DNA of 64,000 bases from IMGVR_UViG_3300032268_000986:278866-342865; one strand, 5' to 3'. Counted from the first letter of the stretch, positions 1 through 64,000 are shown. A program made the numbers and translations. The notes: generated from the sequence alone by a model not told the origin.

Positions 1-562
1 TCTGAATTGAGTTAATGGGCTGTGGGTTCAAGGCCCAGTCTGGCCAACCAGTGGGTGCTGTGCCCACGTACTGATTTTTACCATATAAGTCTGGAATGGT
101 AACTACTTGGCTGGGGACGAATTCAGGCATGATGGAATCAACAATGTTGACGTCAGCGCGAGCTCCCGAGTTGGCGTCAACATAGGCAGCTTGAACATAG
201 TTGCCGGCTGTGCGTTCAATGCTGTAACTGGCAGGTTGTGCAGTGATATTGATGGTGTCAGAGGTATCCAAAACTACCTTGACTCGACCAAGACCGGCGC
301 TAAGTATATCCATGGGCTTGGACACAAGAACTTTGTCTCCAGCTTGACTGATCACTCGAAACACAAAGGTGCTTCCGGTGATGTTGACGGGCTTTTGATC
401 TTGATTGATAAATTCAAACAACAATACGTTGTCAACGCCTTTGTTGATGGTGAGTGTTTTTGCGTACACAGGGTCATACCTCGCAGTGAAATAGCCACCA
501 CTGGTGTCAATCAATAAAATTCGGGCAATTTGCTGATATAAGTATGCAGTGGTAGAATACAT
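1..562 (-). CDS. Partial virion structural protein (BppU N-terminal-like), runs off the left edge
   Basis: Not in the ORF track because it has no stop in the window. Manual translation from ATG at 562 gives MYSTTAYLYQQIARILLIDTSGGYFTARYDPVYAKTLTINKGVDNVLLFEFINQDQKPVNITGSTFVFRVIS..., open to position 1. Late promoter ATAAATA lies at 581-587. Confidence 0.75.
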   Translation of the reverse strand, partial: MYSTTAYLYQQIARILLIDTSGGYFTARYDPVYAKTLTINKGVDNVLLFEFINQDQKPVNITGSTFVFRVISQAGDKVLVSKPMDILSAGLGRVKVVLDTSDTINITAQPASYSIERTAGNYVQAAYVDANSGARADVNIVDSIMPEFVPSQVVTIPDLYGKNQYVGTAPTGWPDWALNPQPINSIQ

Positions 563-580
563 GGGATCCTCGATAACAAC

Positions 581-587
581 TATTTAT
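581..587 (-). promoter_or_regulatory. T4-type late promoter (ATAAATA)
   Basis: Plus-strand tatttat, 18 nt upstream of the minus-strand ATG at 562. The same motif precedes many late genes in the window. Confidence 0.6.
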
Positions 588-960
588 GGGCAGTAGCATC
601 TTTGAAACACTAACGGAAAAATATCCGTTTATAACCCTGTGCGTGTACGCCAGTGTGGAATACGTGGGCGTGATACAGAACAGAGACGATGCTGTAACCA
701 CCATCTACGACTTTGGCACGGTGGTCACACCTGAAGATAAACTGCTGTTTCTGGAACTGGCTGCTGTTTGGTGGTGGGAGAGCAATCGCAGCATTCCCAT
801 CAACATATTCTTGCGTCAGGACTGGGAACCATTTCGTTACACTTTGCGCACATTTGTCAACAAGGATCTTGACATACTGCACGGACCCATTTGCAGTCTT
901 AGCGACATTGTGCGCAAGAAAAGCAAACGTAAATCAATCACCCTGGTGCGCAAGCTCTAA
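586..960 (+). CDS. Hypothetical phage protein
   Basis: 124-aa ORF with globular composition, convergent and 4-nt overlapped with the next gene. No recognised motif. Confidence 0.75.
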   Translation: MGSSIFETLTEKYPFITLCVYASVEYVGVIQNRDDAVTTIYDFGTVVTPEDKLLFLELAAVWWWESNRSIPINIFLRQDWEPFRYTLRTFVNKDLDILHGPICSLSDIVRKKSKRKSITLVRKL

Positions 961-1517
961 TCCAGAAGATTCATGTGCAGAGCCACCAAGGCAGCATAAC
1001 TCACTGCATGTGATTTTTTAAACACAAATCCACGGCTGGCGTCGCCGTCCCACACCGAATCAAACACTTGATCCCAGGGTCGTCCCTGCAGGTGTGCCTT
1101 GCCCGGTCTAATAATTGAAATAAAAGCAGCCATTCTAGGCACAGAATCTGGTCGCATCTGTTTCAACAAATCTGTGTAGTTGCCCACATGCACCAGTTGT
1201 TGTGCCCAGGTGGTGTCAGTCCACAATCGTTTCCAGTCTGGCGATTGACTCAACAGTTGTTCATAGTGATCAACGTCACGTATCTGCTGGTACACACTCA
1301 TGTTCAACAGATCAATTTTGAAATATCCACGCTGGTCAGCCGTCTCATAATCCAAGGCCGCACACTCATTAACAGGATCCCAGGGTATGTCAGTGACGTA
1401 TATGCCCGAGTTGTGTCGTCGTATTGTGCCGTTGGATTCCTGGCTGGCCGCGGTGTGGCGAATCAGTGCCAACACACGACTTCGATCAGGAACGTCGATG
1501 TCAATATCTGCGCTCAT
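957..1517 (-). CDS. Miniature DNA polymerase III alpha (DnaE/family C) catalytic-core-like protein
   Basis: Ordered DnaE motifs: ADIDID (PDxDxD), HNSGIYV (HAxG), GYFKIDLLN (KxDxL), IIRPG, FKKSHAVSYA (FNKSHAxxY). Confidence 0.7.
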   Translation of the reverse strand: MSADIDIDVPDRSRVLALIRHTAASQESNGTIRRHNSGIYVTDIPWDPVNECAALDYETADQRGYFKIDLLNMSVYQQIRDVDHYEQLLSQSPDWKRLWTDTTWAQQLVHVGNYTDLLKQMRPDSVPRMAAFISIIRPGKAHLQGRPWDQVFDSVWDGDASRGFVFKKSHAVSYAALVALHMNLLD

Positions 1518-1861
1518 TTTACATCACACAATGCCACAGCAATACGCACAGCATCCTCTGCACGATCTCTAGCCAGCAAGGCATCTGCCACAGTGGGATG
1601 TTTTTTTGCCAACTCATTCATCTTCTTTTCTTCTTCCATTTTCTGTCGTACCCACTGAATGGCTTCTTGAGTTACACCGTCAAGTTCAATCTGTGGTATA
1701 CTTGCACTCAACATCAACCATGAACTGCCGTCATACACTTCCATGCTTGATCCATTGCATCGAACCATACCTGCACTAGGGCGGCTCATGTCAACATAAG
1801 GTGTACTGTAACTGTTGCCGGCAATGTGTATGCCCAGACCTTGTGTGATGTTTCTAATCAT
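1514..1861 (-). CDS. Hypothetical protein with C-terminal coiled coil
   Basis: 115-aa ORF in a tightly coupled minus-strand operon (ATGA overlap). Confidence 0.7.
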   Translation of the reverse strand: MIRNITQGLGIHIAGNSYSTPYVDMSRPSAGMVRCNGSSMEVYDGSSWLMLSASIPQIELDGVTQEAIQWVRQKMEEEKKMNELAKKHPTVADALLARDRAEDAVRIAVALCDVK

Positions 1862-1862
1862 G

Positions 1863-2537
1863 TCACCATCCTGCTTTCTTTAAAAGATCCTTGGTCCATT
1901 CCTGGTCGGCCATGTAGTTGCGAAACTTGGTTTGCCAGCGATCTGAGTCAATGTAAGGCCAGATCATGGCAATTTGTTCTGAATTGAGTTGGCTTAGAAA
2001 CTCTTGGCCGGACTCTGAATTGTAAATGCACCAAGCACTGAGTCTACCAGCCACTATGTCATGACACAGGGCATTGTGGTTGCCATATCTCAACATGTCG
2101 TGACTGGGATGTGTGGTGTGTTCTTGCCAGGCCAAGCTGAGGTTCAGAGCACGTTCCAATGCATCTTGTGGTGCTTCCAGCAACAGATAATCCAACAAGT
2201 ATTCAGTGTACAACTTGTCACTGCACCAGTTGTCAATTTTTTTCTGTGCTCGCAACAACCATATCAAAAATTGCGAGGGATTGATCACTCGGGTGTTAAC
2301 ACAGTATCTTCCCCATTTCACAAATGCTCGATAGTAGGGCGAGTCCGCAAAGTCTTCAAACGTTTTGTTACGAGCCGATCCCTGCATGGTTTCATAAAAC
2401 TTTACATAGGCCTGGAACCCCAAGCGAACACCTGCTTCGTGCTGTTCCAGTCGGCGTCGTTTGGGTTCACACATGTGAACAGCAACCGAACTTTCTTTAA
2501 AAAATTCTTTTTTGCAAAACTCACACGTATAATTCAT
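1863..2537 (-). CDS. Hypothetical protein with N-terminal zinc-finger-like motif
   Basis: CEFC-x12-HMC at the N-terminus; operon-coupled. Confidence 0.75.
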   Translation of the reverse strand: MNYTCEFCKKEFFKESSVAVHMCEPKRRRLEQHEAGVRLGFQAYVKFYETMQGSARNKTFEDFADSPYYRAFVKWGRYCVNTRVINPSQFLIWLLRAQKKIDNWCSDKLYTEYLLDYLLLEAPQDALERALNLSLAWQEHTTHPSHDMLRYGNHNALCHDIVAGRLSAWCIYNSESGQEFLSQLNSEQIAMIWPYIDSDRWQTKFRNYMADQEWTKDLLKKAGW

Positions 2538-3256
2538 TCTAGTATTGTATTACGTTTGATATAGTCTGTCAAGTATTCATTGACCCGGCCATGATGTCCA
2601 GGTCTACGATGGCGAAACTCCGGTGGGGGAGGAGGATCATTGCGTATGGCCGATTGTGGTACGCCTTGTTGATGTTGCCAGTGAACAGCCGGCCAACGAT
2701 ACCGATCAACAAACAGCACGGGGTCACCAAAAATGTCCAATCGAGGATCTTCCAGATGCTGCAACATTTCTTGTTCGGGTTGATCGCTTATCTGCCGAAA
2801 CACCAACAATCGATGTCCGTACGGTTCTAACAACAGCCTCAACGACAACAATTGATAACTCAAATGTTCCAGCATGTCCAACATACCATACACATGAGCG
2901 TCAAAATTTAGATCCGCCCATTCATGAGTTTTTTCCTGCGTCCAAGGACCTAGATATTTTTCTTGATGTCTTGATTGTGGATTGATCCAGGTGCCTTCAA
3001 ATTTATCATCAGACGGGGACACTGGTATTTCCCAACGATTCATAAAGCTCATGCCCAGCAAGTAAAACGACGGTCGGCGATTGTTCTGATGTGCATGCTT
3101 GGCAGTGGTTCTTATGATTCTTGAATTGCAACTACCCCCCAGGGCCAGATTTTCACATGATTGCATGCCCAGACGATCAACTAGGTCATGAGCCCCGCCA
3201 CCACTGGCATACACATCCATGTAACTGCATCCATTGACTACCAAATGCTTTATCAT
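2534..3256 (-). CDS. SGNH/GDSL-hydrolase-like protein
   Basis: N-terminal LVVNGCSY block and NLALGGSCN block; paralogous motif set in 39984-40706. Confidence 0.5.
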   Translation of the reverse strand: MIKHLVVNGCSYMDVYASGGGAHDLVDRLGMQSCENLALGGSCNSRIIRTTAKHAHQNNRRPSFYLLGMSFMNRWEIPVSPSDDKFEGTWINPQSRHQEKYLGPWTQEKTHEWADLNFDAHVYGMLDMLEHLSYQLLSLRLLLEPYGHRLLVFRQISDQPEQEMLQHLEDPRLDIFGDPVLFVDRYRWPAVHWQHQQGVPQSAIRNDPPPPPEFRHRRPGHHGRVNEYLTDYIKRNTILE

Positions 3257-3696
3257 TTGACATCTCGTCCCAATTGTCGATCGTGATCGTCCAGGTCTTT
3301 GGTAGAAACCACAGTCATCATGACATCCAGTTCGTCATCTCGATAAGTGGGATACAACTCCTGTAGACGCTTTCGTTTGGCACCGGCTCCGGCTTCTTTT
3401 TTCTTGGGCGCAACCCAGTTGTGCTTCATTGCCCCCAAGCCCGGGCTCACGGCAGTGGCACACAACCACTGCAATTTGGGGTGCCGGCCAATTGTGAAGA
3501 AGTGTTTGTTCAAGTAGTGGTTACAACTTTGCACATAGTACTCTTGCAACTCCTGAGCACCGTCCACACAACTACCCCAACGGATCATGAGAAAAGTACT
3601 GAACTTCTTGAGCTCTTCTGTGGTAAGACTGTTGTAGAACTCTCGGTTCTTGACGTCCAGTTGACGCATCTCGTTGTGTATTGATAGCTTATCCAT
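3253..3696 (-). CDS. Putative clamp-loader small subunit (T4 gp62-like)
   Basis: Start revised to ATG 3696 (MDKLSIHNEM). Size and pattern (FLMIRW...LNKH...QWL...KHNWVAPKKK) resemble gp62. Confidence 0.5.
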   Translation of the reverse strand: MDKLSIHNEMRQLDVKNREFYNSLTTEELKKFSTFLMIRWGSCVDGAQELQEYYVQSCNHYLNKHFFTIGRHPKLQWLCATAVSPGLGAMKHNWVAPKKKEAGAGAKRKRLQELYPTYRDDELDVMMTVVSTKDLDDHDRQLGRDVK

Positions 3697-4747
3697 ACTT
3701 GAAAATTTTCCTATAGACCTGTTGTTGGACTGGCAAATGTTGAAACCATCCCTCACCCCGGGTGTGATCCATCATGAGCTGGCGTGCTGTGAACTTCCAC
3801 CAGGCCTGAGTATTGTCCACTGTGCGCAGTACATCAATAGCTCGATCAATGTTGACATGCCGATGTGGTGCTGTTTCCAACTTGGCAATCAAATTGTCTC
3901 GAAATTCCCAGGGAATCAAGCCCAGTCCCTCTGCACCATCAGGATTGGCCAATACTGGTTGGAACGCATGTTCCGTGACCTGTTGCTGTGAAAGATAGTC
4001 AAACAATTGATCTATCCACCAAACATTAATGGCACTGATCACTGGTGCATAGGATAATTGTACATAAGATTGTGATTTACACCAAGCAATATTTTCTTCA
4101 ATTTGACTCCATTTGGTGCCACTGCGAACTATTTCGGCAATCTCTCCCACGGCATCAATGCTGGCATTGACATTGATATACTTGAACTTGGACCAGTAGT
4201 CTTTCACGTGTTTGTTCTTGTAGCCCAACACAGTCATATTGGTGCTGTACATCACACGAGGTTGCACCCGAGCTGCAATCAATTTTTCCAACAGCTGATA
4301 GTGCTGTGGATTCAGCAGTGGTTCACCGCCGGCAAAATACACCTGTTGACAATGACTCAAGTCAATGTCGCCCAATTCAACTTCTTCGTGTAAATGAATC
4401 ACCTGTTGACCCAGTTCACTGGCCCAGCTGGTGCTGAATCCTGGACCACAACTGCGACATTTCAAATTGCAGAGATTGTTGTTTCTAAAATCCAAGAAGT
4501 GAACCTGCAAGTTGGTCAAGTCAGTGGGATAGTGCTGAAACATCTTACGCCAGCCTTCTCGCTCAGGTGGGCATGAGTTCATGCACTCCTGAGGAATTTC
4601 ACCTCGCAAAAAAGCACCGCCTACTACGTCACGAACCTGTTCAGGACTGTCAAAGTGATCGCCGCCCCAGCTGCAACAGGGTGTGAACTTGCCGCCAGGC
4701 ATGTAGGTGACTGCGGTCCATGGAGCCTTGCAATAGATTTCACTCAT
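3689..4747 (-). CDS. Radical SAM protein with N-terminal twitch/SPASM-like Cys cluster
   Basis: CNLKCRSC (CxxxCxxC), FAGGEP, and N-terminal YCKAPW...PCC...C...C. Confidence 0.9.
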   Translation of the reverse strand: MSEIYCKAPWTAVTYMPGGKFTPCCSWGGDHFDSPEQVRDVVGGAFLRGEIPQECMNSCPPEREGWRKMFQHYPTDLTNLQVHFLDFRNNNLCNLKCRSCGPGFSTSWASELGQQVIHLHEEVELGDIDLSHCQQVYFAGGEPLLNPQHYQLLEKLIAARVQPRVMYSTNMTVLGYKNKHVKDYWSKFKYINVNASIDAVGEIAEIVRSGTKWSQIEENIAWCKSQSYVQLSYAPVISAINVWWIDQLFDYLSQQQVTEHAFQPVLANPDGAEGLGLIPWEFRDNLIAKLETAPHRHVNIDRAIDVLRTVDNTQAWWKFTARQLMMDHTRGEGWFQHLPVQQQVYRKIFKYG

Positions 4748-4991
4748 GTGTTTTCCTCAAATTATACAGCACAAACAACTTGTCCAGCAACTCTTTCATG
4801 TCGGGATGTTGTTCACACATGACCAAGACATCATTGATTTGATTCATCATGCGTCTGGTGGGTTCACTCACCGTGGATGAGTTCTGCTCAATGCCAATTA
4901 ATCTGCGTTTGGTCTGACCAAATTCACGTGCATAGATTCTGTTGTCCACACGTTCATAAATGTAAGTGGCTCCGGGGGTCAAGGTTCCCAT
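4740..4991 (-). CDS. Small hypothetical protein
   Basis: 83-aa operon-coupled ORF. Confidence 0.7.
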   Translation of the reverse strand: MGTLTPGATYIYERVDNRIYAREFGQTKRRLIGIEQNSSTVSEPTRRMMNQINDVLVMCEQHPDMKELLDKLFVLYNLRKTHE

Positions 4992-4992
4992 G

Positions 4993-5493
4993 TCACCAGG
5001 CCTTGTTGTAATCCACTATCTCACAGTTACGACTTACGTCCTTGGCAAAATAAATGCAGTCAGGATCAGGATCATCAGTGAGGGGTACGGCCAACAATTG
5101 TCCGTTCTTGAGCTTGGGTGCATACCATACCACTTCATGATATACATCCAAGATTTCAATGTCGGGAAAACTGGGTCTAAAACTGCTGAGTGGGTTGAAT
5201 TGAAACACTCGGAATCCACGATCGTTGATTGATGTCAAGGGCAGCATTTCCAGGTCGCCAATTTCGGGCTCCCCAATCAAGATTTGCCAGTCCATAGGCA
5301 TTTTGATCACATTGTCTCCAATGCGCAGTACTAGAGCAGGACTGTTAAAACTCTCTAGAAATATCAAAGGAATGTAAAAATAATCTGGGTTGTTGGGATC
5401 TGAGTTGTCTAGTATTGCAAACCTCATGTCATCGATTTCATCCGGAAGATGGTCTAGATCAAAGTGCGTGTTTTCTAATGTTAATATTCTCAT
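4993..5493 (-). CDS. Hypothetical protein
   Basis: 166-aa ORF directly downstream of uvsW, with natural composition. Confidence 0.75.
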   Translation of the reverse strand: MRILTLENTHFDLDHLPDEIDDMRFAILDNSDPNNPDYFYIPLIFLESFNSPALVLRIGDNVIKMPMDWQILIGEPEIGDLEMLPLTSINDRGFRVFQFNPLSSFRPSFPDIEILDVYHEVVWYAPKLKNGQLLAVPLTDDPDPDCIYFAKDVSRNCEIVDYNKAW

Positions 5494-5499
5494 GGTTCT

Positions 5500-6969
5500 T
5501 TACTTGATGATCATCCATTCCAGTTTTTCCTGGGTGAATGGATAATTTGCTTCGCGATAAAACTGCTTGCGCTTGGTAAGATGTCGCTTGGCAAATTTGC
5601 ATGTAGAGGTGATGTCCCAGATCTCCACATGGTCTTTGTCTTCGGCCTTTCTAATGCCTCGTCCAATACTTTGTATAACTCTAACAAAACTCTTGCCAGG
5701 TTCTACCAGTACTAGATTAAAGATACGGGGTATATTGATGCCCACAGCAGCCACGCCGTATGTGGCCACAATGATTTTGTCTGTTGCATCGGCCACTGCA
5801 TCGTATTCGGCCTGGCGCTTGGTTCCCTTGGTGGCGCCTGACACAAACACCGCCCGGTCGCCCAGCCGCTCGACCAGTTGACGACCGCATTCAGTTCGAT
5901 CAACCAAGACCAGGGTGTTGCCAGTTTCATTCACTCGAGTGACCAAGGCCGCCATGGTGTCCAAGCGCCCGGACTCTTCCAACAAGTATTTGAGTTCGCT
6001 TTGATAGTCTTTGTACTCCACATGGTCAACCAACTGTACAATGTTCACATGACAGTTGGCCAGTACACCACGATCCTGTAGCTCACTTGCAGCCAGGCGG
6101 CTCACCACTGGTCCTAAACTTACCAACAATGCCTGACTTTCAAACTTTTCCTTGGGCACAGTTCCAGTCAACCCCCAACGAATCGGCACTCTTGACAACA
6201 CCCCGGCCAACAAGGTCTTGAGCGCATCAGCCTTGGCCATGTGTACTTCGTCTACAATTACACAGCAAACATCCTCAATAAAGTCATGTATGGTAAAGTT
6301 GGCTAAACCGCTTTGTGTGGTTTTCATCAAGTTGTTGAGACTCTGCCAGGTACAGATGGTGTGCTTTTTGCCCAGGTCTTTGCGGTCGCCAAAGTAAACA
6401 CCCACGTCTAGCCCCAAGTTCACGTAGTCTTTCTCAGTCTGTGTCACAAGGCTTTTGTTGGGCACAATCACAAGACTGCGGCCATAGGGCTCAATGCTGG
6501 CACTCATGGCCGCTGTCATTAGGGTTTTGCCGGCGCCTGTGGCCACTTCCTGAATGCACTGTGGGTTCTCTAAGAAGTTGTTGATGATTTCAATTTGATA
6601 ATCACGCAACATCACAGGCTCACCGGCTGCTGGGTGTCCTGGGGGCCAGGTCTTGTGTGAGAACGAGTGTTCCTCAAACGGAGAGAACTCAAATTGTATG
6701 GAATAATCTCTCTGATCATCCAGCTCAATGTCATAACCATAGTGTTCTAGAATAGGCACAACCTCGGGCAGTAAGTTCACATAGGTTGATCCGCCCAATT
6801 GAAAATATGCTACCTTGCCATCCCAGCGGCCTAGCCTCACAGCCGGCAGATATCGTGCAGCCGGATTCTCATACTTGAATGTGTTCACTAGCTTTTTGCG
6901 AACGTCAAGGTCAAGTCCTTCGACTTTGATATTGACTTCGTCTCGAATAATTATGGTTGCAGTTTTCAT
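5500..6969 (-). CDS. uvsW: UvsW-like SF2 DNA helicase
   Basis: LRDYQ Q-motif, ATGAGKT, VDEVH, GLTGT, ATYGVAAVGINIPRI, QSIGRGIR; N-terminal RWDGK typical of UvsW. Confidence 0.9.
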   Translation of the reverse strand: MKTATIIIRDEVNIKVEGLDLDVRKKLVNTFKYENPAARYLPAVRLGRWDGKVAYFQLGGSTYVNLLPEVVPILEHYGYDIELDDQRDYSIQFEFSPFEEHSFSHKTWPPGHPAAGEPVMLRDYQIEIINNFLENPQCIQEVATGAGKTLMTAAMSASIEPYGRSLVIVPNKSLVTQTEKDYVNLGLDVGVYFGDRKDLGKKHTICTWQSLNNLMKTTQSGLANFTIHDFIEDVCCVIVDEVHMAKADALKTLLAGVLSRVPIRWGLTGTVPKEKFESQALLVSLGPVVSRLAASELQDRGVLANCHVNIVQLVDHVEYKDYQSELKYLLEESGRLDTMAALVTRVNETGNTLVLVDRTECGRQLVERLGDRAVFVSGATKGTKRQAEYDAVADATDKIIVATYGVAAVGINIPRIFNLVLVEPGKSFVRVIQSIGRGIRKAEDKDHVEIWDITSTCKFAKRHLTKRKQFYREANYPFTQEKLEWMIIK

Positions 6970-6976
6970 TACTGCA

Positions 6977-7005
6977 ATTATATATTAGTCAATTGCAAAA
7001 GTCAA
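6977..7005 (-). promoter_or_regulatory. sigma70-type early promoter for uvsW
   Basis: TTGACT-17 bp-TATAAT; the ATG lies 7 nt after the -10 box, so the mRNA is probably leaderless. Confidence 0.8.
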
Positions 7006-7015
7006 ATTATCTGAC

Positions 7016-7046
7016 AAAAAAACAGGCACCTTTTTAGGGGTGCCTG
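7016..7046 (-). terminator. Rho-independent terminator
   Basis: CAGGCACC-8 nt loop-GGTGCCTG followed by T7 on the minus strand. Confidence 0.85.
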
Positions 7047-7099
7047 CTGTAAAGCCTGGGCCGGAGCCAACCGTTTTTGCCCAGGAAAACTTTAAAGTC

Positions 7100-7324
7100 T
7101 CATTCTTTTGTGCTGACTGTGGTCTTGAACAAAAAGCCACACAATATTGTCAAGCCCCAGGCCTGCAACCAGCTGACTTCGCCAACACCTGCCACAGCAC
7201 CCACCAAGCACCCGTTCCACAACATGTACACAGGCCAACTCAGCAAGAAACTGATCAATACCAAGGTTGCTAGACCCAACACAACTGCACCAACAATCAC
7301 TGCAATTTTTTCCATTTTAGGCAC
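7100..7324 (-). CDS. Small membrane protein
   Basis: 74 aa with two hydrophobic segments; overlaps the stop of the ATPase gene. Confidence 0.7.
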   Translation of the reverse strand: MPKMEKIAVIVGAVVLGLATLVLISFLLSWPVYMLWNGCLVGAVAGVGEVSWLQAWGLTILCGFLFKTTVSTKE

Positions 7325-8339
7325 TCTTCATAACAGTGGTTTCTGCCATGCGTTTCCAGTTGCCTGGAAAGCTCTTGCGCAAGTCTGCAATCTTCAGCGC
7401 CATGCGCAGGCTCATCTCACGCAACCGAGCTTGGTTGGTGTTCATGAACTCAATGATGTCGTCCTGTACGCACTCTTCAAAGTCGTAGTCAGCAAACAAC
7501 ACACCGTCCTTGGCAATCTGCTTGATACGCAGGATCTTGTCACGCATGGTGTCCAAGGTCAAGTCTAGGTAGTGACAGCGTGACTGCAATGCATCCAAGT
7601 GATCACGAAGTTTCTGGCTCTTCATGCTGTCAAACTTCAAGTTAGTGATAAAGATCACCGAACCCTTGAACTCAAAACTGTCTGGAATGCCTTCGCGACG
7701 CAGAGTGCTGGACTCTGACAACCAGGAAATCTTGCGCTTCTTGCCGGAGTCAAGAGCGCCCTTGAGCAAGTTCAAGCTGACATCGTCAAGCAAGATTGAG
7801 TCACAGTCATCAAACACCACCACACAATTGGTGTCAGAATATTTGTACAAGGTCTGGTACAGGCCAATTGGGGTTGCCGAGCCTTTAACAACTTCGGCAC
7901 GGAGTCGCTTGCCAGCCAGCTTGTCCAGCAATGTGGCTTTTTCAATTTCTTGTTCCACACCAAAGCTCTTGCCCACGCCGGGAGGACCTGACACAATCAT
8001 AGCACGGATGTCGCCGTTGACACAGGCCTTGCTCATCTCATGCAAGATGTCAAAACGCTCGCGAATGCGATCCATTGCTTCGTCTTCAGTTTCCGCTGTT
8101 ACCACGGGCTTTTTTAATTGTACGGTGTTGTCTTGTATCATGCCGTTAGTATACTCTAGATCTCGAATGCTGTCAACCCGCACTCTTACCACATCAAACT
8201 CGGCACCAAAATAGCCGTTGCTCTTGACAGTGACGTAGCCGCCTTTGGCTCCAGTTTGGAACCCTTTGACAAGTTCAAAAGTGGCACCTTTTACAGGCTG
8301 GTTGCGATAAACACCGTTTAAAATACGAATTGCGCTCAT
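7317..8339 (-). CDS. AAA+ family ATPase
   Basis: Walker A SGPPGVGKS, Walker B VVVFDDCD, sensor-1 IFITN, Arg finger SRC; SD AAGGAG. Confidence 0.85.
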   Translation of the reverse strand: MSAIRILNGVYRNQPVKGATFELVKGFQTGAKGGYVTVKSNGYFGAEFDVVRVRVDSIRDLEYTNGMIQDNTVQLKKPVVTAETEDEAMDRIRERFDILHEMSKACVNGDIRAMIVSGPPGVGKSFGVEQEIEKATLLDKLAGKRLRAEVVKGSATPIGLYQTLYKYSDTNCVVVFDDCDSILLDDVSLNLLKGALDSGKKRKISWLSESSTLRREGIPDSFEFKGSVIFITNLKFDSMKSQKLRDHLDALQSRCHYLDLTLDTMRDKILRIKQIAKDGVLFADYDFEECVQDDIIEFMNTNQARLREMSLRMALKIADLRKSFPGNWKRMAETTVMKSA

Positions 8340-8384
8340 TTGTTGGCTCCTTGTGAGTGCGGGTTATTTACTTACTAAGCTTCT

Positions 8385-8413
8385 ATTATAACAAATCTGG
8401 GTTTATTGGTCAA
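8385..8413 (-). promoter_or_regulatory. sigma70-type early promoter
   Basis: TTGACC-17 bp-TATAAT upstream of the ATPase gene. Confidence 0.85.
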
Positions 8414-8585
8414 CCGGAGCAAACATTTTTTGCCCGTGTTGCATAAAAACAACAAACGCTGCCATGGTTTTTTCACTGTAGACCATGCTACCATGTCGCT
8501 GAATGTCTTGCAAGAGTTCCAAAAATCCCATGCCCAAAAACTCTTGTTCTTTGTTGAGTTGGGCAATTGCTGTGGCTATTTGCAT
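8403..8585 (-). CDS. Small early hypothetical protein
   Basis: 60 aa, SD GGAG, own sigma70 promoter. Confidence 0.75.
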   Translation of the reverse strand: MQIATAIAQLNKEQEFLGMGFLELLQDIQRHGSMVYSEKTMAAFVVFMQHGQKMFAPVDQ

Positions 8586-8611
8586 ACTGGCTCCGTTTTG
8601 TTAATCTATGC

Positions 8612-8648
8612 TATATTATAGCAAAATGGCGAATTTTGGTCAACCACT
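8612..8648 (-). promoter_or_regulatory. sigma70-type early promoter, copy 1 of a 37-bp exact direct repeat
   Basis: TTGACC (8638-8643)-17 bp-TATAAT (8615-8620); identical to 8917-8953. Confidence 0.85.
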
Positions 8649-8679
8649 CTAATTGTGGCTTTTTTACAACAAAAATTGC

Positions 8680-8889
8680 TTATTTTTTAAGCACTTCGTA
8701 GAATTGCAGGTTGATAGCATCCATTTCCTCTTGGGAAACGTAGAAATCTGTGGTGGGATCGTAGTAGGCGCCCTCTTTGTTGTCATAATACAACACTCTG
8801 CCCGAGAAGTTAAACGGGCCTTCAAGGCCTTTACGCGGTTCATATTTGGTACGCATCATGTCCACTGTGTCAACGACCTTGTAACCCAT
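8680..8889 (-). CDS. Small early hypothetical protein
   Basis: Start revised to ATG 8889 (MGYKVV), which has an AAGGAG SD and a promoter. The longer ORF call simply reads through the promoter. Confidence 0.8.
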   Translation of the reverse strand: MGYKVVDTVDMMRTKYEPRKGLEGPFNFSGRVLYYDNKEGAYYDPTTDFYVSQEEMDAINLQFYEVLKK

Positions 8890-8916
8890 TGCTGGCTCCT
8901 TGTTGCTGTCTATGTG

Positions 8917-8953
8917 TATATTATAGCAAAATGGCGAATTTTGGTCAACCACT
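8917..8953 (-). promoter_or_regulatory. sigma70-type early promoter, copy 2 of a 37-bp exact direct repeat
   Basis: TTGACC (8943-8948)-17 bp-TATAAT (8920-8925). Confidence 0.85.
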
Positions 8954-9689
8954 ATTTCCACAAGTTTTTTATCAGCGGGTCACTGACTTGATGTGGCTTG
9001 GGAGTTCCGTGAAACACAATGACCGAAGCTTCAGGGTCAATCACAGCACCTGCACCGGGTTTGCTGAATGTGCGTGACGGAAATTGCATGCCACCGTCCT
9101 GTACCTGCCAGCGATAACTTTGCACATGTTTTTCAGGATAGAAGCGGCGTTTGTTGTGATCAATTACTGCACCAATGTAGTCTTGGTCCCCGGCATGTCG
9201 ACGCATGACATCTTCAAGGTTCTCGCCGCGAAACTTTTGCCACACCCAGTCAAACTGAACTGTGTTCCAGTACATGAGACTGCTGTTCATGCCCGAATAC
9301 CCAGTGCGTTGTAGATATCTAAAATCACGCAAGGTCCAAAAATAATCAGTATGGCCAGCTGTGGCCCAGGTCATGTCATTGAATACCACAACATCTAGGT
9401 CTAAATACAACAGAGGTCCTTGCCAGTGCTCACTGTTGAACAACTGCATCTTGTACCACCAGGACTTTTTGGGACCAGACACGCCGGCCCAGTCTTCTAA
9501 TATGTGTTTGATCATGTGTGGTGGTACTGATCGGTCATGTTCAGTGTACACATGCATGCGGGCACCACCTGGCAGCTGTCGGTTCAACATGCTGTGCAGT
9601 CGTTCCACATACTGCCAGTCGTATCCTGACCCGTGTATCACACAGGCACACTCGGTTACTCTAGGGCTGGTGCCAATCTTTTTAGCCAT
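8952..9689 (-). CDS. GT-A fold glycosyltransferase
   Basis: CVIHG..Y...YV.RL..M, WWYKMQLF, LYLDLD (DxD), GDQDYI, IVFHG.PKPH. Confidence 0.8.
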   Translation of the reverse strand: MAKKIGTSPRVTECACVIHGSGYDWQYVERLHSMLNRQLPGGARMHVYTEHDRSVPPHMIKHILEDWAGVSGPKKSWWYKMQLFNSEHWQGPLLYLDLDVVVFNDMTWATAGHTDYFWTLRDFRYLQRTGYSGMNSSLMYWNTVQFDWVWQKFRGENLEDVMRRHAGDQDYIGAVIDHNKRRFYPEKHVQSYRWQVQDGGMQFPSRTFSKPGAGAVIDPEASVIVFHGTPKPHQVSDPLIKNLWK

Positions 9690-10504
9690 AAACCTTGGGC
9701 AATTTCTTCAATGGTGTATTCAGTGTGTGCAATTTCAATCAACCAACGGTCACGATCAACTGTGTAGGGCTGGTTGATGTCTTGAATGGCCACGCTGACT
9801 GGATGTGCAAGACTGGACACATCCACCATGGGTCTTGCACCTGCCATGGCTGCTTGAACGCCTGGTCCTGAATTGTAGTTCAACACAGCATGATAACCAT
9901 AGTCAATGTTGAAACTGTCGTAGCTGCCGGGGATCTGTCGTGGATACTCAATCTCAGCACCACCGGGCAATAGAGTGATATCCAGGGGGCATCTGGGGTG
10001 TGGTCTTATCACAATGGGTCGGTCTGACACAGCACGTATTTCACGCACACGTTCGGCAATCCAGCGTTCTTGACAAGGAACATTGGCCAATTGCAGACTT
10101 TTTTTGTGTTGTGCGGCCACCAGTATGGCTGGTCGCAAATTGGGGTTGCGTTGCAGTTGCATGCCCAGTTGTCCGGGGCGGTCTGGATCTAGATCCTGCT
10201 GATGCCCGTAGTAGCCTTCGGCATTGATGTTGTTTACTGCTATTTTCCAAGTTGTGCCCCGTGATATTGCACCAACGTCAACTACTATGACAGGCCGTCC
10301 AGACTCACGATAGTGCTGATAAATGGCTTGATTTCCTGCCATGCGCCCGTTCCACAGCACACTCCAAACAATCACAGCATCAGCACTCATGCCACGTTCT
10401 TGTGCATGAATACCAGAGGATTTTAAACCAGCCAGTACAGCATCCATGACCGGGCGTGAATTTAATGCACAGTAAGAAGGAAAGTAGGCTACGGAACGGA
10501 TCAC
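9656..10504 (-). CDS. KpsS/capsule-synthesis-like GT-B glycosyltransferase (paralog 1)
   Basis: IVIRPHP and VLNYNSGPGVQAAMAG motifs, shared with three other genes in the block. Confidence 0.6.
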   Translation of the reverse strand: MIRSVAYFPSYCALNSRPVMDAVLAGLKSSGIHAQERGMSADAVIVWSVLWNGRMAGNQAIYQHYRESGRPVIVVDVGAISRGTTWKIAVNNINAEGYYGHQQDLDPDRPGQLGMQLQRNPNLRPAILVAAQHKKSLQLANVPCQERWIAERVREIRAVSDRPIVIRPHPRCPLDITLLPGGAEIEYPRQIPGSYDSFNIDYGYHAVLNYNSGPGVQAAMAGARPMVDVSSLAHPVSVAIQDINQPYTVDRDRWLIEIAHTEYTIEEIAQGLWLKRLAPALE

Positions 10505-10510
10505 TAAATA
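10504..10510 (+). promoter_or_regulatory. T4-type late promoter, leaderless
   Basis: CTAAATA, 5 nt, then ATG 10516; no SD. Confidence 0.65.
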
Positions 10511-10515
10511 TCCCT

Positions 10516-11316
10516 ATGAAATATAGTGTAGTTACCACTTTCAACGCAGAAGGTTATGAGAAATACGGGCGCAGAATGATTGAAACATTCATTCAAAACT
10601 GGCCTGCCACTGTGCAGTTGACCGTTTATGCCGAAGGCTGCAGAGTAAATGAAACGGCCGCCAACCTTGAAGTCTGTGACATTGCAGTGGTCACTGAACT
10701 CACTGCATTCAAGCAACAGTGGCAGGGCGTGGCCCGAGCCAACGGCGATGTCAGTGCTGATCCTGTTAGATCAAAACGTCGGGATGCCGGCAAAGGATTC
10801 AAGTGGGACGCTGTGAGATTTTCACACAAAGTCTACAGTATTTTTCACTGTGCAAAAAATACACACACTGACTGGTTAATTTGGATGGACGCAGACACTG
10901 TGTGTCACAGTCCCGTGACTGAACAGGATCTAACAAGACTATGTCCCGACAATCGAGATCTTTGTTTTCTTGGGCGCCGGGGCAAGTTCAGTGAGTGCGG
11001 ACTGTATGCAATGAATCTTGGCAGACCCAATACGAGAGATTTTTTAACTAAATTTCAAAAGTATTATGACGACGCTGAACAAGGAATTTTTACTCTAGAC
11101 GAATGGCATGACAGTTTTGTTTTTGATGCTGTTCGTCGGCAGACTAGTTTATACGAACTAGACTGGAGCAGTCATTTGATCACCGGAGAAGGTCATCCCT
11201 TGATCAATTCAGACTGGGGTGCATATCTAGATCATCTCAAAGGCAAGCGCAAGACCACAGGACGCAGTCCTGCCACAGACTTAAAAGTTCAACGAACCGA
11301 GGCATACTGGCAATGA
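10516..11316 (+). CDS. GT-A nucleotide-diphospho-sugar transferase
   Basis: Start revised to 10516 (MKYSVVTTF). Motifs RFSHKV, LIWMDADT (DxD), HDSFVFD, HLKG. Confidence 0.8.
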   Translation: MKYSVVTTFNAEGYEKYGRRMIETFIQNWPATVQLTVYAEGCRVNETAANLEVCDIAVVTELTAFKQQWQGVARANGDVSADPVRSKRRDAGKGFKWDAVRFSHKVYSIFHCAKNTHTDWLIWMDADTVCHSPVTEQDLTRLCPDNRDLCFLGRRGKFSECGLYAMNLGRPNTRDFLTKFQKYYDDAEQGIFTLDEWHDSFVFDAVRRQTSLYELDWSSHLITGEGHPLINSDWGAYLDHLKGKRKTTGRSPATDLKVQRTEAYWQ

Positions 11317-12113
11317 CCTGGATATTTCTCAACAAGAAAAACAGTGACGAGTACATAGAAATGTTTGCTCGTGGATGCAGTGCAGTGCCCACTGAGTTAG
11401 AAACCTGGCAGTACCAAGACAGTGATGCGCCCTTGGTGATCCGAGGCATCATGAAACACAAGATTATCAAACAGTGCTGGGCAGACAACCGACCATTCTG
11501 GTACATGGATTCCGGCTATGTTGGCAATAGACCCAGTACTCAAAATCCTCATGGTTGGAAACAGTGGCATAGGATAGTGCCCAACAACCTGCAACATGGT
11601 GCAGTGATCCCAAGGCCTGCTGATCGTTGGCAGCGGCATGACATTGCCATGCCTCGACGTCGGCATGGCAGCAAAATATTACTAGCAGCACCAGACGAAA
11701 AACCCTGTGTGTTTTATGACATCACTCTGTCTGACTGGATTGCACAAACCGTTGCCACAATCAAACAATACACTGACCGAGAAATTGTCATACGTGAGCG
11801 CAACCCCAATCGCCAGGCACGTGTGGCCAGTGACTTGCAATCAGCACTGATGGATGTGCATGCCGTGGTCACATTTAATTCTATTGCAGCCACCGAAAGT
11901 GTGCTGGCTGGTGTGCCGGCATTTGCTCTGGCACCGTCAAATGCTGCCATTCCAGTGTCCAACACTGACTTATCCAAAATCAACAACCCATGGTACCCTG
12001 ATCGAGATCAAATTCATGATTGGGCGTGCCATTTGGCCTATGGGCAGTTTCACAATTCTGAACTGCAGAATGGCACAGCGCACCGAATACTACAGGAGAC
12101 TCTCAATGCGTGA
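11313..12113 (+). CDS. KpsS/capsule-synthesis-like glycosyltransferase (paralog 2)
   Basis: YMDSGY, IVIRER, VVTFNSIAATESVLAGVP, W..HLAYGQF. Confidence 0.6.
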   Translation: MTWIFLNKKNSDEYIEMFARGCSAVPTELETWQYQDSDAPLVIRGIMKHKIIKQCWADNRPFWYMDSGYVGNRPSTQNPHGWKQWHRIVPNNLQHGAVIPRPADRWQRHDIAMPRRRHGSKILLAAPDEKPCVFYDITLSDWIAQTVATIKQYTDREIVIRERNPNRQARVASDLQSALMDVHAVVTFNSIAATESVLAGVPAFALAPSNAAIPVSNTDLSKINNPWYPDRDQIHDWACHLAYGQFHNSELQNGTAHRILQETLNA

Positions 12114-12756
12114 ACACTATGGCTGGTATTTCCCAGATGTTGACACACACTTTCCACAAATGCTAAAGAAAAGTGTTGATCGCGGTGGCCCCGCAGAATA
12201 TCAATTACCTGTGCGCCGTCGCAGTATTGAATTGTGTGCTGGACATGGCACTGCCTTGGACATTGGAGCCAATGTGGGCCTGTGGAGTCGTGACCTAGTG
12301 GACAACTTTTCCCAGGTGATTGCGTTTGAGCCCGTGGCCATCTTTAGAGAATGTCTGGAACGCAATGTGTCTGGCTCTAACTTTTCTATCAGCCCCTTGG
12401 CTCTGGGAAATCAAGAAACTCAGGCCACCATGATCATCACTCCAGGCAATACTGGACACAGTCACCTGGATCCTGCCAGCATGGGCACCGGTGATGTGAA
12501 AGTGGTGACTCTTGACAGCTTGAACATACCCAATGTTGACTATGTCAAGATTGACTGCGAAGGGTACGAGTATCGTGTGTTGCAAGGTGCAGAACAAACC
12601 ATTAAAACCTGTCGTCCTGTTGTGGTAGTGGAACAAAAACCGCATGCAGCCTACAGTGATCAATACGCACAGCATGCAGCCGTCGAGTTGCTGAAATCCT
12701 GGGGCATGACCCGGCTGGACCAAGTCAAGGATGACTGGATCATGGGATGGAACTGA
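12106..12756 (+). CDS. FkbM-family SAM methyltransferase
   Basis: Start revised to 12106 (MREHYGW, SD AGGAG). Motifs LDIGANVG, AFEP, VKIDCEGYE..VLQGA. Confidence 0.9.
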   Translation: MREHYGWYFPDVDTHFPQMLKKSVDRGGPAEYQLPVRRRSIELCAGHGTALDIGANVGLWSRDLVDNFSQVIAFEPVAIFRECLERNVSGSNFSISPLALGNQETQATMIITPGNTGHSHLDPASMGTGDVKVVTLDSLNIPNVDYVKIDCEGYEYRVLQGAEQTIKTCRPVVVVEQKPHAAYSDQYAQHAAVELLKSWGMTRLDQVKDDWIMGWN

Positions 12757-12783
12757 TAATAAAATTTTAAAATAGGAAATAGC

Positions 12784-13314
12784 ATGCCATCAAGTAATAA
12801 AGAAGGTAAGTCAGTGATAAGAGAATGGGTTACAGAATTTGGTCCTGACGTAAAAACTGTACTAGATCTTGGAGTCGGGAACGGAACTTATCATAGGCTG
12901 TATACCAGGAAGTCGCCAGCTCTTAAAGAAGCATACTGGATTGGCGTCGAGGCATGGGAGCCCTATATTCGTGAATTTGATTTGTTAACAAGATATAATA
13001 AGATTGTCAATGAAGATATTAGAACAGTAGATTTCAACACCTTGGGTCCAATCGATTTAGTGTTTGCAGGTGATGTATTGGAACATATAACCAAAGAAGA
13101 AGCAATTAAAGTAGTTGACAATCTATTAAAGGTTGCTAAGAAAATTATTGTTAGTATTCCTATTGTGCATTTTCCACAAGGCAAAGAAGAAGGAAATCCC
13201 TACGAAGCACATGTAAAGGATGATTGGTCACACACAGAAATGTTGGAAACTTTCCCTCAAATTAAACGATCATGGACCGGTAACATCATTGGAGTGTACC
13301 TATTAGAGTTATGA
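12784..13314 (+). CDS. Class I SAM-dependent methyltransferase (AT-rich)
   Basis: VLDLGVGNG, GDVLEH; visibly AT-richer than its neighbours. Confidence 0.85.
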   Translation: MPSSNKEGKSVIREWVTEFGPDVKTVLDLGVGNGTYHRLYTRKSPALKEAYWIGVEAWEPYIREFDLLTRYNKIVNEDIRTVDFNTLGPIDLVFAGDVLEHITKEEAIKVVDNLLKVAKKIIVSIPIVHFPQGKEEGNPYEAHVKDDWSHTEMLETFPQIKRSWTGNIIGVYLLEL

Positions 13315-14012
13315 AAGCATACATAATTAGACTGAAAAACAACGCCATGTCTGAGAAATACGCAGACCTTGGTGTTGCCCAGGCTCGCAAGTTTGGCATT
13401 GATGTTGAATACTTTGACGGCATCAACGGATTGGAATATCAACAGCATGTGACTGAATTGGGCATTGCGCCAAGATACAAATTCAAAAAAGGTCGAGCCG
13501 GGGTTTTTGGTTGCTTTCTAAGTCATTACTACCTATGGCAACAGTGTGCAGCAGGTGATCAGCCTTTTTTGATTCTTGAACACGACGGATATTTTGTCAA
13601 GACCTTGCCCAACAACATACTTGACACATTTACAGATGTGCTCAAACTTGATGATCAGGATCCTTATTCCAAGCACTACGACACCACAGTCACGTCTCAA
13701 CTCAATCAACCCGTAGTTGTAAACAAATATCACAACCCGCAAGCCAAGACTGTGAATGACGGATCAGATTTTGTTGACAAAATTGGCACAGGCAACTACA
13801 TTCGCGGCGCCTACAGTTACATCATCAAACCACATGCAGCACAACGGCTGATTGGCTGGATCAAACAAAATGGATTTGTTCCTGCCGATCAACAGATCGG
13901 CGATGCCGTGGTCGATATACAAGTAACCGTGCCCACCATAGCAAGGTTGCACCCTGACTATCACAACCGAATCAAAGAAATGTCTTTGACCGGGAATCCC
14001 GACCTGTTGTGA
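13311..14012 (+). CDS. GT25 (LPS biosynthesis Lex2B/LgtB-like) glycosyltransferase
   Basis: AYIIRL, FDGING, GCFLSHY.LW, LILEHD, AYSYII.P.AA..L, PAD. Confidence 0.85.
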   Translation: MKAYIIRLKNNAMSEKYADLGVAQARKFGIDVEYFDGINGLEYQQHVTELGIAPRYKFKKGRAGVFGCFLSHYYLWQQCAAGDQPFLILEHDGYFVKTLPNNILDTFTDVLKLDDQDPYSKHYDTTVTSQLNQPVVVNKYHNPQAKTVNDGSDFVDKIGTGNYIRGAYSYIIKPHAAQRLIGWIKQNGFVPADQQIGDAVVDIQVTVPTIARLHPDYHNRIKEMSLTGNPDLL

Positions 14013-14013
14013 T

Positions 14014-14958
14014 TTATTTTGTGCGATTTATTGTTTTGAGAAAAGGCAAAAACTTCTGATAGATGCTGCCATTACGAGCATCCTCATCGCTCCAATGTGC
14101 AGCCGCTAGATCATACACCCATTGAGTTCGATCAAACACCACCGGAGTGTTGATCTGAGAGATGTCATGGTTGGCCACTGCCCAGCTCACACAACTGCTG
14201 TCATCCGCAAACACTGGAACTCCGGCCAACACAGCAGCCACACTGGCCGAACTATTGAATACCACCGCGGCATGAGCATGAGAAAGATTGTCTTTTAGTG
14301 TTGCGGACAATGGGTCAAGTACATGCACGTTGAGCTGTCGACGATAATGCCGATTCCTAAAAATTGAAAAATCATCACTGGCATAGGTTCCTGGATGCGG
14401 TCGTATCATAATGGGTAGATCACTGTGTTGCCTTATCTCAGTGATCTTTTGATTGATCCAGGCTGTTGGATCCAGGGACTTCATTGCAAACCCACCATCT
14501 CGTTGCACACACAACAGTATGTAATTGCCAGACAACTTGGGAGGTGCCATGACAATGTTTAAATCACTGCTGATTCGTTGCCATTGGTCAGGACTGCTGT
14601 TGTGATTGGCATATTCGGCTTTGTCGTAGAACGGGCCTCCTAGACTGTAGCGCAAGTAACTGCCATGATCATCTAGATACTTGAAACAACTGGCATCAAT
14701 ACACATGGTATGCCGACCGGTTCGCCGTTGTTCAGCAATGATTTGTTTGCGTAGTTCAATGTTTCGGCCGCCAGTGTTGGTGGTAGCCCAGCCCAAGATC
14801 ACAGCCAAGTGACTGGGGGTATACCGATTTTCCCACTCTATTGCAACTGACGCTCCTTGGGCCCGTGCTCCTTCAGCAAAGGCTTCCAGGCATGCAATCT
14901 TGCGAGTGTGTTTGCGCGGGTTTGCCACCGAGCTGACATAAACAACAACATCAGCCAC
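14014..14958 (-). CDS. KpsS/capsule-synthesis-like glycosyltransferase (paralog 3)
   Basis: Start revised to GTG 14958, coupled to the upstream stop. Motifs IMIRPHPG, VVFNSSASVAAVLAGVP, W..DLAAAHW. Confidence 0.6.
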   Translation of the reverse strand: MADVVVYVSSVANPRKHTRKIACLEAFAEGARAQGASVAIEWENRYTPSHLAVILGWATTNTGGRNIELRKQIIAEQRRTGRHTMCIDASCFKYLDDHGSYLRYSLGGPFYDKAEYANHNSSPDQWQRISSDLNIVMAPPKLSGNYILLCVQRDGGFAMKSLDPTAWINQKITEIRQHSDLPIMIRPHPGTYASDDFSIFRNRHYRRQLNVHVLDPLSATLKDNLSHAHAAVVFNSSASVAAVLAGVPVFADDSSCVSWAVANHDISQINTPVVFDRTQWVYDLAAAHWSDEDARNGSIYQKFLPFLKTINRTK

Positions 14959-15937
14959 CGTTGAGAATTCTCCAAGCAGTTCCGTCTCGCATTTCTGGTT
15001 CAGTAAATTGACAATAAGACAAGTGTGCAGCCCAGGCCACAACTTCATCCAACGTGGGAATCTTGGGGGTTTCAATTTCACTCAGTGATTGGCTGCACAA
15101 GGCTGCGGCAGCATTAGGACCCAGTGTGATTGCTGGTTTGCCCAGTAACAATGCTTCCCCGGCTGCAATACTGGAAAATGTAACCAAGCAATGTACATCT
15201 CGGTCTAGTGCCATTTCCATAGTATCGTCGTTTACTCGTGTTGATCTACCTTGTTTAGTACGTATTACAATTTCTCGGTCAGTGTGTTGCTTGATTTCAT
15301 TGATGGTGGAATCCAACCAAGATTCAAGATTGATGTTATACAGATTCAAGAGTTTTTGACTGGGAGGAGCCAACAACACCTTGGACCCGGGTCTGAATTT
15401 TGTCAACTGTATTCCGGTGCGTTCCAGTCTGTCATGGGGCCTGTCTATGACTGGACCAAACTTTTGTACATCATTCAGTGTAACGCGATGAAACGTCTTC
15501 TTTTTGCCGTTGCCAAAATATCCAGTGTCAACGTAATAAAAATCACGATTGGCTGCTCGGCAGGCTGCCATTTCTTTCCTTTTGCTAATACCACGCAACA
15601 CACACGGTATCATGGAGTTAGCGTCCCGCTCCCAGCTACTGATTTGTCCGCCAGCTCCTTGCACAAAGCTCTGTAAAATAGGATCGTACATGTGCCCCTT
15701 TTCCTTGTATTTGACTTCGCCTGGATCTGACGCAATTGCCACCACTGTTTGCAATGCAACGGCGTTGCAGGACTGATGTATCTTGGCCGCGGTTATTCCA
15801 TAGTATGCGCCCGACGGATCCACACGGAACTTGAGGATATCTTCAAACAGTTGTCGCACATCTGGTGGCACCATGTCAAATGGCGACCTTGGCAATGGAG
15901 CCGGTTCTTGTTCTTGATCTTGATCTTGATCACTCAT
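14951..15937 (-). CDS. KpsS/capsule-synthesis-like glycosyltransferase (paralog 4)
   Basis: YYVDTGY, IVIRTK, LVTFSSIAAGEALLLGKP, W.AHLSYCQF; acidic low-complexity N-terminus. Confidence 0.6.
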   Translation of the reverse strand: MSDQDQDQEQEPAPLPRSPFDMVPPDVRQLFEDILKFRVDPSGAYYGITAAKIHQSCNAVALQTVVAIASDPGEVKYKEKGHMYDPILQSFVQGAGGQISSWERDANSMIPCVLRGISKRKEMAACRAANRDFYYVDTGYFGNGKKKTFHRVTLNDVQKFGPVIDRPHDRLERTGIQLTKFRPGSKVLLAPPSQKLLNLYNINLESWLDSTINEIKQHTDREIVIRTKQGRSTRVNDDTMEMALDRDVHCLVTFSSIAAGEALLLGKPAITLGPNAAAALCSQSLSEIETPKIPTLDEVVAWAAHLSYCQFTEPEMRDGTAWRILNGG

Positions 15938-16619
15938 GAGTTATTTGCTGACAATGCAGTGTGAGTTTGTGTTCTTGATGCCAGGCTTCATTCTGAGGAG
16001 TGTTGGCAAACTCATCAAAGCAGGGCGTTCCCAAGGTGTAGTGCAACAACTTGGCATTGGCATTGGGTCCAAACTCATCAGGTAACCAATTCCATTCTAT
16101 TGGCAGTTCACCGATGCGTGAATCATCGATCCAAGAAAATCTGTGCAGTTCTGCTCCGGTGGCCTTCTGCACGTATTCAGGAGTTAGTTTTCGATTTGGA
16201 AAACTGTTGCAGTTCCAGAGAATTACACTGCTCCAATTCTTGCGTGGGTAATCTTCGTTTTTGGCACCCAGGTACTTTGTTGGCATGCGTGTTTTATAGT
16301 TGTGTTTGACCACTTGCACATCCATGTAAGGATTTCTCATGTCCCAAAGTTCAGCAATGTCGCCACGCACAATCATGTCACCGTCGATAAAAATAGCCGA
16401 ACCAGTAAATCCCATCAGGTAAGGTACTAGGAAACGTGTGTAGATAAAGTGGTTGCTACCGTCGGTGTGTGTTTCGTCGTAATCTTTAAATAGATTAAGT
16501 GCCACTGGCACAATACTCACAGGACGACTTGCATTTCTAATAATACTGTTAACGCAGGTATGATATGCTATGGCCTCACGTGGATCATAGCCAATAAAAA
16601 TTGGTATGATCTCTTTCAT
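15930..16619 (-). CDS. GT-A (GT8-like) glycosyltransferase
   Basis: IFIGYDPRE, TRFLVP, FIDGDM (DxD), RKNWSS, LLHYTLGTP. Confidence 0.85.
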   Translation of the reverse strand: MKEIIPIFIGYDPREAIAYHTCVNSIIRNASRPVSIVPVALNLFKDYDETHTDGSNHFIYTRFLVPYLMGFTGSAIFIDGDMIVRGDIAELWDMRNPYMDVQVVKHNYKTRMPTKYLGAKNEDYPRKNWSSVILWNCNSFPNRKLTPEYVQKATGAELHRFSWIDDSRIGELPIEWNWLPDEFGPNANAKLLHYTLGTPCFDEFANTPQNEAWHQEHKLTLHCQQITHE

Positions 16620-17380
16620 CGACGCTCAATGTCCTCTTCAACACAATCTTCACCGTATTGAATTTCAATTAGTCGCAAGGGCTTGTCAGTTTCGTTGCAC
16701 AACTGGTGCCACTCGTTAAGTTTGATCCAAGTACTCTGATGACGGGCAGGACTGGCCATTAGATCACGATCAGTTGAGTGTGGATCCACGGTGTACACTG
16801 TGGCTTCACCTTCGGCCACAAACCAAAACTCAGCACGTTTTTCATGCCGTTGCATGCTCAAGCATGTCTTGGGACTCACAGTGAGTTCTTTGAGTTTGAC
16901 ATGATTTCCAACTTCGTGCAACACACGATAATAGCCCCAGGCACGACTGGTACGGGGTTTTTTCCAGTCTTCAAGTATCCAGCTAGAACTATTTTTCTTG
17001 TCCGCACCGCCAACACCAAACGCAAATGTCAATTGATCATCGACAACATCCATTTCTGGAATGTTCAGGTGTGTGCGATCACCACCATTGGCAAACACCA
17101 AGGTTGCGTCAGGGTAGTGTGCTCTGACTTGACGTATGAACTCCTTGGCCGAACCATCAGCATCGTCAAATGTGTACACTTCGTCCACCATGGCAAGATT
17201 GTTTATCACACACAATCTTTCTGTCCAGGGCATGAATGGGCGACCTTTTTTGCGTGTGAGCCATTCGTCTGAATTGAGTCCCACAATCAGCATGTCGCCT
17301 AGAGCGCGGGCAGCTTTGAAATACGCAATATGCCCAGAATGCAGCGGATCAAAGCCGCCAGTTACAAGTACAATTTTCAT
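16616..17380 (-). CDS. Cytidylyltransferase-family (RfaE-II/TagD-like) nucleotidyltransferase fused to a ManC-type C-terminal cupin
   Basis: Start revised to 17380 (MKIVLVTGGFDPLHSGH, HxGH). GLNSD, NGGDR, SSSWI; then WGYYRVL, LSMQRH..RAEFW, IEIQYG..C.E.DI.R. Confidence 0.85.
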   Translation of the reverse strand: MKIVLVTGGFDPLHSGHIAYFKAARALGDMLIVGLNSDEWLTRKKGRPFMPWTERLCVINNLAMVDEVYTFDDADGSAKEFIRQVRAHYPDATLVFANGGDRTHLNIPEMDVVDDQLTFAFGVGGADKKNSSSWILEDWKKPRTSRAWGYYRVLHEVGNHVKLKELTVSPKTCLSMQRHEKRAEFWFVAEGEATVYTVDPHSTDRDLMASPARHQSTWIKLNEWHQLCNETDKPLRLIEIQYGEDCVEEDIERR

Positions 17381-17400
17381 ACAGGTATTTACACCTGTAT
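17379..17400 (-). promoter_or_regulatory. Late promoter GTAAATA inside an 8-bp hairpin that masks the start codon
   Basis: Minus strand ATACAGGT-GTAAAT-ACCTGTAT-G; the 3' arm includes the AT of the ATG. Confidence 0.7.
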
Positions 17401-17841
17401 ATCTTCCATGCCAGCAGTTCTTAGACGAACCACATGGCCCATTTGCCACTGTTTGGTGTCCAGGCCTTTGAGGATGCCCAACCAGCGGTTGCGCAGATAT
17501 GCCACTTCGTTGATTATGGTTTCATAGTCAATTACTTCGTCTTCACCGTCCACGTACTTTTCAGCATCCCTGGATGTCAGTGCGCGAGCATATCCTTCAA
17601 GATACTTTTGAAAGTGTTTTCTGCGTATCTTACGCAACTGGATGTTAAGGTAATTGAGCACAGCTTCGATCTCTTGCAACTGATTGAATCTCTGCTCTGT
17701 GATACCTGGCAAGGCCGTGATGTTTTTCTCTACCAAGCCGCCAATCTTGCAGTCTTTTTTAGCTGACTCAAGTTCGTTCTCGTAGTGAGATATGAAATCA
17801 GGAATGAGTCCTAGATCAGCTACTACGCGACTGTACCACAT
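17389..17841 (-). CDS. uvsY: Recombination mediator UvsY
   Basis: 150 aa helical protein with YLEGYARALTSRDAEKYVDGE and LDTKQWQMGH; lies downstream of uvsX. Confidence 0.8.
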   Translation of the reverse strand: MWYSRVVADLGLIPDFISHYENELESAKKDCKIGGLVEKNITALPGITEQRFNQLQEIEAVLNYLNIQLRKIRRKHFQKYLEGYARALTSRDAEKYVDGEDEVIDYETIINEVAYLRNRWLGILKGLDTKQWQMGHVVRLRTAGMEDIQV

Positions 17842-18095
17842 CAGTTTTCCCAGTCATGGTCGTCTTCTTCTTCAACGTCGTCTTCTTCTTCGCTGCCTTC
17901 GTCATGCCCTTGATCCATGTAGTCAGTAAGAGCACGTTTGATATCCGAATCTCCCTTGAAGGCATCACGGATGTCTTCTACAGAACAATCATTGTCAACC
18001 ATGACTGATACCACAATGTCAGCAGCTTCGCTACGATCCACTGAGTTTATGTATCGCTTGAGCTCACTCCAAATTTCACTTACGATATGTTCCAT
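17841..18095 (-). CDS. Small acidic hypothetical protein
   Basis: 84 aa with an acidic tail, coupled between uvsX and uvsY. Confidence 0.75.
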   Translation of the reverse strand: MEHIVSEIWSELKRYINSVDRSEAADIVVSVMVDNDCSVEDIRDAFKGDSDIKRALTDYMDQGHDEGSEEEDDVEEEDDHDWEN

Positions 18096-19150
18096 TATTC
18101 TTCCTCAACGTCAACAACAGGTGTGGCATCCTTTTGATTGCCAAAATCTTTCATCACAGTGTCAAGACAGCCGTCAGTATTGGCTTCCCATGCCTTGCGA
18201 AACTTCTTGATGATCTCGCCATCGCTTGTGGTAAACACTAGACTGTTGCCTTCGCGTTTGAGCAGGCCTTTTTTCTCAATCAAGTCCACAAGACCTGAGT
18301 AAGGGCTCATGCCTGTTTCATAAGGAATCTTGACTTGCACTCCCTCGAACGGCTTGGCATAGCGTGTTTTCATTACTTTACAGCCAGCACGAATACCAGT
18401 TACATCTGAAATCTTGTTGCCGTCTTCGTCCTCTTTGAGTTTCATCTTCTTCATGGCCACCACAATTGAGCTGGCGTAAATGAAACCTTGACCACCTGAA
18501 ATCTTGTCGTCTGGATCAAACATGTCTTGACTGGCGTATGTGTGATTGGTACAAACCAGGCCCACGTTGTAACTACCAAACATGTTGACACAGTTACGCA
18601 CCAAGGCGGTAAGAGCTTTGGGCTTGCGACCTAGGTCACCTTTCATTTCGCCTGCATCAAATTGATTCACATCAGTGGGTGTCAGCAACATGCCCAGGCT
18701 GTCAATTACAAACATGACCTTGGGTCGCTCGGCAGGATCAAGAGCTTTGTAGTCGCTCATGAATGTAGAGATAGTTTTAGCTACATCGTCAATCATGGCC
18801 ATTGACAATTTGAGTAACTTGCTGTCACTGGTATCAACTCCCAGGGCCTTGAGCCAGTCTTCGTCCAAGGCATTTTCGCTGTCAATCAACACTACAAAGA
18901 TGCCTTGCTGTTGTGCATGTTTGATAATGTTGCCACTACAGATGTAACTTTTACCTGCGCCCGAGTCACCGGCAAACACCGTGACCTTGCCCAAGGGGAT
19001 ACCTCGATCAAAGTCTCCTGAGATCAAGTAGTTCAAAGCATAGTTGCCTGTGGAGATCCAGTCTGTGGGATCATTGAATCCAATCGACAATCCGTCGATA
19101 CTTTTTGTAATTTCCTTGCGGAATTTTGATACGTCAAATGGTTTAGCCAT
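18095..19150 (-). CDS. uvsX: RecA-like recombinase UvsX
   Basis: ISTG, GDSGAGKS, LIDSENA, VIDSLG, TNHTY, SGG.G..YASS, KTR. Confidence 0.92.
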   Translation of the reverse strand: MAKPFDVSKFRKEITKSIDGLSIGFNDPTDWISTGNYALNYLISGDFDRGIPLGKVTVFAGDSGAGKSYICSGNIIKHAQQQGIFVVLIDSENALDEDWLKALGVDTSDSKLLKLSMAMIDDVAKTISTFMSDYKALDPAERPKVMFVIDSLGMLLTPTDVNQFDAGEMKGDLGRKPKALTALVRNCVNMFGSYNVGLVCTNHTYASQDMFDPDDKISGGQGFIYASSIVVAMKKMKLKEDEDGNKISDVTGIRAGCKVMKTRYAKPFEGVQVKIPYETGMSPYSGLVDLIEKKGLLKREGNSLVFTTSDGEIIKKFRKAWEANTDGCLDTVMKDFGNQKDATPVVDVEEE

Positions 19151-20741
19151 GGTATTTTCCTTTGTAAATGATATCTGCTATTTCTGGATGTGTCTGATTA
19201 AATTTTTGATCTCTTATATTGTCTAATTTTAGCATGAATTTTGATAGTTCGTCAATTAAATCTGGTGAATATTTGTTCTGTTTGAGTAAGGCAATGATAG
19301 GAAATACATTGTGTTTTATTAACTTGTCATGATCAATTTGAGATAATTTGTCAATGACTTGAGTTGTTAATTCCGTATTCATTGCTGTTATGCTTAAAAA
19401 TTTTGGGTGTTCTAATAAATTAAAATTTAATTTGTTAAATTTTTTTGTATCTACCCAGGTTATTAACTGATCAAGATAATAAACATTTTGAACATTAACT
19501 GTGGTAAAAATACTAAGGATCATGTTTGGTAGTTTGTTTTCTAAGAATTTATCTAAGTTAACATTGACCAAATCCCATTTCCCCCCGCGCTCTAATTCAA
19601 ACCGTGTACCTATGTTATCTATGCTAAATGCAATGTCAACTTGTCGGAACAACTTCCATTTTTCAAACAAATGTGCTGGGTACACAGACCCGTTTGAATT
19701 GTAATGTAGTCTAATTTTGTGTGCCAGGTCATGCTCTATTAGATAATCTAAAAATGTCTCTTGTTGCTTGATGAGAAACGGCTCGCCACCATAAAAATCA
19801 ATGTTAACCAGCTGATTTCCCAACGTGTTAAACATTTTCCAAATTTGATCATTTTTGACCCACTGTCCTTTTCGATTGAGATTTTTGAGATCAATAATAG
19901 AGTCAAAGTGTCGTGCCTGTTCTTCTGCTATTTTTGAACTAGCGTCTGAATTGCATATTCTGCATGCAAAATTACAAAGATTTCCTAGTTTTAAATCTAG
20001 ACTAACTAAATTTTCAAGTTGATCTTGCTCTATGTCTAAACATTGCGCATCAATCCCAAGACAATCACTGAACCACTGTCGATTTGATTGCCCTTTATGT
20101 TGTTCTTTCATCCAGCAGCTCGAACATCCGGCAGGACGATCCCCGTCGAGAAATTGTGTTCTTAACCTTGTTAAATAGTCACTGTGGTAGACTTCTTCAA
20201 TACTATTAGTATTGATATTGTAGGGAACATTGTTGGAATCCGTTATTGATTCTTTATACACACAACAAGGTCTAAATTCGCCTTGTGACGAAATTTCTAA
20301 ATGTGCCCATGGACTAAAACAAAATGTGTCAGGCAAGGTAATTGCAGGATTCTTAACAACCTCAGGTGCGACGTCACTAAATTTTATGTCCAGTGTTGAA
20401 AAAATACAATCATCTGTTGAATAGTTGCGTCTAACTAATTCAAGATGATCTTGATCAATGTCAGAACCAGAACTACAAATTAAAATAAAAAAGTTAGATA
20501 TATCTAACAGCGTTGCGCTTTTTTGTATGTGTATTAAAGTTTCAACTGATATCAAATTTCTACTGTACAGAACTATTCGACTATGATCACTGTATTCTGG
20601 TTGGTACCATTGTTTAAATAATTTATACAGTGTTTTTCGAGGTTGACCAAGTAATTGATCTAGGTCGATTACACCAACTATTTGATAGTTGTAATGTTGT
20701 TCTAAATACTGTTTTAGGTCAGTTGAGGGTATCGGTGTCAT
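19143..20741 (-). CDS. Radical SAM/SPASM protein with N-terminal extension (AT-rich insertion)
   Basis: FCFSPW...PCC...GCSSC, CNFACRIC, FYGGEP; AT-rich codon usage unlike its flanks. Confidence 0.88.
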   Translation of the reverse strand: MTPIPSTDLKQYLEQHYNYQIVGVIDLDQLLGQPRKTLYKLFKQWYQPEYSDHSRIVLYSRNLISVETLIHIQKSATLLDISNFFILICSSGSDIDQDHLELVRRNYSTDDCIFSTLDIKFSDVAPEVVKNPAITLPDTFCFSPWAHLEISSQGEFRPCCVYKESITDSNNVPYNINTNSIEEVYHSDYLTRLRTQFLDGDRPAGCSSCWMKEQHKGQSNRQWFSDCLGIDAQCLDIEQDQLENLVSLDLKLGNLCNFACRICNSDASSKIAEEQARHFDSIIDLKNLNRKGQWVKNDQIWKMFNTLGNQLVNIDFYGGEPFLIKQQETFLDYLIEHDLAHKIRLHYNSNGSVYPAHLFEKWKLFRQVDIAFSIDNIGTRFELERGGKWDLVNVNLDKFLENKLPNMILSIFTTVNVQNVYYLDQLITWVDTKKFNKLNFNLLEHPKFLSITAMNTELTTQVIDKLSQIDHDKLIKHNVFPIIALLKQNKYSPDLIDELSKFMLKLDNIRDQKFNQTHPEIADIIYKGKYHG

Positions 20742-20763
20742 TTGAGTTTAATCAGAGAAATTA

Positions 20764-20786
20764 CAAGGGGCCTTAAAGGCCCCTTG
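20764..20786 (-). terminator. Terminator-like hairpin downstream of gp32
   Basis: 10-bp stem CAAGGGGCCT/AGGCCCCTTG with a 3-nt loop, followed by TAATTTCT on the minus strand. Confidence 0.65.
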
Positions 20787-20800
20787 TGTCTACTATCTGC

Positions 20801-21802
20801 TTATTGCTTCTGACGACTACGAATCATGGCCAAGATGTCTTCGGCCTTTTGTGGTGGTTTGTTGGCTGCTACAGGTGCCGACGCTGCCGGAACATCATCC
20901 ACATCAAATGGAGGATCTTCGTTGACCACGTCTGGCTTGGCTGCCACTGGTGCTGGACGGCTAGCAGGCTTTGCTGGCGCATCTTCGTCAGTGCTGGCTG
21001 CGGCACCACCAGGTGCTTGAACGCCAGCTGGACGGAAGTACTGGCCCCAACGTTCTGTGTCGTAAGGTTGTCCATCCACACTTGCTTCAAACATCTCTTT
21101 GATGACCTTGAGTTCGACCTCGCCGGGCTTCTTGGGCAGGAATGTGCTGAGATCAAACAGACCATGTTTTTCAACAGCGGCTGCTTCCTCTTCAGACAAG
21201 GCCGATTCCTTACGTGCCCACTTTGAGCCGTTGTAGTCGGCAAATCCACCCTTGGCACCTTTGCTGATGCGGAAGTCTAGACCACGCAGGTAGTCAGTTG
21301 GCAATTCTTCCAACTCAGGATCCATCAGCGCACCCTTGATGGTGGTAAAGATCTGCGGGCCAATGATGAATCTGCGGATTGGGTTTTCTGGTGTTTTGTC
21401 CTCACCAATGGGATTTTCGCGAACAAAGCCTTGGAAAATATAACTGCGTTTTTTCCAGTACTTGCGACCCATTTCTTCAAGGCTCTTGTCCTTGAACCAG
21501 GTGCGTACTTCGGCCAGGATGGGGCATGCCTCGCCCCACATTTCCACGCAGGGTACTTGTACCATGACCTGCTTGGATTCCATCTCTCCTTTGATGCCAT
21601 TAAAGGGCAAACGAATCATGGCTCGTTCTTGCCAAAAGAAAGTGTTTTTAGAGTTACCATCAGGGAGGAAGCGTAGTGTGGCCGATTGGCCTTCTTCCAT
21701 GTTCCAGTGCGGGTAGATAGAATTATCACCGCCTGTGCTTTGGCCGCCTTGTTTGTTGTCAGCTGCCTGTAGTCGTGCTCGAATTTCTGCTAGAGATGCC
21801 AT
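20801..21802 (-). CDS. gp32: Single-stranded DNA-binding protein (T4 gp32-like)
   Basis: LRFLPD, CPI, YWKKRSY, D...G.DFRI, DYNGSKW, acidic C-terminus with DPPFD. Confidence 0.88.
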   Translation of the reverse strand: MASLAEIRARLQAADNKQGGQSTGGDNSIYPHWNMEEGQSATLRFLPDGNSKNTFFWQERAMIRLPFNGIKGEMESKQVMVQVPCVEMWGEACPILAEVRTWFKDKSLEEMGRKYWKKRSYIFQGFVRENPIGEDKTPENPIRRFIIGPQIFTTIKGALMDPELEELPTDYLRGLDFRISKGAKGGFADYNGSKWARKESALSEEEAAAVEKHGLFDLSTFLPKKPGEVELKVIKEMFEASVDGQPYDTERWGQYFRPAGVQAPGGAAASTDEDAPAKPASRPAPVAAKPDVVNEDPPFDVDDVPAASAPVAANKPPQKAEDILAMIRSRQKQ

Positions 21803-21820
21803 AGTATGTTTCCTTTATAA

Positions 21821-21869
21821 GTTGCCTATGTGTGTTGCCTATCTAAATTAATTAGATCAATTGTTGCCT
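21821..21869 (-). repeat. Three AGGCAAC repeats plus a small palindrome in the gp32 leader
   Basis: Plus-strand gttgcct at 21821-21827, 21834-21840 and 21863-21869; ATCTAA/TTAGAT stem at 21841-21857. Confidence 0.7.
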
Positions 21870-21902
21870 GTGCCACAAAAGAAAAAGCGCAAACACAGTA
21901 GT

Positions 21903-21942
21903 AGTATATGCGCTTTTGTCCGCTGTGTCAAGTTTATTTATA
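21903..21942 (-). promoter_or_regulatory. Tandem late (TATAAATA 21935-21942) and early (TTGACA-17-TATACT 21903-21931) promoters for gp32
   Basis: Exact T4 late consensus and near-consensus sigma70 boxes. An AAAAGCGCA/TGCGCTTTT inverted repeat (21883-21917) overlaps the -10 box. Confidence 0.8.
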
Positions 21943-23703
21943 TCATTTGAGCAAAGCCAGTGATTTTATTCTTGCCAGTTCGTCTGACTCGTAGTAGCTG
22001 CCTGTGATTGCGGCATTGTAGTTCATGGGGTCGTCGTTGCCTTCGTCCATGACCGGAGCCATGCCGCCGGCCACTGTGCCCATTTCATACATGCCTCCAC
22101 ATTCGGCCAGGCCATGTTCGGGACAATAAGCACCTTCGGCAGTCATGTTGCAGGCGCTGCCTTCTGTAGTGACTGGCATGGCCATGGGAGAGATGAGATT
22201 TTCAGCTAAGCCGCGATCTTGAGCAAATCGATCTGATATCCATTCATATGGATCACCATCACGTGCTTTCTTTGTGCCATATGGCATGTCATCAAAATAA
22301 TAGTCATACAGGGCATGGTACAAATCATCACTCATGTCCCCGGTGGCTTCAAAGTCACGCACCTCTTTGCCAAATCTGTTACAGATGTGATCCAAGGTGC
22401 TGCCAGTAGAATCAGTCAGCACACCTTCGTTTAGGTCATCGTACTCGCCTTCTTGCTCTTCGGGTGGTGTGTTGCCCTGTGGAACGTCAACACCTAGTTC
22501 ATTCAACCGATCCATGATGGCAGGATTTTCCCAGATGCTGACGTTGGGATCTTGTTCAGCTTGGTCGCCAATGAGATCAAACAGCTGATCATCGCCCACA
22601 AGGTCATACAACTGCTCAGTGGCATTGGTACCATCGGGGCCGGCTTCCAGCGGCTGACTCATCAGTTGTTTCAAACGATTCTGTTGTTCTGGAGTTTCGG
22701 GCAACGCCCAGGTTCCCTCGGCTAGATTATTGATCCAGTTTTCAAAGATTTGTGCTTCTTTCATGTCTTGTCCTTGTTGTTGTATTCTTGCCAGCAAGGG
22801 CAAGGCCTCTTCGATACGTGCATCCAGTGTTTGTTCCACAAACAAACTCTTGATGTCTTCAACCAAAGATTCATGATCGGCCACTTGCATGGGCGACCAT
22901 GATTCAAAATATGCTGAGTAACCACGATGGGTGCCCATGTGTTTGAGATTTTCTCGCAGTTGTTGATAATAGGTATTGGCTTGCTCAATGACTGATTGTT
23001 TCACGCTTTCGGCCACGGCATCATGGCTGGCTCGACGAAAACGACTCAAGACCTTGAGTTCAGTCACTGTTTCTGTGATATGACTGCCGCGAACATCGTA
23101 GGGTTTGCCGCCCTGACGCACATGCTCTAACATGGCTCTGCCGCCGGCCATGTTGACAAACGGCAACTTGAATCGCTCTTGATCAGCTGTTTCAATAAAC
23201 AAACTTTCAACGTAGCGGAATCTTGCATCGTTTTCGCCCAGCACACGATTGTGACGGATCATGAGTCTGGCTTCAGTGGGTTCGCCTGCGTAGCTGACCT
23301 TGCGTGTGCCATAGTAGCCTTCAAACAGGCCTTCTTGTATGGCAGCAATACCAGCTTGTACTCGTTTGAGTTTGTTGAGATTTGTCAGTGTGCCGGTCCA
23401 GCGATTGCGGTTGGCCAACTGCATGAGTTGCTGTTGAAAATCAAAGAACTCATTGCGGTCCTGGGCATCTTCAATGGTTTTGCCCAGATTGTCACCGTAC
23501 ATGATCATCATTTCGTTGTCATTGCCCAGTACAATCACCATGGTGCCATAGTTTTTACCCGAGCCAGATACATAGTCAAAGCTGAATGTCTTGGCATCTT
23601 CGGTGTCGCAGGGACGGCCGTCTCGACCCAGAGTTTCAGGATGAAAGTCCCGAGTATCCAGTAAATCACTTAGTTGTTGTTCAAAATTGAGGGTTTGTGC
23701 CAT
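21943..23703 (-). CDS. Late protein of unknown function with modular acidic C-terminal half (candidate head-internal/core protein)
   Basis: 586 aa, leaderless late promoter CTAAATA at 23711-23717, repeated hydrophobic-x-E sites (IQE, VAE, LAE, LNE, MDE). Confidence 0.6.
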   Translation of the reverse strand: MAQTLNFEQQLSDLLDTRDFHPETLGRDGRPCDTEDAKTFSFDYVSGSGKNYGTMVIVLGNDNEMMIMYGDNLGKTIEDAQDRNEFFDFQQQLMQLANRNRWTGTLTNLNKLKRVQAGIAAIQEGLFEGYYGTRKVSYAGEPTEARLMIRHNRVLGENDARFRYVESLFIETADQERFKLPFVNMAGGRAMLEHVRQGGKPYDVRGSHITETVTELKVLSRFRRASHDAVAESVKQSVIEQANTYYQQLRENLKHMGTHRGYSAYFESWSPMQVADHESLVEDIKSLFVEQTLDARIEEALPLLARIQQQGQDMKEAQIFENWINNLAEGTWALPETPEQQNRLKQLMSQPLEAGPDGTNATEQLYDLVGDDQLFDLIGDQAEQDPNVSIWENPAIMDRLNELGVDVPQGNTPPEEQEGEYDDLNEGVLTDSTGSTLDHICNRFGKEVRDFEATGDMSDDLYHALYDYYFDDMPYGTKKARDGDPYEWISDRFAQDRGLAENLISPMAMPVTTEGSACNMTAEGAYCPEHGLAECGGMYEMGTVAGGMAPVMDEGNDDPMNYNAAITGSYYESDELARIKSLALLK

Positions 23704-23713
23704 GGTAGTATAT

Positions 23714-25303
23714 TTAGCGCATTATGGAAATAAAGGGCATGGGTTCAACTATGACATCGCCATGATCTTTGAGGTGACTGTCCAATTCAGAGTGATAGGT
23801 TTGCAACAACATCAACATGCGCACTGCCAACAAACTGCTCATCACAAGATCATCAGTTTCCCCGGGTTTGGCAGAGTAACTGGTGCCAGCTGCCACAAAG
23901 GTCTTGAGCTCAGAAATCAAGGGCTTGCTGTACAGTTTCATGCGGCCCGATTCCACAAGGATTTTGAACTTGTTGCAGGCTGTGATCTTGGCCTTGTGTG
24001 TGGTGTTGAAACCTTTGCGGAATCTGCGACCTGTGGTGCCTGTCACAGAGTTGTCGCTGAGAAAGTACCCAGGAATATTTTCTTCACCGTATTCTGCAAT
24101 AGAGATCAAGGCTGCTTCTCCCAGGGTGTTGTTTTCCACCGAGTAATACACGCTCTTGTCGTTCTTGGTCACTGCTTTTATTTCCTTGATGATGTCCACC
24201 AGTATGCGAACTTGACTGGGCACATCAGTTTTGTTGTGGCGCCACTCGGCTACTTGTTCTGTGGTGTCGGCCTCAAAAACCTGTATAGCTGCTGGATCAC
24301 CTCCGGTGCCCAGGCTGGGATCCAAGGCAACAATGTACATTTTACCTGGGTTGATTGGCTTGTACCAGCGCACTTGACCGGTACGGTGTATGGGGTCAAC
24401 TCCTTCTATCTCCAGCAGTTTGATAGGGGATATCAAAGTTTCATCGTTGATAACAAACTCACAGTCCATTTCTCTGCGGAAACGTTCTTCACCCAGCTGA
24501 GCTCGTTGTTCATTGGCCCAGGCATCATCACGATCTGGGTGTTCTCTCCAATAGGCGCGGTACGCACGGAAGCCATTGATGCCTAGACCGTCGGGTCTGG
24601 GATTGCCGTACTCGTCTTCAATCTTGTTGGCACCTTTCCAGATATAAGCAAATTGATCTTCGTCTGAGTTGGGAGTTGATGTGATAATGGCTTTACCACC
24701 AGTGCTCAATGTGGGAGTGATGGAAGTCCAAAACTCCTTGGCAATTGTGGGTCGCACAAACGCAAACTCATCAAGATACAGCAAGGTGATACTCATACCA
24801 CGGCCGGTGTTTTCAGTTGTGGTCTGACTTACAATACGGCTACCGTTGTCAAACTCTAGGCTTCCTTTGTTGTAGCTGGTGGCGCCGGCACGAATGTGAT
24901 TGGGGCACAACTCATAAGCATATCTTATGCGTTGCATGATTTCCTGGGCGCCTAGATACTTGTGTGCAGCAATCAAGATTGTGCTGTCGGGAATAAACAT
25001 GGCATACCACAGCAGGTATCCAGCTGCTGATGTTGATTTGCCTGTTTGTCGAGGCATGAGACTGATACTAAATCTATTGGTGTGATAGTTGTCAATCAGC
25101 TTTTTTTGATAGTCATAAGCATGGTACAACATCTTGCCACGTGTGGGATGCTGAATGTGAAAAAAGTTGTCCATGAAGTATGCCGGGCCCGTGACAGGGT
25201 CGGCGCACAGTGCAAATTCTTGTAGTTCTTGATTGGTGTAGGTCTCTCGTCTGTGTGGCGATTTGACCAGTACAGTGTCCAGTGTTGGTTTCATTCCAAT
25301 CAT
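23714..25303 (-). CDS. gp17: Terminase large subunit (T4 gp17-like)
   Basis: PRQTGKS, RGMSITLLYLDEFAFV, ITSTPN, FRREMDCEF, DPSLG, DDLVMS. No intein seen. Confidence 0.95.
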   Translation of the reverse strand: MIGMKPTLDTVLVKSPHRRETYTNQELQEFALCADPVTGPAYFMDNFFHIQHPTRGKMLYHAYDYQKKLIDNYHTNRFSISLMPRQTGKSTSAAGYLLWYAMFIPDSTILIAAHKYLGAQEIMQRIRYAYELCPNHIRAGATSYNKGSLEFDNGSRIVSQTTTENTGRGMSITLLYLDEFAFVRPTIAKEFWTSITPTLSTGGKAIITSTPNSDEDQFAYIWKGANKIEDEYGNPRPDGLGINGFRAYRAYWREHPDRDDAWANEQRAQLGEERFRREMDCEFVINDETLISPIKLLEIEGVDPIHRTGQVRWYKPINPGKMYIVALDPSLGTGGDPAAIQVFEADTTEQVAEWRHNKTDVPSQVRILVDIIKEIKAVTKNDKSVYYSVENNTLGEAALISIAEYGEENIPGYFLSDNSVTGTTGRRFRKGFNTTHKAKITACNKFKILVESGRMKLYSKPLISELKTFVAAGTSYSAKPGETDDLVMSSLLAVRMLMLLQTYHSELDSHLKDHGDVIVEPMPFISIMR

Positions 25304-25863
25304 GTGATATTGGGCTTTAATAATGTGTACGAGGTCAGTCTAAATGTGCCCACAGGCACAGGGTTGAGCATGCCATGAAACAAGCCAGTGGTTTCAGCAT
25401 TGTTTAAAGGGTTGGTCATTATGTATCCTGTGTTGGCCTGAGATTCAAACTGTTTTCTCACTTGCTGGCCTTGACTGTCATGATAAAAACAGGTGCCCTG
25501 TTCAGAATGGCCTATCCAATACATCTGCATGGCGCCCGGCAACGCACCGTCGGTATGTATAGGGCAATCAAACCCTTCATGATCCAACCAAAACACAGTA
25601 TGTCCATGATGATGACTGAGTAAAGGCATGTTGATCATGGTGCTGATACGAAACCATATCTGTTGTTGATTGGTTGTCCATTGGTCTCCCCAGGACAGAT
25701 CATGAAGTTCAATTCTGCGTCGAGGCCAGGTTTCTTGGCAAGGTTGAGTACTGTGTGGGACATTCAACCAGTCCGTGGCAAGTATTTGTTGCAAAAGATC
25801 TGAGGGCACCAGGTCAGTTACCTGGAACAGATTTGGAACACTGTCAACTGCGGTTATTTGCAT
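25300..25863 (-). CDS. 2OG-Fe(II) oxygenase-like protein
   Basis: Start probably ATG 25863. HTD (HxD), G..T.FY, N.GY, distal HG and R.TSY. Confidence 0.7.
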   Translation of the reverse strand: MQITAVDSVPNLFQVTDLVPSDLLQQILATDWLNVPHSTQPCQETWPRRRIELHDLSWGDQWTTNQQQIWFRISTMINMPLLSHHHGHTVFWLDHEGFDCPIHTDGALPGAMQMYWIGHSEQGTCFYHDSQGQQVRKQFESQANTGYIMTNPLNNAETTGLFHGMLNPVPVGTFRLTSYTLLKPNIT

Positions 25864-26996
25864 AGGTGTGATAACTCTGGCCATAGCTTTTCAAACTCAC
25901 CTGCTTTGTCAGGATGGAACACAGTTTCGTTGTCCACTATGTGTTGTTTGAATTGTTTTTCAATTCCAGGTCGGGCCTGTTTTATGTCACGATACATATT
26001 TAATGAGTTATCAAAAAATGCACGTTCAGCCGGAGTGGAGATCCCTAGATTGTAAAAACGTTCTATCTCAGAAATTGCTGCGGCTGCAACTTCTGGACCA
26101 TGCAGAAATGGATCAAGATACTCTGGTTGAAACAGGTTCTGCCACAACACTGTGGTACCAGTTTGCTCGGCAAATTCGCGCAGTTCACAAATGCGTGTGG
26201 CATTGTAGATGTTGTACACTGCATGTATGCCACCCCACTGTCCTTGCGTTTTCATCAAGTCCTTGATCAGTTGCAAGTTGTGTTGAATTGTGCTCCAGGT
26301 GGCACCATGTCGCACATATTCAAGGCGATCACCGGTGTTATCAAAGCTCATGCTCCAGCCCACTTTGTTTCTAGTTGATAACTTTTGAAATATCTTGTTT
26401 GATTCTAGATCAACATTCAAGTTTGTAATCAGTGTGACAATTGCGTCCTTGGGTATGACATCCAACAAACGATTGTTTTCTGGCAACAACAAGGGCTCGC
26501 CGCCTACCAGCGCAACTTCATGTATGTGTTCGTAGTGCTGTTCAATGAAGTCACACACTGAATCGTAGTAGGGTCTTGCACCACTCTTGAATGGAATACC
26601 TTTGATGCCGGCCCATTTTGAGCTGCATGATTCACCGCAGTAGTTACAACTCAGGTTACAAGTGGTATTCCAACGCACATCCACAATCACAGGATAGTGA
26701 TATTTGTCTCCTGCTGTGGCATAATCAAAGTTGGGATTTACATTGTTGTGCCAGGCCCGTTCAGAATCAGCACCAAATCGTTCTGCTCGCACACAATTGC
26801 TGCAATACTCATGTGGGATTCCTTGTGCAAGACTATTGCGTATCTTGCCCATGAGATCAGAGTTTAAAATCTCAACAATGCTCTGTGAGTTCAAGTTGCC
26901 CAGCATGTTGGGATTGCCGGCACAGCAGGTTTTTACATCGCCCCTGGGATTGATATGTAGGCCGCGCCAGGGAGCGGCACAATAGAAATTTGTCAT
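25854..26996 (-). CDS. Radical SAM protein with twitch/SPASM domain
   Basis: YCAAPW...TCC...CSNC, CNLSCNYC, LVGGEP, ITN. Confidence 0.9.
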   Translation of the reverse strand: MTNFYCAAPWRGLHINPRGDVKTCCAGNPNMLGNLNSQSIVEILNSDLMGKIRNSLAQGIPHEYCSNCVRAERFGADSERAWHNNVNPNFDYATAGDKYHYPVIVDVRWNTTCNLSCNYCGESCSSKWAGIKGIPFKSGARPYYDSVCDFIEQHYEHIHEVALVGGEPLLLPENNRLLDVIPKDAIVTLITNLNVDLESNKIFQKLSTRNKVGWSMSFDNTGDRLEYVRHGATWSTIQHNLQLIKDLMKTQGQWGGIHAVYNIYNATRICELREFAEQTGTTVLWQNLFQPEYLDPFLHGPEVAAAAISEIERFYNLGISTPAERAFFDNSLNMYRDIKQARPGIEKQFKQHIVDNETVFHPDKAGEFEKLWPELSHLCK

Positions 26997-27012
26997 CCCG
27001 TATTTACGGGTG
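26994..27012 (-). promoter_or_regulatory. Late promoter GTAAATA centred in a palindrome abutting the ATG
   Basis: Minus strand CACCCGT-AAAT-ACGGG-ATG; 4 nt from the promoter to the ATG. Confidence 0.65.
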
Positions 27013-27014
27013 TT

Positions 27015-27452
27015 TTAGTTGCACCAAGATGTTTTGGCTTCGCCGTAGTATTCGCGGGCAAACCCGTTGGCAATCAGTTGCTGACGTAGGCTAACACCGT
27101 TTAACAGCACATCTCCCAGCACACGGCCACCATACTTGTCCCAGTCCATGAGCACAATCTGTCGCTTTTGACTGGCAGCAATCAGTTGCTTGGTAAATGC
27201 TGTGGCAGCTTCACCACGTTGAGCTTCACTGGCACATTGAGCACGATGGCCCTTTTCAGGAGTGTCAACTCCGAACACACGGATACTGAGTTCCTGTTTG
27301 AGTGGTGCAGGCAACCATGTGGCTTGTATGCCCACTGTGTCACCGTCTATGACTCTGGTGATTACGGCGTCATATGTGACACCGGGTTTTTGTCGGGGTT
27401 GTGCTAATACTAACACAGGAACGACGAGTAAGAGTAGGATGAGTTTTTTCAT
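27015..27452 (-). CDS. Thermonuclease (SNase-like) with N-terminal signal-like hydrophobic segment
   Basis: VIDGDT, IRVFGVDTPE, DKYGGRVLG, LIANGFAR; leaderless late promoter TTAAATA at 27457-27463. Confidence 0.88.
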   Translation of the reverse strand: MKKLILLLLVVPVLVLAQPRQKPGVTYDAVITRVIDGDTVGIQATWLPAPLKQELSIRVFGVDTPEKGHRAQCASEAQRGEAATAFTKQLIAASQKRQIVLMDWDKYGGRVLGDVLLNGVSLRQQLIANGFAREYYGEAKTSWCN

Positions 27453-27459
27453 ATGGTAT

Positions 27460-28068
27460 TTAAGCTACTTGATATGTGCCAGAAAGATCAAAATGTGCGC
27501 CCGATTGCCAGGCGCCTGTGGCCGGAGTGTTGAATTTCCAAACTAGATCGGTAGTGCTACCAGAATAATACAGTTTCATAACTGTGGTGCTGTCAATGAC
27601 ATCTGTGATTCCGGCAATATGGTATAAGGCAGGAGAACCAGCACCGGCTGTTTGATGCAGGCTGCCTCCGGCCAGTCTAAATGTGTTTAGTGCGGGGGTG
27701 GGCAGTGTAATCTGATATCCTGTGCTGCCAAAGTTGGTAACTCCTGTAAAATCCACATACACATGTATATACATCAGCGGACCCATACGCACATAAGATG
27801 CTGTAGCAGTGCCGCCGGCAAATGTGCCCGATCCGTCAGTGAACTGTGGGTTGAATGTTGTGGTGCTGGTAACGCCAGATCCGTATGCTACTAAATTTAA
27901 ATTTCCGTTGACGTTGCCCACATAGATATCTTGTGTGAGTTGGTTGACTACTAATTCACTTGGGCGAGCAACACCATTGTAATCGCCAATGGTTTCTTGT
28001 GCATTGTCTTTCATCACAGCACGGCTTATGCCTGTGATGTTGTCGTATGGTGGGGGTGGATTGGCCAT
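27460..28068 (-). CDS. Probable virion structural protein
   Basis: Late promoters at 28093-28107; Gly/Thr-rich beta-sandwich-like C-terminus (YVRMGPLMYIHVYVDF) typical of fibre-tip domains. Confidence 0.6.
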   Translation of the reverse strand: MANPPPPYDNITGISRAVMKDNAQETIGDYNGVARPSELVVNQLTQDIYVGNVNGNLNLVAYGSGVTSTTTFNPQFTDGSGTFAGGTATASYVRMGPLMYIHVYVDFTGVTNFGSTGYQITLPTPALNTFRLAGGSLHQTAGAGSPALYHIAGITDVIDSTTVMKLYYSGSTTDLVWKFNTPATGAWQSGAHFDLSGTYQVA

Positions 28069-28108
28069 GATCTCTAACTTTCCTTGTTAGAGTATTTAGC
28101 TATTTATG

Positions 28109-28489
28109 TTAATAGCCATTAAAGGGTCGGACTGGACTCTGTGTGTCCACAAACGTGGGTTCTGTGCTGTCAGGGGTTGATACTAGTTGTTTGCCGTCCG
28201 GAGTGTTGGTCATGGTCAGTGCAGTATCAATTATTTGTGCGATTCCTGCGTTCATGCCAGCAATGACCCCGTGTTCGCCAAATGCAGTTTCACCGCTCCA
28301 TGCTGGCAGGTTGTCGGTTAATCCATCTGTGCCTGCATCACTTCTGGCTCGTGCCATGGCCACACTGAATCTATAGTTGTTGTAGGGATCAGCAGCACTG
28401 AGCCCGGGAATCACATAGGTATGACGCATGGGATTGGCCTGCTCAGGTGGCAGGGATTTATGCTCGGTTACAAATTCACGGGCTCGCAT
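28109..28489 (-). CDS. Candidate internal head protein, paralog B
   Basis: N-terminus MRAREFVTE; ends QSPVRPFNGY; paralogous to 28489-28854. Confidence 0.6.
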   Translation of the reverse strand: MRAREFVTEHKSLPPEQANPMRHTYVIPGLSAADPYNNYRFSVAMARARSDAGTDGLTDNLPAWSGETAFGEHGVIAGMNAGIAQIIDTALTMTNTPDGKQLVSTPDSTEPTFVDTQSPVRPFNGY

Positions 28490-28854
28490 CAGTAACCCCC
28501 AAACGCCTTGACTGGACTTTGTTTGCCAGTGCTTGCTAGTTCTTCTGAATCCATGTCACCTGAATTCAAATCAGTATACTCAGCACCAGCTGCCTTGAAT
28601 GCTTGTTTCAGCATTTCGTGTTCAATTTCTGTGTAAGGATAGGCACCACGTTTTTTTCCTATCCAACTTTTTTCATCCATGTCCAACACATCGCCTGATC
28701 CGTCGGCCATGGCCACTGCCATCATCACACGATTGAGAGTGTAGTCACTGTTGGTGCGTTCGCCATCGCTAAACGTGGTCAAGCCCACCGTGGCGGCTTG
28801 ACGACGGTTGCCTATAGTACCATCGCGCTCAGTGATAAACTCTCGTGCTCGCAT
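28489..28854 (-). CDS. Candidate internal head protein, paralog A
   Basis: N-terminus MRAREFITE; ends QSPVKAFGGY. Confidence 0.6.
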   Translation of the reverse strand: MRAREFITERDGTIGNRRQAATVGLTTFSDGERTNSDYTLNRVMMAVAMADGSGDVLDMDEKSWIGKKRGAYPYTEIEHEMLKQAFKAAGAEYTDLNSGDMDSEELASTGKQSPVKAFGGY

Positions 28855-29135
28855 TACGGTGTGTACACGCTGGACAGTGCCGAACTTGCTGTGCCCAGTT
28901 CAGTTGCTGTCCAATTTGAACCAGTCACAGTGACTTTGTTGCCAGCACCTGAGTATATTTCAACTGTGCTGTTGGCAGGTACTTGCACAGCAACAGTGTA
29001 TAAATTTCCCACGGCAGCAGCCGATCCCAAGGCAACTGCATACACATTGTAAGTCACTGCGGTGTTGCCTGTGGCAATACTGAGCTTGTCAGTGTAAACT
29101 GTGGCATTGGACAGTGTGGTGTATACGTTGGCCAT
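28854..29135 (-). CDS. Small beta-rich hypothetical (probably virion) protein
   Basis: 93 aa, Ala/Thr/Val rich, coupled in the late operon. Confidence 0.7.
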   Translation of the reverse strand: MANVYTTLSNATVYTDKLSIATGNTAVTYNVYAVALGSAAAVGNLYTVAVQVPANSTVEIYSGAGNKVTVTGSNWTATELGTASSALSSVYTP

Positions 29136-29320
29136 TATTTCTTGTCCTGTGGAGGAGTTTGTGGAGGGATAGCAACCACTGGTTGAAACAAGTTACGAGT
29201 CTGATCCAACACACCAGGAATGTTTACAGGCTGTTGCTTGTAACCCTGTGTTGCAGGGCTGTGTGGATTCAACACTGGTAGTGTTGTCAGTACTGATTCT
29301 TTAATAATTTTTTGTGTCAT
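29135..29320 (-). CDS. Small hypothetical protein
   Basis: Start revised to ATG 29320 (MTQKIIKES), with a GGAG SD, 2 nt from the upstream stop. Confidence 0.65.
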   Translation of the reverse strand: MTQKIIKESVLTTLPVLNPHSPATQGYKQQPVNIPGVLDQTRNLFQPVVAIPPQTPPQDKK

Positions 29321-29321
29321 A

Positions 29322-31424
29322 TCAAACTCCGTGTTTGCCTTTGTACTCTTTCCAAAGACCAGCCACGCTCTCACGTACTTTTTCCATGTCGCCGTCGCCG
29401 TCTAGGTCAGCTTCTTTCTTGCCATCGGCACGGGCCTTGGCCAGATTGCCAGTGAACTTGTTGCCTTCTTCGGTCTTTTCTTCGTCAACTTCTTTTTTCT
29501 TGACGCCGGCCATTTCCATCATGCGCTTGATGGCATCTTCTTCTTCGGCAGCATAGCTTTGCTGACGTTCTTCTTGACTGGCCAGCACAGGTACTGTGCT
29601 CTGACCAGTTGACTTGGGACCGTTCAAGCCACCTGAGTATTCAAAGTTGTTGTCAGCCTGTTCAGTCTTGGTGGGATAGTCAGGAGAATTTTCATCCACC
29701 ATGTCTGAACAACCACATGGGGCTTGATTGCAAGTTGGACAGGCTTCTTCACCGTGATCATGACCATGATCTTGTCCGCCACCAATACCGGCCATTTTGA
29801 GGATTTCTGCCAACTTGGCTGCATCTTCTTCAGTGGCTGTGACTGTTAGAGAACTGCCACCTTCGGTTGAGCTGCTCATGTTGATGCTCATGCTTTCAGC
29901 AATCATGCTTTCTAGTTCACGATTCATTGAATCATAGATGCCCTTGCCAAAACTCATGCTGCCCTTGCCACCAGCAGCTGGAGCCACGCTGCCTGCTGTG
30001 GTGCTGGATTCGTCAACTTCTTTTTCTTTCTTCTTGCCTTCGGATTTTTTCTTTTCAGGCAAGCCCTTGTGCTTGGTGCTGGCAAAATCTTCAGCATCTT
30101 TTTTCTTCATGGTCTTGGCAACTTTGGCAACTTCTTTGCTGGGGGCTTTTTCGCCCTTTTGTGTTGCATGTACCATGCCCATGAACTTCTGCTGCTTCTT
30201 GCTTACTGCTTTTTCATCAAGCTCTTGTTCACCGTCTTTGCTGATTTTGTAGCCGGCTTTTTTCAGCAACTTCATAGCTGCTTTAACGTCGTCACCTTCT
30301 TCTTTGAGATTGTATTCTGGTCCAGAAGCAGTACCGCCCACACGTTGTGCCATTGGTCGCATACCAGCTCTATTAATCATCTGAGTTTGCTTGAGTCTTT
30401 GTGGATTTTTTTGTGCAAAGGCTAGCAGTTGACGAGCTGTGTTTTCATCGTAAGTTTCGACACTACCTGCGTCAGGATCAACTTCGGCGCCATTCATAGC
30501 AGCAATCTGATCAATCAATGTGTCATCTAAGATAGCAAAAGTTTGTTTCATTCCGCCGCTTTCTTTAGTCATTAACTTTGATCGGCCGCTTGGTCCCTTG
30601 GCACCGGTGCGATTGCTTGTGCCTTTGGGTCGGCCACGACTGCGTTTTTCTCCGGCTGCTGGAGTTTCATCACCTGTGTTGGTTTCACCAGTCTTGGCAT
30701 CGTAGGCACGTGTGTGACGAATACCAGTTGCTGTTTTTTCAATTTCGCCCTTGCTGGTCTTGACACGATCGCCCACACGCATGCCGCTGTGGTCGCCGGC
30801 ACGGCGCTTGACGTCGGCCATCATGTCGTCCCAACCTTCGTCCATTTCTGAGTTACGACCTCGGCCGCCGCCCAGGGCTGACTTCATGGCTTCTGCAGCC
30901 ACATCGCCCAGCATCTCGTCAACTTCTTTCTTGGCGCCGGCAATTTTGTCGGCAAAAGTGATCTTGTCTTTTGGTTCGGCTAGTGCAGCAAAGCTCTTGG
31001 CCTTGGCCGGTGACATTTTTTCTTTGACTACCTTGGGATTTGGTTCACGGCCAGGCTTCATGCCAGTTTGTGGTACGCCCATTCTTTTCTGCAGGTCACG
31101 CATCATGTCTGCATCGCTGCCATGTCCCAGTGTGTCCAGGGCCTTGGAGCCCAGCTTTTTGGCAGCACCACCCACTTTCTTGACAATGTTGCCCAGGCCT
31201 TCGTCAACTTCGGTGTTGTCATATTTGTCATATTTGGCACGTACTGGGTCAAGGTCTTTGCCTTCACGTCCGGCCTTGGCCAAGGCTTCCATGCCTTCTT
31301 TGCCGTATTTTTCATAGCCCTTGGCAGCACGGCTCATGTCACGCTCATTGAGCTGACCATGTGTTTTGCTTGGTGTGGCGCGGATCTCGTCCAGCTTTTT
31401 GTTTAAGTCGTAAAAAAATGTCAT
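29322..31424 (-). CDS. Large charged modular protein (candidate protease-processed head-core/internal protein) with AT-hook motif
   Basis: 700 aa, Lys/Glu/Gly-rich, many hydrophobic-x-E sites (LNE, VDE, VKE, MDE, LDE, IAE, VRE); AT-hook KRSRGRPKG. Confidence 0.55.
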   Translation of the reverse strand: MTFFYDLNKKLDEIRATPSKTHGQLNERDMSRAAKGYEKYGKEGMEALAKAGREGKDLDPVRAKYDKYDNTEVDEGLGNIVKKVGGAAKKLGSKALDTLGHGSDADMMRDLQKRMGVPQTGMKPGREPNPKVVKEKMSPAKAKSFAALAEPKDKITFADKIAGAKKEVDEMLGDVAAEAMKSALGGGRGRNSEMDEGWDDMMADVKRRAGDHSGMRVGDRVKTSKGEIEKTATGIRHTRAYDAKTGETNTGDETPAAGEKRSRGRPKGTSNRTGAKGPSGRSKLMTKESGGMKQTFAILDDTLIDQIAAMNGAEVDPDAGSVETYDENTARQLLAFAQKNPQRLKQTQMINRAGMRPMAQRVGGTASGPEYNLKEEGDDVKAAMKLLKKAGYKISKDGEQELDEKAVSKKQQKFMGMVHATQKGEKAPSKEVAKVAKTMKKKDAEDFASTKHKGLPEKKKSEGKKKEKEVDESSTTAGSVAPAAGGKGSMSFGKGIYDSMNRELESMIAESMSINMSSSTEGGSSLTVTATEEDAAKLAEILKMAGIGGGQDHGHDHGEEACPTCNQAPCGCSDMVDENSPDYPTKTEQADNNFEYSGGLNGPKSTGQSTVPVLASQEERQQSYAAEEEDAIKRMMEMAGVKKKEVDEEKTEEGNKFTGNLAKARADGKKEADLDGDGDMEKVRESVAGLWKEYKGKHGV

Positions 31425-31429
31425 TTGAT

Positions 31430-32038
31430 TTATCCTCTTGGGTGTGCGCCTGTAGTAGGCTTTGGCGGACGCTTGACCTTGCTGAACGGGCTGTTGTTGC
31501 CCATTGGCAGATCATTTGTGGTTTTTGCCGGAGGTGTCTTGCCGCCAGCCACTGTGAAATCACTACGGTATGCATTTTTCAGCACAACATGATTGTATGG
31601 ATCAGCTGAGTAATCTTTCTTCAATGCACGTTGCTCGGCATCGTCGGCAGGATAATCAGTGTCTTTCAACAGATCTTTGTTTTGATCTGTGATCTTTTCA
31701 CTTTCTTGACGTAGACTTTCATCATGAGCACGAGTGCCCATGACAATACGATTTGGATCCATGCCTAGAATCTGTGCCAACTGTTTGATCTGTGGCTCGA
31801 TTGCAGGGTAACGGAAGTCTACGTCAATAATGGTAACAGGCTCGTTTTCAAAGGCCGGAAACTCTGGAATGCTTTTACGCACCGGAGTTGTCTTGGGGTC
31901 AGTCATCTTGGCGATGTCAAACTGAGCCAGTCGGGCTTTGAGCTGACGTACAAAGTCAGCTGGAGCGTCACCAACAATTTTAATGCGATATGTGTATACA
32001 CGTTCGCTTTCAGCAAGATATTGTGCAAATGGTCTCAT
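31430..32038 (-). CDS. Late hypothetical protein with CTS-like N-terminus
   Basis: MRPFAQYLAE resembles the T4 capsid-targeting sequence; late promoter at 32056-32062. Confidence 0.6.
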   Translation of the reverse strand: MRPFAQYLAESERVYTYRIKIVGDAPADFVRQLKARLAQFDIAKMTDPKTTPVRKSIPEFPAFENEPVTIIDVDFRYPAIEPQIKQLAQILGMDPNRIVMGTRAHDESLRQESEKITDQNKDLLKDTDYPADDAEQRALKKDYSADPYNHVVLKNAYRSDFTVAGGKTPPAKTTNDLPMGNNSPFSKVKRPPKPTTGAHPRG

Positions 32039-32058
32039 GGCGATTTCCTATTGAGTAT

Positions 32059-32547
32059 TTATTCTTTTTTGTCGTTTTGATCCACAGGAGGGCGCAAACG
32101 TGCCAGTAGATCATTACGACTAAGCACCACACTGGTGCCAGTTTGTGACACAGTTGCTTCAGGCGGTGTGGCTTGGTCTAGACGTGCTTTTTTCAGCTGC
32201 AAATCAATCATTTTGAGTTTTTTGTCTAGCTTGGCTGTTTTGGCTGTGATTGCATGTCCCAGCATGTTCGAAGCCACACTGAAGATATCACTGGCAAATC
32301 TTGAATCAACTTGCATGCCAAGATCCATGAGATCTCGATAGCTTTCGGTTGCCAGGCCAGCAAGTTCGTCCATTTCAGTGTCGGTTGCATCAAGGCCATT
32401 GACCGCAGGCAGTGCATTGTCAATTTTGTCAATGGCTTGATCAATGGCCTGAATCTGTTCACGCTGTTCTTCCACAGCAACAGGCAGATCTGTGTCAGGT
32501 GCAGCACCTGGGGGTAAATTAAACAGTTCTTCGAGTTTGCGAGTCAT
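32059..32547 (-). CDS. Putative terminase small subunit (gp16-like)
   Basis: 162-aa helical/coiled-coil protein of gp16-like size and pattern, next to gp4; leaderless late promoter at 32552-32558. Confidence 0.45.
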   Translation of the reverse strand: MTRKLEELFNLPPGAAPDTDLPVAVEEQREQIQAIDQAIDKIDNALPAVNGLDATDTEMDELAGLATESYRDLMDLGMQVDSRFASDIFSVASNMLGHAITAKTAKLDKKLKMIDLQLKKARLDQATPPEATVSQTGTSVVLSRNDLLARLRPPVDQNDKKE

Positions 32548-32562
32548 GCCATATTTATGGGC

Positions 32563-32994
32563 TTACTGACGGCCGTTGTGAAACATGTCGGTCTCGGTGA
32601 TGACTCTAAACATCATGCCGTTGCGGCGTGCCCACTTGGTGGCAGCATCCCATTTGGCATAGTTGATGGCTATCACAGCACGATCACGACTGCTCATCTT
32701 GCTCTCTATAACACTTTGTTTTTTGGGTTTGATTTCAATCAGCTCGGCTCGCACAGTGTTGTCTCTGGTGCGATATGTGATCAAAAAATCCGGGATGTAG
32801 TTGGCTGTTTTGCCTGTGAGTGGGTGGCGATAGGGTATGGCTATGCTTTCACTGGCCCACTGCAAGATATGATCATTGGTGTCACAAAATCGCATGAAGC
32901 TGTGTTCCCAGCCTGATCGATAGTGAGGTGCGCCGCGGCCCACATACTTGGCTGGATTGACAACTTGGTAGTCGCCTTGTGCCCACTTGGCCAT
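32563..32994 (-). CDS. gp4: Head completion nuclease (T4 gp4-like, TnsA-N fold)
   Basis: YRSGWE..FM.FCD....ILQWASE.I.IPY..P.....YIPDF...LIEIKP. Confidence 0.9.
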   Translation of the reverse strand: MAKWAQGDYQVVNPAKYVGRGAPHYRSGWEHSFMRFCDTNDHILQWASESIAIPYRHPLTGKTANYIPDFLITYRTRDNTVRAELIEIKPKKQSVIESKMSSRDRAVIAINYAKWDAATKWARRNGMMFRVITETDMFHNGRQ

Positions 32995-33356
32995 TATTGA
33001 ACCACTGCTCGTGCAGCATAATAGTTGGGGGCCACTGGAGCACCCACTCCCAACAAGGTCTCACGACTTCGAATACTGTTGAGGTAGTAGGCCAGGTTTA
33101 CATCTAGATCCATGCCTCGAGGGCCTTGCAGTTGTTGCAGCAAGGTCATGACCGGTATATTGGTGGTTTGTGCAACTCTAAACAAACTCACAGTGAAGTT
33201 TTCCGCGGCCTGACGAGTTTTCATCACTGTGCGGAAATAAGAATTTACTAGATCGTATTCGGCTGCTGGAATGTTTACATCATAGTCGTAGAAACTGTCA
33301 AACACTCTCACTGTGAGATCTAGATTGGGATTCACATAGTTAATAGTGTCGCTCAT
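32994..33356 (-). CDS. Hypothetical virion-module protein
   Basis: 120 aa, coupled between the tube-like gene and gp4. Confidence 0.7.
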   Translation of the reverse strand: MSDTINYVNPNLDLTVRVFDSFYDYDVNIPAAEYDLVNSYFRTVMKTRQAAENFTVSLFRVAQTTNIPVMTLLQQLQGPRGMDLDVNLAYYLNSIRSRETLLGVGAPVAPNYYAARAVVQ

Positions 33357-34522
33357 GGTCCTGGTCCTGGTCCTGTTCTAGGAGTTGTTGCTGGTGTGGC
33401 AGCCGTGGACTTGGTGACATTGGGGAATATCCATCCGTCGGCCTTGTTAGCTACTTGTCTTACTGCACCTGGTATGGCACCTATCACTGTTTGTTTACCA
33501 AGAGCTACTGCTTCACTCTTGGCAATGCTGGCAAGATTTTTGCCCTTGAATGTGTTATAGGCTGTACCGGCTTTTTGCGCGGCGCCCAACAATCCCAGTA
33601 CTGACCCTGATTGCAAATCTTCAATGATGCCAGTGCCAGCATCCAACAATCCGCCCTGGCCAAACACTGTGGCAGTTGAACCAGGTCTTGAAATAGGACT
33701 GCGTGTTTGATCATAGTGTGCTGGGTCTGCAAAGCCCTTGACATTGGTGTCGGGTCTGCTTTTGCCAATAGCGCCTGTGTAGTATTTCACAGTCTCATAG
33801 GAAATGGTCATGCTGTTTTGCATGGTACCATTGCCTTCGGCATAGTTGTATGTGTCGTGACTCCAGTTTTTGATCAAGGGGTTGATCAACACATAGGAAG
33901 CATACTTGTGTTGGTCCATGCCAAAAATTCGTATGTCTGAAAAGAAAGGAGGTTTGCCTGAATCCGAACTGGTACCATCCTTGAAACTTTCGCCAATGTA
34001 TCCCCAGTCGTTTACGTTACCAATGCGTTGATCATCGTAGATGTCACGATCATTGTATCCAAACCCAGTTTGACGATTACTGCTACTGCCCAAGCTGCCG
34101 TTGGTGCTGTTGGCATCGCTGATGTAGGTCTGTGTGGGATCTTTGTAGTAGTAGCTGTAGTAGTTGTACCACATGTTGCGCACCAGGTCACCCGAGTCAT
34201 CGTGAAATGTCACAGTGACATCCTGGTACTTGATACCAGTTTGCACCACACGTTTGCGATTGTATTGATTCAGCGTGTGAGTATCAACATTGTACTTGGG
34301 AAGGTCGCAGGTTTTTACCACCAGGCTCAGTGAGCTTAGATCAGGTATGCTGATGCTGGGTATGGCCTTGGTGTTGATTGTAAAGCTGACATGATACAGG
34401 AACTTGACGCGAGGTTTAAGTTCGTACTGATTGGTCGTGAATGTTTTGCTTGCGTGGGTATAGTCGCGCAGGCCTTGGCCTGCGCCTATAAACCCCTGAA
34501 AGAAGTCTTGGCCAAAACCCAT
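33353..34522 (-). CDS. Tail tube initiator/baseplate protein (gp19/gp54-like fold)
   Basis: VKTCDLPKY...NQYNRKR...I.Y..V.VTFHDD and L.NP.I..W.HD...Y.E motifs; follows the tail tube gene. Confidence 0.7.
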   Translation of the reverse strand: MGFGQDFFQGFIGAGQGLRDYTHASKTFTTNQYELKPRVKFLYHVSFTINTKAIPSISIPDLSSLSLVVKTCDLPKYNVDTHTLNQYNRKRVVQTGIKYQDVTVTFHDDSGDLVRNMWYNYYSYYYKDPTQTYISDANSTNGSLGSSSNRQTGFGYNDRDIYDDQRIGNVNDWGYIGESFKDGTSSDSGKPPFFSDIRIFGMDQHKYASYVLINPLIKNWSHDTYNYAEGNGTMQNSMTISYETVKYYTGAIGKSRPDTNVKGFADPAHYDQTRSPISRPGSTATVFGQGGLLDAGTGIIEDLQSGSVLGLLGAAQKAGTAYNTFKGKNLASIAKSEAVALGKQTVIGAIPGAVRQVANKADGWIFPNVTKSTAATPATTPRTGPGPGP

Positions 34523-34536
34523 GCATGGGCTCCGGG

Positions 34537-35169
34537 TTAAGCGACGCCTGCGCCTGTTACTACATCGCCAACTGTGCGGCCAATAGCAAAGCCAATACCT
34601 GAAGTATTTGGGGCACCCTGACTGGCGTTGTCATACGCAATGGTCATGCTGATGGTAACTGCTGCGCTTTCGCCATAGTTCATGCCACCGTAGTCGGCAC
34701 CTTTAAGGTAACAGCCATACAGTTCCCAAGTCTCAAGAACCACAGGTTCAGCAGCACCGTTGCCACCGTCAAGAATTTCAAATTTGGTTGTAAATTTGTA
34801 ATCAATGCCTGATGCAGCTGATGCCATTTCAAAAAAGTCCAGTTGTTTCTGGAACTGTTCGCCCACTAGTCTAGTGACATTGCCGCCAGCATCGTCACGA
34901 AGTTCACATGTGGTGTCTGCCCATGAATGCTTGCCGGCCAACTTCAATGTTGAGTTGTAGATGGGCACTGTGATTTCTTCAAACGTCAAGTTTGGTCGTG
35001 CAAAGCTGACCACTTGTTTAGTAAGCTCAGTTGTGGGCTTTGAAATACCAAAGTTTTCAAACATCACTCGAAAGCGATATTTGAGTTTGGGCATGAGCAA
35101 GCCCTGGGTGCTGGAACTCTGGTCACTTGCCAGGGGTACCGTCATGCGTTGTAGTGATGAAACTGCCAT
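34537..35169 (-). CDS. gp19: Tail tube protein
   Basis: LKYRFRV, RPNLTFEEI, LAGKHSW, WELYGC, IAYD; directly after the sheath gene; late promoter at 35191-35197. Confidence 0.85.
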   Translation of the reverse strand: MAVSSLQRMTVPLASDQSSSTQGLLMPKLKYRFRVMFENFGISKPTTELTKQVVSFARPNLTFEEITVPIYNSTLKLAGKHSWADTTCELRDDAGGNVTRLVGEQFQKQLDFFEMASAASGIDYKFTTKFEILDGGNGAAEPVVLETWELYGCYLKGADYGGMNYGESAAVTISMTIAYDNASQGAPNTSGIGFAIGRTVGDVVTGAGVA

Positions 35170-35200
35170 TTTAAATATCTCCTATGTTTTTATTTACCTG

Positions 35201-35222
35201 AATAAAGGTCTGTTTCCAGACC
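35201..35222 (-). terminator. Terminator between sheath and tube genes
   Basis: Minus strand GGTCTG-GAAA-CAGACC-TTTATT. Confidence 0.7.
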
Positions 35223-35230
35223 CCTATTTT

Positions 35231-38200
35231 TTAGGCTGCTGCTCCAGAGATCTCTCCAGTATTCTTGATGCGCAGTGGAATATAGATGAATTCCACGGCC
35301 TTGACTGGTTCGATGGCAATATCAACCCACAATTCATTGCGGTCAATACGAGCTGGTGTGTTGTTGCTGAGATCACAAACCACCAAGTAGTCATAGATCG
35401 CACGTTTGGCAATCAAGTCAATCATCAAGCTGTTGCACTGTCCTGCAATTTCATCGCGAGTGATCTGATCGTTTGGTTCAAACAAGAACAGCTTGCCAAC
35501 TTCTTCTAGACGGCCACGCAAGAAGCAAATCAAACGTGCCACGTTGATTCGATCCAGTGCAGTGGTCACACTGCGTGATGTTTTGTTACCAAAGTTGGTG
35601 ATACCAATACCTGGGATAAAGGTAATTGGGTTGATGTTGCGTTCATACAAGATGTCTCGTACTGCTTGGCCAACAGCAATTTGTTGGAATTCGCCAGTTT
35701 GTGCATCAATGTAACCAATTGCAGTGGCATTGTCAATGACACCACGACGTGTGCCAGCCGGAGCCAACCATGGATAGCTCACAGCATCACTACGCAGAAT
35801 AGTACGTACCATCATGTGGCTTGGTGGTTGAACCACGGTTTGTCCGCCAAGGTCTGTGGTAATACAGCTGGGGTAGAACACACCACAATAGTTGCTGGTT
35901 GCAATGTTGCCATCTTCGGTTACCAGACCAGCACCGTTGTTGTTGGTAGCCCAGGCCACTAACTCGTTGCCTGAATTGGGCAATCGCATTGGTGTGTCGC
36001 CCACTACAAACAAGGTGTTGTTGCGCTCGTTGCTGAGTGCAATCATGTTAGGAGTCAGCTCAGGGTATGCTGGTGTGGCAATAATGTTGTACTGGTTTTG
36101 TTCTTCACGTGCTGCCAAGCTGGTGTCAACACCGCTCTTGAGTGATTCAACTACCATTTGACGTTGTGCCAGGCGCCCTGACCACATGCTGCCATTTTGT
36201 TTGTTACCAGACGCAGTCAACCAAGTATTGGTTTCTTGTGGCAATGTGTCATCGGGGAAGCTGGTGGCATTGAAATAATCTGCCTGGAAGCTCTTGACAT
36301 TGTAACCTGAACGGCGTGTGTTGAACAACAACATACCTTGTGGATACAGTGCAGGATCTGGTGCGTCCAAGTCCAAGTAGTTGCTGGTCAGCAAACTAAC
36401 AATGGTTGGGAATGGGTCAGATATACAGTTCACAGTGCCGTTTGTGGCCCAACGAGCATCAGCAAACAAAATGCCGTTTTGTGTGACCTGGTCAGTGGTG
36501 TCAACTTCCACCCACTGATCAACACCGGTTACCGGTTCCCAGCGATACAACTTGGGATAATTTTCCAGGTCGCTGGTGTCAATCCATAGATCACCGTATT
36601 CCAGGGGACTCAGTGCGGTGTCAGTCTGGGTGGTGGGTGCTGTGGCCGCAACAATGGGTCCGGCTGCATTGGTTATACTCAAGTCAAACCCGCGAACATC
36701 GTTGGTGACGTTTTGATATCCCACCCATGAGCCGTTGTTCTGAATCATGATGTCTGCATCACTTACCGAGCTGTAGTACCATAAGCGACCGTCTGCAGGA
36801 TCCTGATCTGGTGCTGTGGGGCTAGCAGTATATGTAAACAACGGTGTGCTTACAAAGTTACTGAGAACCAAGATGGTTAGATCTAGTCTACTGGGGTGAA
36901 TCTTGGGAGTATTCAAAGTGAAACCTGCCACGGTCAGACATGTGCCAGTGAGCTGTTGAATATTCATGTTTCCGCCCTGGCTGTGTGTGAACACAATGTT
37001 ACCGGCGCTGTTTACACTGGCACTCACATAAGGAACATTGGCTGCACTCACTGCGGCCACAAACGCTGCCGGTGTGGTTCCGTTAAGAGTAACAGTTGCA
37101 ACATTTAGTGCTGCGGTGCCTGCCTCAGTGGCACTGATCTCAAATGTATCGCCGTTTGTGAACGTGGTAGGTACAGCAGTGCCAGTTACCACAGTTTGTC
37201 CAATTGCAATTTTTTCAAGAATTTCAAAAGAGAACGATTCATTACTACCCGTGTTGAATTGAGAAGCATCGCATAGGCCATATGTGGTGCCCACAGGAAC
37301 ATTGGCGCCGCCACCAGTGGGATCCAGGCCATACACCGCATTGCGATCACTGGTGAAAATATTGCAAGCCTGTGGAACAAAAGCAGCCAGAGCAGCACTG
37401 TAGCGTTTTACCGCCAGGAAGGCACCGTTGTTCACGGCGCTGATGTTGTTCCATACCGATCCAGTGGGACGCGGTGTGGTGTCAGTGGTTCTCCAACGTG
37501 GAGCCTGATAGCTGAATCCTGGAAAGTACTCAGGTGCCAGATAGCTGCCAGCAGTGATGCCCAGTGCAGTCAACAATGCTGCACCTTGGTTGGGACCAAC
37601 TTCGATGTTTACAATGCCGCCATTGGCAGTGGAACCATCACTGGTGGCTGTGCTGTTGGCATAAATGTTCAATTTTCCGCTGACCGCAGCAGCAGTGACA
37701 CCTGTGATGGCAGCAGCATTGATCACAGCGGCCAGCCCTGTGACTGTGTTGGTAGCACCAACAGTGATCAAGTTGCTGTTGATGTACATGTTTGCGCCCA
37801 CGGTCAGGCTCGATGGGCTGTTGGCACCAGGCACAGACGCCCATGAGCTTTTCCAAGCATCAGAGCCCACTTGCACCCACACGTTGTTGGTGTTTTTGTA
37901 ATAACCAGGATTGTAGTAATTCACTGCACTCACTGCATAGTCGCCAATGCTGCCAATGCTGGCCAAAGGAGTGTAATTGCCGCCGGCGTAGTTTACTACT
38001 TCGTCGGTTTCAGTAATAACAATTGGAGTCTTGACTGTGAATGCACCAGTGGCTAGATTCCATTCTTGAATGCCCCAGGTGGTATTTGTGGTGTCTAACC
38101 AGAATGTGCCGTCAGCAGGAGCGCCAACCGGGCGGCTCAAGCTGGCAGTGAGTTGACTTAGGTCAACTGCCACACGCTGTACATAAGCACGGTTTGTAAC

Positions 38201-38506
38201 ACCCAGTGCCGAGTACGCTGCCAACAAGCCGTATTCGTTGAGTTCGTAACCATTGATTGGAGTACCAGTTGTGGTCTGATAAAAGAATGGTACGCCAAAT
38301 GTAGCTGTAAGATCTCGTTGACTTGTGATTAAATAAGTCTTGTTGATGTTGGCAGCAACAGTGCCAGCGGCTACTGTGACGCCGTCGCTGGAAATTTTGT
38401 TTTGTGCAGTGGCAATCACAAAGTAAGGTACTGTGTTAACAGCTGATGGAAGATATTGACTTTCGTCAATTACCGTTACTTCTACGCCTGGGGATATTAG
38501 AGCCAT
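35231..38506 (-). CDS. gp18: Tail sheath protein, enlarged (1091 aa)
   Basis: MALISPGVEVTVIDES N-terminus; C-terminal PWLAPAG..RG, INPI, FGNKT, ALDRINVARL, FEPND, PVKAVEFIYI. Confidence 0.95.
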   Translation of the reverse strand: MALISPGVEVTVIDESQYLPSAVNTVPYFVIATAQNKISSDGVTVAAGTVAANINKTYLITSQRDLTATFGVPFFYQTTTGTPINGYELNEYGLLAAYSALGVTNRAYVQRVAVDLSQLTASLSRPVGAPADGTFWLDTTNTTWGIQEWNLATGAFTVKTPIVITETDEVVNYAGGNYTPLASIGSIGDYAVSAVNYYNPGYYKNTNNVWVQVGSDAWKSSWASVPGANSPSSLTVGANMYINSNLITVGATNTVTGLAAVINAAAITGVTAAAVSGKLNIYANSTATSDGSTANGGIVNIEVGPNQGAALLTALGITAGSYLAPEYFPGFSYQAPRWRTTDTTPRPTGSVWNNISAVNNGAFLAVKRYSAALAAFVPQACNIFTSDRNAVYGLDPTGGGANVPVGTTYGLCDASQFNTGSNESFSFEILEKIAIGQTVVTGTAVPTTFTNGDTFEISATEAGTAALNVATVTLNGTTPAAFVAAVSAANVPYVSASVNSAGNIVFTHSQGGNMNIQQLTGTCLTVAGFTLNTPKIHPSRLDLTILVLSNFVSTPLFTYTASPTAPDQDPADGRLWYYSSVSDADIMIQNNGSWVGYQNVTNDVRGFDLSITNAAGPIVAATAPTTQTDTALSPLEYGDLWIDTSDLENYPKLYRWEPVTGVDQWVEVDTTDQVTQNGILFADARWATNGTVNCISDPFPTIVSLLTSNYLDLDAPDPALYPQGMLLFNTRRSGYNVKSFQADYFNATSFPDDTLPQETNTWLTASGNKQNGSMWSGRLAQRQMVVESLKSGVDTSLAAREEQNQYNIIATPAYPELTPNMIALSNERNNTLFVVGDTPMRLPNSGNELVAWATNNNGAGLVTEDGNIATSNYCGVFYPSCITTDLGGQTVVQPPSHMMVRTILRSDAVSYPWLAPAGTRRGVIDNATAIGYIDAQTGEFQQIAVGQAVRDILYERNINPITFIPGIGITNFGNKTSRSVTTALDRINVARLICFLRGRLEEVGKLFLFEPNDQITRDEIAGQCNSLMIDLIAKRAIYDYLVVCDLSNNTPARIDRNELWVDIAIEPVKAVEFIYIPLRIKNTGEISGAAA

Positions 38507-38604
38507 GTTCGGGGTTCCTTTTCAAGTGTTAATATTTATGGAGCCCGCCAAAAAACCGTCGTCTACTACGCCCTTTGCCAAAGGTCCTGCAAATAAATAC
38601 CACT

Positions 38605-38952
38605 ATGAATAGACCCATGTGCCCGGTTTGCGGGCAAAGACCCTGTGCTGTGAACTATTATCGAGACGGAGAGGCTCACTATCGTTCAAGATGTGAGTCA
38701 TGTGCTAGGCGAAACCGTGGCTTGAAACCAAGAGTTCCCTTGTGGCAGAGCCAGGGATACAAAAAGAAAATGGTGTGTGATCGTTGTGGATTTCGTGCTA
38801 GATATTCCGCACAAATATCAGTGTATCACGCAGATGGCAGGCTTGACAATGCTGCTCCAAAAAATCTCAAAAGCATTTGCAAAAACTGCGAAATAGCTGT
38901 CAGTCGAGACGATTTGCCATGGCGTCTCGGTGACCTCGAGGCCGATGTTTGA
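38605..38952 (+). CDS. Zinc-finger/HNH-like protein
   Basis: Start revised to 38605 (ATAAATA at 38593-38599, then 5 nt). CPVC, CESC, CDRC, H.DG.L.N....NL...CKNC. Confidence 0.65.
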   Translation: MNRPMCPVCGQRPCAVNYYRDGEAHYRSRCESCARRNRGLKPRVPLWQSQGYKKKMVCDRCGFRARYSAQISVYHADGRLDNAAPKNLKSICKNCEIAVSRDDLPWRLGDLEADV

Positions 38953-39448
38953 TCAATCTATCCACTAATTCAATGGTGTTGCGGCGCAGGGCTGCTAGAT
39001 CGCCATTGTTGTCAATCACATAGTCGGCCATCCAAATTTCCAAGCTCATGCTGGATCTATCTTCTGGTGGCAAGTGATCACTCCGATCTACCCAGACAGC
39101 ATAGTCAAATACTCCGGTATTTCGCATGGCATGAAATTCAGCTTTGTTGCGTAGACCGCAATAGATGTCGTTATCTGCAAATATTTCTCTACCCAAGCGA
39201 GCATAATCATCAGCACAGTAAGCATGAATCATGTTGTACCATTCAGCACGATGGTTGTGTCGATCTGTGTAGCATTCTTGAAATGTCGTGTAGCCGTACT
39301 GATCTTTCAGTTCACGATAGATGAATTTTTCAGCACAAAACTCTGAACTGGATTGAAATTCATAACCAAATTTTTCTCGAAGAATTTCGCACACCGAGTC
39401 TTTACCATGGCGTCCATGGCCAATAATTAGCAGTTTAGGTAGTGTCAT
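38900..39448 (-). CDS. Deoxynucleoside monophosphate kinase (T4 gp1-like)
   Basis: IIGHGRHGKD P-loop variant, R..E and WVDR motifs. Confidence 0.7.
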   Translation of the reverse strand: MTLPKLLIIGHGRHGKDSVCEILREKFGYEFQSSSEFCAEKFIYRELKDQYGYTTFQECYTDRHNHRAEWYNMIHAYCADDYARLGREIFADNDIYCGLRNKAEFHAMRNTGVFDYAVWVDRSDHLPPEDRSSMSLEIWMADYVIDNNGDLAALRRNTIELVDRLIKHRPRGHRDAMANRLD

Positions 39449-39966
39449 TTGAGTTGTGTTACGTTTAGATGTTTGAGGGTGCGCTGTAGCATGCCAATTT
39501 GTCTACGACAATCTTCCAAGGCATGATGACTGGTGGCAGGAATGGGTTGGTCAGGCCACAGACTGAAAACTGTACGGCTATCACGCACCGAGTAGTATTT
39601 CCAAGGCAGGGGTTTGTTATAGCTCTTGTAGGCATGTTCAAGAATGTTCATGTCATACGTGGGACCTTGGGCCCAGATACGATTGGCATGCCAGATCAAT
39701 TTCCCTAGCTCGTCCAAGGCTTGGTCCAAGGGAATACGGTCTTCATCGTTGAAGGCTTCTTCACGAGCATGTGCAGGTTGTGTGGCCCACCATGCCACAG
39801 TACCATCTTCAATTTTGCGATTTTCTTGACTCTCTAGTGTGACTCGAGCATAGAATGACCGATCATAATAGCCTGTACCAAACGGATCAAACGTCTGGGC
39901 AGCAATAGTCAAAATAGTTGTGTCAGGGCCAGTAGCCAGCCCTTCAAGGTCGATCATTAAGTCCAT
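39445..39966 (-). CDS. DEDDh 3'-5' exonuclease (DexA/RNase T-like)
   Basis: MIDLE, WWATQ, WAQGPTYD..ILE, RD.RT, HHALEDC..Q. Confidence 0.85.
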   Translation of the reverse strand: MDLMIDLEGLATGPDTTILTIAAQTFDPFGTGYYDRSFYARVTLESQENRKIEDGTVAWWATQPAHAREEAFNDEDRIPLDQALDELGKLIWHANRIWAQGPTYDMNILEHAYKSYNKPLPWKYYSVRDSRTVFSLWPDQPIPATSHHALEDCRRQIGMLQRTLKHLNVTQLK

Positions 39967-39983
39967 GCTACATTGTAGCAGAT

Positions 39984-40706
39984 CTAATCACGCAAGTCAA
40001 TATTCATGGCCAAACGAAACCAGTCAATCATGGCAGAATTGGTGGGATGATAACCGTCTTCTCTGAGACGGTTTTGGTCACGAGCCCAGACCTGGGGTGC
40101 TGTGTGATCTGTGAATTTTGTCCAGTCCACTGCATGGTACAAGGGAGTTTGCTGATCCATGACGCCATGACACTGCTCAAACTGATCGTATTCAGTGGAT
40201 TTGACATCATATATAAATCCCATCTGATAGGGTATATTGCGCTGATTCAACACAGCCTGTGTTGACACAATACTCAACAAAGACAACTCGGTGAGATATT
40301 GATTTTGATCAGCTTCGGACATGTATTGCATTTGAAGAAATTTTTTAATTGCTTTTGGAGTTTGACTAGAATCCTGAGTGGTTATACCTACTAACATCCC
40401 TCCTGAGTGGAACCATGACATGTTGCCAATTTGCCACTTAAACAAATGTTCGTTAGTGTGTGCTTGATAATGCTGGCCCAGATGTGCGCTGATGGGAATA
40501 TCCACACGATTGATGCCAGACCATATCACCACAACTTGATCATACGGTGTTCTACAAACTTCGTATATGGTCTGTGCTGCTATGGCTTGATTGCCAGATC
40601 CAGGGGAGGCCAGGACGGTGTATTTGTCAGAGTTGATAGGATGAACTTTCTCCTGGTTTAAAAAAGCCAAGAAACTACACCCCACCAACAGTGTACGAGA
40701 CATCAA
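39984..40706 (-). CDS. SGNH hydrolase-like protein
   Basis: LVGCSF (catalytic Ser block), SPGSGN, WSG..R.D, C-terminal DGYHP (DxxH). Confidence 0.6.
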   Translation of the reverse strand: MMSRTLLVGCSFLAFLNQEKVHPINSDKYTVLASPGSGNQAIAAQTIYEVCRTPYDQVVVIWSGINRVDIPISAHLGQHYQAHTNEHLFKWQIGNMSWFHSGGMLVGITTQDSSQTPKAIKKFLQMQYMSEADQNQYLTELSLLSIVSTQAVLNQRNIPYQMGFIYDVKSTEYDQFEQCHGVMDQQTPLYHAVDWTKFTDHTAPQVWARDQNRLREDGYHPTNSAMIDWFRLAMNIDLRD

Positions 40707-41464
40707 CCAATGACCCAGGTCAAGGGCTGGCTTCCATCAACATAGTTTACCAGTTCGGCAATTTTAGCGTCCATTTGAGTTTGTGCCTCGGCTTTCATGG
40801 CAGTGCCATTTAGTGTGCCGCCACCTTGTGGTCCAGCAATGGAACCAAACTTTTCTCTAGCTTCGCCAATGATCATTTTGCAGGCAGCCACCATGTAGTC
40901 ACGCAGCCATTGGCTAATTTGATAGTCTTGCAACAAGTTGATTTCAGGTTTGAGTTGGTAAGCCCAGATCAACACATTTTCGCCAGTGCCTTTGGGGTCA
41001 CGAATCAGTTGCAATTTTTTAGTAACAGGATTCCATGTGTAGTTCATGTAGGCGCCAAACATCTTGCCGGCCAGCTCAACATACTGTGAATAGAAGTCAT
41101 ATGTGGCCAGGCCACCGGCCACGTTGAAGTTCATGAGATACACATTCAAGCTGGCCTGTGCAAAAGGATCAAAGTTTGATGCAAAAGGGCCAGTAGCATC
41201 ACCAAATGTTCTGCGAAAGATCTGTCGAACACTCACAACTTCCTGGGGCAGGGTATAGATGTTTAGATCACGTATGAGTTCCATGAAGATGTAGGCTTCT
41301 TCATAGGCATAGTTGGCACGTTGACGGTAAACCCCAATGGTTCTTTGATAGGCAGCTTCGTAGTGAGCCGGGTCCAACTCTAGGTCAACAATTTGGTTGC
41401 CTAGTGTTAGGCCGCAGTAATCAATAAGCTCTTGCTTGAGCTCTTGCAGTGTTTTTTCAGACAT
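40703..41464 (-). CDS. gp13: Neck protein (T4 gp13-like)
   Basis: LIDYC.L.LG...VDLELD..HYE, YTLP.EV..V, W.RDY..A..K..IG..R.KF, GG.TLNG; late promoter at 41486-41492. Confidence 0.85.
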   Translation of the reverse strand: MSEKTLQELKQELIDYCGLTLGNQIVDLELDPAHYEAAYQRTIGVYRQRANYAYEEAYIFMELIRDLNIYTLPQEVVSVRQIFRRTFGDATGPFASNFDPFAQASLNVYLMNFNVAGGLATYDFYSQYVELAGKMFGAYMNYTWNPVTKKLQLIRDPKGTGENVLIWAYQLKPEINLLQDYQISQWLRDYMVAACKMIIGEAREKFGSIAGPQGGGTLNGTAMKAEAQTQMDAKIAELVNYVDGSQPLTWVIG

Positions 41465-41488
41465 TAAGGGGACTCCGTTCCCCCATAT

Positions 41489-42631
41489 TTACCACACTCT
41501 AAGAATGATCAAATTCTCAGTGCCTCGACCGTTGAATGCCGTCTCGGTTGTAGTGAGTTCTTTGTACACTCTACGAGCCGCTGGCTTGCCGGCTGTGCTC
41601 ATGGTCTTTAGGGTATCAGCCGGTTTCCTCACAGTTTTTTGCAGGGTTTCTGCTGTGGAAAATCCAATGATGCTGTTGCTCTTGATGGTGAATGCCTTGG
41701 CATACTCATCTGCTACCACGTGTATCAGTTTGCGCTTTTTGGTATCGTACAACCAGGCCTCGCTCTTGTCCACCAGGCTTGCAGCCGGCAACGATTTCAG
41801 TTTGAGCTCGGCAAACTCTGCCAGAATCTTGAACTTGGCCGCACGTTTTTCTGGTGGCACTGCACGAACCTTGCGTGGCTTGCGTTCTACCTTCTTGATC
41901 TGCACATACGCACCACAGTCATTGATCACTGCTTCACAGAACTTGATTACGTTGCGCATTTGAATCTTGGAGAGATGACTGTAGCCCTCAACCAGTTGTG
42001 CGTCTTTGCCTTCGACCACACGCTCAAATTCTGACAGTTTGCGTTTCCAGTTGTCTGAAATCTGACTGACCATTTGTGGTGCAATGTTCATGCCACGCAT
42101 GATCACCACGGGCTTGAAGTCAGCAGTCATCTTGGCACCACTCAACAAGAAATCGTCAAACAAGCCCTCTAGTTCACCGTCACACTCGTTGGCTTTTTCA
42201 CGCAGACGATCTTGAATTGTGATCTTGGGCACTGCGGGTTCTTCTGGTGCTTCTTCCACGGTGTTTTGTTTGCTGTCCAGTATTTCTCTCAATTGGCTTT
42301 GCAATCTAGCCTGTTCGCTGTCGTTTAACTCCAGACCCACCAGGGTCATGCGGCACAACCAGCCTGTGGTCAAGCGAATAGCCGAGTCAGGAATACCCTT
42401 GAGCAGTCGAACATCGTCCTTGCGACCATGTGTTTCTAGATAACTTACAATCATGTCACGGGCATCTTTTTTACCATAAAAGTAATTGTACCAAGTGAAT
42501 GCTTTGCTTAATGCTGTAATGCGGTACTCAGTGGGCTGAGTCTGCCAGGTGGGCTCTTGTCCCAAGATGTTGGTGTCAGAACTGCGGGGGTTCAGCAGTT
42601 TTATAGATTTGGGTGTTACAGCAGTTTTCAA
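41489..42631 (-). CDS. Early hypothetical protein
   Basis: 380 aa, TTG start with AAGGAG SD, sigma70 promoter at 42659-42687. Confidence 0.8.
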   Translation of the reverse strand: MKTAVTPKSIKLLNPRSSDTNILGQEPTWQTQPTEYRITALSKAFTWYNYFYGKKDARDMIVSYLETHGRKDDVRLLKGIPDSAIRLTTGWLCRMTLVGLELNDSEQARLQSQLREILDSKQNTVEEAPEEPAVPKITIQDRLREKANECDGELEGLFDDFLLSGAKMTADFKPVVIMRGMNIAPQMVSQISDNWKRKLSEFERVVEGKDAQLVEGYSHLSKIQMRNVIKFCEAVINDCGAYVQIKKVERKPRKVRAVPPEKRAAKFKILAEFAELKLKSLPAASLVDKSEAWLYDTKKRKLIHVVADEYAKAFTIKSNSIIGFSTAETLQKTVRKPADTLKTMSTAGKPAARRVYKELTTTETAFNGRGTENLIILRVW

Positions 42632-42658
42632 GGTGGCTCCTTTTGGATCAATGTTGTA

Positions 42659-42687
42659 ATTATAGCACTTTGAGATTTATTGGTCAA
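42659..42687 (-). promoter_or_regulatory. sigma70-type early promoter, back-to-back with the gp14 late promoter (ATAAATA 42695-42701, + strand)
   Basis: TTGACC-17 bp-TATAAT, with the same GGTTGACCAA context as the 8.4-8.9 kb promoters. Confidence 0.85.
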
Positions 42688-42709
42688 CCTGTCAATAAAT
42701 AGTATTACT

Positions 42710-44071
42710 ATGCCCCGTCTAAGTTTATACCGTCCCAACCGCACTAGAGACTACCAATTTCTAGACCGAACTATTTCGGAAATGTACACCGTTGGTGGGC
42801 TGGACATCTATGTCCACAAATACATGGGTCCTGTCACTGGCGGGGAAGATTCGGCTTTTTCGGGCAACGCAGATGCAACCCAACCCACGTATGACACTCA
42901 GAGTCCTTTGCACATACAGGACTTGCTGTTGTTGGAAAACCGTGATCGTGTGTACGATCCTGATATCTACATCATGCGCGGAGTGTACAACACTCAGGAC
43001 GTGGACTTTGATTTAAGTCAGTTTGGATTGTTTTTGAACAACGACACCTTGTTCATCACATTTCACTACAACGACATGATTGACACATTTCAGCGCAAGC
43101 TCATGAACGGTGATGTACTTGAAGTTCCCAATCTCAGAGACTACAATCCGCTCAATGCTGCCATACCACAACCATTTCCCAAGTACTATGTGATACAGGA
43201 TGCGGCATTTGCCAGCGAAGGTTTTAGTCAAACTTGGTTGCCACACCTGTGGCGTGTGAAAGCCACACCGCTGACCAATGCACAAGAATACAAAGACATA
43301 CTCAAGAAACCAGTTGTGAGTGAGCAAATCTGGGACAACGACAATTTCTATCCTGCAGGCAGTGTGGTCAACGCAGGTGATGTGTACTATGTTGCCAAGA
43401 TCAATGTTCCTGCAGGCACAGACATCACTAATACCACTTACTGGATGGAATACTCGCCCCCCACTCAGAGCGAGGTGTTTACCACACGCACCAAGGACCA
43501 GGAAATCAACGATGCCATTGTTACCCAGGCCAACATTGAAGTGCCACTCAGTGGGTTTGATGTGCAAAGCTTCTATGTGTTGCCCACCACAATCGATGGG
43601 CAACCAGCCAATCCTGATTCTCTTACTTCAGAAAGTGGTGATACCGTGGATGGCACACAGGGTGGCATGAGTGTGACCCCCAAGGCCGATGGCTACACTG
43701 TGGGTTACCTAACTGGAGATGGTATCCCTCCCAATGGGTTGCCCACTGGTGCCGGAGTCAGCTTCCCGCCCACGCCCTTGGCTGGGGACTTTTTCTTGCG
43801 ACTGGACTATTTTCCCAACCGACTGTTCCGCTTCAATGGTAGAGCATGGATCAAGATTGAGAGCAAGGTGCGCAATGATCTCAACAACGGATTCAGCAAC
43901 AAAACTCTGCGCAGTAGCTTTGTCAACAATCCCTACACTGTGCCCACCACAGACATGGGCAACATACCAAGTCGTCAGAGTCTCAGTGAAATTCTCCGGC
44001 CCAGGGCCGACAACGGTGATCAAGGAGGCGACAAACCTCCAAATCCACCTCCAACAACTTTTAACTATTGA
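42710..44071 (+). CDS. gp14: Neck/head-completion protein (T4 gp14-like) with C-terminal extension
   Basis: Start revised to 42710 (MPRLSLY). Motifs G.D.Y.HKY, QDLLLLENRDR.Y, DLSQFGLF, GDVLEVP, HLWR.K. Confidence 0.75.
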   Translation: MPRLSLYRPNRTRDYQFLDRTISEMYTVGGLDIYVHKYMGPVTGGEDSAFSGNADATQPTYDTQSPLHIQDLLLLENRDRVYDPDIYIMRGVYNTQDVDFDLSQFGLFLNNDTLFITFHYNDMIDTFQRKLMNGDVLEVPNLRDYNPLNAAIPQPFPKYYVIQDAAFASEGFSQTWLPHLWRVKATPLTNAQEYKDILKKPVVSEQIWDNDNFYPAGSVVNAGDVYYVAKINVPAGTDITNTTYWMEYSPPTQSEVFTTRTKDQEINDAIVTQANIEVPLSGFDVQSFYVLPTTIDGQPANPDSLTSESGDTVDGTQGGMSVTPKADGYTVGYLTGDGIPPNGLPTGAGVSFPPTPLAGDFFLRLDYFPNRLFRFNGRAWIKIESKVRNDLNNGFSNKTLRSSFVNNPYTVPTTDMGNIPSRQSLSEILRPRADNGDQGGDKPPNPPPTTFNY

Positions 44072-45486
44072 TCATGCAAGAATTCTTTTACGACGAACAG
44101 ATACGCAGGTTCCTGCTGCAATTTACCAGAATTTTTACAGGATTTCAAGTAGAGTATGGGCGTGAAGCCAACAGTGAGAATGCTGCCTATTTGAGAGTTC
44201 CTGTGCGATACGGTGATGCCAGTCGCAATGCTCAAACCATCATTCAAGAGAACTCGGCCAATTCCATGCCTTCGTCACCCATGATGTCATTCTACATCAC
44301 AGGCATGGACTATGACCGCCCAAGAATGCAGGAACCTTACTTTGTGAGTAAAACTGCTGTGCGTCAGCGCACATATGATTCTTTCAGTCAAACCTACGAA
44401 ACCACGCAGGGCAATGCGTTCAGTATTGAACGACTCATGCCAGTGCCCTATCGCATGACCATCAATCTAGATGTGTGGACCAGCAACACCAATCAAAAGT
44501 TGCAGATATTTGAGCAAATTGCCACGCTGTTTAATCCCTCCTTGGAGATACAGGCCACTGACAACTACATTGACTGGACCAGTTTGACCATAGTAGATCT
44601 AGAACGAGTGAACTGGACCAGTCGCACCATTCCCATGGGCACCGACAATCCCATTGACATCATGACCATAACATTTGGCATTCCAATTTGGATCAGTTCT
44701 CCGGCCATGGTCAAGAAACTGGGCGTGGTAGAGCGTGTTGTATCTGGTATATTTGACGACCAGGGCGATCTAGCGGATTCTATCACCAACAATGATTTGT
44801 TGTTGGGCACCAGACAAATGTTTACTCCTTGGAACTACAAGTTGGTTGTGATTGACAACAAAATTCAAGTCTTGTATGATGCCACAGTTGTTCCTGATGG
44901 CAGCTATGTCAATCTAGCTCCCACAGCCATTGTGGCGGATTCTCCCTTGTTATGGCCTGCTGTGTTGGGTGCATATGGTGTGTATCGCCCAGGTATCAGT
45001 CAAATTCGATTGAATCGCCCGCCAGATTCCAACACCACTGAATATGCCATTGTGGGAACATTTGTGGTTGATCCCAACGATGATCGACTGGTGATTTTTG
45101 ATCCTGATCCTGACACTGCTCCACAAAATACTTTGCCACCCATTGATGCCATTATCAATCCACTGCTGAGTGGTCCAGGCACTGGGTTACCAGCAGCCGC
45201 AGATGGTCAACAATACTTGCTGGTTGAAGGGACTGGCAGTGCTGAAAATGAATTTCCAGCTGAGGCATGGCTGGGTCAAGGTAACCGACCACTAGTGGCC
45301 CAGGCCAATGATATCATTGTGTATCAGTGGGGCTATTGGCGTGTGTTGTTTGACAGCAGCAATCAGCCGGCTGGACAGTTTGTCACCAACATCACCACAG
45401 GCACACAGTATGAGTGGACTGGAGATGTCTGGATCAAATCATATCAAGGTGTGTATCCTGCCGGTACCTGGAGCATAGTACTGTGA
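44068..45486 (+). CDS. gp15: Tail terminator (T4 gp15-like) with C-terminal extension
   Basis: FFYDEQIRRFLLQF..IF, VPVRYG, MPVPY......D.W, QIFEQI..LFNP; order gp13/14/15. Confidence 0.8.
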   Translation: MIMQEFFYDEQIRRFLLQFTRIFTGFQVEYGREANSENAAYLRVPVRYGDASRNAQTIIQENSANSMPSSPMMSFYITGMDYDRPRMQEPYFVSKTAVRQRTYDSFSQTYETTQGNAFSIERLMPVPYRMTINLDVWTSNTNQKLQIFEQIATLFNPSLEIQATDNYIDWTSLTIVDLERVNWTSRTIPMGTDNPIDIMTITFGIPIWISSPAMVKKLGVVERVVSGIFDDQGDLADSITNNDLLLGTRQMFTPWNYKLVVIDNKIQVLYDATVVPDGSYVNLAPTAIVADSPLLWPAVLGAYGVYRPGISQIRLNRPPDSNTTEYAIVGTFVVDPNDDRLVIFDPDPDTAPQNTLPPIDAIINPLLSGPGTGLPAAADGQQYLLVEGTGSAENEFPAEAWLGQGNRPLVAQANDIIVYQWGYWRVLFDSSNQPAGQFVTNITTGTQYEWTGDVWIKSYQGVYPAGTWSIVL

Positions 45487-45896
45487 AAGCAGTTGGTGTT
45501 TGGTTTTATGCGGCCAGCACTGGTCGATATCTATACCTGTTGCGCAATGATCACAAACATCCTGGCGCCTGGGGCCTACCTGGGGGCAAACTTGAATCTG
45601 GTGAAACCTTGCTGGGTGGCATGGAACGTGAATGCACTGAAGAACTAGGCAGCTTTCCAGTGTATCAGCGACTGGTGCCTGTGGAGAAATTCACTGCTGG
45701 GGATTTTGAGTATCACACCTGGGTGTGTGTGGTCACTGGTGAATTTGTGCCTGTGCTAAATCACGAACACCTGGGGTATGCCTGGATCAATTCTAGTGTG
45801 TTTCCCAGGCCTATGCATCCGGGTCTTTGGAGCACAGTGAATCTCGAAGCTGTGCAAAGCAAGCTGCTCTTGATAGAGCAGGCATTGCAATTATAA
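45483..45896 (+). CDS. Nudix hydrolase
   Basis: Start revised to GTG 45483. Nudix box GLPGGKLESGETLLGGMERECTEELG; EH..YAW. Confidence 0.9.
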   Translation: MKAVGVWFYAASTGRYLYLLRNDHKHPGAWGLPGGKLESGETLLGGMERECTEELGSFPVYQRLVPVEKFTAGDFEYHTWVCVVTGEFVPVLNHEHLGYAWINSSVFPRPMHPGLWSTVNLEAVQSKLLLIEQALQL

Positions 45897-48800
45897 TCTA
45901 CCAACCACTATCTCAATAACACCCGATTCGCCGTTGAAGTTTTCCAGTGCTTTGCCAATAACTGTGCCCATGGCCGGTGTAGCACAGGCACATGCCGCAC
46001 CGTTACCAGCAGCGATCATCATGTCACCTTTGCGCACTGTGCCTGTGACCTTGGTAGGTACTCTTCCTGCTAGGGCCAGAGACACTGTGTACTCACTCTC
46101 TAGCATGGTGTTCATTAAATGAGCTGGATTAGTTGAAACCACACCGGCTACTCTAGCATCACCATACTGAGTTGACACAGTGACTTCGGCACTGCCACCA
46201 AACGACAGCACTGTGCCCGGAGTATACTCGGCATCTGCTGTGTACTTCTCTGCCAAGTCAGCATAACGAGCAGTTGTTGCAGTTGCAGTAATTATGTTAG
46301 CTGTGAAGTTTCCGCTTGCATCACGTGCAACAATTGCACTGGCTGTGTTGGCCGATGTTGCGGTAGAACCCAGGGTGACAGCACCAGTTGATACACTGGC
46401 TGTGATACCACCACCATTGGCCAGGCTCAGTACGCCTGTGTTGGTGATTGTAACGCCTGTGCTGCCGTTGTAGCTGGTGCCACCCAAACCTGTACCAATT
46501 GTCAATGTACCAGTTGCTGTAGCAGTGATAGTACCTGATCCACCCAGAGCAATTGCTGTGCCATTAACAGTCAAGCTGGCATTGGCCAATCTGGCTTGTG
46601 CTAATGTGCCACTTGAGATATTTGATGCATTGATTGTAGTGACATTGGCACCTGACCCGTTGAGTGTACCAAAGATGTTGCCACCAGTGATGTTGCCTGT
46701 GGCTGATATTAGGCCGGCTGTTAAAATGTTACCACCAGTGACGTTGCCACTTAGTGATGCTGTAGTACCTGTGTGTGTGGTGGCATTGACGTTGGCGCCA
46801 CCCAAGATGTTGCCACCAGTAATGTTGCCTGTGGCAGATATTAGACCACCTGTCAACAAGTTACCGCCAGTGATGTTGCCTGTGGCCGAAATTGTAGTGC
46901 TTGACGACACTGCACCAACCAATGGACCATAGAACGCTGCGGCAGTGATGTTACCCGACGCACTCATGCGTCCAATGTTCACATTACCTGTACCATTGGG
47001 TGTGAGTACAATGTTGGCGTTGGCAGCCGATGTTTGAATATCCAACTGAGCTGAGTCAACAATAGCACCTGACAACAATAGGTTTCCACCAGTGATGTTG
47101 CCAGTGCTCACAGTCAAACTGGTGCCAGTTATGGCAGCACCTGTGATGCCGCCAGCAGCTGAAATCAAGCCACCTGTGAGCAGGTTACCTGAAGTGGTAT
47201 TGCCTGTCACTGTGAGGCTGGTCAATGTACCCAATGATGTGATATTGGGCTGTGCTGCCGAGCTTACTGTGGCAGCATAGCCAGTGGTATTAACACTCAG
47301 TGTGCCGGTTACATTGGCTGCAGGTATTGATGTCAGTCCAGCACCTGATCCATTGAACTGCGATCCTGTGACTTGACCAGCTGCTGATATCAATCCTGCT
47401 GTGGTAATGTTGCCGCTCACAACGTTGCCACCAGCTGATATCAAACCTGTTGTATTGACGTTGCCCCCAACCACGTTGCCAGTGGCTGATACAAATGAAC
47501 TGGCTACTACTCTGGCAGTGTTAACGTTGCCAGCTGCAATATTGCCAGTTGCTGATACTGTGCCAGCAGTGCTCAAATTGCCTGTGATGGTATTGCCAGT
47601 CACACTCAAACTGGTCAGTGTGCCCACAGTCTGAAGACTTGAATTTACCACAGTGGCATTCAGGATAGATCCACTCAGTGTGCCTGCAGGTGCAACCACT
47701 GCCGCAGTAGATGCTGCTGTGAGCTGTCCTTGTTGGTTAACTGTAAACGTCGGGATAGCTGTGGAGTTGCCGTAGCTGCCGGCTGTGACCACTGTGTTGC
47801 TGATGCTGAACTGAGTGCCTGTCAGTGTGAGTCCAGTGCCAGCGGTGAAGGCACCCGAACCTGAGAATTGTGTCCAAACAACAGCACTTGTGCCCACTGT
47901 GGTAACTGGTTCCACCATGACCCAACCAGTGCTGTCATATTGTGTGCCTGCTGTGATAAACGTAAAGTCACCTCCAGCCATGGCAGTTGGAGTGTCAAAA
48001 TCTGTGGCACGAGTCAACACTGTTGTGCTTGTTCTTGTATAGATACCATTGTGTGCTGTGTTGGTTTCGTCTTTAATCAAGATACGCATGCCATTGCTCA
48101 GCGTCACACCGTCAATGGTGACATAACTGCCTGTGGTAGTCAGCGTGGCACCCACACCGCTGGTGCCATTGTTGTAGGTCACTGTGCCGCCAGAAATTGT
48201 GGCCAGTGTGGTCGTAGTTGCTGCGCTACATGAAGGTTGTATGTGCAATCCTTCAGCAACATTATCAACATAGGCCTTGGTGGCAGCATCTTGTGCTTGT
48301 ACAGGGTCACTGAGGTTGTTGATATATGTCTGAGTACTCAACACAATGTTGCCAGTGGCCGACAAATTGATGTTGCCGGTTGATCGTACTGTGGTTGCAG
48401 TACCAGTCACTGTGTTGGCAAAAACTCCACCCGCAGTGAGCAAGTTAGCGCCGGTGATGTTGCCTAACACACTCATGGCCTGTGATTCAGTGATAGTCAC
48501 TGCTATGGTAGGAGTGATAGCTCCGTTGGCAGTGGTTTGAATCACTGCATAGGTACCTCGAGCAGTGTCAGTTTGATCTTGTGCGGAGAAAAAGTCCAGT
48601 CTGCCAGTTGAGTTTGCACCAAATCCTTGTGATCCATTGCTGTAGCCACGGGCGGTGTACTGGGCTAATAGATCGCCGGCAACAGTTTGTGTTGGCGATG
48701 CTGCTGTACCACGAGCATGTCGTCCAGTGTAGGCAGTGTATACTCCTGTGCCATAGCTGTCTGTGGTAATTCGAGTAATATTAGCACTTTGGCCTGTGGC

Positions 48801-51800
48801 GTGAATTATGGTGCCCAGGGCATCAGCAATGCCTTGTGTAGCAGTTTGGGCAGACACCATGAGCAAGCTGTCAGGTACAGTGGCTGGACCAATGTTGACA
48901 TTGCCACCTGTGATGTTGCCTGTGGCACTCACTTGGCCAGCTGTATTGACATTTCCGCCAGTTATATTGCCTGAGACTGAAACTGTGGTGCCAGTCAAGT
49001 TACCAACCAAGGTACCAATGATGTTGCCACCAGTGACGTTGCCTGAAGCACTGACAGTGGTAGCTGACAACAATGTTGTTGATACGTTGCCACCAGTGAT
49101 GTTGCCTGTGGCCGAAATTGCGCCGCCAGTGGCCAAGTTAGCACCAGTAACGTTGCCGCCAGCGCTGACTTGACCAGCAGTGAGCACATTACCACCAGTA
49201 ACGTTGCCAGTGGATGTGATCAATCCAGTGGTAGTAAGATTGCCTGCTGTGGTGTTGCCGTAAAGAGTGATATTGGTCTGAGCACCTGATGTGATTGATC
49301 CTATGATCACATTGGTGTTGGAACCACTTGCTCCCAAGGTGCCAATGTCTATGGTCTTGACACTGCCCGAAGCAGTGACACCGTTGCCAATCACAATTGA
49401 TTGATTGGCTGTGCTACGACCTATGTTGATGGCGCCAGTCTGTGACGTGCCACCAATGGTAGTAGTACCTGTGGTTTGAGCATTACCTATACTGATAACA
49501 CCAGTGGTGGTGCTCATGGTCACGGTGCTGGTGGCTGTAAAAGTTCCACTCACTGAGGTGGTGCTTAGACTAGTAGTGCCGCCTATGGTAGCAGCGCCTA
49601 CAACATTCAATGCTGTCTGTACCACAGCATTGCCCTGTACATCAAGGTCTTTGTTTATAGAAACATAACCATCAAAATAGTTGCTGCCTCCTGTGGCTCT
49701 CAGGCCCTCGCCACGTGTGTCTATCTCTAGCACAGTGTCTGAACCTGATCCCACTATCCAGCATCGATTTTGAGTAAATTCCAAAAACATGCCGGTGGGG
49801 GTTGATTCAACAAATCCATACCAAAAACTGTGGTTGACAAAAGTGGCTGTGGTAAGATCATAGGGTGTGCCAAGATTGTATTGATTAATAGCATCGTTGG
49901 TTGATCCCAACATGTAGAATCTAGTGCCGTTGTTGTTGAACTGTATTGCTGCTGGTGCAGTGTCTTGTGTTGCCAGACTCACAAAGGTACTAAACGTGGC
50001 AGTGGCTATGTTGCCAGCTGATGAAAGATTATAGACATCAACCCCATCACCACTTGAGCCAGAAATAAACATCTGTGTGAGATCAGGCTTGAACGTGATA
50101 CCTGTGGGTGTTGACTCTTCAGCAACCACTGAAAACTCCTGCACAAACGTTAGTGTGTTGGCTTGCCAAGCGGTGCCAAAATTATATTCACGCACTGCAT
50201 CATTGCCTGATCCCACGATATAACACTTGGTACCATCTGAAGAAATGTATAGATCAGTTGGGGAAGTGTCGCTAAGATTTGGGGATACTCCTACATTAGA
50301 TGCCGTAGTGATGTTCCATGCTGTTGACAAGTTATATTCAGTGATATCATCACCTGAGGTGCCAACAATGTACATCTTGGTGCCATCGGGCTTGAAAAAT
50401 ATGCCAGTTGCTGCTGTCTCGTCCGCGGCCACACTGAAACTGTTGCCAGTCAAATACCAACCCGTGATGTCATTGCTGTTTTGCAGTACTGAATTTGCTT
50501 GCGTGCCTAATAAGATTACATTGTTGGCCGACACATTGCCTGTGGTACTGAGATTACCAGTGACGTTGCCAATTACATTACCAATGAAGTTTGCCGCAGT
50601 GACATTGCCAGCGGCTGAGATCAATCCACCAGTTAGTATGTTGCCACCGGTGACGTTGCCACTTGCACTCACAGTAACACCCTGTACCAAGGCAGCAGAT
50701 ATCAAATTGCCACCAGTGACGTTTCCTGTTGCTGAGACCAAACCTGCTGTGGTGACATTGCCACCTATGACGTTACCTGAAGCACTGACAGTGGTAGCTG
50801 ACAACAATGTGGTAGATACATTACCGCCAGTGATGTTGCCTGTGGCTGATACAATGCCACCTGTGAGTAGATTACCGCCGGTGACGTTACCAATTGCGCT
50901 AGCAGTACCACCAGTGATATTGCCACTTGTGACCAAATTGCCACCTGTGACGTTGCCGGCTGCTGATACCAATCCGTTTGAAAATATGTTGCTGCCAGTG
51001 ATGTTGCCTGTGGCAACCACATTACCCGATGACAACAAATTGCCAGCACTGACGTTGGCAGTAGCTGACACTTGCCCAGCTGTGGCAATGTTACCACCTG
51101 TAATATTGCCAGTGGCCAAAACTTGGCCAGCTGTGTTGATGTTGCCACCTGCCACATTGCCTGTCACGGCCAATGCGTTGCTGGTTTTATCAAAAGTAAA
51201 TGCGGCGCTACCGTTTAGAACATCAGCATCGTTGAATTGAACCTGTGTGTTAGATCCAGCTGCATCAACATTGCCAACAAACGTGCCAATAAAGTTAGCA
51301 GCAGTGATGTTGCCAGTACCGCTAACTTGGCCGCTGCCAAAAAGAATGTTGCCACCAGTGATATTGCCTGTGGTTGTTACTTGCCCAGTAGTGACAATGT
51401 TGCCACCAGTGATGTTGCCTGAAGCTGTAACTTGGCCGGCAGTGGCCACATTGCCACCAGTGACATTTCCGGTTGCCACAACTGTTCCAAGGGAACCAAT
51501 ATTTCCAGCAGTGATGTTGCCTGTAACTACTGCAACGCCTGAAGTGATCAGATTGCCACCAACTACGTTTCCAGTTGCAGTAATTAGACCACCAGTTAGT
51601 ATGTTACCACCAGTGATGTTACCAGTCAGCGATGCTACCGCAGCTTCTACTGTGCCAGCAACAAAAGTACCAAAATTGGCCACTGTGACTACTTCGTTGG
51701 CTATTGCCACGTCAACCGCTGCAAACATTTTGCCAGCACTGTCGTCATATCCAAAAAATGCACTTTTTTCTACGTTGCCAGCTGTGTCAAAATACCACAA

Positions 51801-52571
51801 CTGTGTGCCACGATCCTTGTTGTCATCTGAAGTCAGTGGTGTGTTGTTGGGCCCGTGACCCATGCTGATTATGGGATCTTCTACAGCCAGGGTAGAAACG
51901 TTGATGTAGCTGATATTGCCATTGACATAAAGATCACCGTTGACTGTGGCGTCACCTGTTACTGACAAAGTACCAATAGTTCCTGTTCCTGATACCAAAA
52001 GACCACCAGCATTAACGTTGGATGTGGCAACTACGTTTCCAGTAACGCTGGCTCCTGTGCTAGTGACCACCAATACATTGCTGGAGCCAGCCACTGTGAC
52101 ATAGGCATTGCCATTCACACCCGAAATGCCAATAGTTGTGGTACCTTGGGTGATTGAACTTACATCAATATTGCCCACATCAATGTTGGCCTGAGTGACA
52201 CCATCACTGGTATACACTGCAAACGTGTTGCCAGCTATTTCTTTCAACTGCAAGTTGCCCAAGTAAATGGTATTACCACCCACATACAAACTGCTCCAGG
52301 CCTGATTGGCTGATCCCAAATTGTAAGTGAGATTGGCAGATGGTACTAGGTTGCCAATAACATTGCCAGTCACGGTGACGCCGTTCAATGTTTTGTTGCT
52401 CAGTGTTTGAGTTTGTGTGAGACCCACAGTGGCAAATCCGCCTGCTACGGCACCGTCATGCACACGCAAGGTGTTGTTGGTTGTATCAACCGTGATTTCG
52501 GCCAACGCACCGGTAAAAGCGTTGTTTTCTGATGTTGTACCGCGTCGGTATTGTACTTGTGTTGATGCCAT
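45891..52571 (-). CDS. Giant tail fibre (2226 aa): Mtd_N-like N-terminus, GN(V/I)TGGN repeats, internal propeller-like repeats, C-terminal Peptidase_G2-like intramolecular chaperone
   Basis: QYRRGT...FTGA..EITVDT...LRVHDG; QDAATKAYVD; NGIY..TRATDFD; YADLAE...VALAGRVP.KV...KGD...IGKAL. Confidence 0.85.
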   Translation of the reverse strand: MASTQVQYRRGTTSENNAFTGALAEITVDTTNNTLRVHDGAVAGGFATVGLTQTQTLSNKTLNGVTVTGNVIGNLVPSANLTYNLGSANQAWSSLYVGGNTIYLGNLQLKEIAGNTFAVYTSDGVTQANIDVGNIDVSSITQGTTTIGISGVNGNAYVTVAGSSNVLVVTSTGASVTGNVVATSNVNAGGLLVSGTGTIGTLSVTGDATVNGDLYVNGNISYINVSTLAVEDPIISMGHGPNNTPLTSDDNKDRGTQLWYFDTAGNVEKSAFFGYDDSAGKMFAAVDVAIANEVVTVANFGTFVAGTVEAAVASLTGNITGGNILTGGLITATGNVVGGNLITSGVAVVTGNITAGNIGSLGTVVATGNVTGGNVATAGQVTASGNITGGNIVTTGQVTTTGNITGGNILFGSGQVSGTGNITAANFIGTFVGNVDAAGSNTQVQFNDADVLNGSAAFTFDKTSNALAVTGNVAGGNINTAGQVLATGNITGGNIATAGQVSATANVSAGNLLSSGNVVATGNITGSNIFSNGLVSAAGNVTGGNLVTSGNITGGTASAIGNVTGGNLLTGGIVSATGNITGGNVSTTLLSATTVSASGNVIGGNVTTAGLVSATGNVTGGNLISAALVQGVTVSASGNVTGGNILTGGLISAAGNVTAANFIGNVIGNVTGNLSTTGNVSANNVILLGTQANSVLQNSNDITGWYLTGNSFSVAADETAATGIFFKPDGTKMYIVGTSGDDITEYNLSTAWNITTASNVGVSPNLSDTSPTDLYISSDGTKCYIVGSGNDAVREYNFGTAWQANTLTFVQEFSVVAEESTPTGITFKPDLTQMFISGSSGDGVDVYNLSSAGNIATATFSTFVSLATQDTAPAAIQFNNNGTRFYMLGSTNDAINQYNLGTPYDLTTATFVNHSFWYGFVESTPTGMFLEFTQNRCWIVGSGSDTVLEIDTRGEGLRATGGSNYFDGYVSINKDLDVQGNAVVQTALNVVGAATIGGTTSLSTTSVSGTFTATSTVTMSTTTGVISIGNAQTTGTTTIGGTSQTGAINIGRSTANQSIVIGNGVTASGSVKTIDIGTLGASGSNTNVIIGSITSGAQTNITLYGNTTAGNLTTTGLITSTGNVTGGNVLTAGQVSAGGNVTGANLATGGAISATGNITGGNVSTTLLSATTVSASGNVTGGNIIGTLVGNLTGTTVSVSGNITGGNVNTAGQVSATGNITGGNVNIGPATVPDSLLMVSAQTATQGIADALGTIIHATGQSANITRITTDSYGTGVYTAYTGRHARGTAASPTQTVAGDLLAQYTARGYSNGSQGFGANSTGRLDFFSAQDQTDTARGTYAVIQTTANGAITPTIAVTITESQAMSVLGNITGANLLTAGGVFANTVTGTATTVRSTGNINLSATGNIVLSTQTYINNLSDPVQAQDAATKAYVDNVAEGLHIQPSCSAATTTTLATISGGTVTYNNGTSGVGATLTTTGSYVTIDGVTLSNGMRILIKDETNTAHNGIYTRTSTTVLTRATDFDTPTAMAGGDFTFITAGTQYDSTGWVMVEPVTTVGTSAVVWTQFSGSGAFTAGTGLTLTGTQFSISNTVVTAGSYGNSTAIPTFTVNQQGQLTAASTAAVVAPAGTLSGSILNATVVNSSLQTVGTLTSLSVTGNTITGNLSTAGTVSATGNIAAGNVNTARVVASSFVSATGNVVGGNVNTTGLISAGGNVVSGNITTAGLISAAGQVTGSQFNGSGAGLTSIPAANVTGTLSVNTTGYAATVSSAAQPNITSLGTLTSLTVTGNTTSGNLLTGGLISAAGGITGAAITGTSLTVSTGNITGGNLLLSGAIVDSAQLDIQTSAANANIVLTPNGTGNVNIGRMSASGNITAAAFYGPLVGAVSSSTTISATGNITGGNLLTGGLISATGNITGGNILGGANVNATTHTGTTASLSGNVTGGNILTAGLISATGNITGGNIFGTLNGSGANVTTINASNISSGTLAQARLANASLTVNGTAIALGGSGTITATATGTLTIGTGLGGTSYNGSTGVTITNTGVLSLANGGGITASVSTGAVTLGSTATSANTASAIVARDASGNFTANIITATATTARYADLAEKYTADAEYTPGTVLSFGGSAEVTVSTQYGDARVAGVVSTNPAHLMNTMLESEYTVSLALAGRVPTKVTGTVRKGDMMIAAGNGAACACATPAMGTVIGKALENFNGESGVIEIVVGRL

Positions 52572-52590
52572 GGTTTATCCTATGCCATAT

Positions 52591-53325
52591 TTATGTGCTG
52601 ACTACAGCTCGATCTGTAACTCTACGCCAATTAGTTCCGTCACTGAATGCCGGCACTGGGCCGCCTACATCATTTGTGACATATACAAATTGAGCTGCTG
52701 TGTCTGCTGTGGGAAGCCCAGCCACGGTATAACTGGGAAGAACCAACTGACCGGGATAAAAAACACCAGTAGTAACAATGGTGCCCAAATCATATACGGT
52801 TGTGGCCGGAACTTCGGTGACTGATCCAAAATCATAAAAAGTGGCTGCTGCTTCCCACACATAGCCGAGACTGCCGCCTACTTCCCAAACAATAGTACTG
52901 GCGCCAACAAAAGTGATAGTATCTGTGGCAGAGTTTGTTGTGATACTGATGCCAGTTCCAGCCACAAAATTCACTGTGGCGCCTGAAGAATTTGCTACCA
53001 CAGTGTTTGCGCCAGCCACTGCAATTGCGCCAAAGCTATTGCCGACGTTAAGACCAGTTAGCTGACTGCCGTTGCCCAGGATATAGTTGCCAGTGACGTT
53101 GCCCACAGCTGACACATTGCCCAAACTCACAACATTGCCACCAGTGACATTGCCTGTGACGGACACAAATCTACTGCTGGTCAGTAGCTCAACTTGACTG
53201 TTGCCGTTCTTGAAAAACAAATTGCCATCAGCATAGTTGATGGCCAATTCGCCCAAGGCTAGATTACCTGCACTGGGAACAGAGTTGGCATTGCCAGATC
53301 TTTTGAGGAGTAGAGTATTACTCAT
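52591..53325 (-). CDS. Short fibre/adaptor protein
   Basis: MSNTLLLKRS..VP....LALGELAIN..DG.LF.K N-terminus, GN repeats, C-terminal YTVAGLP...PAFSDGTNWRRV. Confidence 0.75.
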   Translation of the reverse strand: MSNTLLLKRSGNANSVPSAGNLALGELAINYADGNLFFKNGNSQVELLTSSRFVSVTGNVTGGNVVSLGNVSAVGNVTGNYILGNGSQLTGLNVGNSFGAIAVAGANTVVANSSGATVNFVAGTGISITTNSATDTITFVGASTIVWEVGGSLGYVWEAAATFYDFGSVTEVPATTVYDLGTIVTTGVFYPGQLVLPSYTVAGLPTADTAAQFVYVTNDVGGPVPAFSDGTNWRRVTDRAVVST

Positions 53326-53334
53326 TTGTTACTG

Positions 53335-55842
53335 TCAATATGTACCACCGTCAATGGTGCTGTTTACAGTAAGCACTGCATCGCCTAGCACGTACACACC
53401 GTCAGCGTAGACGTTGCCAGTCACGCCCACACCACCAGCCACACGCAGAGCACCAGTAACGTTGCTCACACTGATTGTGGTGGCCAAGATGTTGGCAAAG
53501 GTGTTTACCACCAAAGTGCCCACATTGGCTGTGTTGGGTGTTACAAGATTTCCACCTGTGATGTTGGATGTGGCGCTTACTATGCCTGCTGTGATGATGT
53601 TGCCGCCCACAACATTGGCTGTGATTGTGGCATTGTTGGCATTGACATTGGCTGCTGCTGTTACGTTGCCAGACACACTGATATTGCCAGAAGCAATGTT
53701 GCCTGTGACTGTGAGTAGGCCAGTGCTGATCACATTGGCACCAGTGATGTTGCCAGTTACACTCAGGCTGGTACCAGTGGCAGCACCAATGTTGGGTGTG
53801 GTCAAATTGGCTGAGGCTTTGACCACAACATTGCCGCCCACAATGGCCGTGGTGTCGTTGTCAACGTTGACTGAGAATACTGTGCCTGATAGAGTCAGGC
53901 CGTTACCAGCACTGTAGACTTGACTAGCACCAAATTGTGTAAAGGTTAAACTATCAAGACCTAGGATAATTTCGCCTGTGGGTGCTGTGAGCACATAGCT
54001 GTCACCAGCACCAGTGTTGCCGGCCTGCACATAGAAATAATCGCCTGTGTCAACACCGTTGATACTGCTGGGTGCATAGGTGTTCATGTCTGACGAACGA
54101 GTAAACACCCACGGTGCTGACACGTTACCAGTGTTGGTCACATCATAGACACCGTTGTGTGCACCATTGGTTTGTTGATAAACCAGCACACGTTGTCCAG
54201 CGGTTACTGTTACACCGTCAATTACCGCAGCGCCGTTGACGTTGGCAGTGAGTGTTGCACCCACACCAGGATTGGCTCTACCAACTTGACTCAAACCAGT
54301 GCCATTGGTCAGGTTAGTTTTCTGCACACCACCATAGGTTTCGGCCAATGTGATCTGTGTGTTGGCCGGGACTGAATACACAAAGTAACTGGTGTTGGCA
54401 ACGATACCATTAAAGCTGCTGCCCCAGTAAATCTGGTCATTGACATTTAGAGTATGTGTTGATGAGAATGTCAGTGTGGTATTGCCTGTGATGCTTGTCA
54501 CTGTGTGAGTAGTACCGCCTTGGGCATAAGTTGCTGCTAGCGCAGTGGGACTCTCAACATACACCGGAGTGTGAATAATAAGGCCAGCGGACACAGCATC
54601 GTCAACATACTGCTTGGTGGCTGCATCAGTGGACTGCTGCGGTGATGCTAGAGCATTGATGTGAGTATTGTTTAAATGTACGTTGCCAGAAGTGGGCCAC
54701 AGGTTAATGTCACCTGAGCCAGTGCTCACTGTGATGCCAGTGGTACCACGAATATTGGGGGTGGTCACAAGGCCTGCTGTGGCTATGTTACCACCAGTAA
54801 TATTGCCAGAAGCTGTGACCAAGCCAGCTGTGTTGAAATTTCCTGCTGTGACGTTGCCTGTCACAGTAATCAAACCAGCTGTGGCTACGTTACCGCCAGT
54901 GATGTTGCCAGTTACGCTGCTGGCACCAGTCACAGTAAGTATACTGTTGGCGCTGTCAAATGCCAAATTAGCACTAGCTGCAAAATCATTGCCAAAGTTG
55001 AATTGAATTTGACCGTTGGCACCAGCAGCTTGTTGGAAGTCCACTGGACTGCCGTTGGCATAGTAATAGTTGTTGGTCAAAATGCCACCAGCGGCCACAT
55101 TGCCTGCTGTGGCAATGTTGCCACCTGTGATGTTGCCAGTTACTGAAGCTAGTCCAGCTGTGACCAAGTTACCAGCAGTGACTGTACCAGCAATGTTGGC
55201 ATAACCTGAAGCAATTACATTGGCACTAGTCGCTACGTTTCCTGTGGCTGTAACTTGCCCTGCTGTAACAATATTGCCACCAGTGATGTTGCTGGTAGCT
55301 GTGATCAATCCAGCAGTGGCAATGTTGGCAGCAGTGACATTGCCACTGACCGATGCCACTCCAGTGATGTAAATACCAGTGTTGGCAAACACTGTGACAT
55401 TGGGCGTTCCAGCCACAGTGATTGAAATATTACCACTGTTGGCAATTTGAATGTTGGATGTGCCGTTGGCTAGAGCTGACGTAGAAATTTCTAAGTTGCT
55501 GGCTGATGTGACACGACCATATTGGTCCACTGTAAACACACCAATGTTGCTGACTGCGCCAGTGGTACCACCGTATGTGCCAGCTGCAACTCCAGTAGTG
55601 GTCAGTGTAAGAGTTAGGTTACTGGTGCCATTGCCAGTGTTGACAGAGTTACCAGTGACATTGCCCAAGACCTGTATGGGCTGATTTTGCGTGAGTTCGT
55701 ACACGCTGGCTGTACCAGTGTCTACCTTGGTGTACAATCTGCCATTGTAGGTATTGATGGCCAGTTCGCCTAGAGCCAGATTGGCTGTTCCGGGTACCGC
55801 GTTTGGGGTACTAGAACGTTTAATTAACAGTGTATTTGACAT
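53335..55842 (-). CDS. Tail fibre protein (835 aa)
   Basis: Same N-terminus as 52591-53325; GN repeats, DAATKQYVD, HNGVY, ends IDGGTY. Confidence 0.8.
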   Translation of the reverse strand: MSNTLLIKRSSTPNAVPGTANLALGELAINTYNGRLYTKVDTGTASVYELTQNQPIQVLGNVTGNSVNTGNGTSNLTLTLTTTGVAAGTYGGTTGAVSNIGVFTVDQYGRVTSASNLEISTSALANGTSNIQIANSGNISITVAGTPNVTVFANTGIYITGVASVSGNVTAANIATAGLITATSNITGGNIVTAGQVTATGNVATSANVIASGYANIAGTVTAGNLVTAGLASVTGNITGGNIATAGNVAAGGILTNNYYYANGSPVDFQQAAGANGQIQFNFGNDFAASANLAFDSANSILTVTGASSVTGNITGGNVATAGLITVTGNVTAGNFNTAGLVTASGNITGGNIATAGLVTTPNIRGTTGITVSTGSGDINLWPTSGNVHLNNTHINALASPQQSTDAATKQYVDDAVSAGLIIHTPVYVESPTALAATYAQGGTTHTVTSITGNTTLTFSSTHTLNVNDQIYWGSSFNGIVANTSYFVYSVPANTQITLAETYGGVQKTNLTNGTGLSQVGRANPGVGATLTANVNGAAVIDGVTVTAGQRVLVYQQTNGAHNGVYDVTNTGNVSAPWVFTRSSDMNTYAPSSINGVDTGDYFYVQAGNTGAGDSYVLTAPTGEIILGLDSLTFTQFGASQVYSAGNGLTLSGTVFSVNVDNDTTAIVGGNVVVKASANLTTPNIGAATGTSLSVTGNITGANVISTGLLTVTGNIASGNISVSGNVTAAANVNANNATITANVVGGNIITAGIVSATSNITGGNLVTPNTANVGTLVVNTFANILATTISVSNVTGALRVAGGVGVTGNVYADGVYVLGDAVLTVNSTIDGGTY

Positions 55843-55854
55843 ATTTTTACCTTT

Positions 55855-57066
55855 TTAAAACGTTCCGCCATCAATCTGCTGGTCGTCGTTTGTCATTTTT
55901 ATCCATGGGGTCCAGGCCGCCGCCCAATAATTTCTTGTAAATTCAATTTTTACATTTTCAAAATTATCAATTGTGCCTGGATAGAATGTTTGGGAAACAG
56001 CTACATTTCCTGCTACTGCACTGTTCTTGACTTCAAGCAAGCCCACATACACCAAACTGTCCAGAGGAGGGCCAGTTACACCACCCCAATTTGTTCTATT
56101 TACCGTATAAGTGCCCATTTGCAGCAGCACATCCCAATTTGATGTATCTCCACCACGGTTGACCATGGTCTCAGTAAGGCCTGTGCCTGAGCCCACAAAG
56201 CTGCCGCCGGAAACCACATTTCCAACCACAGTCACACTGTTGGCAGTTTTATTAAAGGTAAATCCTGCAGATGCTGTGGCTACACCACTGTCGTTAAACA
56301 CAACCCCAGTGTTGGCTCCAGATATAGAAATATTGCCAGAGATGTTGCCCACAAATGTGTTGGCGGTGACAACGTTGGCGGTGACATTGCCCGTAACGTC
56401 AATTGATCCAACGACTGTTAATCCTTGCTCAACATTTAACCCGTCTGCTATGTTGACAAAACTTGAATCATCAGACTTGATGTCGTTGGTCACAATCTGA
56501 GGTGCTGTGACTGTGCCACTTACGTCAAGTCCTAGGGTAGTGAACTCAGCAACATTGACTGAATTAACTTCAACAAATATGTTGCCGTTGTTTGATGGGA
56601 TTGATACACTGCTGTTGCCGTTGTTAATGGAAGATCCGCCCGAAACCACAACTCCGGTCAAGGCACGACCATTACCAACAAAGTACCCCGAAGTTGTGAT
56701 ATTGCCCGGGGCATAGATTTCACCGCGAGATTCAATATCATTGGCTACAACATCTCCATAAATGTTGAGACTAGAGTTGATGATGCCAGAAATTGCCAAG
56801 TTGCCACTGATGTTTGCATTGCCTGTTGCAATGTTTGCTGTGGAAACATTGCCAGAAAAACTTGCATTTCCAGCAGTGACGTTGCCACTGGCACTGAGCG
56901 TGGTAAAACTGGCTGCTGCCGGGGCGGTGTTGCCAATGACTATGCCGTTGATGGCACCTTGTGGTTGCAGGCGCCAGGCTTGACCAGTCCAGATCCATGA
57001 CTTACCAGCAAAGGTGTAAATATCACCTGATGTTGGGTTCGTTGGAAAATTTAAAGTTAATGCCAT
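55855..57066 (-). CDS. Fibre-like protein (403 aa)
   Basis: LNFPTNPT.G..YT..GKSW.W.G..W N-terminus, GN repeats, C-terminal gp12/pyocin-knob-like segment (QTFY...WTPW), ends IDGGTF; leaderless late promoter at 57073-57079. Confidence 0.75.
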   Translation of the reverse strand: MALTLNFPTNPTSGDIYTFAGKSWIWTGQAWRLQPQGAINGIVIGNTAPAAASFTTLSASGNVTAGNASFSGNVSTANIATGNANISGNLAISGIINSSLNIYGDVVANDIESRGEIYAPGNITTSGYFVGNGRALTGVVVSGGSSINNGNSSVSIPSNNGNIFVEVNSVNVAEFTTLGLDVSGTVTAPQIVTNDIKSDDSSFVNIADGLNVEQGLTVVGSIDVTGNVTANVVTANTFVGNISGNISISGANTGVVFNDSGVATASAGFTFNKTANSVTVVGNVVSGGSFVGSGTGLTETMVNRGGDTSNWDVLLQMGTYTVNRTNWGGVTGPPLDSLVYVGLLEVKNSAVAGNVAVSQTFYPGTIDNFENVKIEFTRNYWAAAWTPWIKMTNDDQQIDGGTF

Positions 57067-57085
57067 AGTGAATATTTAGTGAAAA

Positions 57086-57784
57086 TCATGCTGGTGTAAT
57101 TGTTGCCAGGCCATTGGTGTTTCTCCACACCGATGTTGGTGTAGATCCCGTGGCCACATAAATGGTCCAGTTGTCAGTGCTGACCACTACTCGACCAAGC
57201 ACTTTTCCAATGGTATTGACTGTGGCAGCAGCATTGCCAATCATGACGTTGGTTGAGGTGTCTAGAACAGAGGCAGATGCTGGAGAACTAAAACTTTGAT
57301 AAGCCTCCATTTCTGCCCACTGATTGCTTGTGTTGTCATTGAAATAGATGTACTGCACACCAGTGTCACTTTCAATCCAGACATCACCAATGTTGGCTGG
57401 GTTTGGGGCAAACTGGCTGAATGTGACCTGGCTGCCACCGCCACCACCTGAAATACCAGTTAGAAATGCGCCATTACCATAGAAGTATTGAGCACGTACA
57501 CTACCAAACAGCTTGTCTGGAGTACCAAGATCATACACCCCGCTGATGCCTGGATTTATAGTGCTGTTGACTTGAATATTGCCAATGCCATTGGCCTGCA
57601 ATATCAGTTCATTGTTGTAACCCCGGACTGTGATTGTGTTGTTGGCAATGACAACATTGCTGTCCACTGGTCCTGATGACCAAATTGCCGTGAAGTTGTT
57701 GTTTACTGCATCAAATGCAGCACGTAGAGATTCGCCTGTGCCGTCATTGGCCACTAGGCCTGTGTTGATTATTTGTTGAGTCAT
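57086..57784 (-). CDS. Fibre/baseplate-attachment protein
   Basis: QQIINTGLVANDGTGESLR.AF..VN.NF motif typical of T4-like baseplate/fibre proteins; P.P..GDVW.ESDTG. Confidence 0.7.
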   Translation of the reverse strand: MTQQIINTGLVANDGTGESLRAAFDAVNNNFTAIWSSGPVDSNVVIANNTITVRGYNNELILQANGIGNIQVNSTINPGISGVYDLGTPDKLFGSVRAQYFYGNGAFLTGISGGGGGSQVTFSQFAPNPANIGDVWIESDTGVQYIYFNDNTSNQWAEMEAYQSFSSPASASVLDTSTNVMIGNAAATVNTIGKVLGRVVVSTDNWTIYVATGSTPTSVWRNTNGLATITPA

Positions 57785-57793
57785 GAAGTCTCT

Positions 57794-57820
57794 GGGTCCT
57801 TGGTATATTTACCAGAACCC
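57794..57820 (-). promoter_or_regulatory. Late promoter GTAAATA in a hairpin that sequesters the SD
   Basis: Minus strand GGGTTC-TGGTA-AATA-TACCA-A-GGACCC; the AAGGA SD is in the 3' arm. Confidence 0.6.
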
Positions 57821-57826
57821 AAAGGC

Positions 57827-60793
57827 TTATGCTCGACCCACAACTACTTCAATTACACCAGTTGAACCTGAAAAATTAGCCAGTGCTTTGCCAATAATGG
57901 TTCCTGGAAGAGGATTTGATTCTGCTCGAGCCAGTCCATGACCAGCAGACACCAACAAATCACCTTTGGTAACAGGGCCTTGAATCTTGCAGGGTACTCG
58001 ACCTGCCAGAGCTACAATTGCCACATGCTCGGCTTGCAGCATTGAATTCATAACAAAACTGGGTTTTTCTGAAATCACCCCGGCTACTCGATGATCACTG
58101 TCGATTGCAGAAACTGTGACTTCTTCTGCGCCGCCAAAAACTACAACAGTACCTGTTTCGTACCGAGCATCTGATGCATATAATTCTGCCAAGTCAGCGT
58201 ATTGTGCCGATGTTGCCTTGGCAAATATGGTGTTGAAGTACAGTGAAGAACTACCAATGTTGCCTACGCCATTGCCGTTGCTGTTGACAATGTTGCCCGC
58301 TGTAATTGTACCAGTGCCGACACTGAGGTTACCACCAGTGATATTGCCCGTGACACTTATTGTGGTACCAGTTAGATTACCAACCAAGGTACCAATGATG
58401 TTGCCACCAGTGATGTTGCCTGTAACACTGACAGTGGTACCTGTGTGAGTTGTAGCATTGACGTTGGCACCACCCAGAATATTACCACCCGTGATGTTGC
58501 CTGTAACACTGACAGTGGTACCTGTGTGAGTTGTAGCATTGACGTTGGCACCACCCAGAATATTACCACCCGTGATGTTGCCTGTGACACTGACAGTTGT
58601 ACCTGTGTGTGTAGTGGCATTGACGTTGGCACCACCTAGTATGTTACCACCAGTGATGTTGCCTGTAACACTGACAGTGGTACCTGTGTGAGTTGTAGCA
58701 TTGACGTTGGCACCACCTAGAATATTACCACCAGTGATGTTACCAGTAACGCTTACTGTGGTACCAGTTAGGTTACCAACATGAGTACCAATGATGTTAC
58801 CACCAGTGATGTTGCCCAATGCACTGATTGTTCCTGTACTGCCAATTATAGTGGCATTGGCAGTTACAATATTACCACCTGTGATGTTGCCTGTGGCTGA
58901 TATCAAGCCACCAGTTAAGATATTGCCACCTGTGATGTTGCCACTTAGCGATGCTGTTGTGCCAGTATGTGTGGTGGCATTGACATTTGCGCCACCCAGA
59001 ATATTACCACCTGTGATGTTGCCCAATACACTGATTGTTCCTGTACTGCCAATTATTGTGGCATTAGCAGTAACCAAGTTACCACCGGTGACGTTACCTG
59101 ATGCACTTACAGTGGTTGCTGATACGTTGCCTACCAAAGGACCATAGAACGCTGCTGCGGTAATGTTTCCGCTGGCACTGACACGTCCAATGTTGACATT
59201 ACCGGTGCCATTGGGTGTGAGCACAATATTGGCATTAGCTGCTGTGGTTTGTATGTCCAGTTGTGCTGAGTCAAGAATAGCTCCTGAAATCAGCAAGTTG
59301 CCGCCAGTGACGTTGCCCGTGACTGATACTGCGGTCAACGTACCAACTGATGTGATGTTGGGCTGAGCGTTTGTTGTGACTGTGCCAGCTGTGGTTGCTG
59401 ACGTTGCTGACGTAGCCGTTGTAGCCGATGTAGCACTTGCTACAGCACCAGTGACGTTGCCCCCAGGAATAGAAGTTAGTCCTGACCCTGACCCAAAGAA
59501 ATTTGCCGCAGTAATATTTCCAGCTGCACTTACTAATCCAGCTGTGGTCACATTGCCAGCAATGACATTGCCTGTGACTGAGTTAAGTCCAGTTACTGTG
59601 ACACCCACATTGGATATTACCATTACATTAGATGTACCAGCAACAGCGGCAGTGATGTTGCCGTTGGTTTGAGAAACTGCCAATAGTGTAGTACCATTGG
59701 CAATTTGAGTAACAGCCACGTTACTGGTTGCTGTTACGTTGGATAAGAATCCGCCATCACCCACAAAGTATTTGCCGGCTTGAACTGTGACGTTACCAGT
59801 TGACGATACTGCACCGGTAGACACTGTGCCTAGAGTGGTGATATTTCCACCAGTTACTGTGCCTGTGGCCGATACTGCACCGGTAGTAAAGACATTGCCA
59901 GCATTGATATCTGAATTTGCTGTTACATAAGCTGCAATTAGATTTCCATTTATGTTTAACGCAGTGCCAGTGTAATTTGTAGCTGATACGTTGCCGCCAG
60001 TGATGTTGCCTGTGGCTGATATTAGGCCAGCTGTCAATATATTGCCACCTGTGACGTTGCCACTTAATGACGCAGTTGTGCCTGTATGTGTAGTGGCGTT
60101 GACATTGGCACCACCCAAGATGTTGCCACCAGTGATGTTGCCAGTAGCTGAGATCAACCCACTTGTGATTAAATTACCACCTGTGATGTTGCCGCTAAGT
60201 GATGCAGTTGTACCTGTGTGTGTGGTGGCATTGACGTTTGCGCCGCCCAGAATGTTGCCACCAGTGATGTTGCCTGTGGCTGAGATCAATCCAGCAGTGA
60301 TGACGTTGCCACCAGTGACGTTGCCACCAGCACTTACTTGGCCACCTGTTCTTAAATTACCACCTGTGACGTTGCCACTCAGTGATGCTGTGGTACCTGT
60401 ATGGGTAGTTGCATTGACGTTGGCACCACCTAGAATATTGCCACCCGTGATGTTGCCAGTGGCACTGACAACTCCGCCTGTTCTTAAATTACCACCTGTA
60501 ACGTTGCCTGTGGCACTGATTAATCCTGTGACATATTCTCCAGTAGTGGCCCAGACCACCACATTTCCCGTTCCACCAATTCCCACTGTGATATTGCCGT
60601 CAGCGGTGCCCACGTTGACGTTGCTGGTACCGTTGAAAATTCGAGTAACACTGATGTTACCAGCAATACTGGTGTTGCCTGAAATTGACAGGTCGCCGGT
60701 AACGACCACTGTGGTGGATTGCAAGGTAATTGTGTTACCTGCTCCTAGAGTTTGAATAGTGTAATTGCCGGCGACACGTTTGGCGGTTGTCAT
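57827..60793 (-). CDS. Tail fibre (988 aa) of GN(I/V)TGGN repeats with Peptidase_G2-like C-terminal chaperone
   Basis: Repeats throughout; YADLAELYASDARY..GTVV.FGG..EVT...RVAGV...VALAGRVPCK; late promoter at 60811-60817. Confidence 0.85.
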   Translation of the reverse strand: MTTAKRVAGNYTIQTLGAGNTITLQSTTVVVTGDLSISGNTSIAGNISVTRIFNGTSNVNVGTADGNITVGIGGTGNVVVWATTGEYVTGLISATGNVTGGNLRTGGVVSATGNITGGNILGGANVNATTHTGTTASLSGNVTGGNLRTGGQVSAGGNVTGGNVITAGLISATGNITGGNILGGANVNATTHTGTTASLSGNITGGNLITSGLISATGNITGGNILGGANVNATTHTGTTASLSGNVTGGNILTAGLISATGNITGGNVSATNYTGTALNINGNLIAAYVTANSDINAGNVFTTGAVSATGTVTGGNITTLGTVSTGAVSSTGNVTVQAGKYFVGDGGFLSNVTATSNVAVTQIANGTTLLAVSQTNGNITAAVAGTSNVMVISNVGVTVTGLNSVTGNVIAGNVTTAGLVSAAGNITAANFFGSGSGLTSIPGGNVTGAVASATSATTATSATSATTAGTVTTNAQPNITSVGTLTAVSVTGNVTGGNLLISGAILDSAQLDIQTTAANANIVLTPNGTGNVNIGRVSASGNITAAAFYGPLVGNVSATTVSASGNVTGGNLVTANATIIGSTGTISVLGNITGGNILGGANVNATTHTGTTASLSGNITGGNILTGGLISATGNITGGNIVTANATIIGSTGTISALGNITGGNIIGTHVGNLTGTTVSVTGNITGGNILGGANVNATTHTGTTVSVTGNITGGNILGGANVNATTHTGTTVSVTGNITGGNILGGANVNATTHTGTTVSVTGNITGGNILGGANVNATTHTGTTVSVTGNITGGNIIGTLVGNLTGTTISVTGNITGGNLSVGTGTITAGNIVNSNGNGVGNIGSSSLYFNTIFAKATSAQYADLAELYASDARYETGTVVVFGGAEEVTVSAIDSDHRVAGVISEKPSFVMNSMLQAEHVAIVALAGRVPCKIQGPVTKGDLLVSAGHGLARAESNPLPGTIIGKALANFSGSTGVIEVVVGRA
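58410..58733 (-). repeat. Four tandem 81-bp (27-aa) coding repeats
   Basis: Units start at 58410, 58491, 58572 and 58653; the first two are identical. Peptide GNITGGNILGGANVNATTHTGTTVSVT. Confidence 0.9.
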
Positions 60794-61381
60794 TTAGAGT
60801 TCCTTTGTGTTATTTATTCGGTTTAGGAAGTCTTCCATTTGCATATTGGCCAGGTTTTTTATCTTTTGAAGTTCGGGTATGTTGGCAGTGGTGGGGCCAA
60901 ACACACGAAAGAAGTTGGTATTGGAAAAATCTCCAGCAACAGTTTTTATCTGTCGCGCCCAGTTGCCAGTGTATGTGGGAACATCTGCGCTTTTTTTGTA
61001 AAATTCAGTGTCAGCGTAACAGTTGTTGAATTTGCCAGTGACCGTGGGTCCCATGTCAAATCCCAACAGGTACACTGCTCGATTGCCGGCCAAGGCTGCC
61101 AGAGCCACTGCAATTGGCCCTGAACTGAATCCGTAATACTGCTGTGGCACTGGTTTTGCTGCCAAGTGAGGCAGAGGTTTTCTGGTGTAAAACTCATGTT
61201 GTTTTGGATAACCTGAGTGTTGTATCTGTTCGCTGATGGGACGGTCTGTGCTGACCAAGACATCAGGTGCAAACTCTCGGTACAAGGCATTGCAGCCGTA
61301 CACCGGCCCCAGCCCTTGCAGCGTGGCTAGATTAACTGCTTGACGACTCACGCCGTTGCCCAAAACAAATGCTCTACTCAT
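60794..61381 (-). CDS. Maf (MAF_flag10/DUF115)/CstII-like glycosyltransferase domain protein
   Basis: AFVLGNG.S, VYGCNA.Y....PD.L...D, SSG..A..LA...G...VYLLGFD. Confidence 0.6.
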   Translation of the reverse strand: MSRAFVLGNGVSRQAVNLATLQGLGPVYGCNALYREFAPDVLVSTDRPISEQIQHSGYPKQHEFYTRKPLPHLAAKPVPQQYYGFSSGPIAVALAALAGNRAVYLLGFDMGPTVTGKFNNCYADTEFYKKSADVPTYTGNWARQIKTVAGDFSNTNFFRVFGPTTANIPELQKIKNLANMQMEDFLNRINNTKEL

Positions 61382-61386
61382 AGAAA

Positions 61387-61413
61387 ATCCTCTCTGTATG
61401 TACCAGAGAGGAT
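61387..61413 (-). promoter_or_regulatory. 10-bp hairpin sequestering the SD, with a late-promoter-like loop (GTACATA)
   Basis: Minus strand ATCCTCTCTG-GTACATA-CAGAGAGGAT-TTTCT-ATG. Confidence 0.65.
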
Positions 61414-61430
61414 CTCAGGGCTAAATCAAA

Positions 61431-62252
61431 TTAGCTGGTGACTTTGTCAACTTGCGCCAATTGCAAGCTGCCGTTTTGAGCTTCAGCACCTGCAATGATT
61501 TCAGCGCCAGACCATGTGACTGTGCCTTCATCAGTGAAGAAGTTAACAGGGTAGAAGTTTTCGCTGCTTTGTACATTGGTACCAAGATTGCTGTCACTGT
61601 AGTTGCCGTAAGTCATGCCATTCCAGTCACGTACCCACTTGTTGGTGATGTAACTGGCGTACACAGCAGAACTGTCGCCTACTGAATAAGCGATACTCAT
61701 GAAACCAGCAGCAGGAGTGGCGGTGTTTGACAACACGCATTGTCCAACAGGATATGCTGTGCCTGTACCAGCACCCACTGCTGTGGCTGTGAATACATCA
61801 CCCAATGCATAATCTACGCCGGCACCGCAAGCTGCCCAGTCAGTTGTTCCAACTGAGGCAATTTGATATGCTTGACCCACAATCAACGATTCATCTGCAG
61901 TGGTGGCAGCAGTGTAAGCCACCAAGAACTTGTGCGAACCTTTTTGTCTGATAATGCGACCAGCTCCTGCAGTTGTGTTGGTACCATCTGCCAAACTGAT
62001 GTTGACCACAGCAGCAATTTCTGGAAATGTTGGTGTTGGAGTCGAAGTTGCTGGAGAACCACCCACCACGCCCAGAAAATCTGTGGCGCTGAGTGTGTTG
62101 GCACTGTTGTAAACTGGATTGGTCAAGCTACCAAAGTTGGGGTAACCTGCATCAGTAAGAACGGTTTGATTGTATGTGGTCACTGGTGGTGTGCCACTAA
62201 CGACGGTTCCAGAACCAACGTTGTTTTTTTGAATTTTGAGAGCTCTTCCCAT
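61431..62252 (-). CDS. Late, probably virion structural, protein
   Basis: 273 aa, Gly/Ala/Thr-rich, IIRQKGSHKFLV motif, AAGGAG SD, late promoter at 62337-62343. Confidence 0.7.
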   Translation of the reverse strand: MGRALKIQKNNVGSGTVVSGTPPVTTYNQTVLTDAGYPNFGSLTNPVYNSANTLSATDFLGVVGGSPATSTPTPTFPEIAAVVNISLADGTNTTAGAGRIIRQKGSHKFLVAYTAATTADESLIVGQAYQIASVGTTDWAACGAGVDYALGDVFTATAVGAGTGTAYPVGQCVLSNTATPAAGFMSIAYSVGDSSAVYASYITNKWVRDWNGMTYGNYSDSNLGTNVQSSENFYPVNFFTDEGTVTWSGAEIIAGAEAQNGSLQLAQVDKVTS

Positions 62253-62257
62253 TTGAT

Positions 62258-62336
62258 TTCTCCTTATAGAAGCCCAATGCGGGTTCTAGCCGCTACGCAG
62301 TGGTGAGCTGCATAAGTCGCCCTATTGCGACAAGTG
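62258..62336 (-). ncRNA. Candidate structured 5' leader RNA (three hairpins)
   Basis: GTCGC/GCGAC, TATGCAG/CTGCGTA and TAGAA-CCC/GGG-C-TTCTA stems between the late promoter and the SD. Confidence 0.4.
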
Positions 62337-62392
62337 TATTTAGTTTGTTCAACAAATTTAAGCCGCTAGTCCGGGTTGTTGTAAATATCTGC

Positions 62393-63541
62393 ATGGACAT
62401 CAACTACCTCATCGACCAAGGCAATCAGCATCGGTCAAAACATGAACCTGAACAAGCACTGCATTGTTACGCCATGGCATTTGTAAGTGATCGCAATTCT
62501 GCTGCGGCCTTCAACAACTATGGAAATGTACTGAGAGAAATAGGCGAGCCTAGACGTGCTGTACCATTCTTACAAAACGCAATTGAACTTGATCCCAACA
62601 ACGTCACAGCTAGATTCAATCTAGCTGTGGCATACTTGCTCATGGGAGACTATGAAAAAGGCTGGCCAGCATACGAAACTCGTTGGCAGTATGAACATCT
62701 TGCCGGAACTGAGCCGCAGTTCTCTCAGCCTAGATGGCGTGGCGAGGATCTCAAGGGAAAAACCGTACTGGTTGTAGGCGAACAAGGCCACGGTGACAAT
62801 ATTCAGTTTGTGAGATTTGTATATAACCTTCATGTCATGGGTGCCAGAATCAAACTGCAAGTAACAGATGGGTTGATACCTCTGTTGAGCAACAGCGCCA
62901 TTATTGAGCAAGTGGGCAGCTACGTTGATGACATGGGAGAATTTGATTACTGGGTTCCCATCATGAGTCTACCGGGAATACTGGGTGTAACTCTTGACCG
63001 ATTGACTAGCACAGTGAGTTATCTTAATGCGCCAGACACAGTGTCTCAAGAATGGGTTCAACGACTGGGTGCCAAAACACGCATGAGAGTGGGCATTAGC
63101 TGGAGTGGTCGTAGAGACTCCTGGTTGAATCAACACAAATCAGTTCCGTTTCCAGTGGTGTTAGAAATGATTCGCAACAATCCGCAGTACGAATGGATCA
63201 ACCTGCAAGCAGATGCCAGCGATGATGAAGTTGTTGCATTGCAAGATGCCGGGGTGACCATGTTTCCCGGAGCTGTCAACAGCTTCCTGGACACAGCCGG
63301 ACTCATGTCACATTTGGATGTGGTAATTGGCGTTGATACCGCAGTGAGTCACTTGGCCGGAGCACTGGGTCGCTCGACCTGGATCATGCTCAACAACTAT
63401 GCCACAGACTGGCGTTGGTTACTGAATCGCGACAGTTCACCCTGGTACGGCACTGTGCGACTGTTCCGTCAACCTGCCATGGGAGATTGGACAAGTGTAA
63501 CCAAAAAGGTCAGCCAGTATCTCTCGTGGTTCAAAGTATAA
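62393..63541 (+). CDS. TPR-repeat + GT-B (GT9-like) glycosyltransferase
   Basis: Start revised to 62393 (GTAAATA at 62381-62387, then 5 nt). TPRs (AAFNNYGNVL, ARFNLA..YLL.G), EQG.GD.IQF.RF, VGISWSG, NLQ, F.DTA.L...LD.VI.VDTAV.HLAGALG, DWRW...SPWY. Confidence 0.88.
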   Translation: MDINYLIDQGNQHRSKHEPEQALHCYAMAFVSDRNSAAAFNNYGNVLREIGEPRRAVPFLQNAIELDPNNVTARFNLAVAYLLMGDYEKGWPAYETRWQYEHLAGTEPQFSQPRWRGEDLKGKTVLVVGEQGHGDNIQFVRFVYNLHVMGARIKLQVTDGLIPLLSNSAIIEQVGSYVDDMGEFDYWVPIMSLPGILGVTLDRLTSTVSYLNAPDTVSQEWVQRLGAKTRMRVGISWSGRRDSWLNQHKSVPFPVVLEMIRNNPQYEWINLQADASDDEVVALQDAGVTMFPGAVNSFLDTAGLMSHLDVVIGVDTAVSHLAGALGRSTWIMLNNYATDWRWLLNRDSSPWYGTVRLFRQPAMGDWTSVTKKVSQYLSWFKV

Positions 63542-63665
63542 CTTGCTATAATGCACATGTATACAATATAATATACACTACTAGCAAGGTCGTTAAACTA
63601 TATTATTGACCCCAACTACTCCTGGCATGACCAGCTTGGATGTTGGGGTTTTCTCTTGTTCGTGA

Positions 63666-63687
63666 AAAAGCCCCTTGCGGGGCTTTT
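63666..63687. terminator. Bidirectional rho-independent terminator
   Basis: AAAAGCCCC-TTGC-GGGGCTTTT between convergent genes, with T-tracts on both strands. Confidence 0.85.
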
Positions 63688-63690
63688 ATT

Positions 63691-63918
63691 TTACGCGGCG
63701 TCTACAAACTTTTTCAGTTCTTCGGCCTGGCTGATGATATCCGTGGTTGACGGGAAATCAGGCATGGTTGGAAACGGAAGGCTTGCACGATTAGCATCAG
63801 TCAGTTTGGAATGATATTCGTCGCTGAGTTTGCTGCGTTTTTCGTAAATTGGCGCTTGAAGAATTTCTTTGGCCAAGGTAAGAAGTTCGAGACGGATCTC
63901 GTAAGGTGTTTTGCTCAT
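63691..63918 (-). CDS. Small hypothetical phage protein
   Basis: 75 aa MSKTPYEIRLELL..AKE; AGGAG SD; structured CA-rich leader. Confidence 0.8.
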   Translation of the reverse strand: MSKTPYEIRLELLTLAKEILQAPIYEKRSKLSDEYHSKLTDANRASLPFPTMPDFPSTTDIISQAEELKKFVDAA

Positions 63919-64000
63919 GTTGTTCTCCTGTGTATGTGTGTGTTGATCCGGTCCCGCCCCTTGCAGGACAAGATTGCTACACGAGCATGTTTACTTATAA

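What the first reader, a model, noticed from the sequence alone, without database searches (positions are those of the whole stretch)
45891..63541. Candidate virion-fibre glycosylation system: sequon-rich fibres next to two late protein-glycosyltransferase-like genes
Seen: six consecutive fibre genes, most built from GN(V/I)TGGN-type repeats, so that N-X-T/S triplets recur throughout, along with abundant Ser/Thr. Directly upstream is a Maf/CstII-like gene (60794-61381), and one gene further a TPR + GT-B gene (62393-63541). Each has a late-promoter-like element. Established: Maf proteins attach nonulosonic acids to flagellin, HMW1C-type cytoplasmic enzymes N-glycosylate N-X-S/T in beta-helical adhesins, and AAH/TibC heptosylate autotransporter repeats. 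Inference: the phage decorates its own fibres with sugars during assembly, giving a glycocalyx-like coat for adhesion, protease shielding or mimicry of host glycans.
Basis: partly seen in the sequence, partly recalled or inferred. Interest (0 to 1): 0.85.

Follow-up and report, generated by a model that had tools for sequence, protein, structure and literature searches.

The report
Late glycosyltransferase genes beside phage fibres

Summary
The genes are real and the family calls mostly hold. E1 (60794-61381, -) is a 195-aa member of the sialyltransferase GT42 / DUF115-MptE-like class. E2 (62393-63541, +) is TPR repeats plus a GT9-like GT-B domain. Six fibre-like genes follow, but only three carry multiple GN(V/I)TGGN repeats. 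N-X-S/T exceeds composition only in F1 and F6.

New points:
- The conserved unit in about 50 related metagenomic loci is E2 (divergent), X (an unknown 273-aa protein with a strong ribosome-binding site and a covarying terminator), E1, then the first fibre.
- E1 has no promoter of its own. Its stop abuts the fibre's ATG, and its 3' end carries that fibre's TAAATA promoter.
- Distant E1 homologues lacking E2 and X still sit directly upstream of a protein with F6's N-terminal module.
- Relatives that keep E1, E2 and X have T-x-T-G-G-N repeats with no sequons, which argues against N-glycosylation.
- A second conserved glyco cluster (8.9-17.4 kb) holds four more GT-like genes, two methyltransferases and an HldE-type nucleotidyltransferase. 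At least two of its operons have the same TAAATA element.

Best reading: late O-glycosylation of virion surface proteins, with the first fibre and/or X as targets. Every step from enzyme to substrate is inferred. It would be a new variant of known phage virion glycosylation.

The parts
62393..63541 (+). E2: 382-aa protein with TPR repeats (about residues 1-100) and a GT9-like GT-B glycosyltransferase domain (about 110-382)
   Evidence: Pfam gives TPR families at 1e-11 and Glyco_transf_9 at 3.9e-5. NCBIfam gives weak heptosyltransferase I/III hits. Invariant GEQGHGD and VDT..SHLAGALG motifs are present. A marginal WaaC alignment falls at the latter motif. The AF2 model has pLDDT 68, and its Foldseek top hits are the TPR+GT-B enzymes SPINDLY and OGT.
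62382..62387 (+). TAAATA late-promoter-like element, 5 nt before the E2 ATG
   Evidence: It is present within 8 nt of the ATG in 32 of 38 distinct related loci.
62337..62342 (-). TAAATA element about 90 nt upstream of X. It probably drives both X and, by read-through, E1.
   Evidence: It is present 90-99 nt upstream of X in 53 of 53 loci, followed by a conserved AAGGAG ribosome-binding site.
61431..62252 (-). X: 273-aa protein rich in T, A and G, of unknown fold. It always lies between E2 and E1 and is probably an abundant late (structural) protein.
   Evidence: No Pfam, PHROG, NCBIfam, PDB or phage tblastn hit. It is syntenic in every locus that carries E2. The alignment has conserved ends and variable patches.
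61384..61416 (-). Hairpin plus T-run between the X stop and the E1 ATG. It looks like an intrinsic terminator or attenuator, and its 3' arm holds E1's ribosome-binding site.
   Evidence: RNAfold gives -19.7 kcal/mol. It is conserved in 14 of 14 loci with compensatory arm changes such as CCTCTCTG/CAGAGAGG, CCTCCCAG/CTGGGAGG and CCCCACAG/CTGTGGGG.
60794..61381 (-). E1: 195-aa minimal member of the sialyltransferase GT42 / DUF115-MptE-like class
   Evidence: Invariant residues are G8 N9 G10 R13 C30 N31 G88 G107 D109.
60811..60816 (-). TAAATA element inside the last codons of E1, 17 nt upstream of the F6 ATG
   Evidence: A TAAATA lies in the last 45 nt of E1 in 67 of 83 loci.
57827..60793 (-). F6: first fibre, 988 aa. 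Its ATG directly follows the E1 stop. Its N-terminal 'MxTxKR.xG(D/N)YxI' module is the conserved partner of E1. It has 22 GN(V/I)TGGN cores.
57086..57784 (-). F5: 232-aa fibre or baseplate-connector-like protein with no GN cores
   Evidence: PHROG tail fibre and baseplate wedge connector hits.
55855..57066 (-). F4: 403-aa fibre-like protein with one GN core
   Evidence: Composition and N-terminus; no family hit.
53335..55842 (-). F3: 835-aa fibre-like protein with 6 GN cores
52591..53325 (-). F2: 244-aa fibre-like protein with one GN core
   Evidence: PHROG long tail fibre N-terminal hits.
45891..52571 (-). F1: 2226-aa fibre with an Mtd_N N-terminus, 25 GN cores and the same C-terminal domain as F6
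16616..17380 (-). Nucleotidyltransferase (HldE-type heptose-1-phosphate adenylyltransferase-like) fused to a ManC-type cupin. TGTAAATA lies 5 nt before its ATG.
   Evidence: Pfam CTP_transf_like 4.9e-13 and MannoseP_isomer 1.5e-20. phrog_7878 at 1e-29. Start and promoter. Conserved at 75-100% identity in the 80 best of 408 matching IMG/VR stretches.
8952..16619 (.). Second glyco-gene cluster. It holds a GT (8952-9689, -), a GT2-like gene (10516-11316, +, TAAATA 5 nt upstream), an FkbM methyltransferase (11854-12756, +), a SAM methyltransferase (12784-13314, +), a GT25 (13311-14012, +), a GT8 (15930-16619, -) and four unknown ORFs.
   Evidence: The cluster is conserved in 15 related loci, except that GT25 and the SAM methyltransferase are missing there.

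Best explanation
The window comes from a freshwater jumbo myovirus of about 343 kb that carries a conserved, late-expressed glycosylation toolkit.

E2 is a TPR-guided GT9-like (GT-B) transferase. E1 is a minimal GT42/DUF115-class transferase. They most likely O-glycosylate virion surface protein(s) in the cytoplasm before assembly.

The TPR domain of E2 would dock the protein substrate, as in FlmG and OGT. E1 is made in small amounts. It is transcribed only by read-through of the terminator after X, and its ribosome-binding site is buried in that hairpin. It acts on the product of the gene it abuts, which is the first fibre (F6) or its N-terminal module. X, the abundant protein between the two enzymes, is the other candidate substrate.

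The glyco cluster at 8.9-17.4 kb would supply the donor and extend the glycan. It holds an HldE-like nucleotidyltransferase, GT8, GT2-like and GT25 genes, a further GT and two methyltransferases.

Shown: the enzyme-class assignments, conservation, synteny, the promoter and terminator elements, and the E1-to-fibre-module gene pairing. Inferred: that the enzymes are active, that the acceptor is a protein, which protein it is, which sugars are used, and any biological role such as adhesion, shielding or mimicry. The link is not to N-X-S/T sequons.
For: Enzyme class:
- E1 class.
- E2 architecture and motifs.
- Both enzymes are highly conserved at 55-95% identity, while the first fibre's N-terminus diverges far more (mean p-distance 0.67 against 0.37-0.39).

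Timing:
- TAAATA lies upstream of sheath, tube and fibre genes and of E2, X, the nucleotidyltransferase and the GT2-like operon.

Synteny and pairing:
- Head genes, E2, X, E1, then fibres in all clade members with enough flank.
- The E1 stop is directly followed by the next ATG in 49 of 83 loci.
- Distant E1 homologues (44-55% identity, no E2 or X) are still followed by a 200-230-aa protein with F6's N-terminal module.
- In the reverse search, about 11 of 15 full-length members of that family have E1 directly upstream. Only 5 of 56 generic fibre matches do, and in the four checked E1 is not adjacent.

Other support:
- Unrelated phages place TPR-GT9 homologues beside a capsid gene together with FkbM and a galT-like gene, or among fibre genes.
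- E2's TPR half co-diverges with the fibre N-terminus once the GT half is controlled for (partial Mantel 0.29, p 5e-4), and the converse is not seen. This is suggestive only.
- Phage virion glycosylation by phage-encoded GTs has a precedent in mycobacteriophages (Freeman et al. 2023, as cited in PMC12619734).
Against: - No glycan has been observed on any protein.
- E1 has no invariant His matching the CstII catalytic His188. Its Foldseek TM-scores to solved GTs are low (0.35-0.46).
- The GT N-lobe of the E2 model is of low confidence, and the GT9 sequence signal is marginal.
- E1 homologues in pelagiphages lie among replication genes, away from fibres.
- E1 and E2 are not an obligate pair.
- About 4 of 15 members of the partner family lack E1.
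- The co-divergence signal could reflect physical linkage and shared ancestry.
- X, not the fibres, is the invariant neighbour of both enzymes within the clade.
Confidence: 0.45

Rival explanations
1. The enzymes glycosylate X or a head protein, not the fibres. X would be an abundant surface (decoration-type) protein, and E2 and E1 flank it because it is their substrate.
For: - X lies between E2 and E1 in every clade locus.
- It has a conserved late promoter, a consensus ribosome-binding site and a covarying terminator, all typical of a very abundant late protein.
- It has conserved ends and variable surface-like patches. Its identity to the window's X swings between about 40% and 97% across loci while E1 and E2 stay at about 55-95%.
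- The module sits directly after the major capsid gene.
- X co-diverges with the GT half of E2 (partial 0.34).
- In podovirus MW202512 the E2 homologue lies two genes after the capsid gene.
Against: - Distant E1 loci keep the fibre-module neighbour but have no X.
- X has no recognisable fold or family, so its presence in the virion is itself an inference.
Confidence: 0.2
2. The enzymes act on host envelope glycans or host proteins, such as the LPS core, capsule or flagellin, late in infection. This could block superinfection or stop progeny from sticking to debris.
For: - GT9, GT25 and GT8 are classic LPS-core families, and HldE-type enzymes make the LPS-core donor ADP-heptose.
- Cellular TPR-GT9 homologues exist in Proteobacteria.
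- Serotype conversion by phage GTs is well known (general knowledge, also stated in PMC12619734).
Against: - E1 and E2 lack predicted membrane segments, by reading of the sequences and models.
- The TPR domain argues for a protein partner.
- Their fixed position inside the structural module and E1's stop-start coupling to a fibre gene are unexpected for host-directed enzymes.
Confidence: 0.12
3. E1 is not a glycosyltransferase. It would be another nucleotide-dependent enzyme of the MptE-like fold, such as a kinase or pyrophosphokinase, or a fibre assembly factor. Only E2 and the 8.9-17.4 kb cluster would then handle sugars.
For: - The second-best structural hit is archaeal MptE HPPK.
- No invariant His equivalent to the CstII base is present.
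- E1 is very small (195 aa) and lacks the lid and membrane regions of CstII.
- Fibre genes often have dedicated adjacent assembly factors (general knowledge).
Against: - Profile hits go specifically to GT42 sialyltransferases through both nucleotide-sugar-binding motifs.
- PHROG and Pfam hits of family members are to sialyltransferase/CST-I and DUF115.
- Invariant polar residues (N9, R13, N31, D109, and near-invariant N119/N120/Y122/Y128) look catalytic rather than chaperone-like.
Confidence: 0.12
4. The glycosyltransferases decorate phage DNA (hypermodified bases) rather than proteins.
For: Phage-encoded GT-A and GT-B enzymes glycosylate hydroxymethylated bases (Pyle et al. 2024, cited in PMC12619734). 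The window also holds three radical-SAM genes of unknown role.
Against: - These genes have late-type promoters shared with structural genes.
- E2 has a TPR protein-interaction domain.
- They lie in the structural module.
- No base-hydroxymethylase gene was found among the window ORFs scanned.
Confidence: 0.05

Closest known systems
TibC / AAH bacterial autotransporter heptosyltransferases (BAHT, GT9)
   Same: Both have a GT9-type GT-B catalytic domain with the GD and DT..HLA donor-site motifs. Both are cytoplasmic enzymes proposed to O-glycosylate a repetitive beta-solenoid-like surface fibre. ADP-heptose is the likely donor, and the phage encodes an HldE-like enzyme.
   Different: E2 has an N-terminal TPR domain and a single Cys, so it has no four-Cys iron finger. 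Similarity to GT9 is marginal (Pfam 3.9e-5; PDB E 0.9). No dodecamer evidence exists. The substrate is unproven.
FlmG flagellin O-glycosyltransferase of Caulobacter (TPR + GT-B; PMC7591256)
   Same: Both have an N-terminal TPR domain followed by a C-terminal GT-B domain. In FlmG the TPR domain binds the filament protein substrate. Both would modify a filamentous surface protein in the cytoplasm before assembly.
   Different: FlmG is 596 aa with a much longer TPR region and transfers pseudaminic acid. Homology of the GT domains could not be tested because no FlmG sequence was available to the tools. The Caulobacteraceae homologues found (31-35% identity) are 759-aa proteins of unknown function.
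Cst-I / Cst-II / Pasteurella GT42 sialyltransferases and Maf (DUF115, PF01973) flagellin nonulosonic-acid transferases
   Same: E1 shares the N-terminal GNGxS...CNxxY motif and the SG..A.A...G..IYL.G.D motif. It also shares the variant Rossmann fold.
   Different: E1 is only 195 aa and has no lid or membrane-association region. It has no invariant His at the CstII His188 position. The window protein gets no direct Pfam hit. The donor is unknown (CMP-Kdo or a nonulosonate would be guesses).
Mycobacteriophage virion glycosylation (Freeman et al. 2023) and chlorovirus capsid glycosylation
   Same: Virus-encoded glycosyltransferases lie in or near structural modules and are proposed or shown to decorate virion proteins.
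   Different: The enzyme families and host type differ (probably Gram-negative here). Here the enzymes pair with a fibre gene and an unknown protein X, not with capsid or tail-tube C-termini. There is no experimental evidence here.
OGT / SPINDLY (GT41)
   Same: Overall TPR + GT-B architecture. These are the best whole-model Foldseek matches (E 7e-10).
   Different: TM-scores are about 0.3, driven largely by the TPR part and a low-confidence model. Sequence motifs point to GT9, not GT41. No HMW1C-type features were seen.

Membership tests
GT42 sialyltransferases (Cst-I/Cst-II) | N-terminal nucleotide-binding GNGxS motif followed by CN..Y | tested here: met
   G8-N9-G10-x-S12 and C30-N31 are invariant or near-invariant in 61 homologues. 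They align to the same motif in 9c08, 2p2v and 1ro7.
GT42 sialyltransferases (Cst-I/Cst-II) | Central SG...A.A...G..IYL.G.D motif (CMP-sugar site) | tested here: met
   S87-G88, A91 and G107-x-D109 are conserved and aligned.
GT42 sialyltransferases (Cst-I/Cst-II) | Catalytic general base His (His188 in Cst-II, from my own knowledge of the Cst-II structure papers) | tested here: not met
   No His is invariant or near-invariant in A1. In the HMM alignment the region opposite His188 is poorly aligned. The result is inconclusive for catalysis, but the feature is not conserved.
GT42 sialyltransferases (Cst-I/Cst-II) | Significant whole-protein match to the family model | tested here: inconclusive
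   The window protein has no Pfam hit. Two of 61 homologues hit PF06002 and three of 61 hit PF01973. The profile-to-PDB search gives E 1e-8. Foldseek gives E 1e-4 with TM 0.43.
Maf / DUF115 (PF01973, MptE-like) | Match to PF01973 and a flagellin-binding multidomain architecture (about 600 aa or more) | tested here: not met
   Only 3 of 61 homologues reach PF01973 at E 4e-4 or weaker. E1 is a single 195-aa domain. BFVD hits include DUF115/MptE-like viral proteins at TM about 0.5.
GT9 heptosyltransferases | Pfam PF01075 above gathering score | tested here: met
   23.5 bits against a cut-off of 22, over only 28 residues. Most clade homologues carry PF01075 in the precomputed annotation.
GT9 heptosyltransferases | N-lobe G-D catalytic motif and C-lobe D-T-x-x-x-H-L-A donor motif (WaaC D13 and D261/T262/H266, from my own knowledge) | tested here: met
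   G134-D135, D315, T316 and H320 are invariant or nearly so in A2. The alignment to WaaC at this motif is marginal (E 0.9).
BAHT (TibC/AAH) protein heptosyltransferases | Four-Cys iron-finger and dodecameric assembly | tested here: not met
   E2 has a single Cys, at residue 25. Oligomeric state cannot be tested with these tools.
GT41 (OGT / SPY / HMW1C) | Sequence match of the catalytic domain to GT41 | tested here: not met
   PDB sequence hits to OGT and SPY cover only the TPR residues 20-103. The GT domain alone has no PDB sequence hit. The structural match is of low TM, from a low-confidence model.
FlmG-class flagellin glycosyltransferases | TPR N-domain that binds the substrate, plus a GT-B C-domain | tested here: inconclusive
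   The architecture is met. Substrate binding and homology to FlmG could not be tested with these tools.
Phage virion glycosylation systems | Glycan detected on a virion protein that depends on the phage GT | not testable with these tools
   This requires mass spectrometry or glycostaining.
N-X-S/T-directed cytoplasmic N-glycosylation | Sequons conserved wherever the enzymes are kept | tested here: not met
   L053/L054 keep E1, E2 and X, but their repeat cores are T-[VIL]-T-G-G-N in 13 of 14 cases. Sequon density there is 1.2 per 100 aa (z -2.0). L039 is mixed.

The most novel reading that the evidence does not exclude
The phage taps its host's LPS inner-core donor pools. E2 would act as a TPR-guided protein heptosyltransferase, fed by the phage's own HldE-like enzyme. 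E1 would act as a fibre-dedicated ulosonic-acid (Kdo or nonulosonate) transferase. The GT8, GT25 and GT2-like enzymes and the methyltransferases would extend the glycan, so that the first fibre and/or X carries an LPS-core-like, methylated oligosaccharide. This would be the first virion glycosylation system in a phage of Gram-negative bacteria. The E1-fibre-module pair would be a widespread two-gene cassette across uncultured aquatic phages.
Probability: 0.12. Interest if true: 0.85.

Novelty: new variant of a known kind. Interest (0 to 1): 0.55.

Why it matters
Virion glycosylation by phage-encoded enzymes has so far been shown in mycobacteriophages, and in giant algal viruses. A conserved late toolkit in an abundant freshwater jumbo-phage clade, with thousands of metagenomic homologues, would extend it to very different phages and enzyme families.

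It would also give testable enzyme-substrate pairs. One is a 195-aa minimal sialyltransferase-class enzyme coupled to a defined fibre module. The other is a compact TPR-GT9 enzyme. Both are of interest for protein glyco-engineering and for understanding how fibres resist proteases or recognise hosts.

If it is wrong, the locus still documents a conserved attenuator-controlled operon, and a gene pair (E1 plus the fibre N-module) that needs an explanation.

Tried and rejected
- A near-identity DNA search of 60500-64000 against phage genomes found nothing relevant.
- Single-sequence PDB searches of E1 and of the E2 GT domain gave nothing. The full E2 gave TPR hits only.
- tblastn of a repeat-rich F6 segment against phages gave no match, probably because of low-complexity masking (a first attempt had wrong coordinates). 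The comparison with GN-repeat fibres of phages lacking these enzymes therefore could not be made.
- X had no hit in Pfam, PHROGs, NCBIfam, the phage tblastn search or the PDB profile search.
- The E2 model was only partly confident (pLDDT 68), so its Foldseek ranking is weak evidence.
- The canonical T4 late promoter TATAAATA is at chance level and was replaced by TAAATA.
- The Freeman et al. paper is not held and is cited second-hand. A literature search for glycosylated tail fibres found nothing relevant. The 'moraphage' jumbo-phage paper mentions glycosyltransferases only in general terms.
- Read-through of the E1 stop into F6 was considered. The two ORFs are in frame only because they abut, all three stop codons occur at this junction in relatives, and no read-through product was translated or searched.

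Full report
CONTEXT
The window belongs to a T4-like jumbo myovirus.
- The 1091-aa tail sheath is about 45% identical to those of Atu_ph07, Phosso and PA5oct. Terminase, tube and baseplate-type genes lie upstream.
- Fifteen window proteins are 100% identical to a 342,865-bp IMG/VR contig (L088).
- No cultured phage is close at the DNA level.
- Homologues of the genes studied come overwhelmingly from freshwater-lake metagenomes.

THE OBSERVATION
Six minus-strand fibre-like ORFs (F1 to F6) fill 45891-60793.
- Strict GN(V/I)TGGN cores number 25, 1, 6, 1, 0 and 22 in F1 to F6.
- N-X-S/T exceeds composition-preserving shuffles only in F1 (z 4.7) and F6 (z 5.9), entirely through that motif. F2 to F5 sit at the level expected from their N/T/S-rich composition.

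E1 (60794-61381)
- E1 has no Pfam hit itself, but it hits a PHROG annotated as alpha-2,3-sialyltransferase.
- A 61-member alignment built from an all-against-library search (959 clusters at 50% identity) matches solved GT42 sialyltransferases at E 1e-8 to 5e-7 through two nucleotide-sugar-site motifs.
- A few members reach PF01973 or PF06002.
- The AF2 model is confident (pLDDT 94.7). Its best PDB neighbours are a Pasteurella sialyltransferase, archaeal MptE and human ST6GALNAC2, at low TM-scores.
- BFVD neighbours include DUF115/MptE-like viral proteins.
- No conserved His matches the CstII base.

E2 (62393-63541)
- E2 is TPR plus a GT9-like domain with invariant GD and DT..HLA motifs.
- The model is mediocre (pLDDT 68) and resembles TPR+GT-B enzymes only in overall architecture.
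- E2 has one Cys, so it has no TibC-type iron finger.

REGULATION
- The T4 octamer TATAAATA is at chance level. TAAATA, in contrast, lies in the 50 nt upstream of 15 of 57 genes, against about 0.8 expected. These include the sheath, tube and F1, F4, F5 and F6 genes.
- E2 has TAAATA 5 nt before its ATG, and this holds in 32 of 38 relatives.
- X has it 90-99 nt upstream in 53 of 53 loci, plus a consensus ribosome-binding site.
- E1 has none. Between the X stop and the E1 ATG lies a hairpin plus T-run. It is conserved in 14 of 14 loci with compensatory changes, and its 3' arm contains E1's ribosome-binding site.
- E1 is therefore probably made at low level, by read-through from X.
- The last codons of E1 carry the TAAATA for the next gene in 67 of 83 loci. 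The E1 stop is directly followed by that gene's ATG in 49 of 83 loci, and all three stop codons are used.

SYNTENY
- In all clade loci with enough flank the order is portal, protease, scaffold, major capsid protein, a 418-aa A/P/E-rich protein, E2 (opposite strand), X, E1, then fibres.
- The fibres downstream differ widely in number, length and repeat content.
- E1 homologues at 40-50% identity lack E2 and X nearby. Those at 44-55% identity are mostly still followed by a 200-230-aa protein whose N-terminus (MxTxKR.xGDYxI...) is the same module as the F6 N-terminus.
- Searching from that protein family back, about 11 of 15 full-length members have E1 immediately upstream. Only 5 of 56 generic fibre matches have E1 in the locus, and in the four checked it is not adjacent.
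- Pelagiphage E1 homologues are an exception: they lie among replication genes.
- E2 homologues in unrelated phages lie beside a capsid gene together with FkbM and a galT-like gene, or among fibre genes.
- Cellular homologues keep the TPR+GT9 architecture. One lies beside chaperone-usher pilus genes.

SEQUONS
- In most relatives 50-85% of x-[VIL]-x-GGN cores are N-x-T/S.
- L053/L054 keep E1, E2 and X, yet 13 of 14 of their cores are T-x-T. Sequon density there is below the composition expectation.
- Together with the enzyme classes, which are not GT41, this argues against HMW1C-style N-glycosylation. O-linkage remains open.

A LARGER TOOLKIT
The region 8.9-17.4 kb encodes:
- a PHROG glycosyltransferase, a GT2-like protein, an FkbM and a second methyltransferase, a GT25 and a GT8;
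- a nucleotidyltransferase-cupin protein that matches the HldE heptose-1-phosphate adenylyltransferase PHROG at 1e-29.

Two of its operons start with the same TAAATA plus 5 nt plus ATG arrangement as E2. The cluster is conserved in 15 relatives, except GT25 and one methyltransferase. An ADP-heptose-type enzyme alongside a GT9-like transferase is a coherent pair, but the donor is inferred.

CO-DIVERGENCE
Across 37 non-redundant loci, the first fibre's N-terminus tracks E2's TPR half once the GT half is controlled for (0.29, p 5e-4). The converse is not seen (0.02). X tracks the GT half (0.34). Linkage and shared descent can produce such patterns, so this is only a hint.

VERDICT
- The general idea, that the phage glycosylates its own surface proteins late in infection, is the best-supported reading (about 0.45).
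- The target is more likely the first fibre's conserved module and/or X than the six fibres as a set.
- The sequon argument is not supported.
- Rivals are X or the capsid as sole target, host-envelope modification, a non-GT role for E1, and DNA modification.
- This is a new variant of a known kind, namely phage virion glycosylation. It is interesting but entirely genomic.

Noticed in passing
It holds four GT-like genes, two methyltransferases, an HldE-type nucleotidyltransferase fused to a cupin, and four unknown ORFs. GT25 and the SAM methyltransferase are specific to this phage among 15 relatives.
   Followed up: partly
window, e.g. 10505-10518, 17378-17391, 62382-62395, 32547-32557, 26996-27006: About eight late-type genes have TAAATA only 4-7 nt before the ATG and no ribosome-binding site, which suggests leaderless late mRNAs. 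Another nine have a 16-26-nt gap that holds a ribosome-binding site.
   Followed up: partly
window 3689-4747, 19143-20741, 25854-26996 (all minus strand): Three radical-SAM genes. Two of them lie next to the terminase and structural genes, and one has a TAAATA element. Their function is unknown.
   Followed up: no
window 62253-62342 (minus strand): X has a conserved 5' leader of about 85 nt between its TAAATA element and its ribosome-binding site in all 53 loci examined. It was not folded or analysed.
   Followed up: no
window 50227-51240, 51247-51858, 59991-60755 (plus strand): Long ORFs antisense to F1 and F6 encode LPPV-type repeats. They are mirror images of the GN-repeat codons, not genes.
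   Followed up: no
window 45891-46300 and 57827-58250; also F1 and F6 internal segments: F1 and F6 share near-identical internal stretches and the same C-terminal domain (phrog_22593; ...YADLAE...). The domain is reminiscent of a fibre C-terminal chaperone or cleavage domain, and the sharing suggests recombination between fibre genes.
   Followed up: no
L168 (NZ_JBBAKG010000003.1, 148 kb): A contig binned into a Haliscomenobacter MAG encodes an E2 homologue at 69% identity. It is probably a related phage contig. It could be a host hint or a binning artefact.
   Followed up: no
L181 3186-9506: In a Caulobacteraceae MAG, a 759-aa TPR-GT9 homologue lies beside an SCPU-domain pilin-like gene and an outer-membrane usher. 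This is a possible cellular analogue of fibre glycosylation.
   Followed up: no
L086 (MW202512) 4814-10041: An unrelated 44-kb podovirus from a freshwater spring has the order capsid gene, two small ORFs, TPR-GT9 homologue, endonuclease, FkbM methyltransferase, galT-like gene. The enzyme mix matches this window's.
   Followed up: no
L004 (HTVC008M) 1306-6900: The pelagiphage E1 homologue (gp007, 267 aa) sits among 2OG-Fe(II) oxygenases and a Nol-like carbamoyltransferase next to replication genes, which is a different context from this clade.
   Followed up: no
one search hits P0250, P0292, P0333, P0365: Some E1-family members are 300-435 aa, with the E1 domain fused to extra N- or C-terminal regions of unknown nature.
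   Followed up: no
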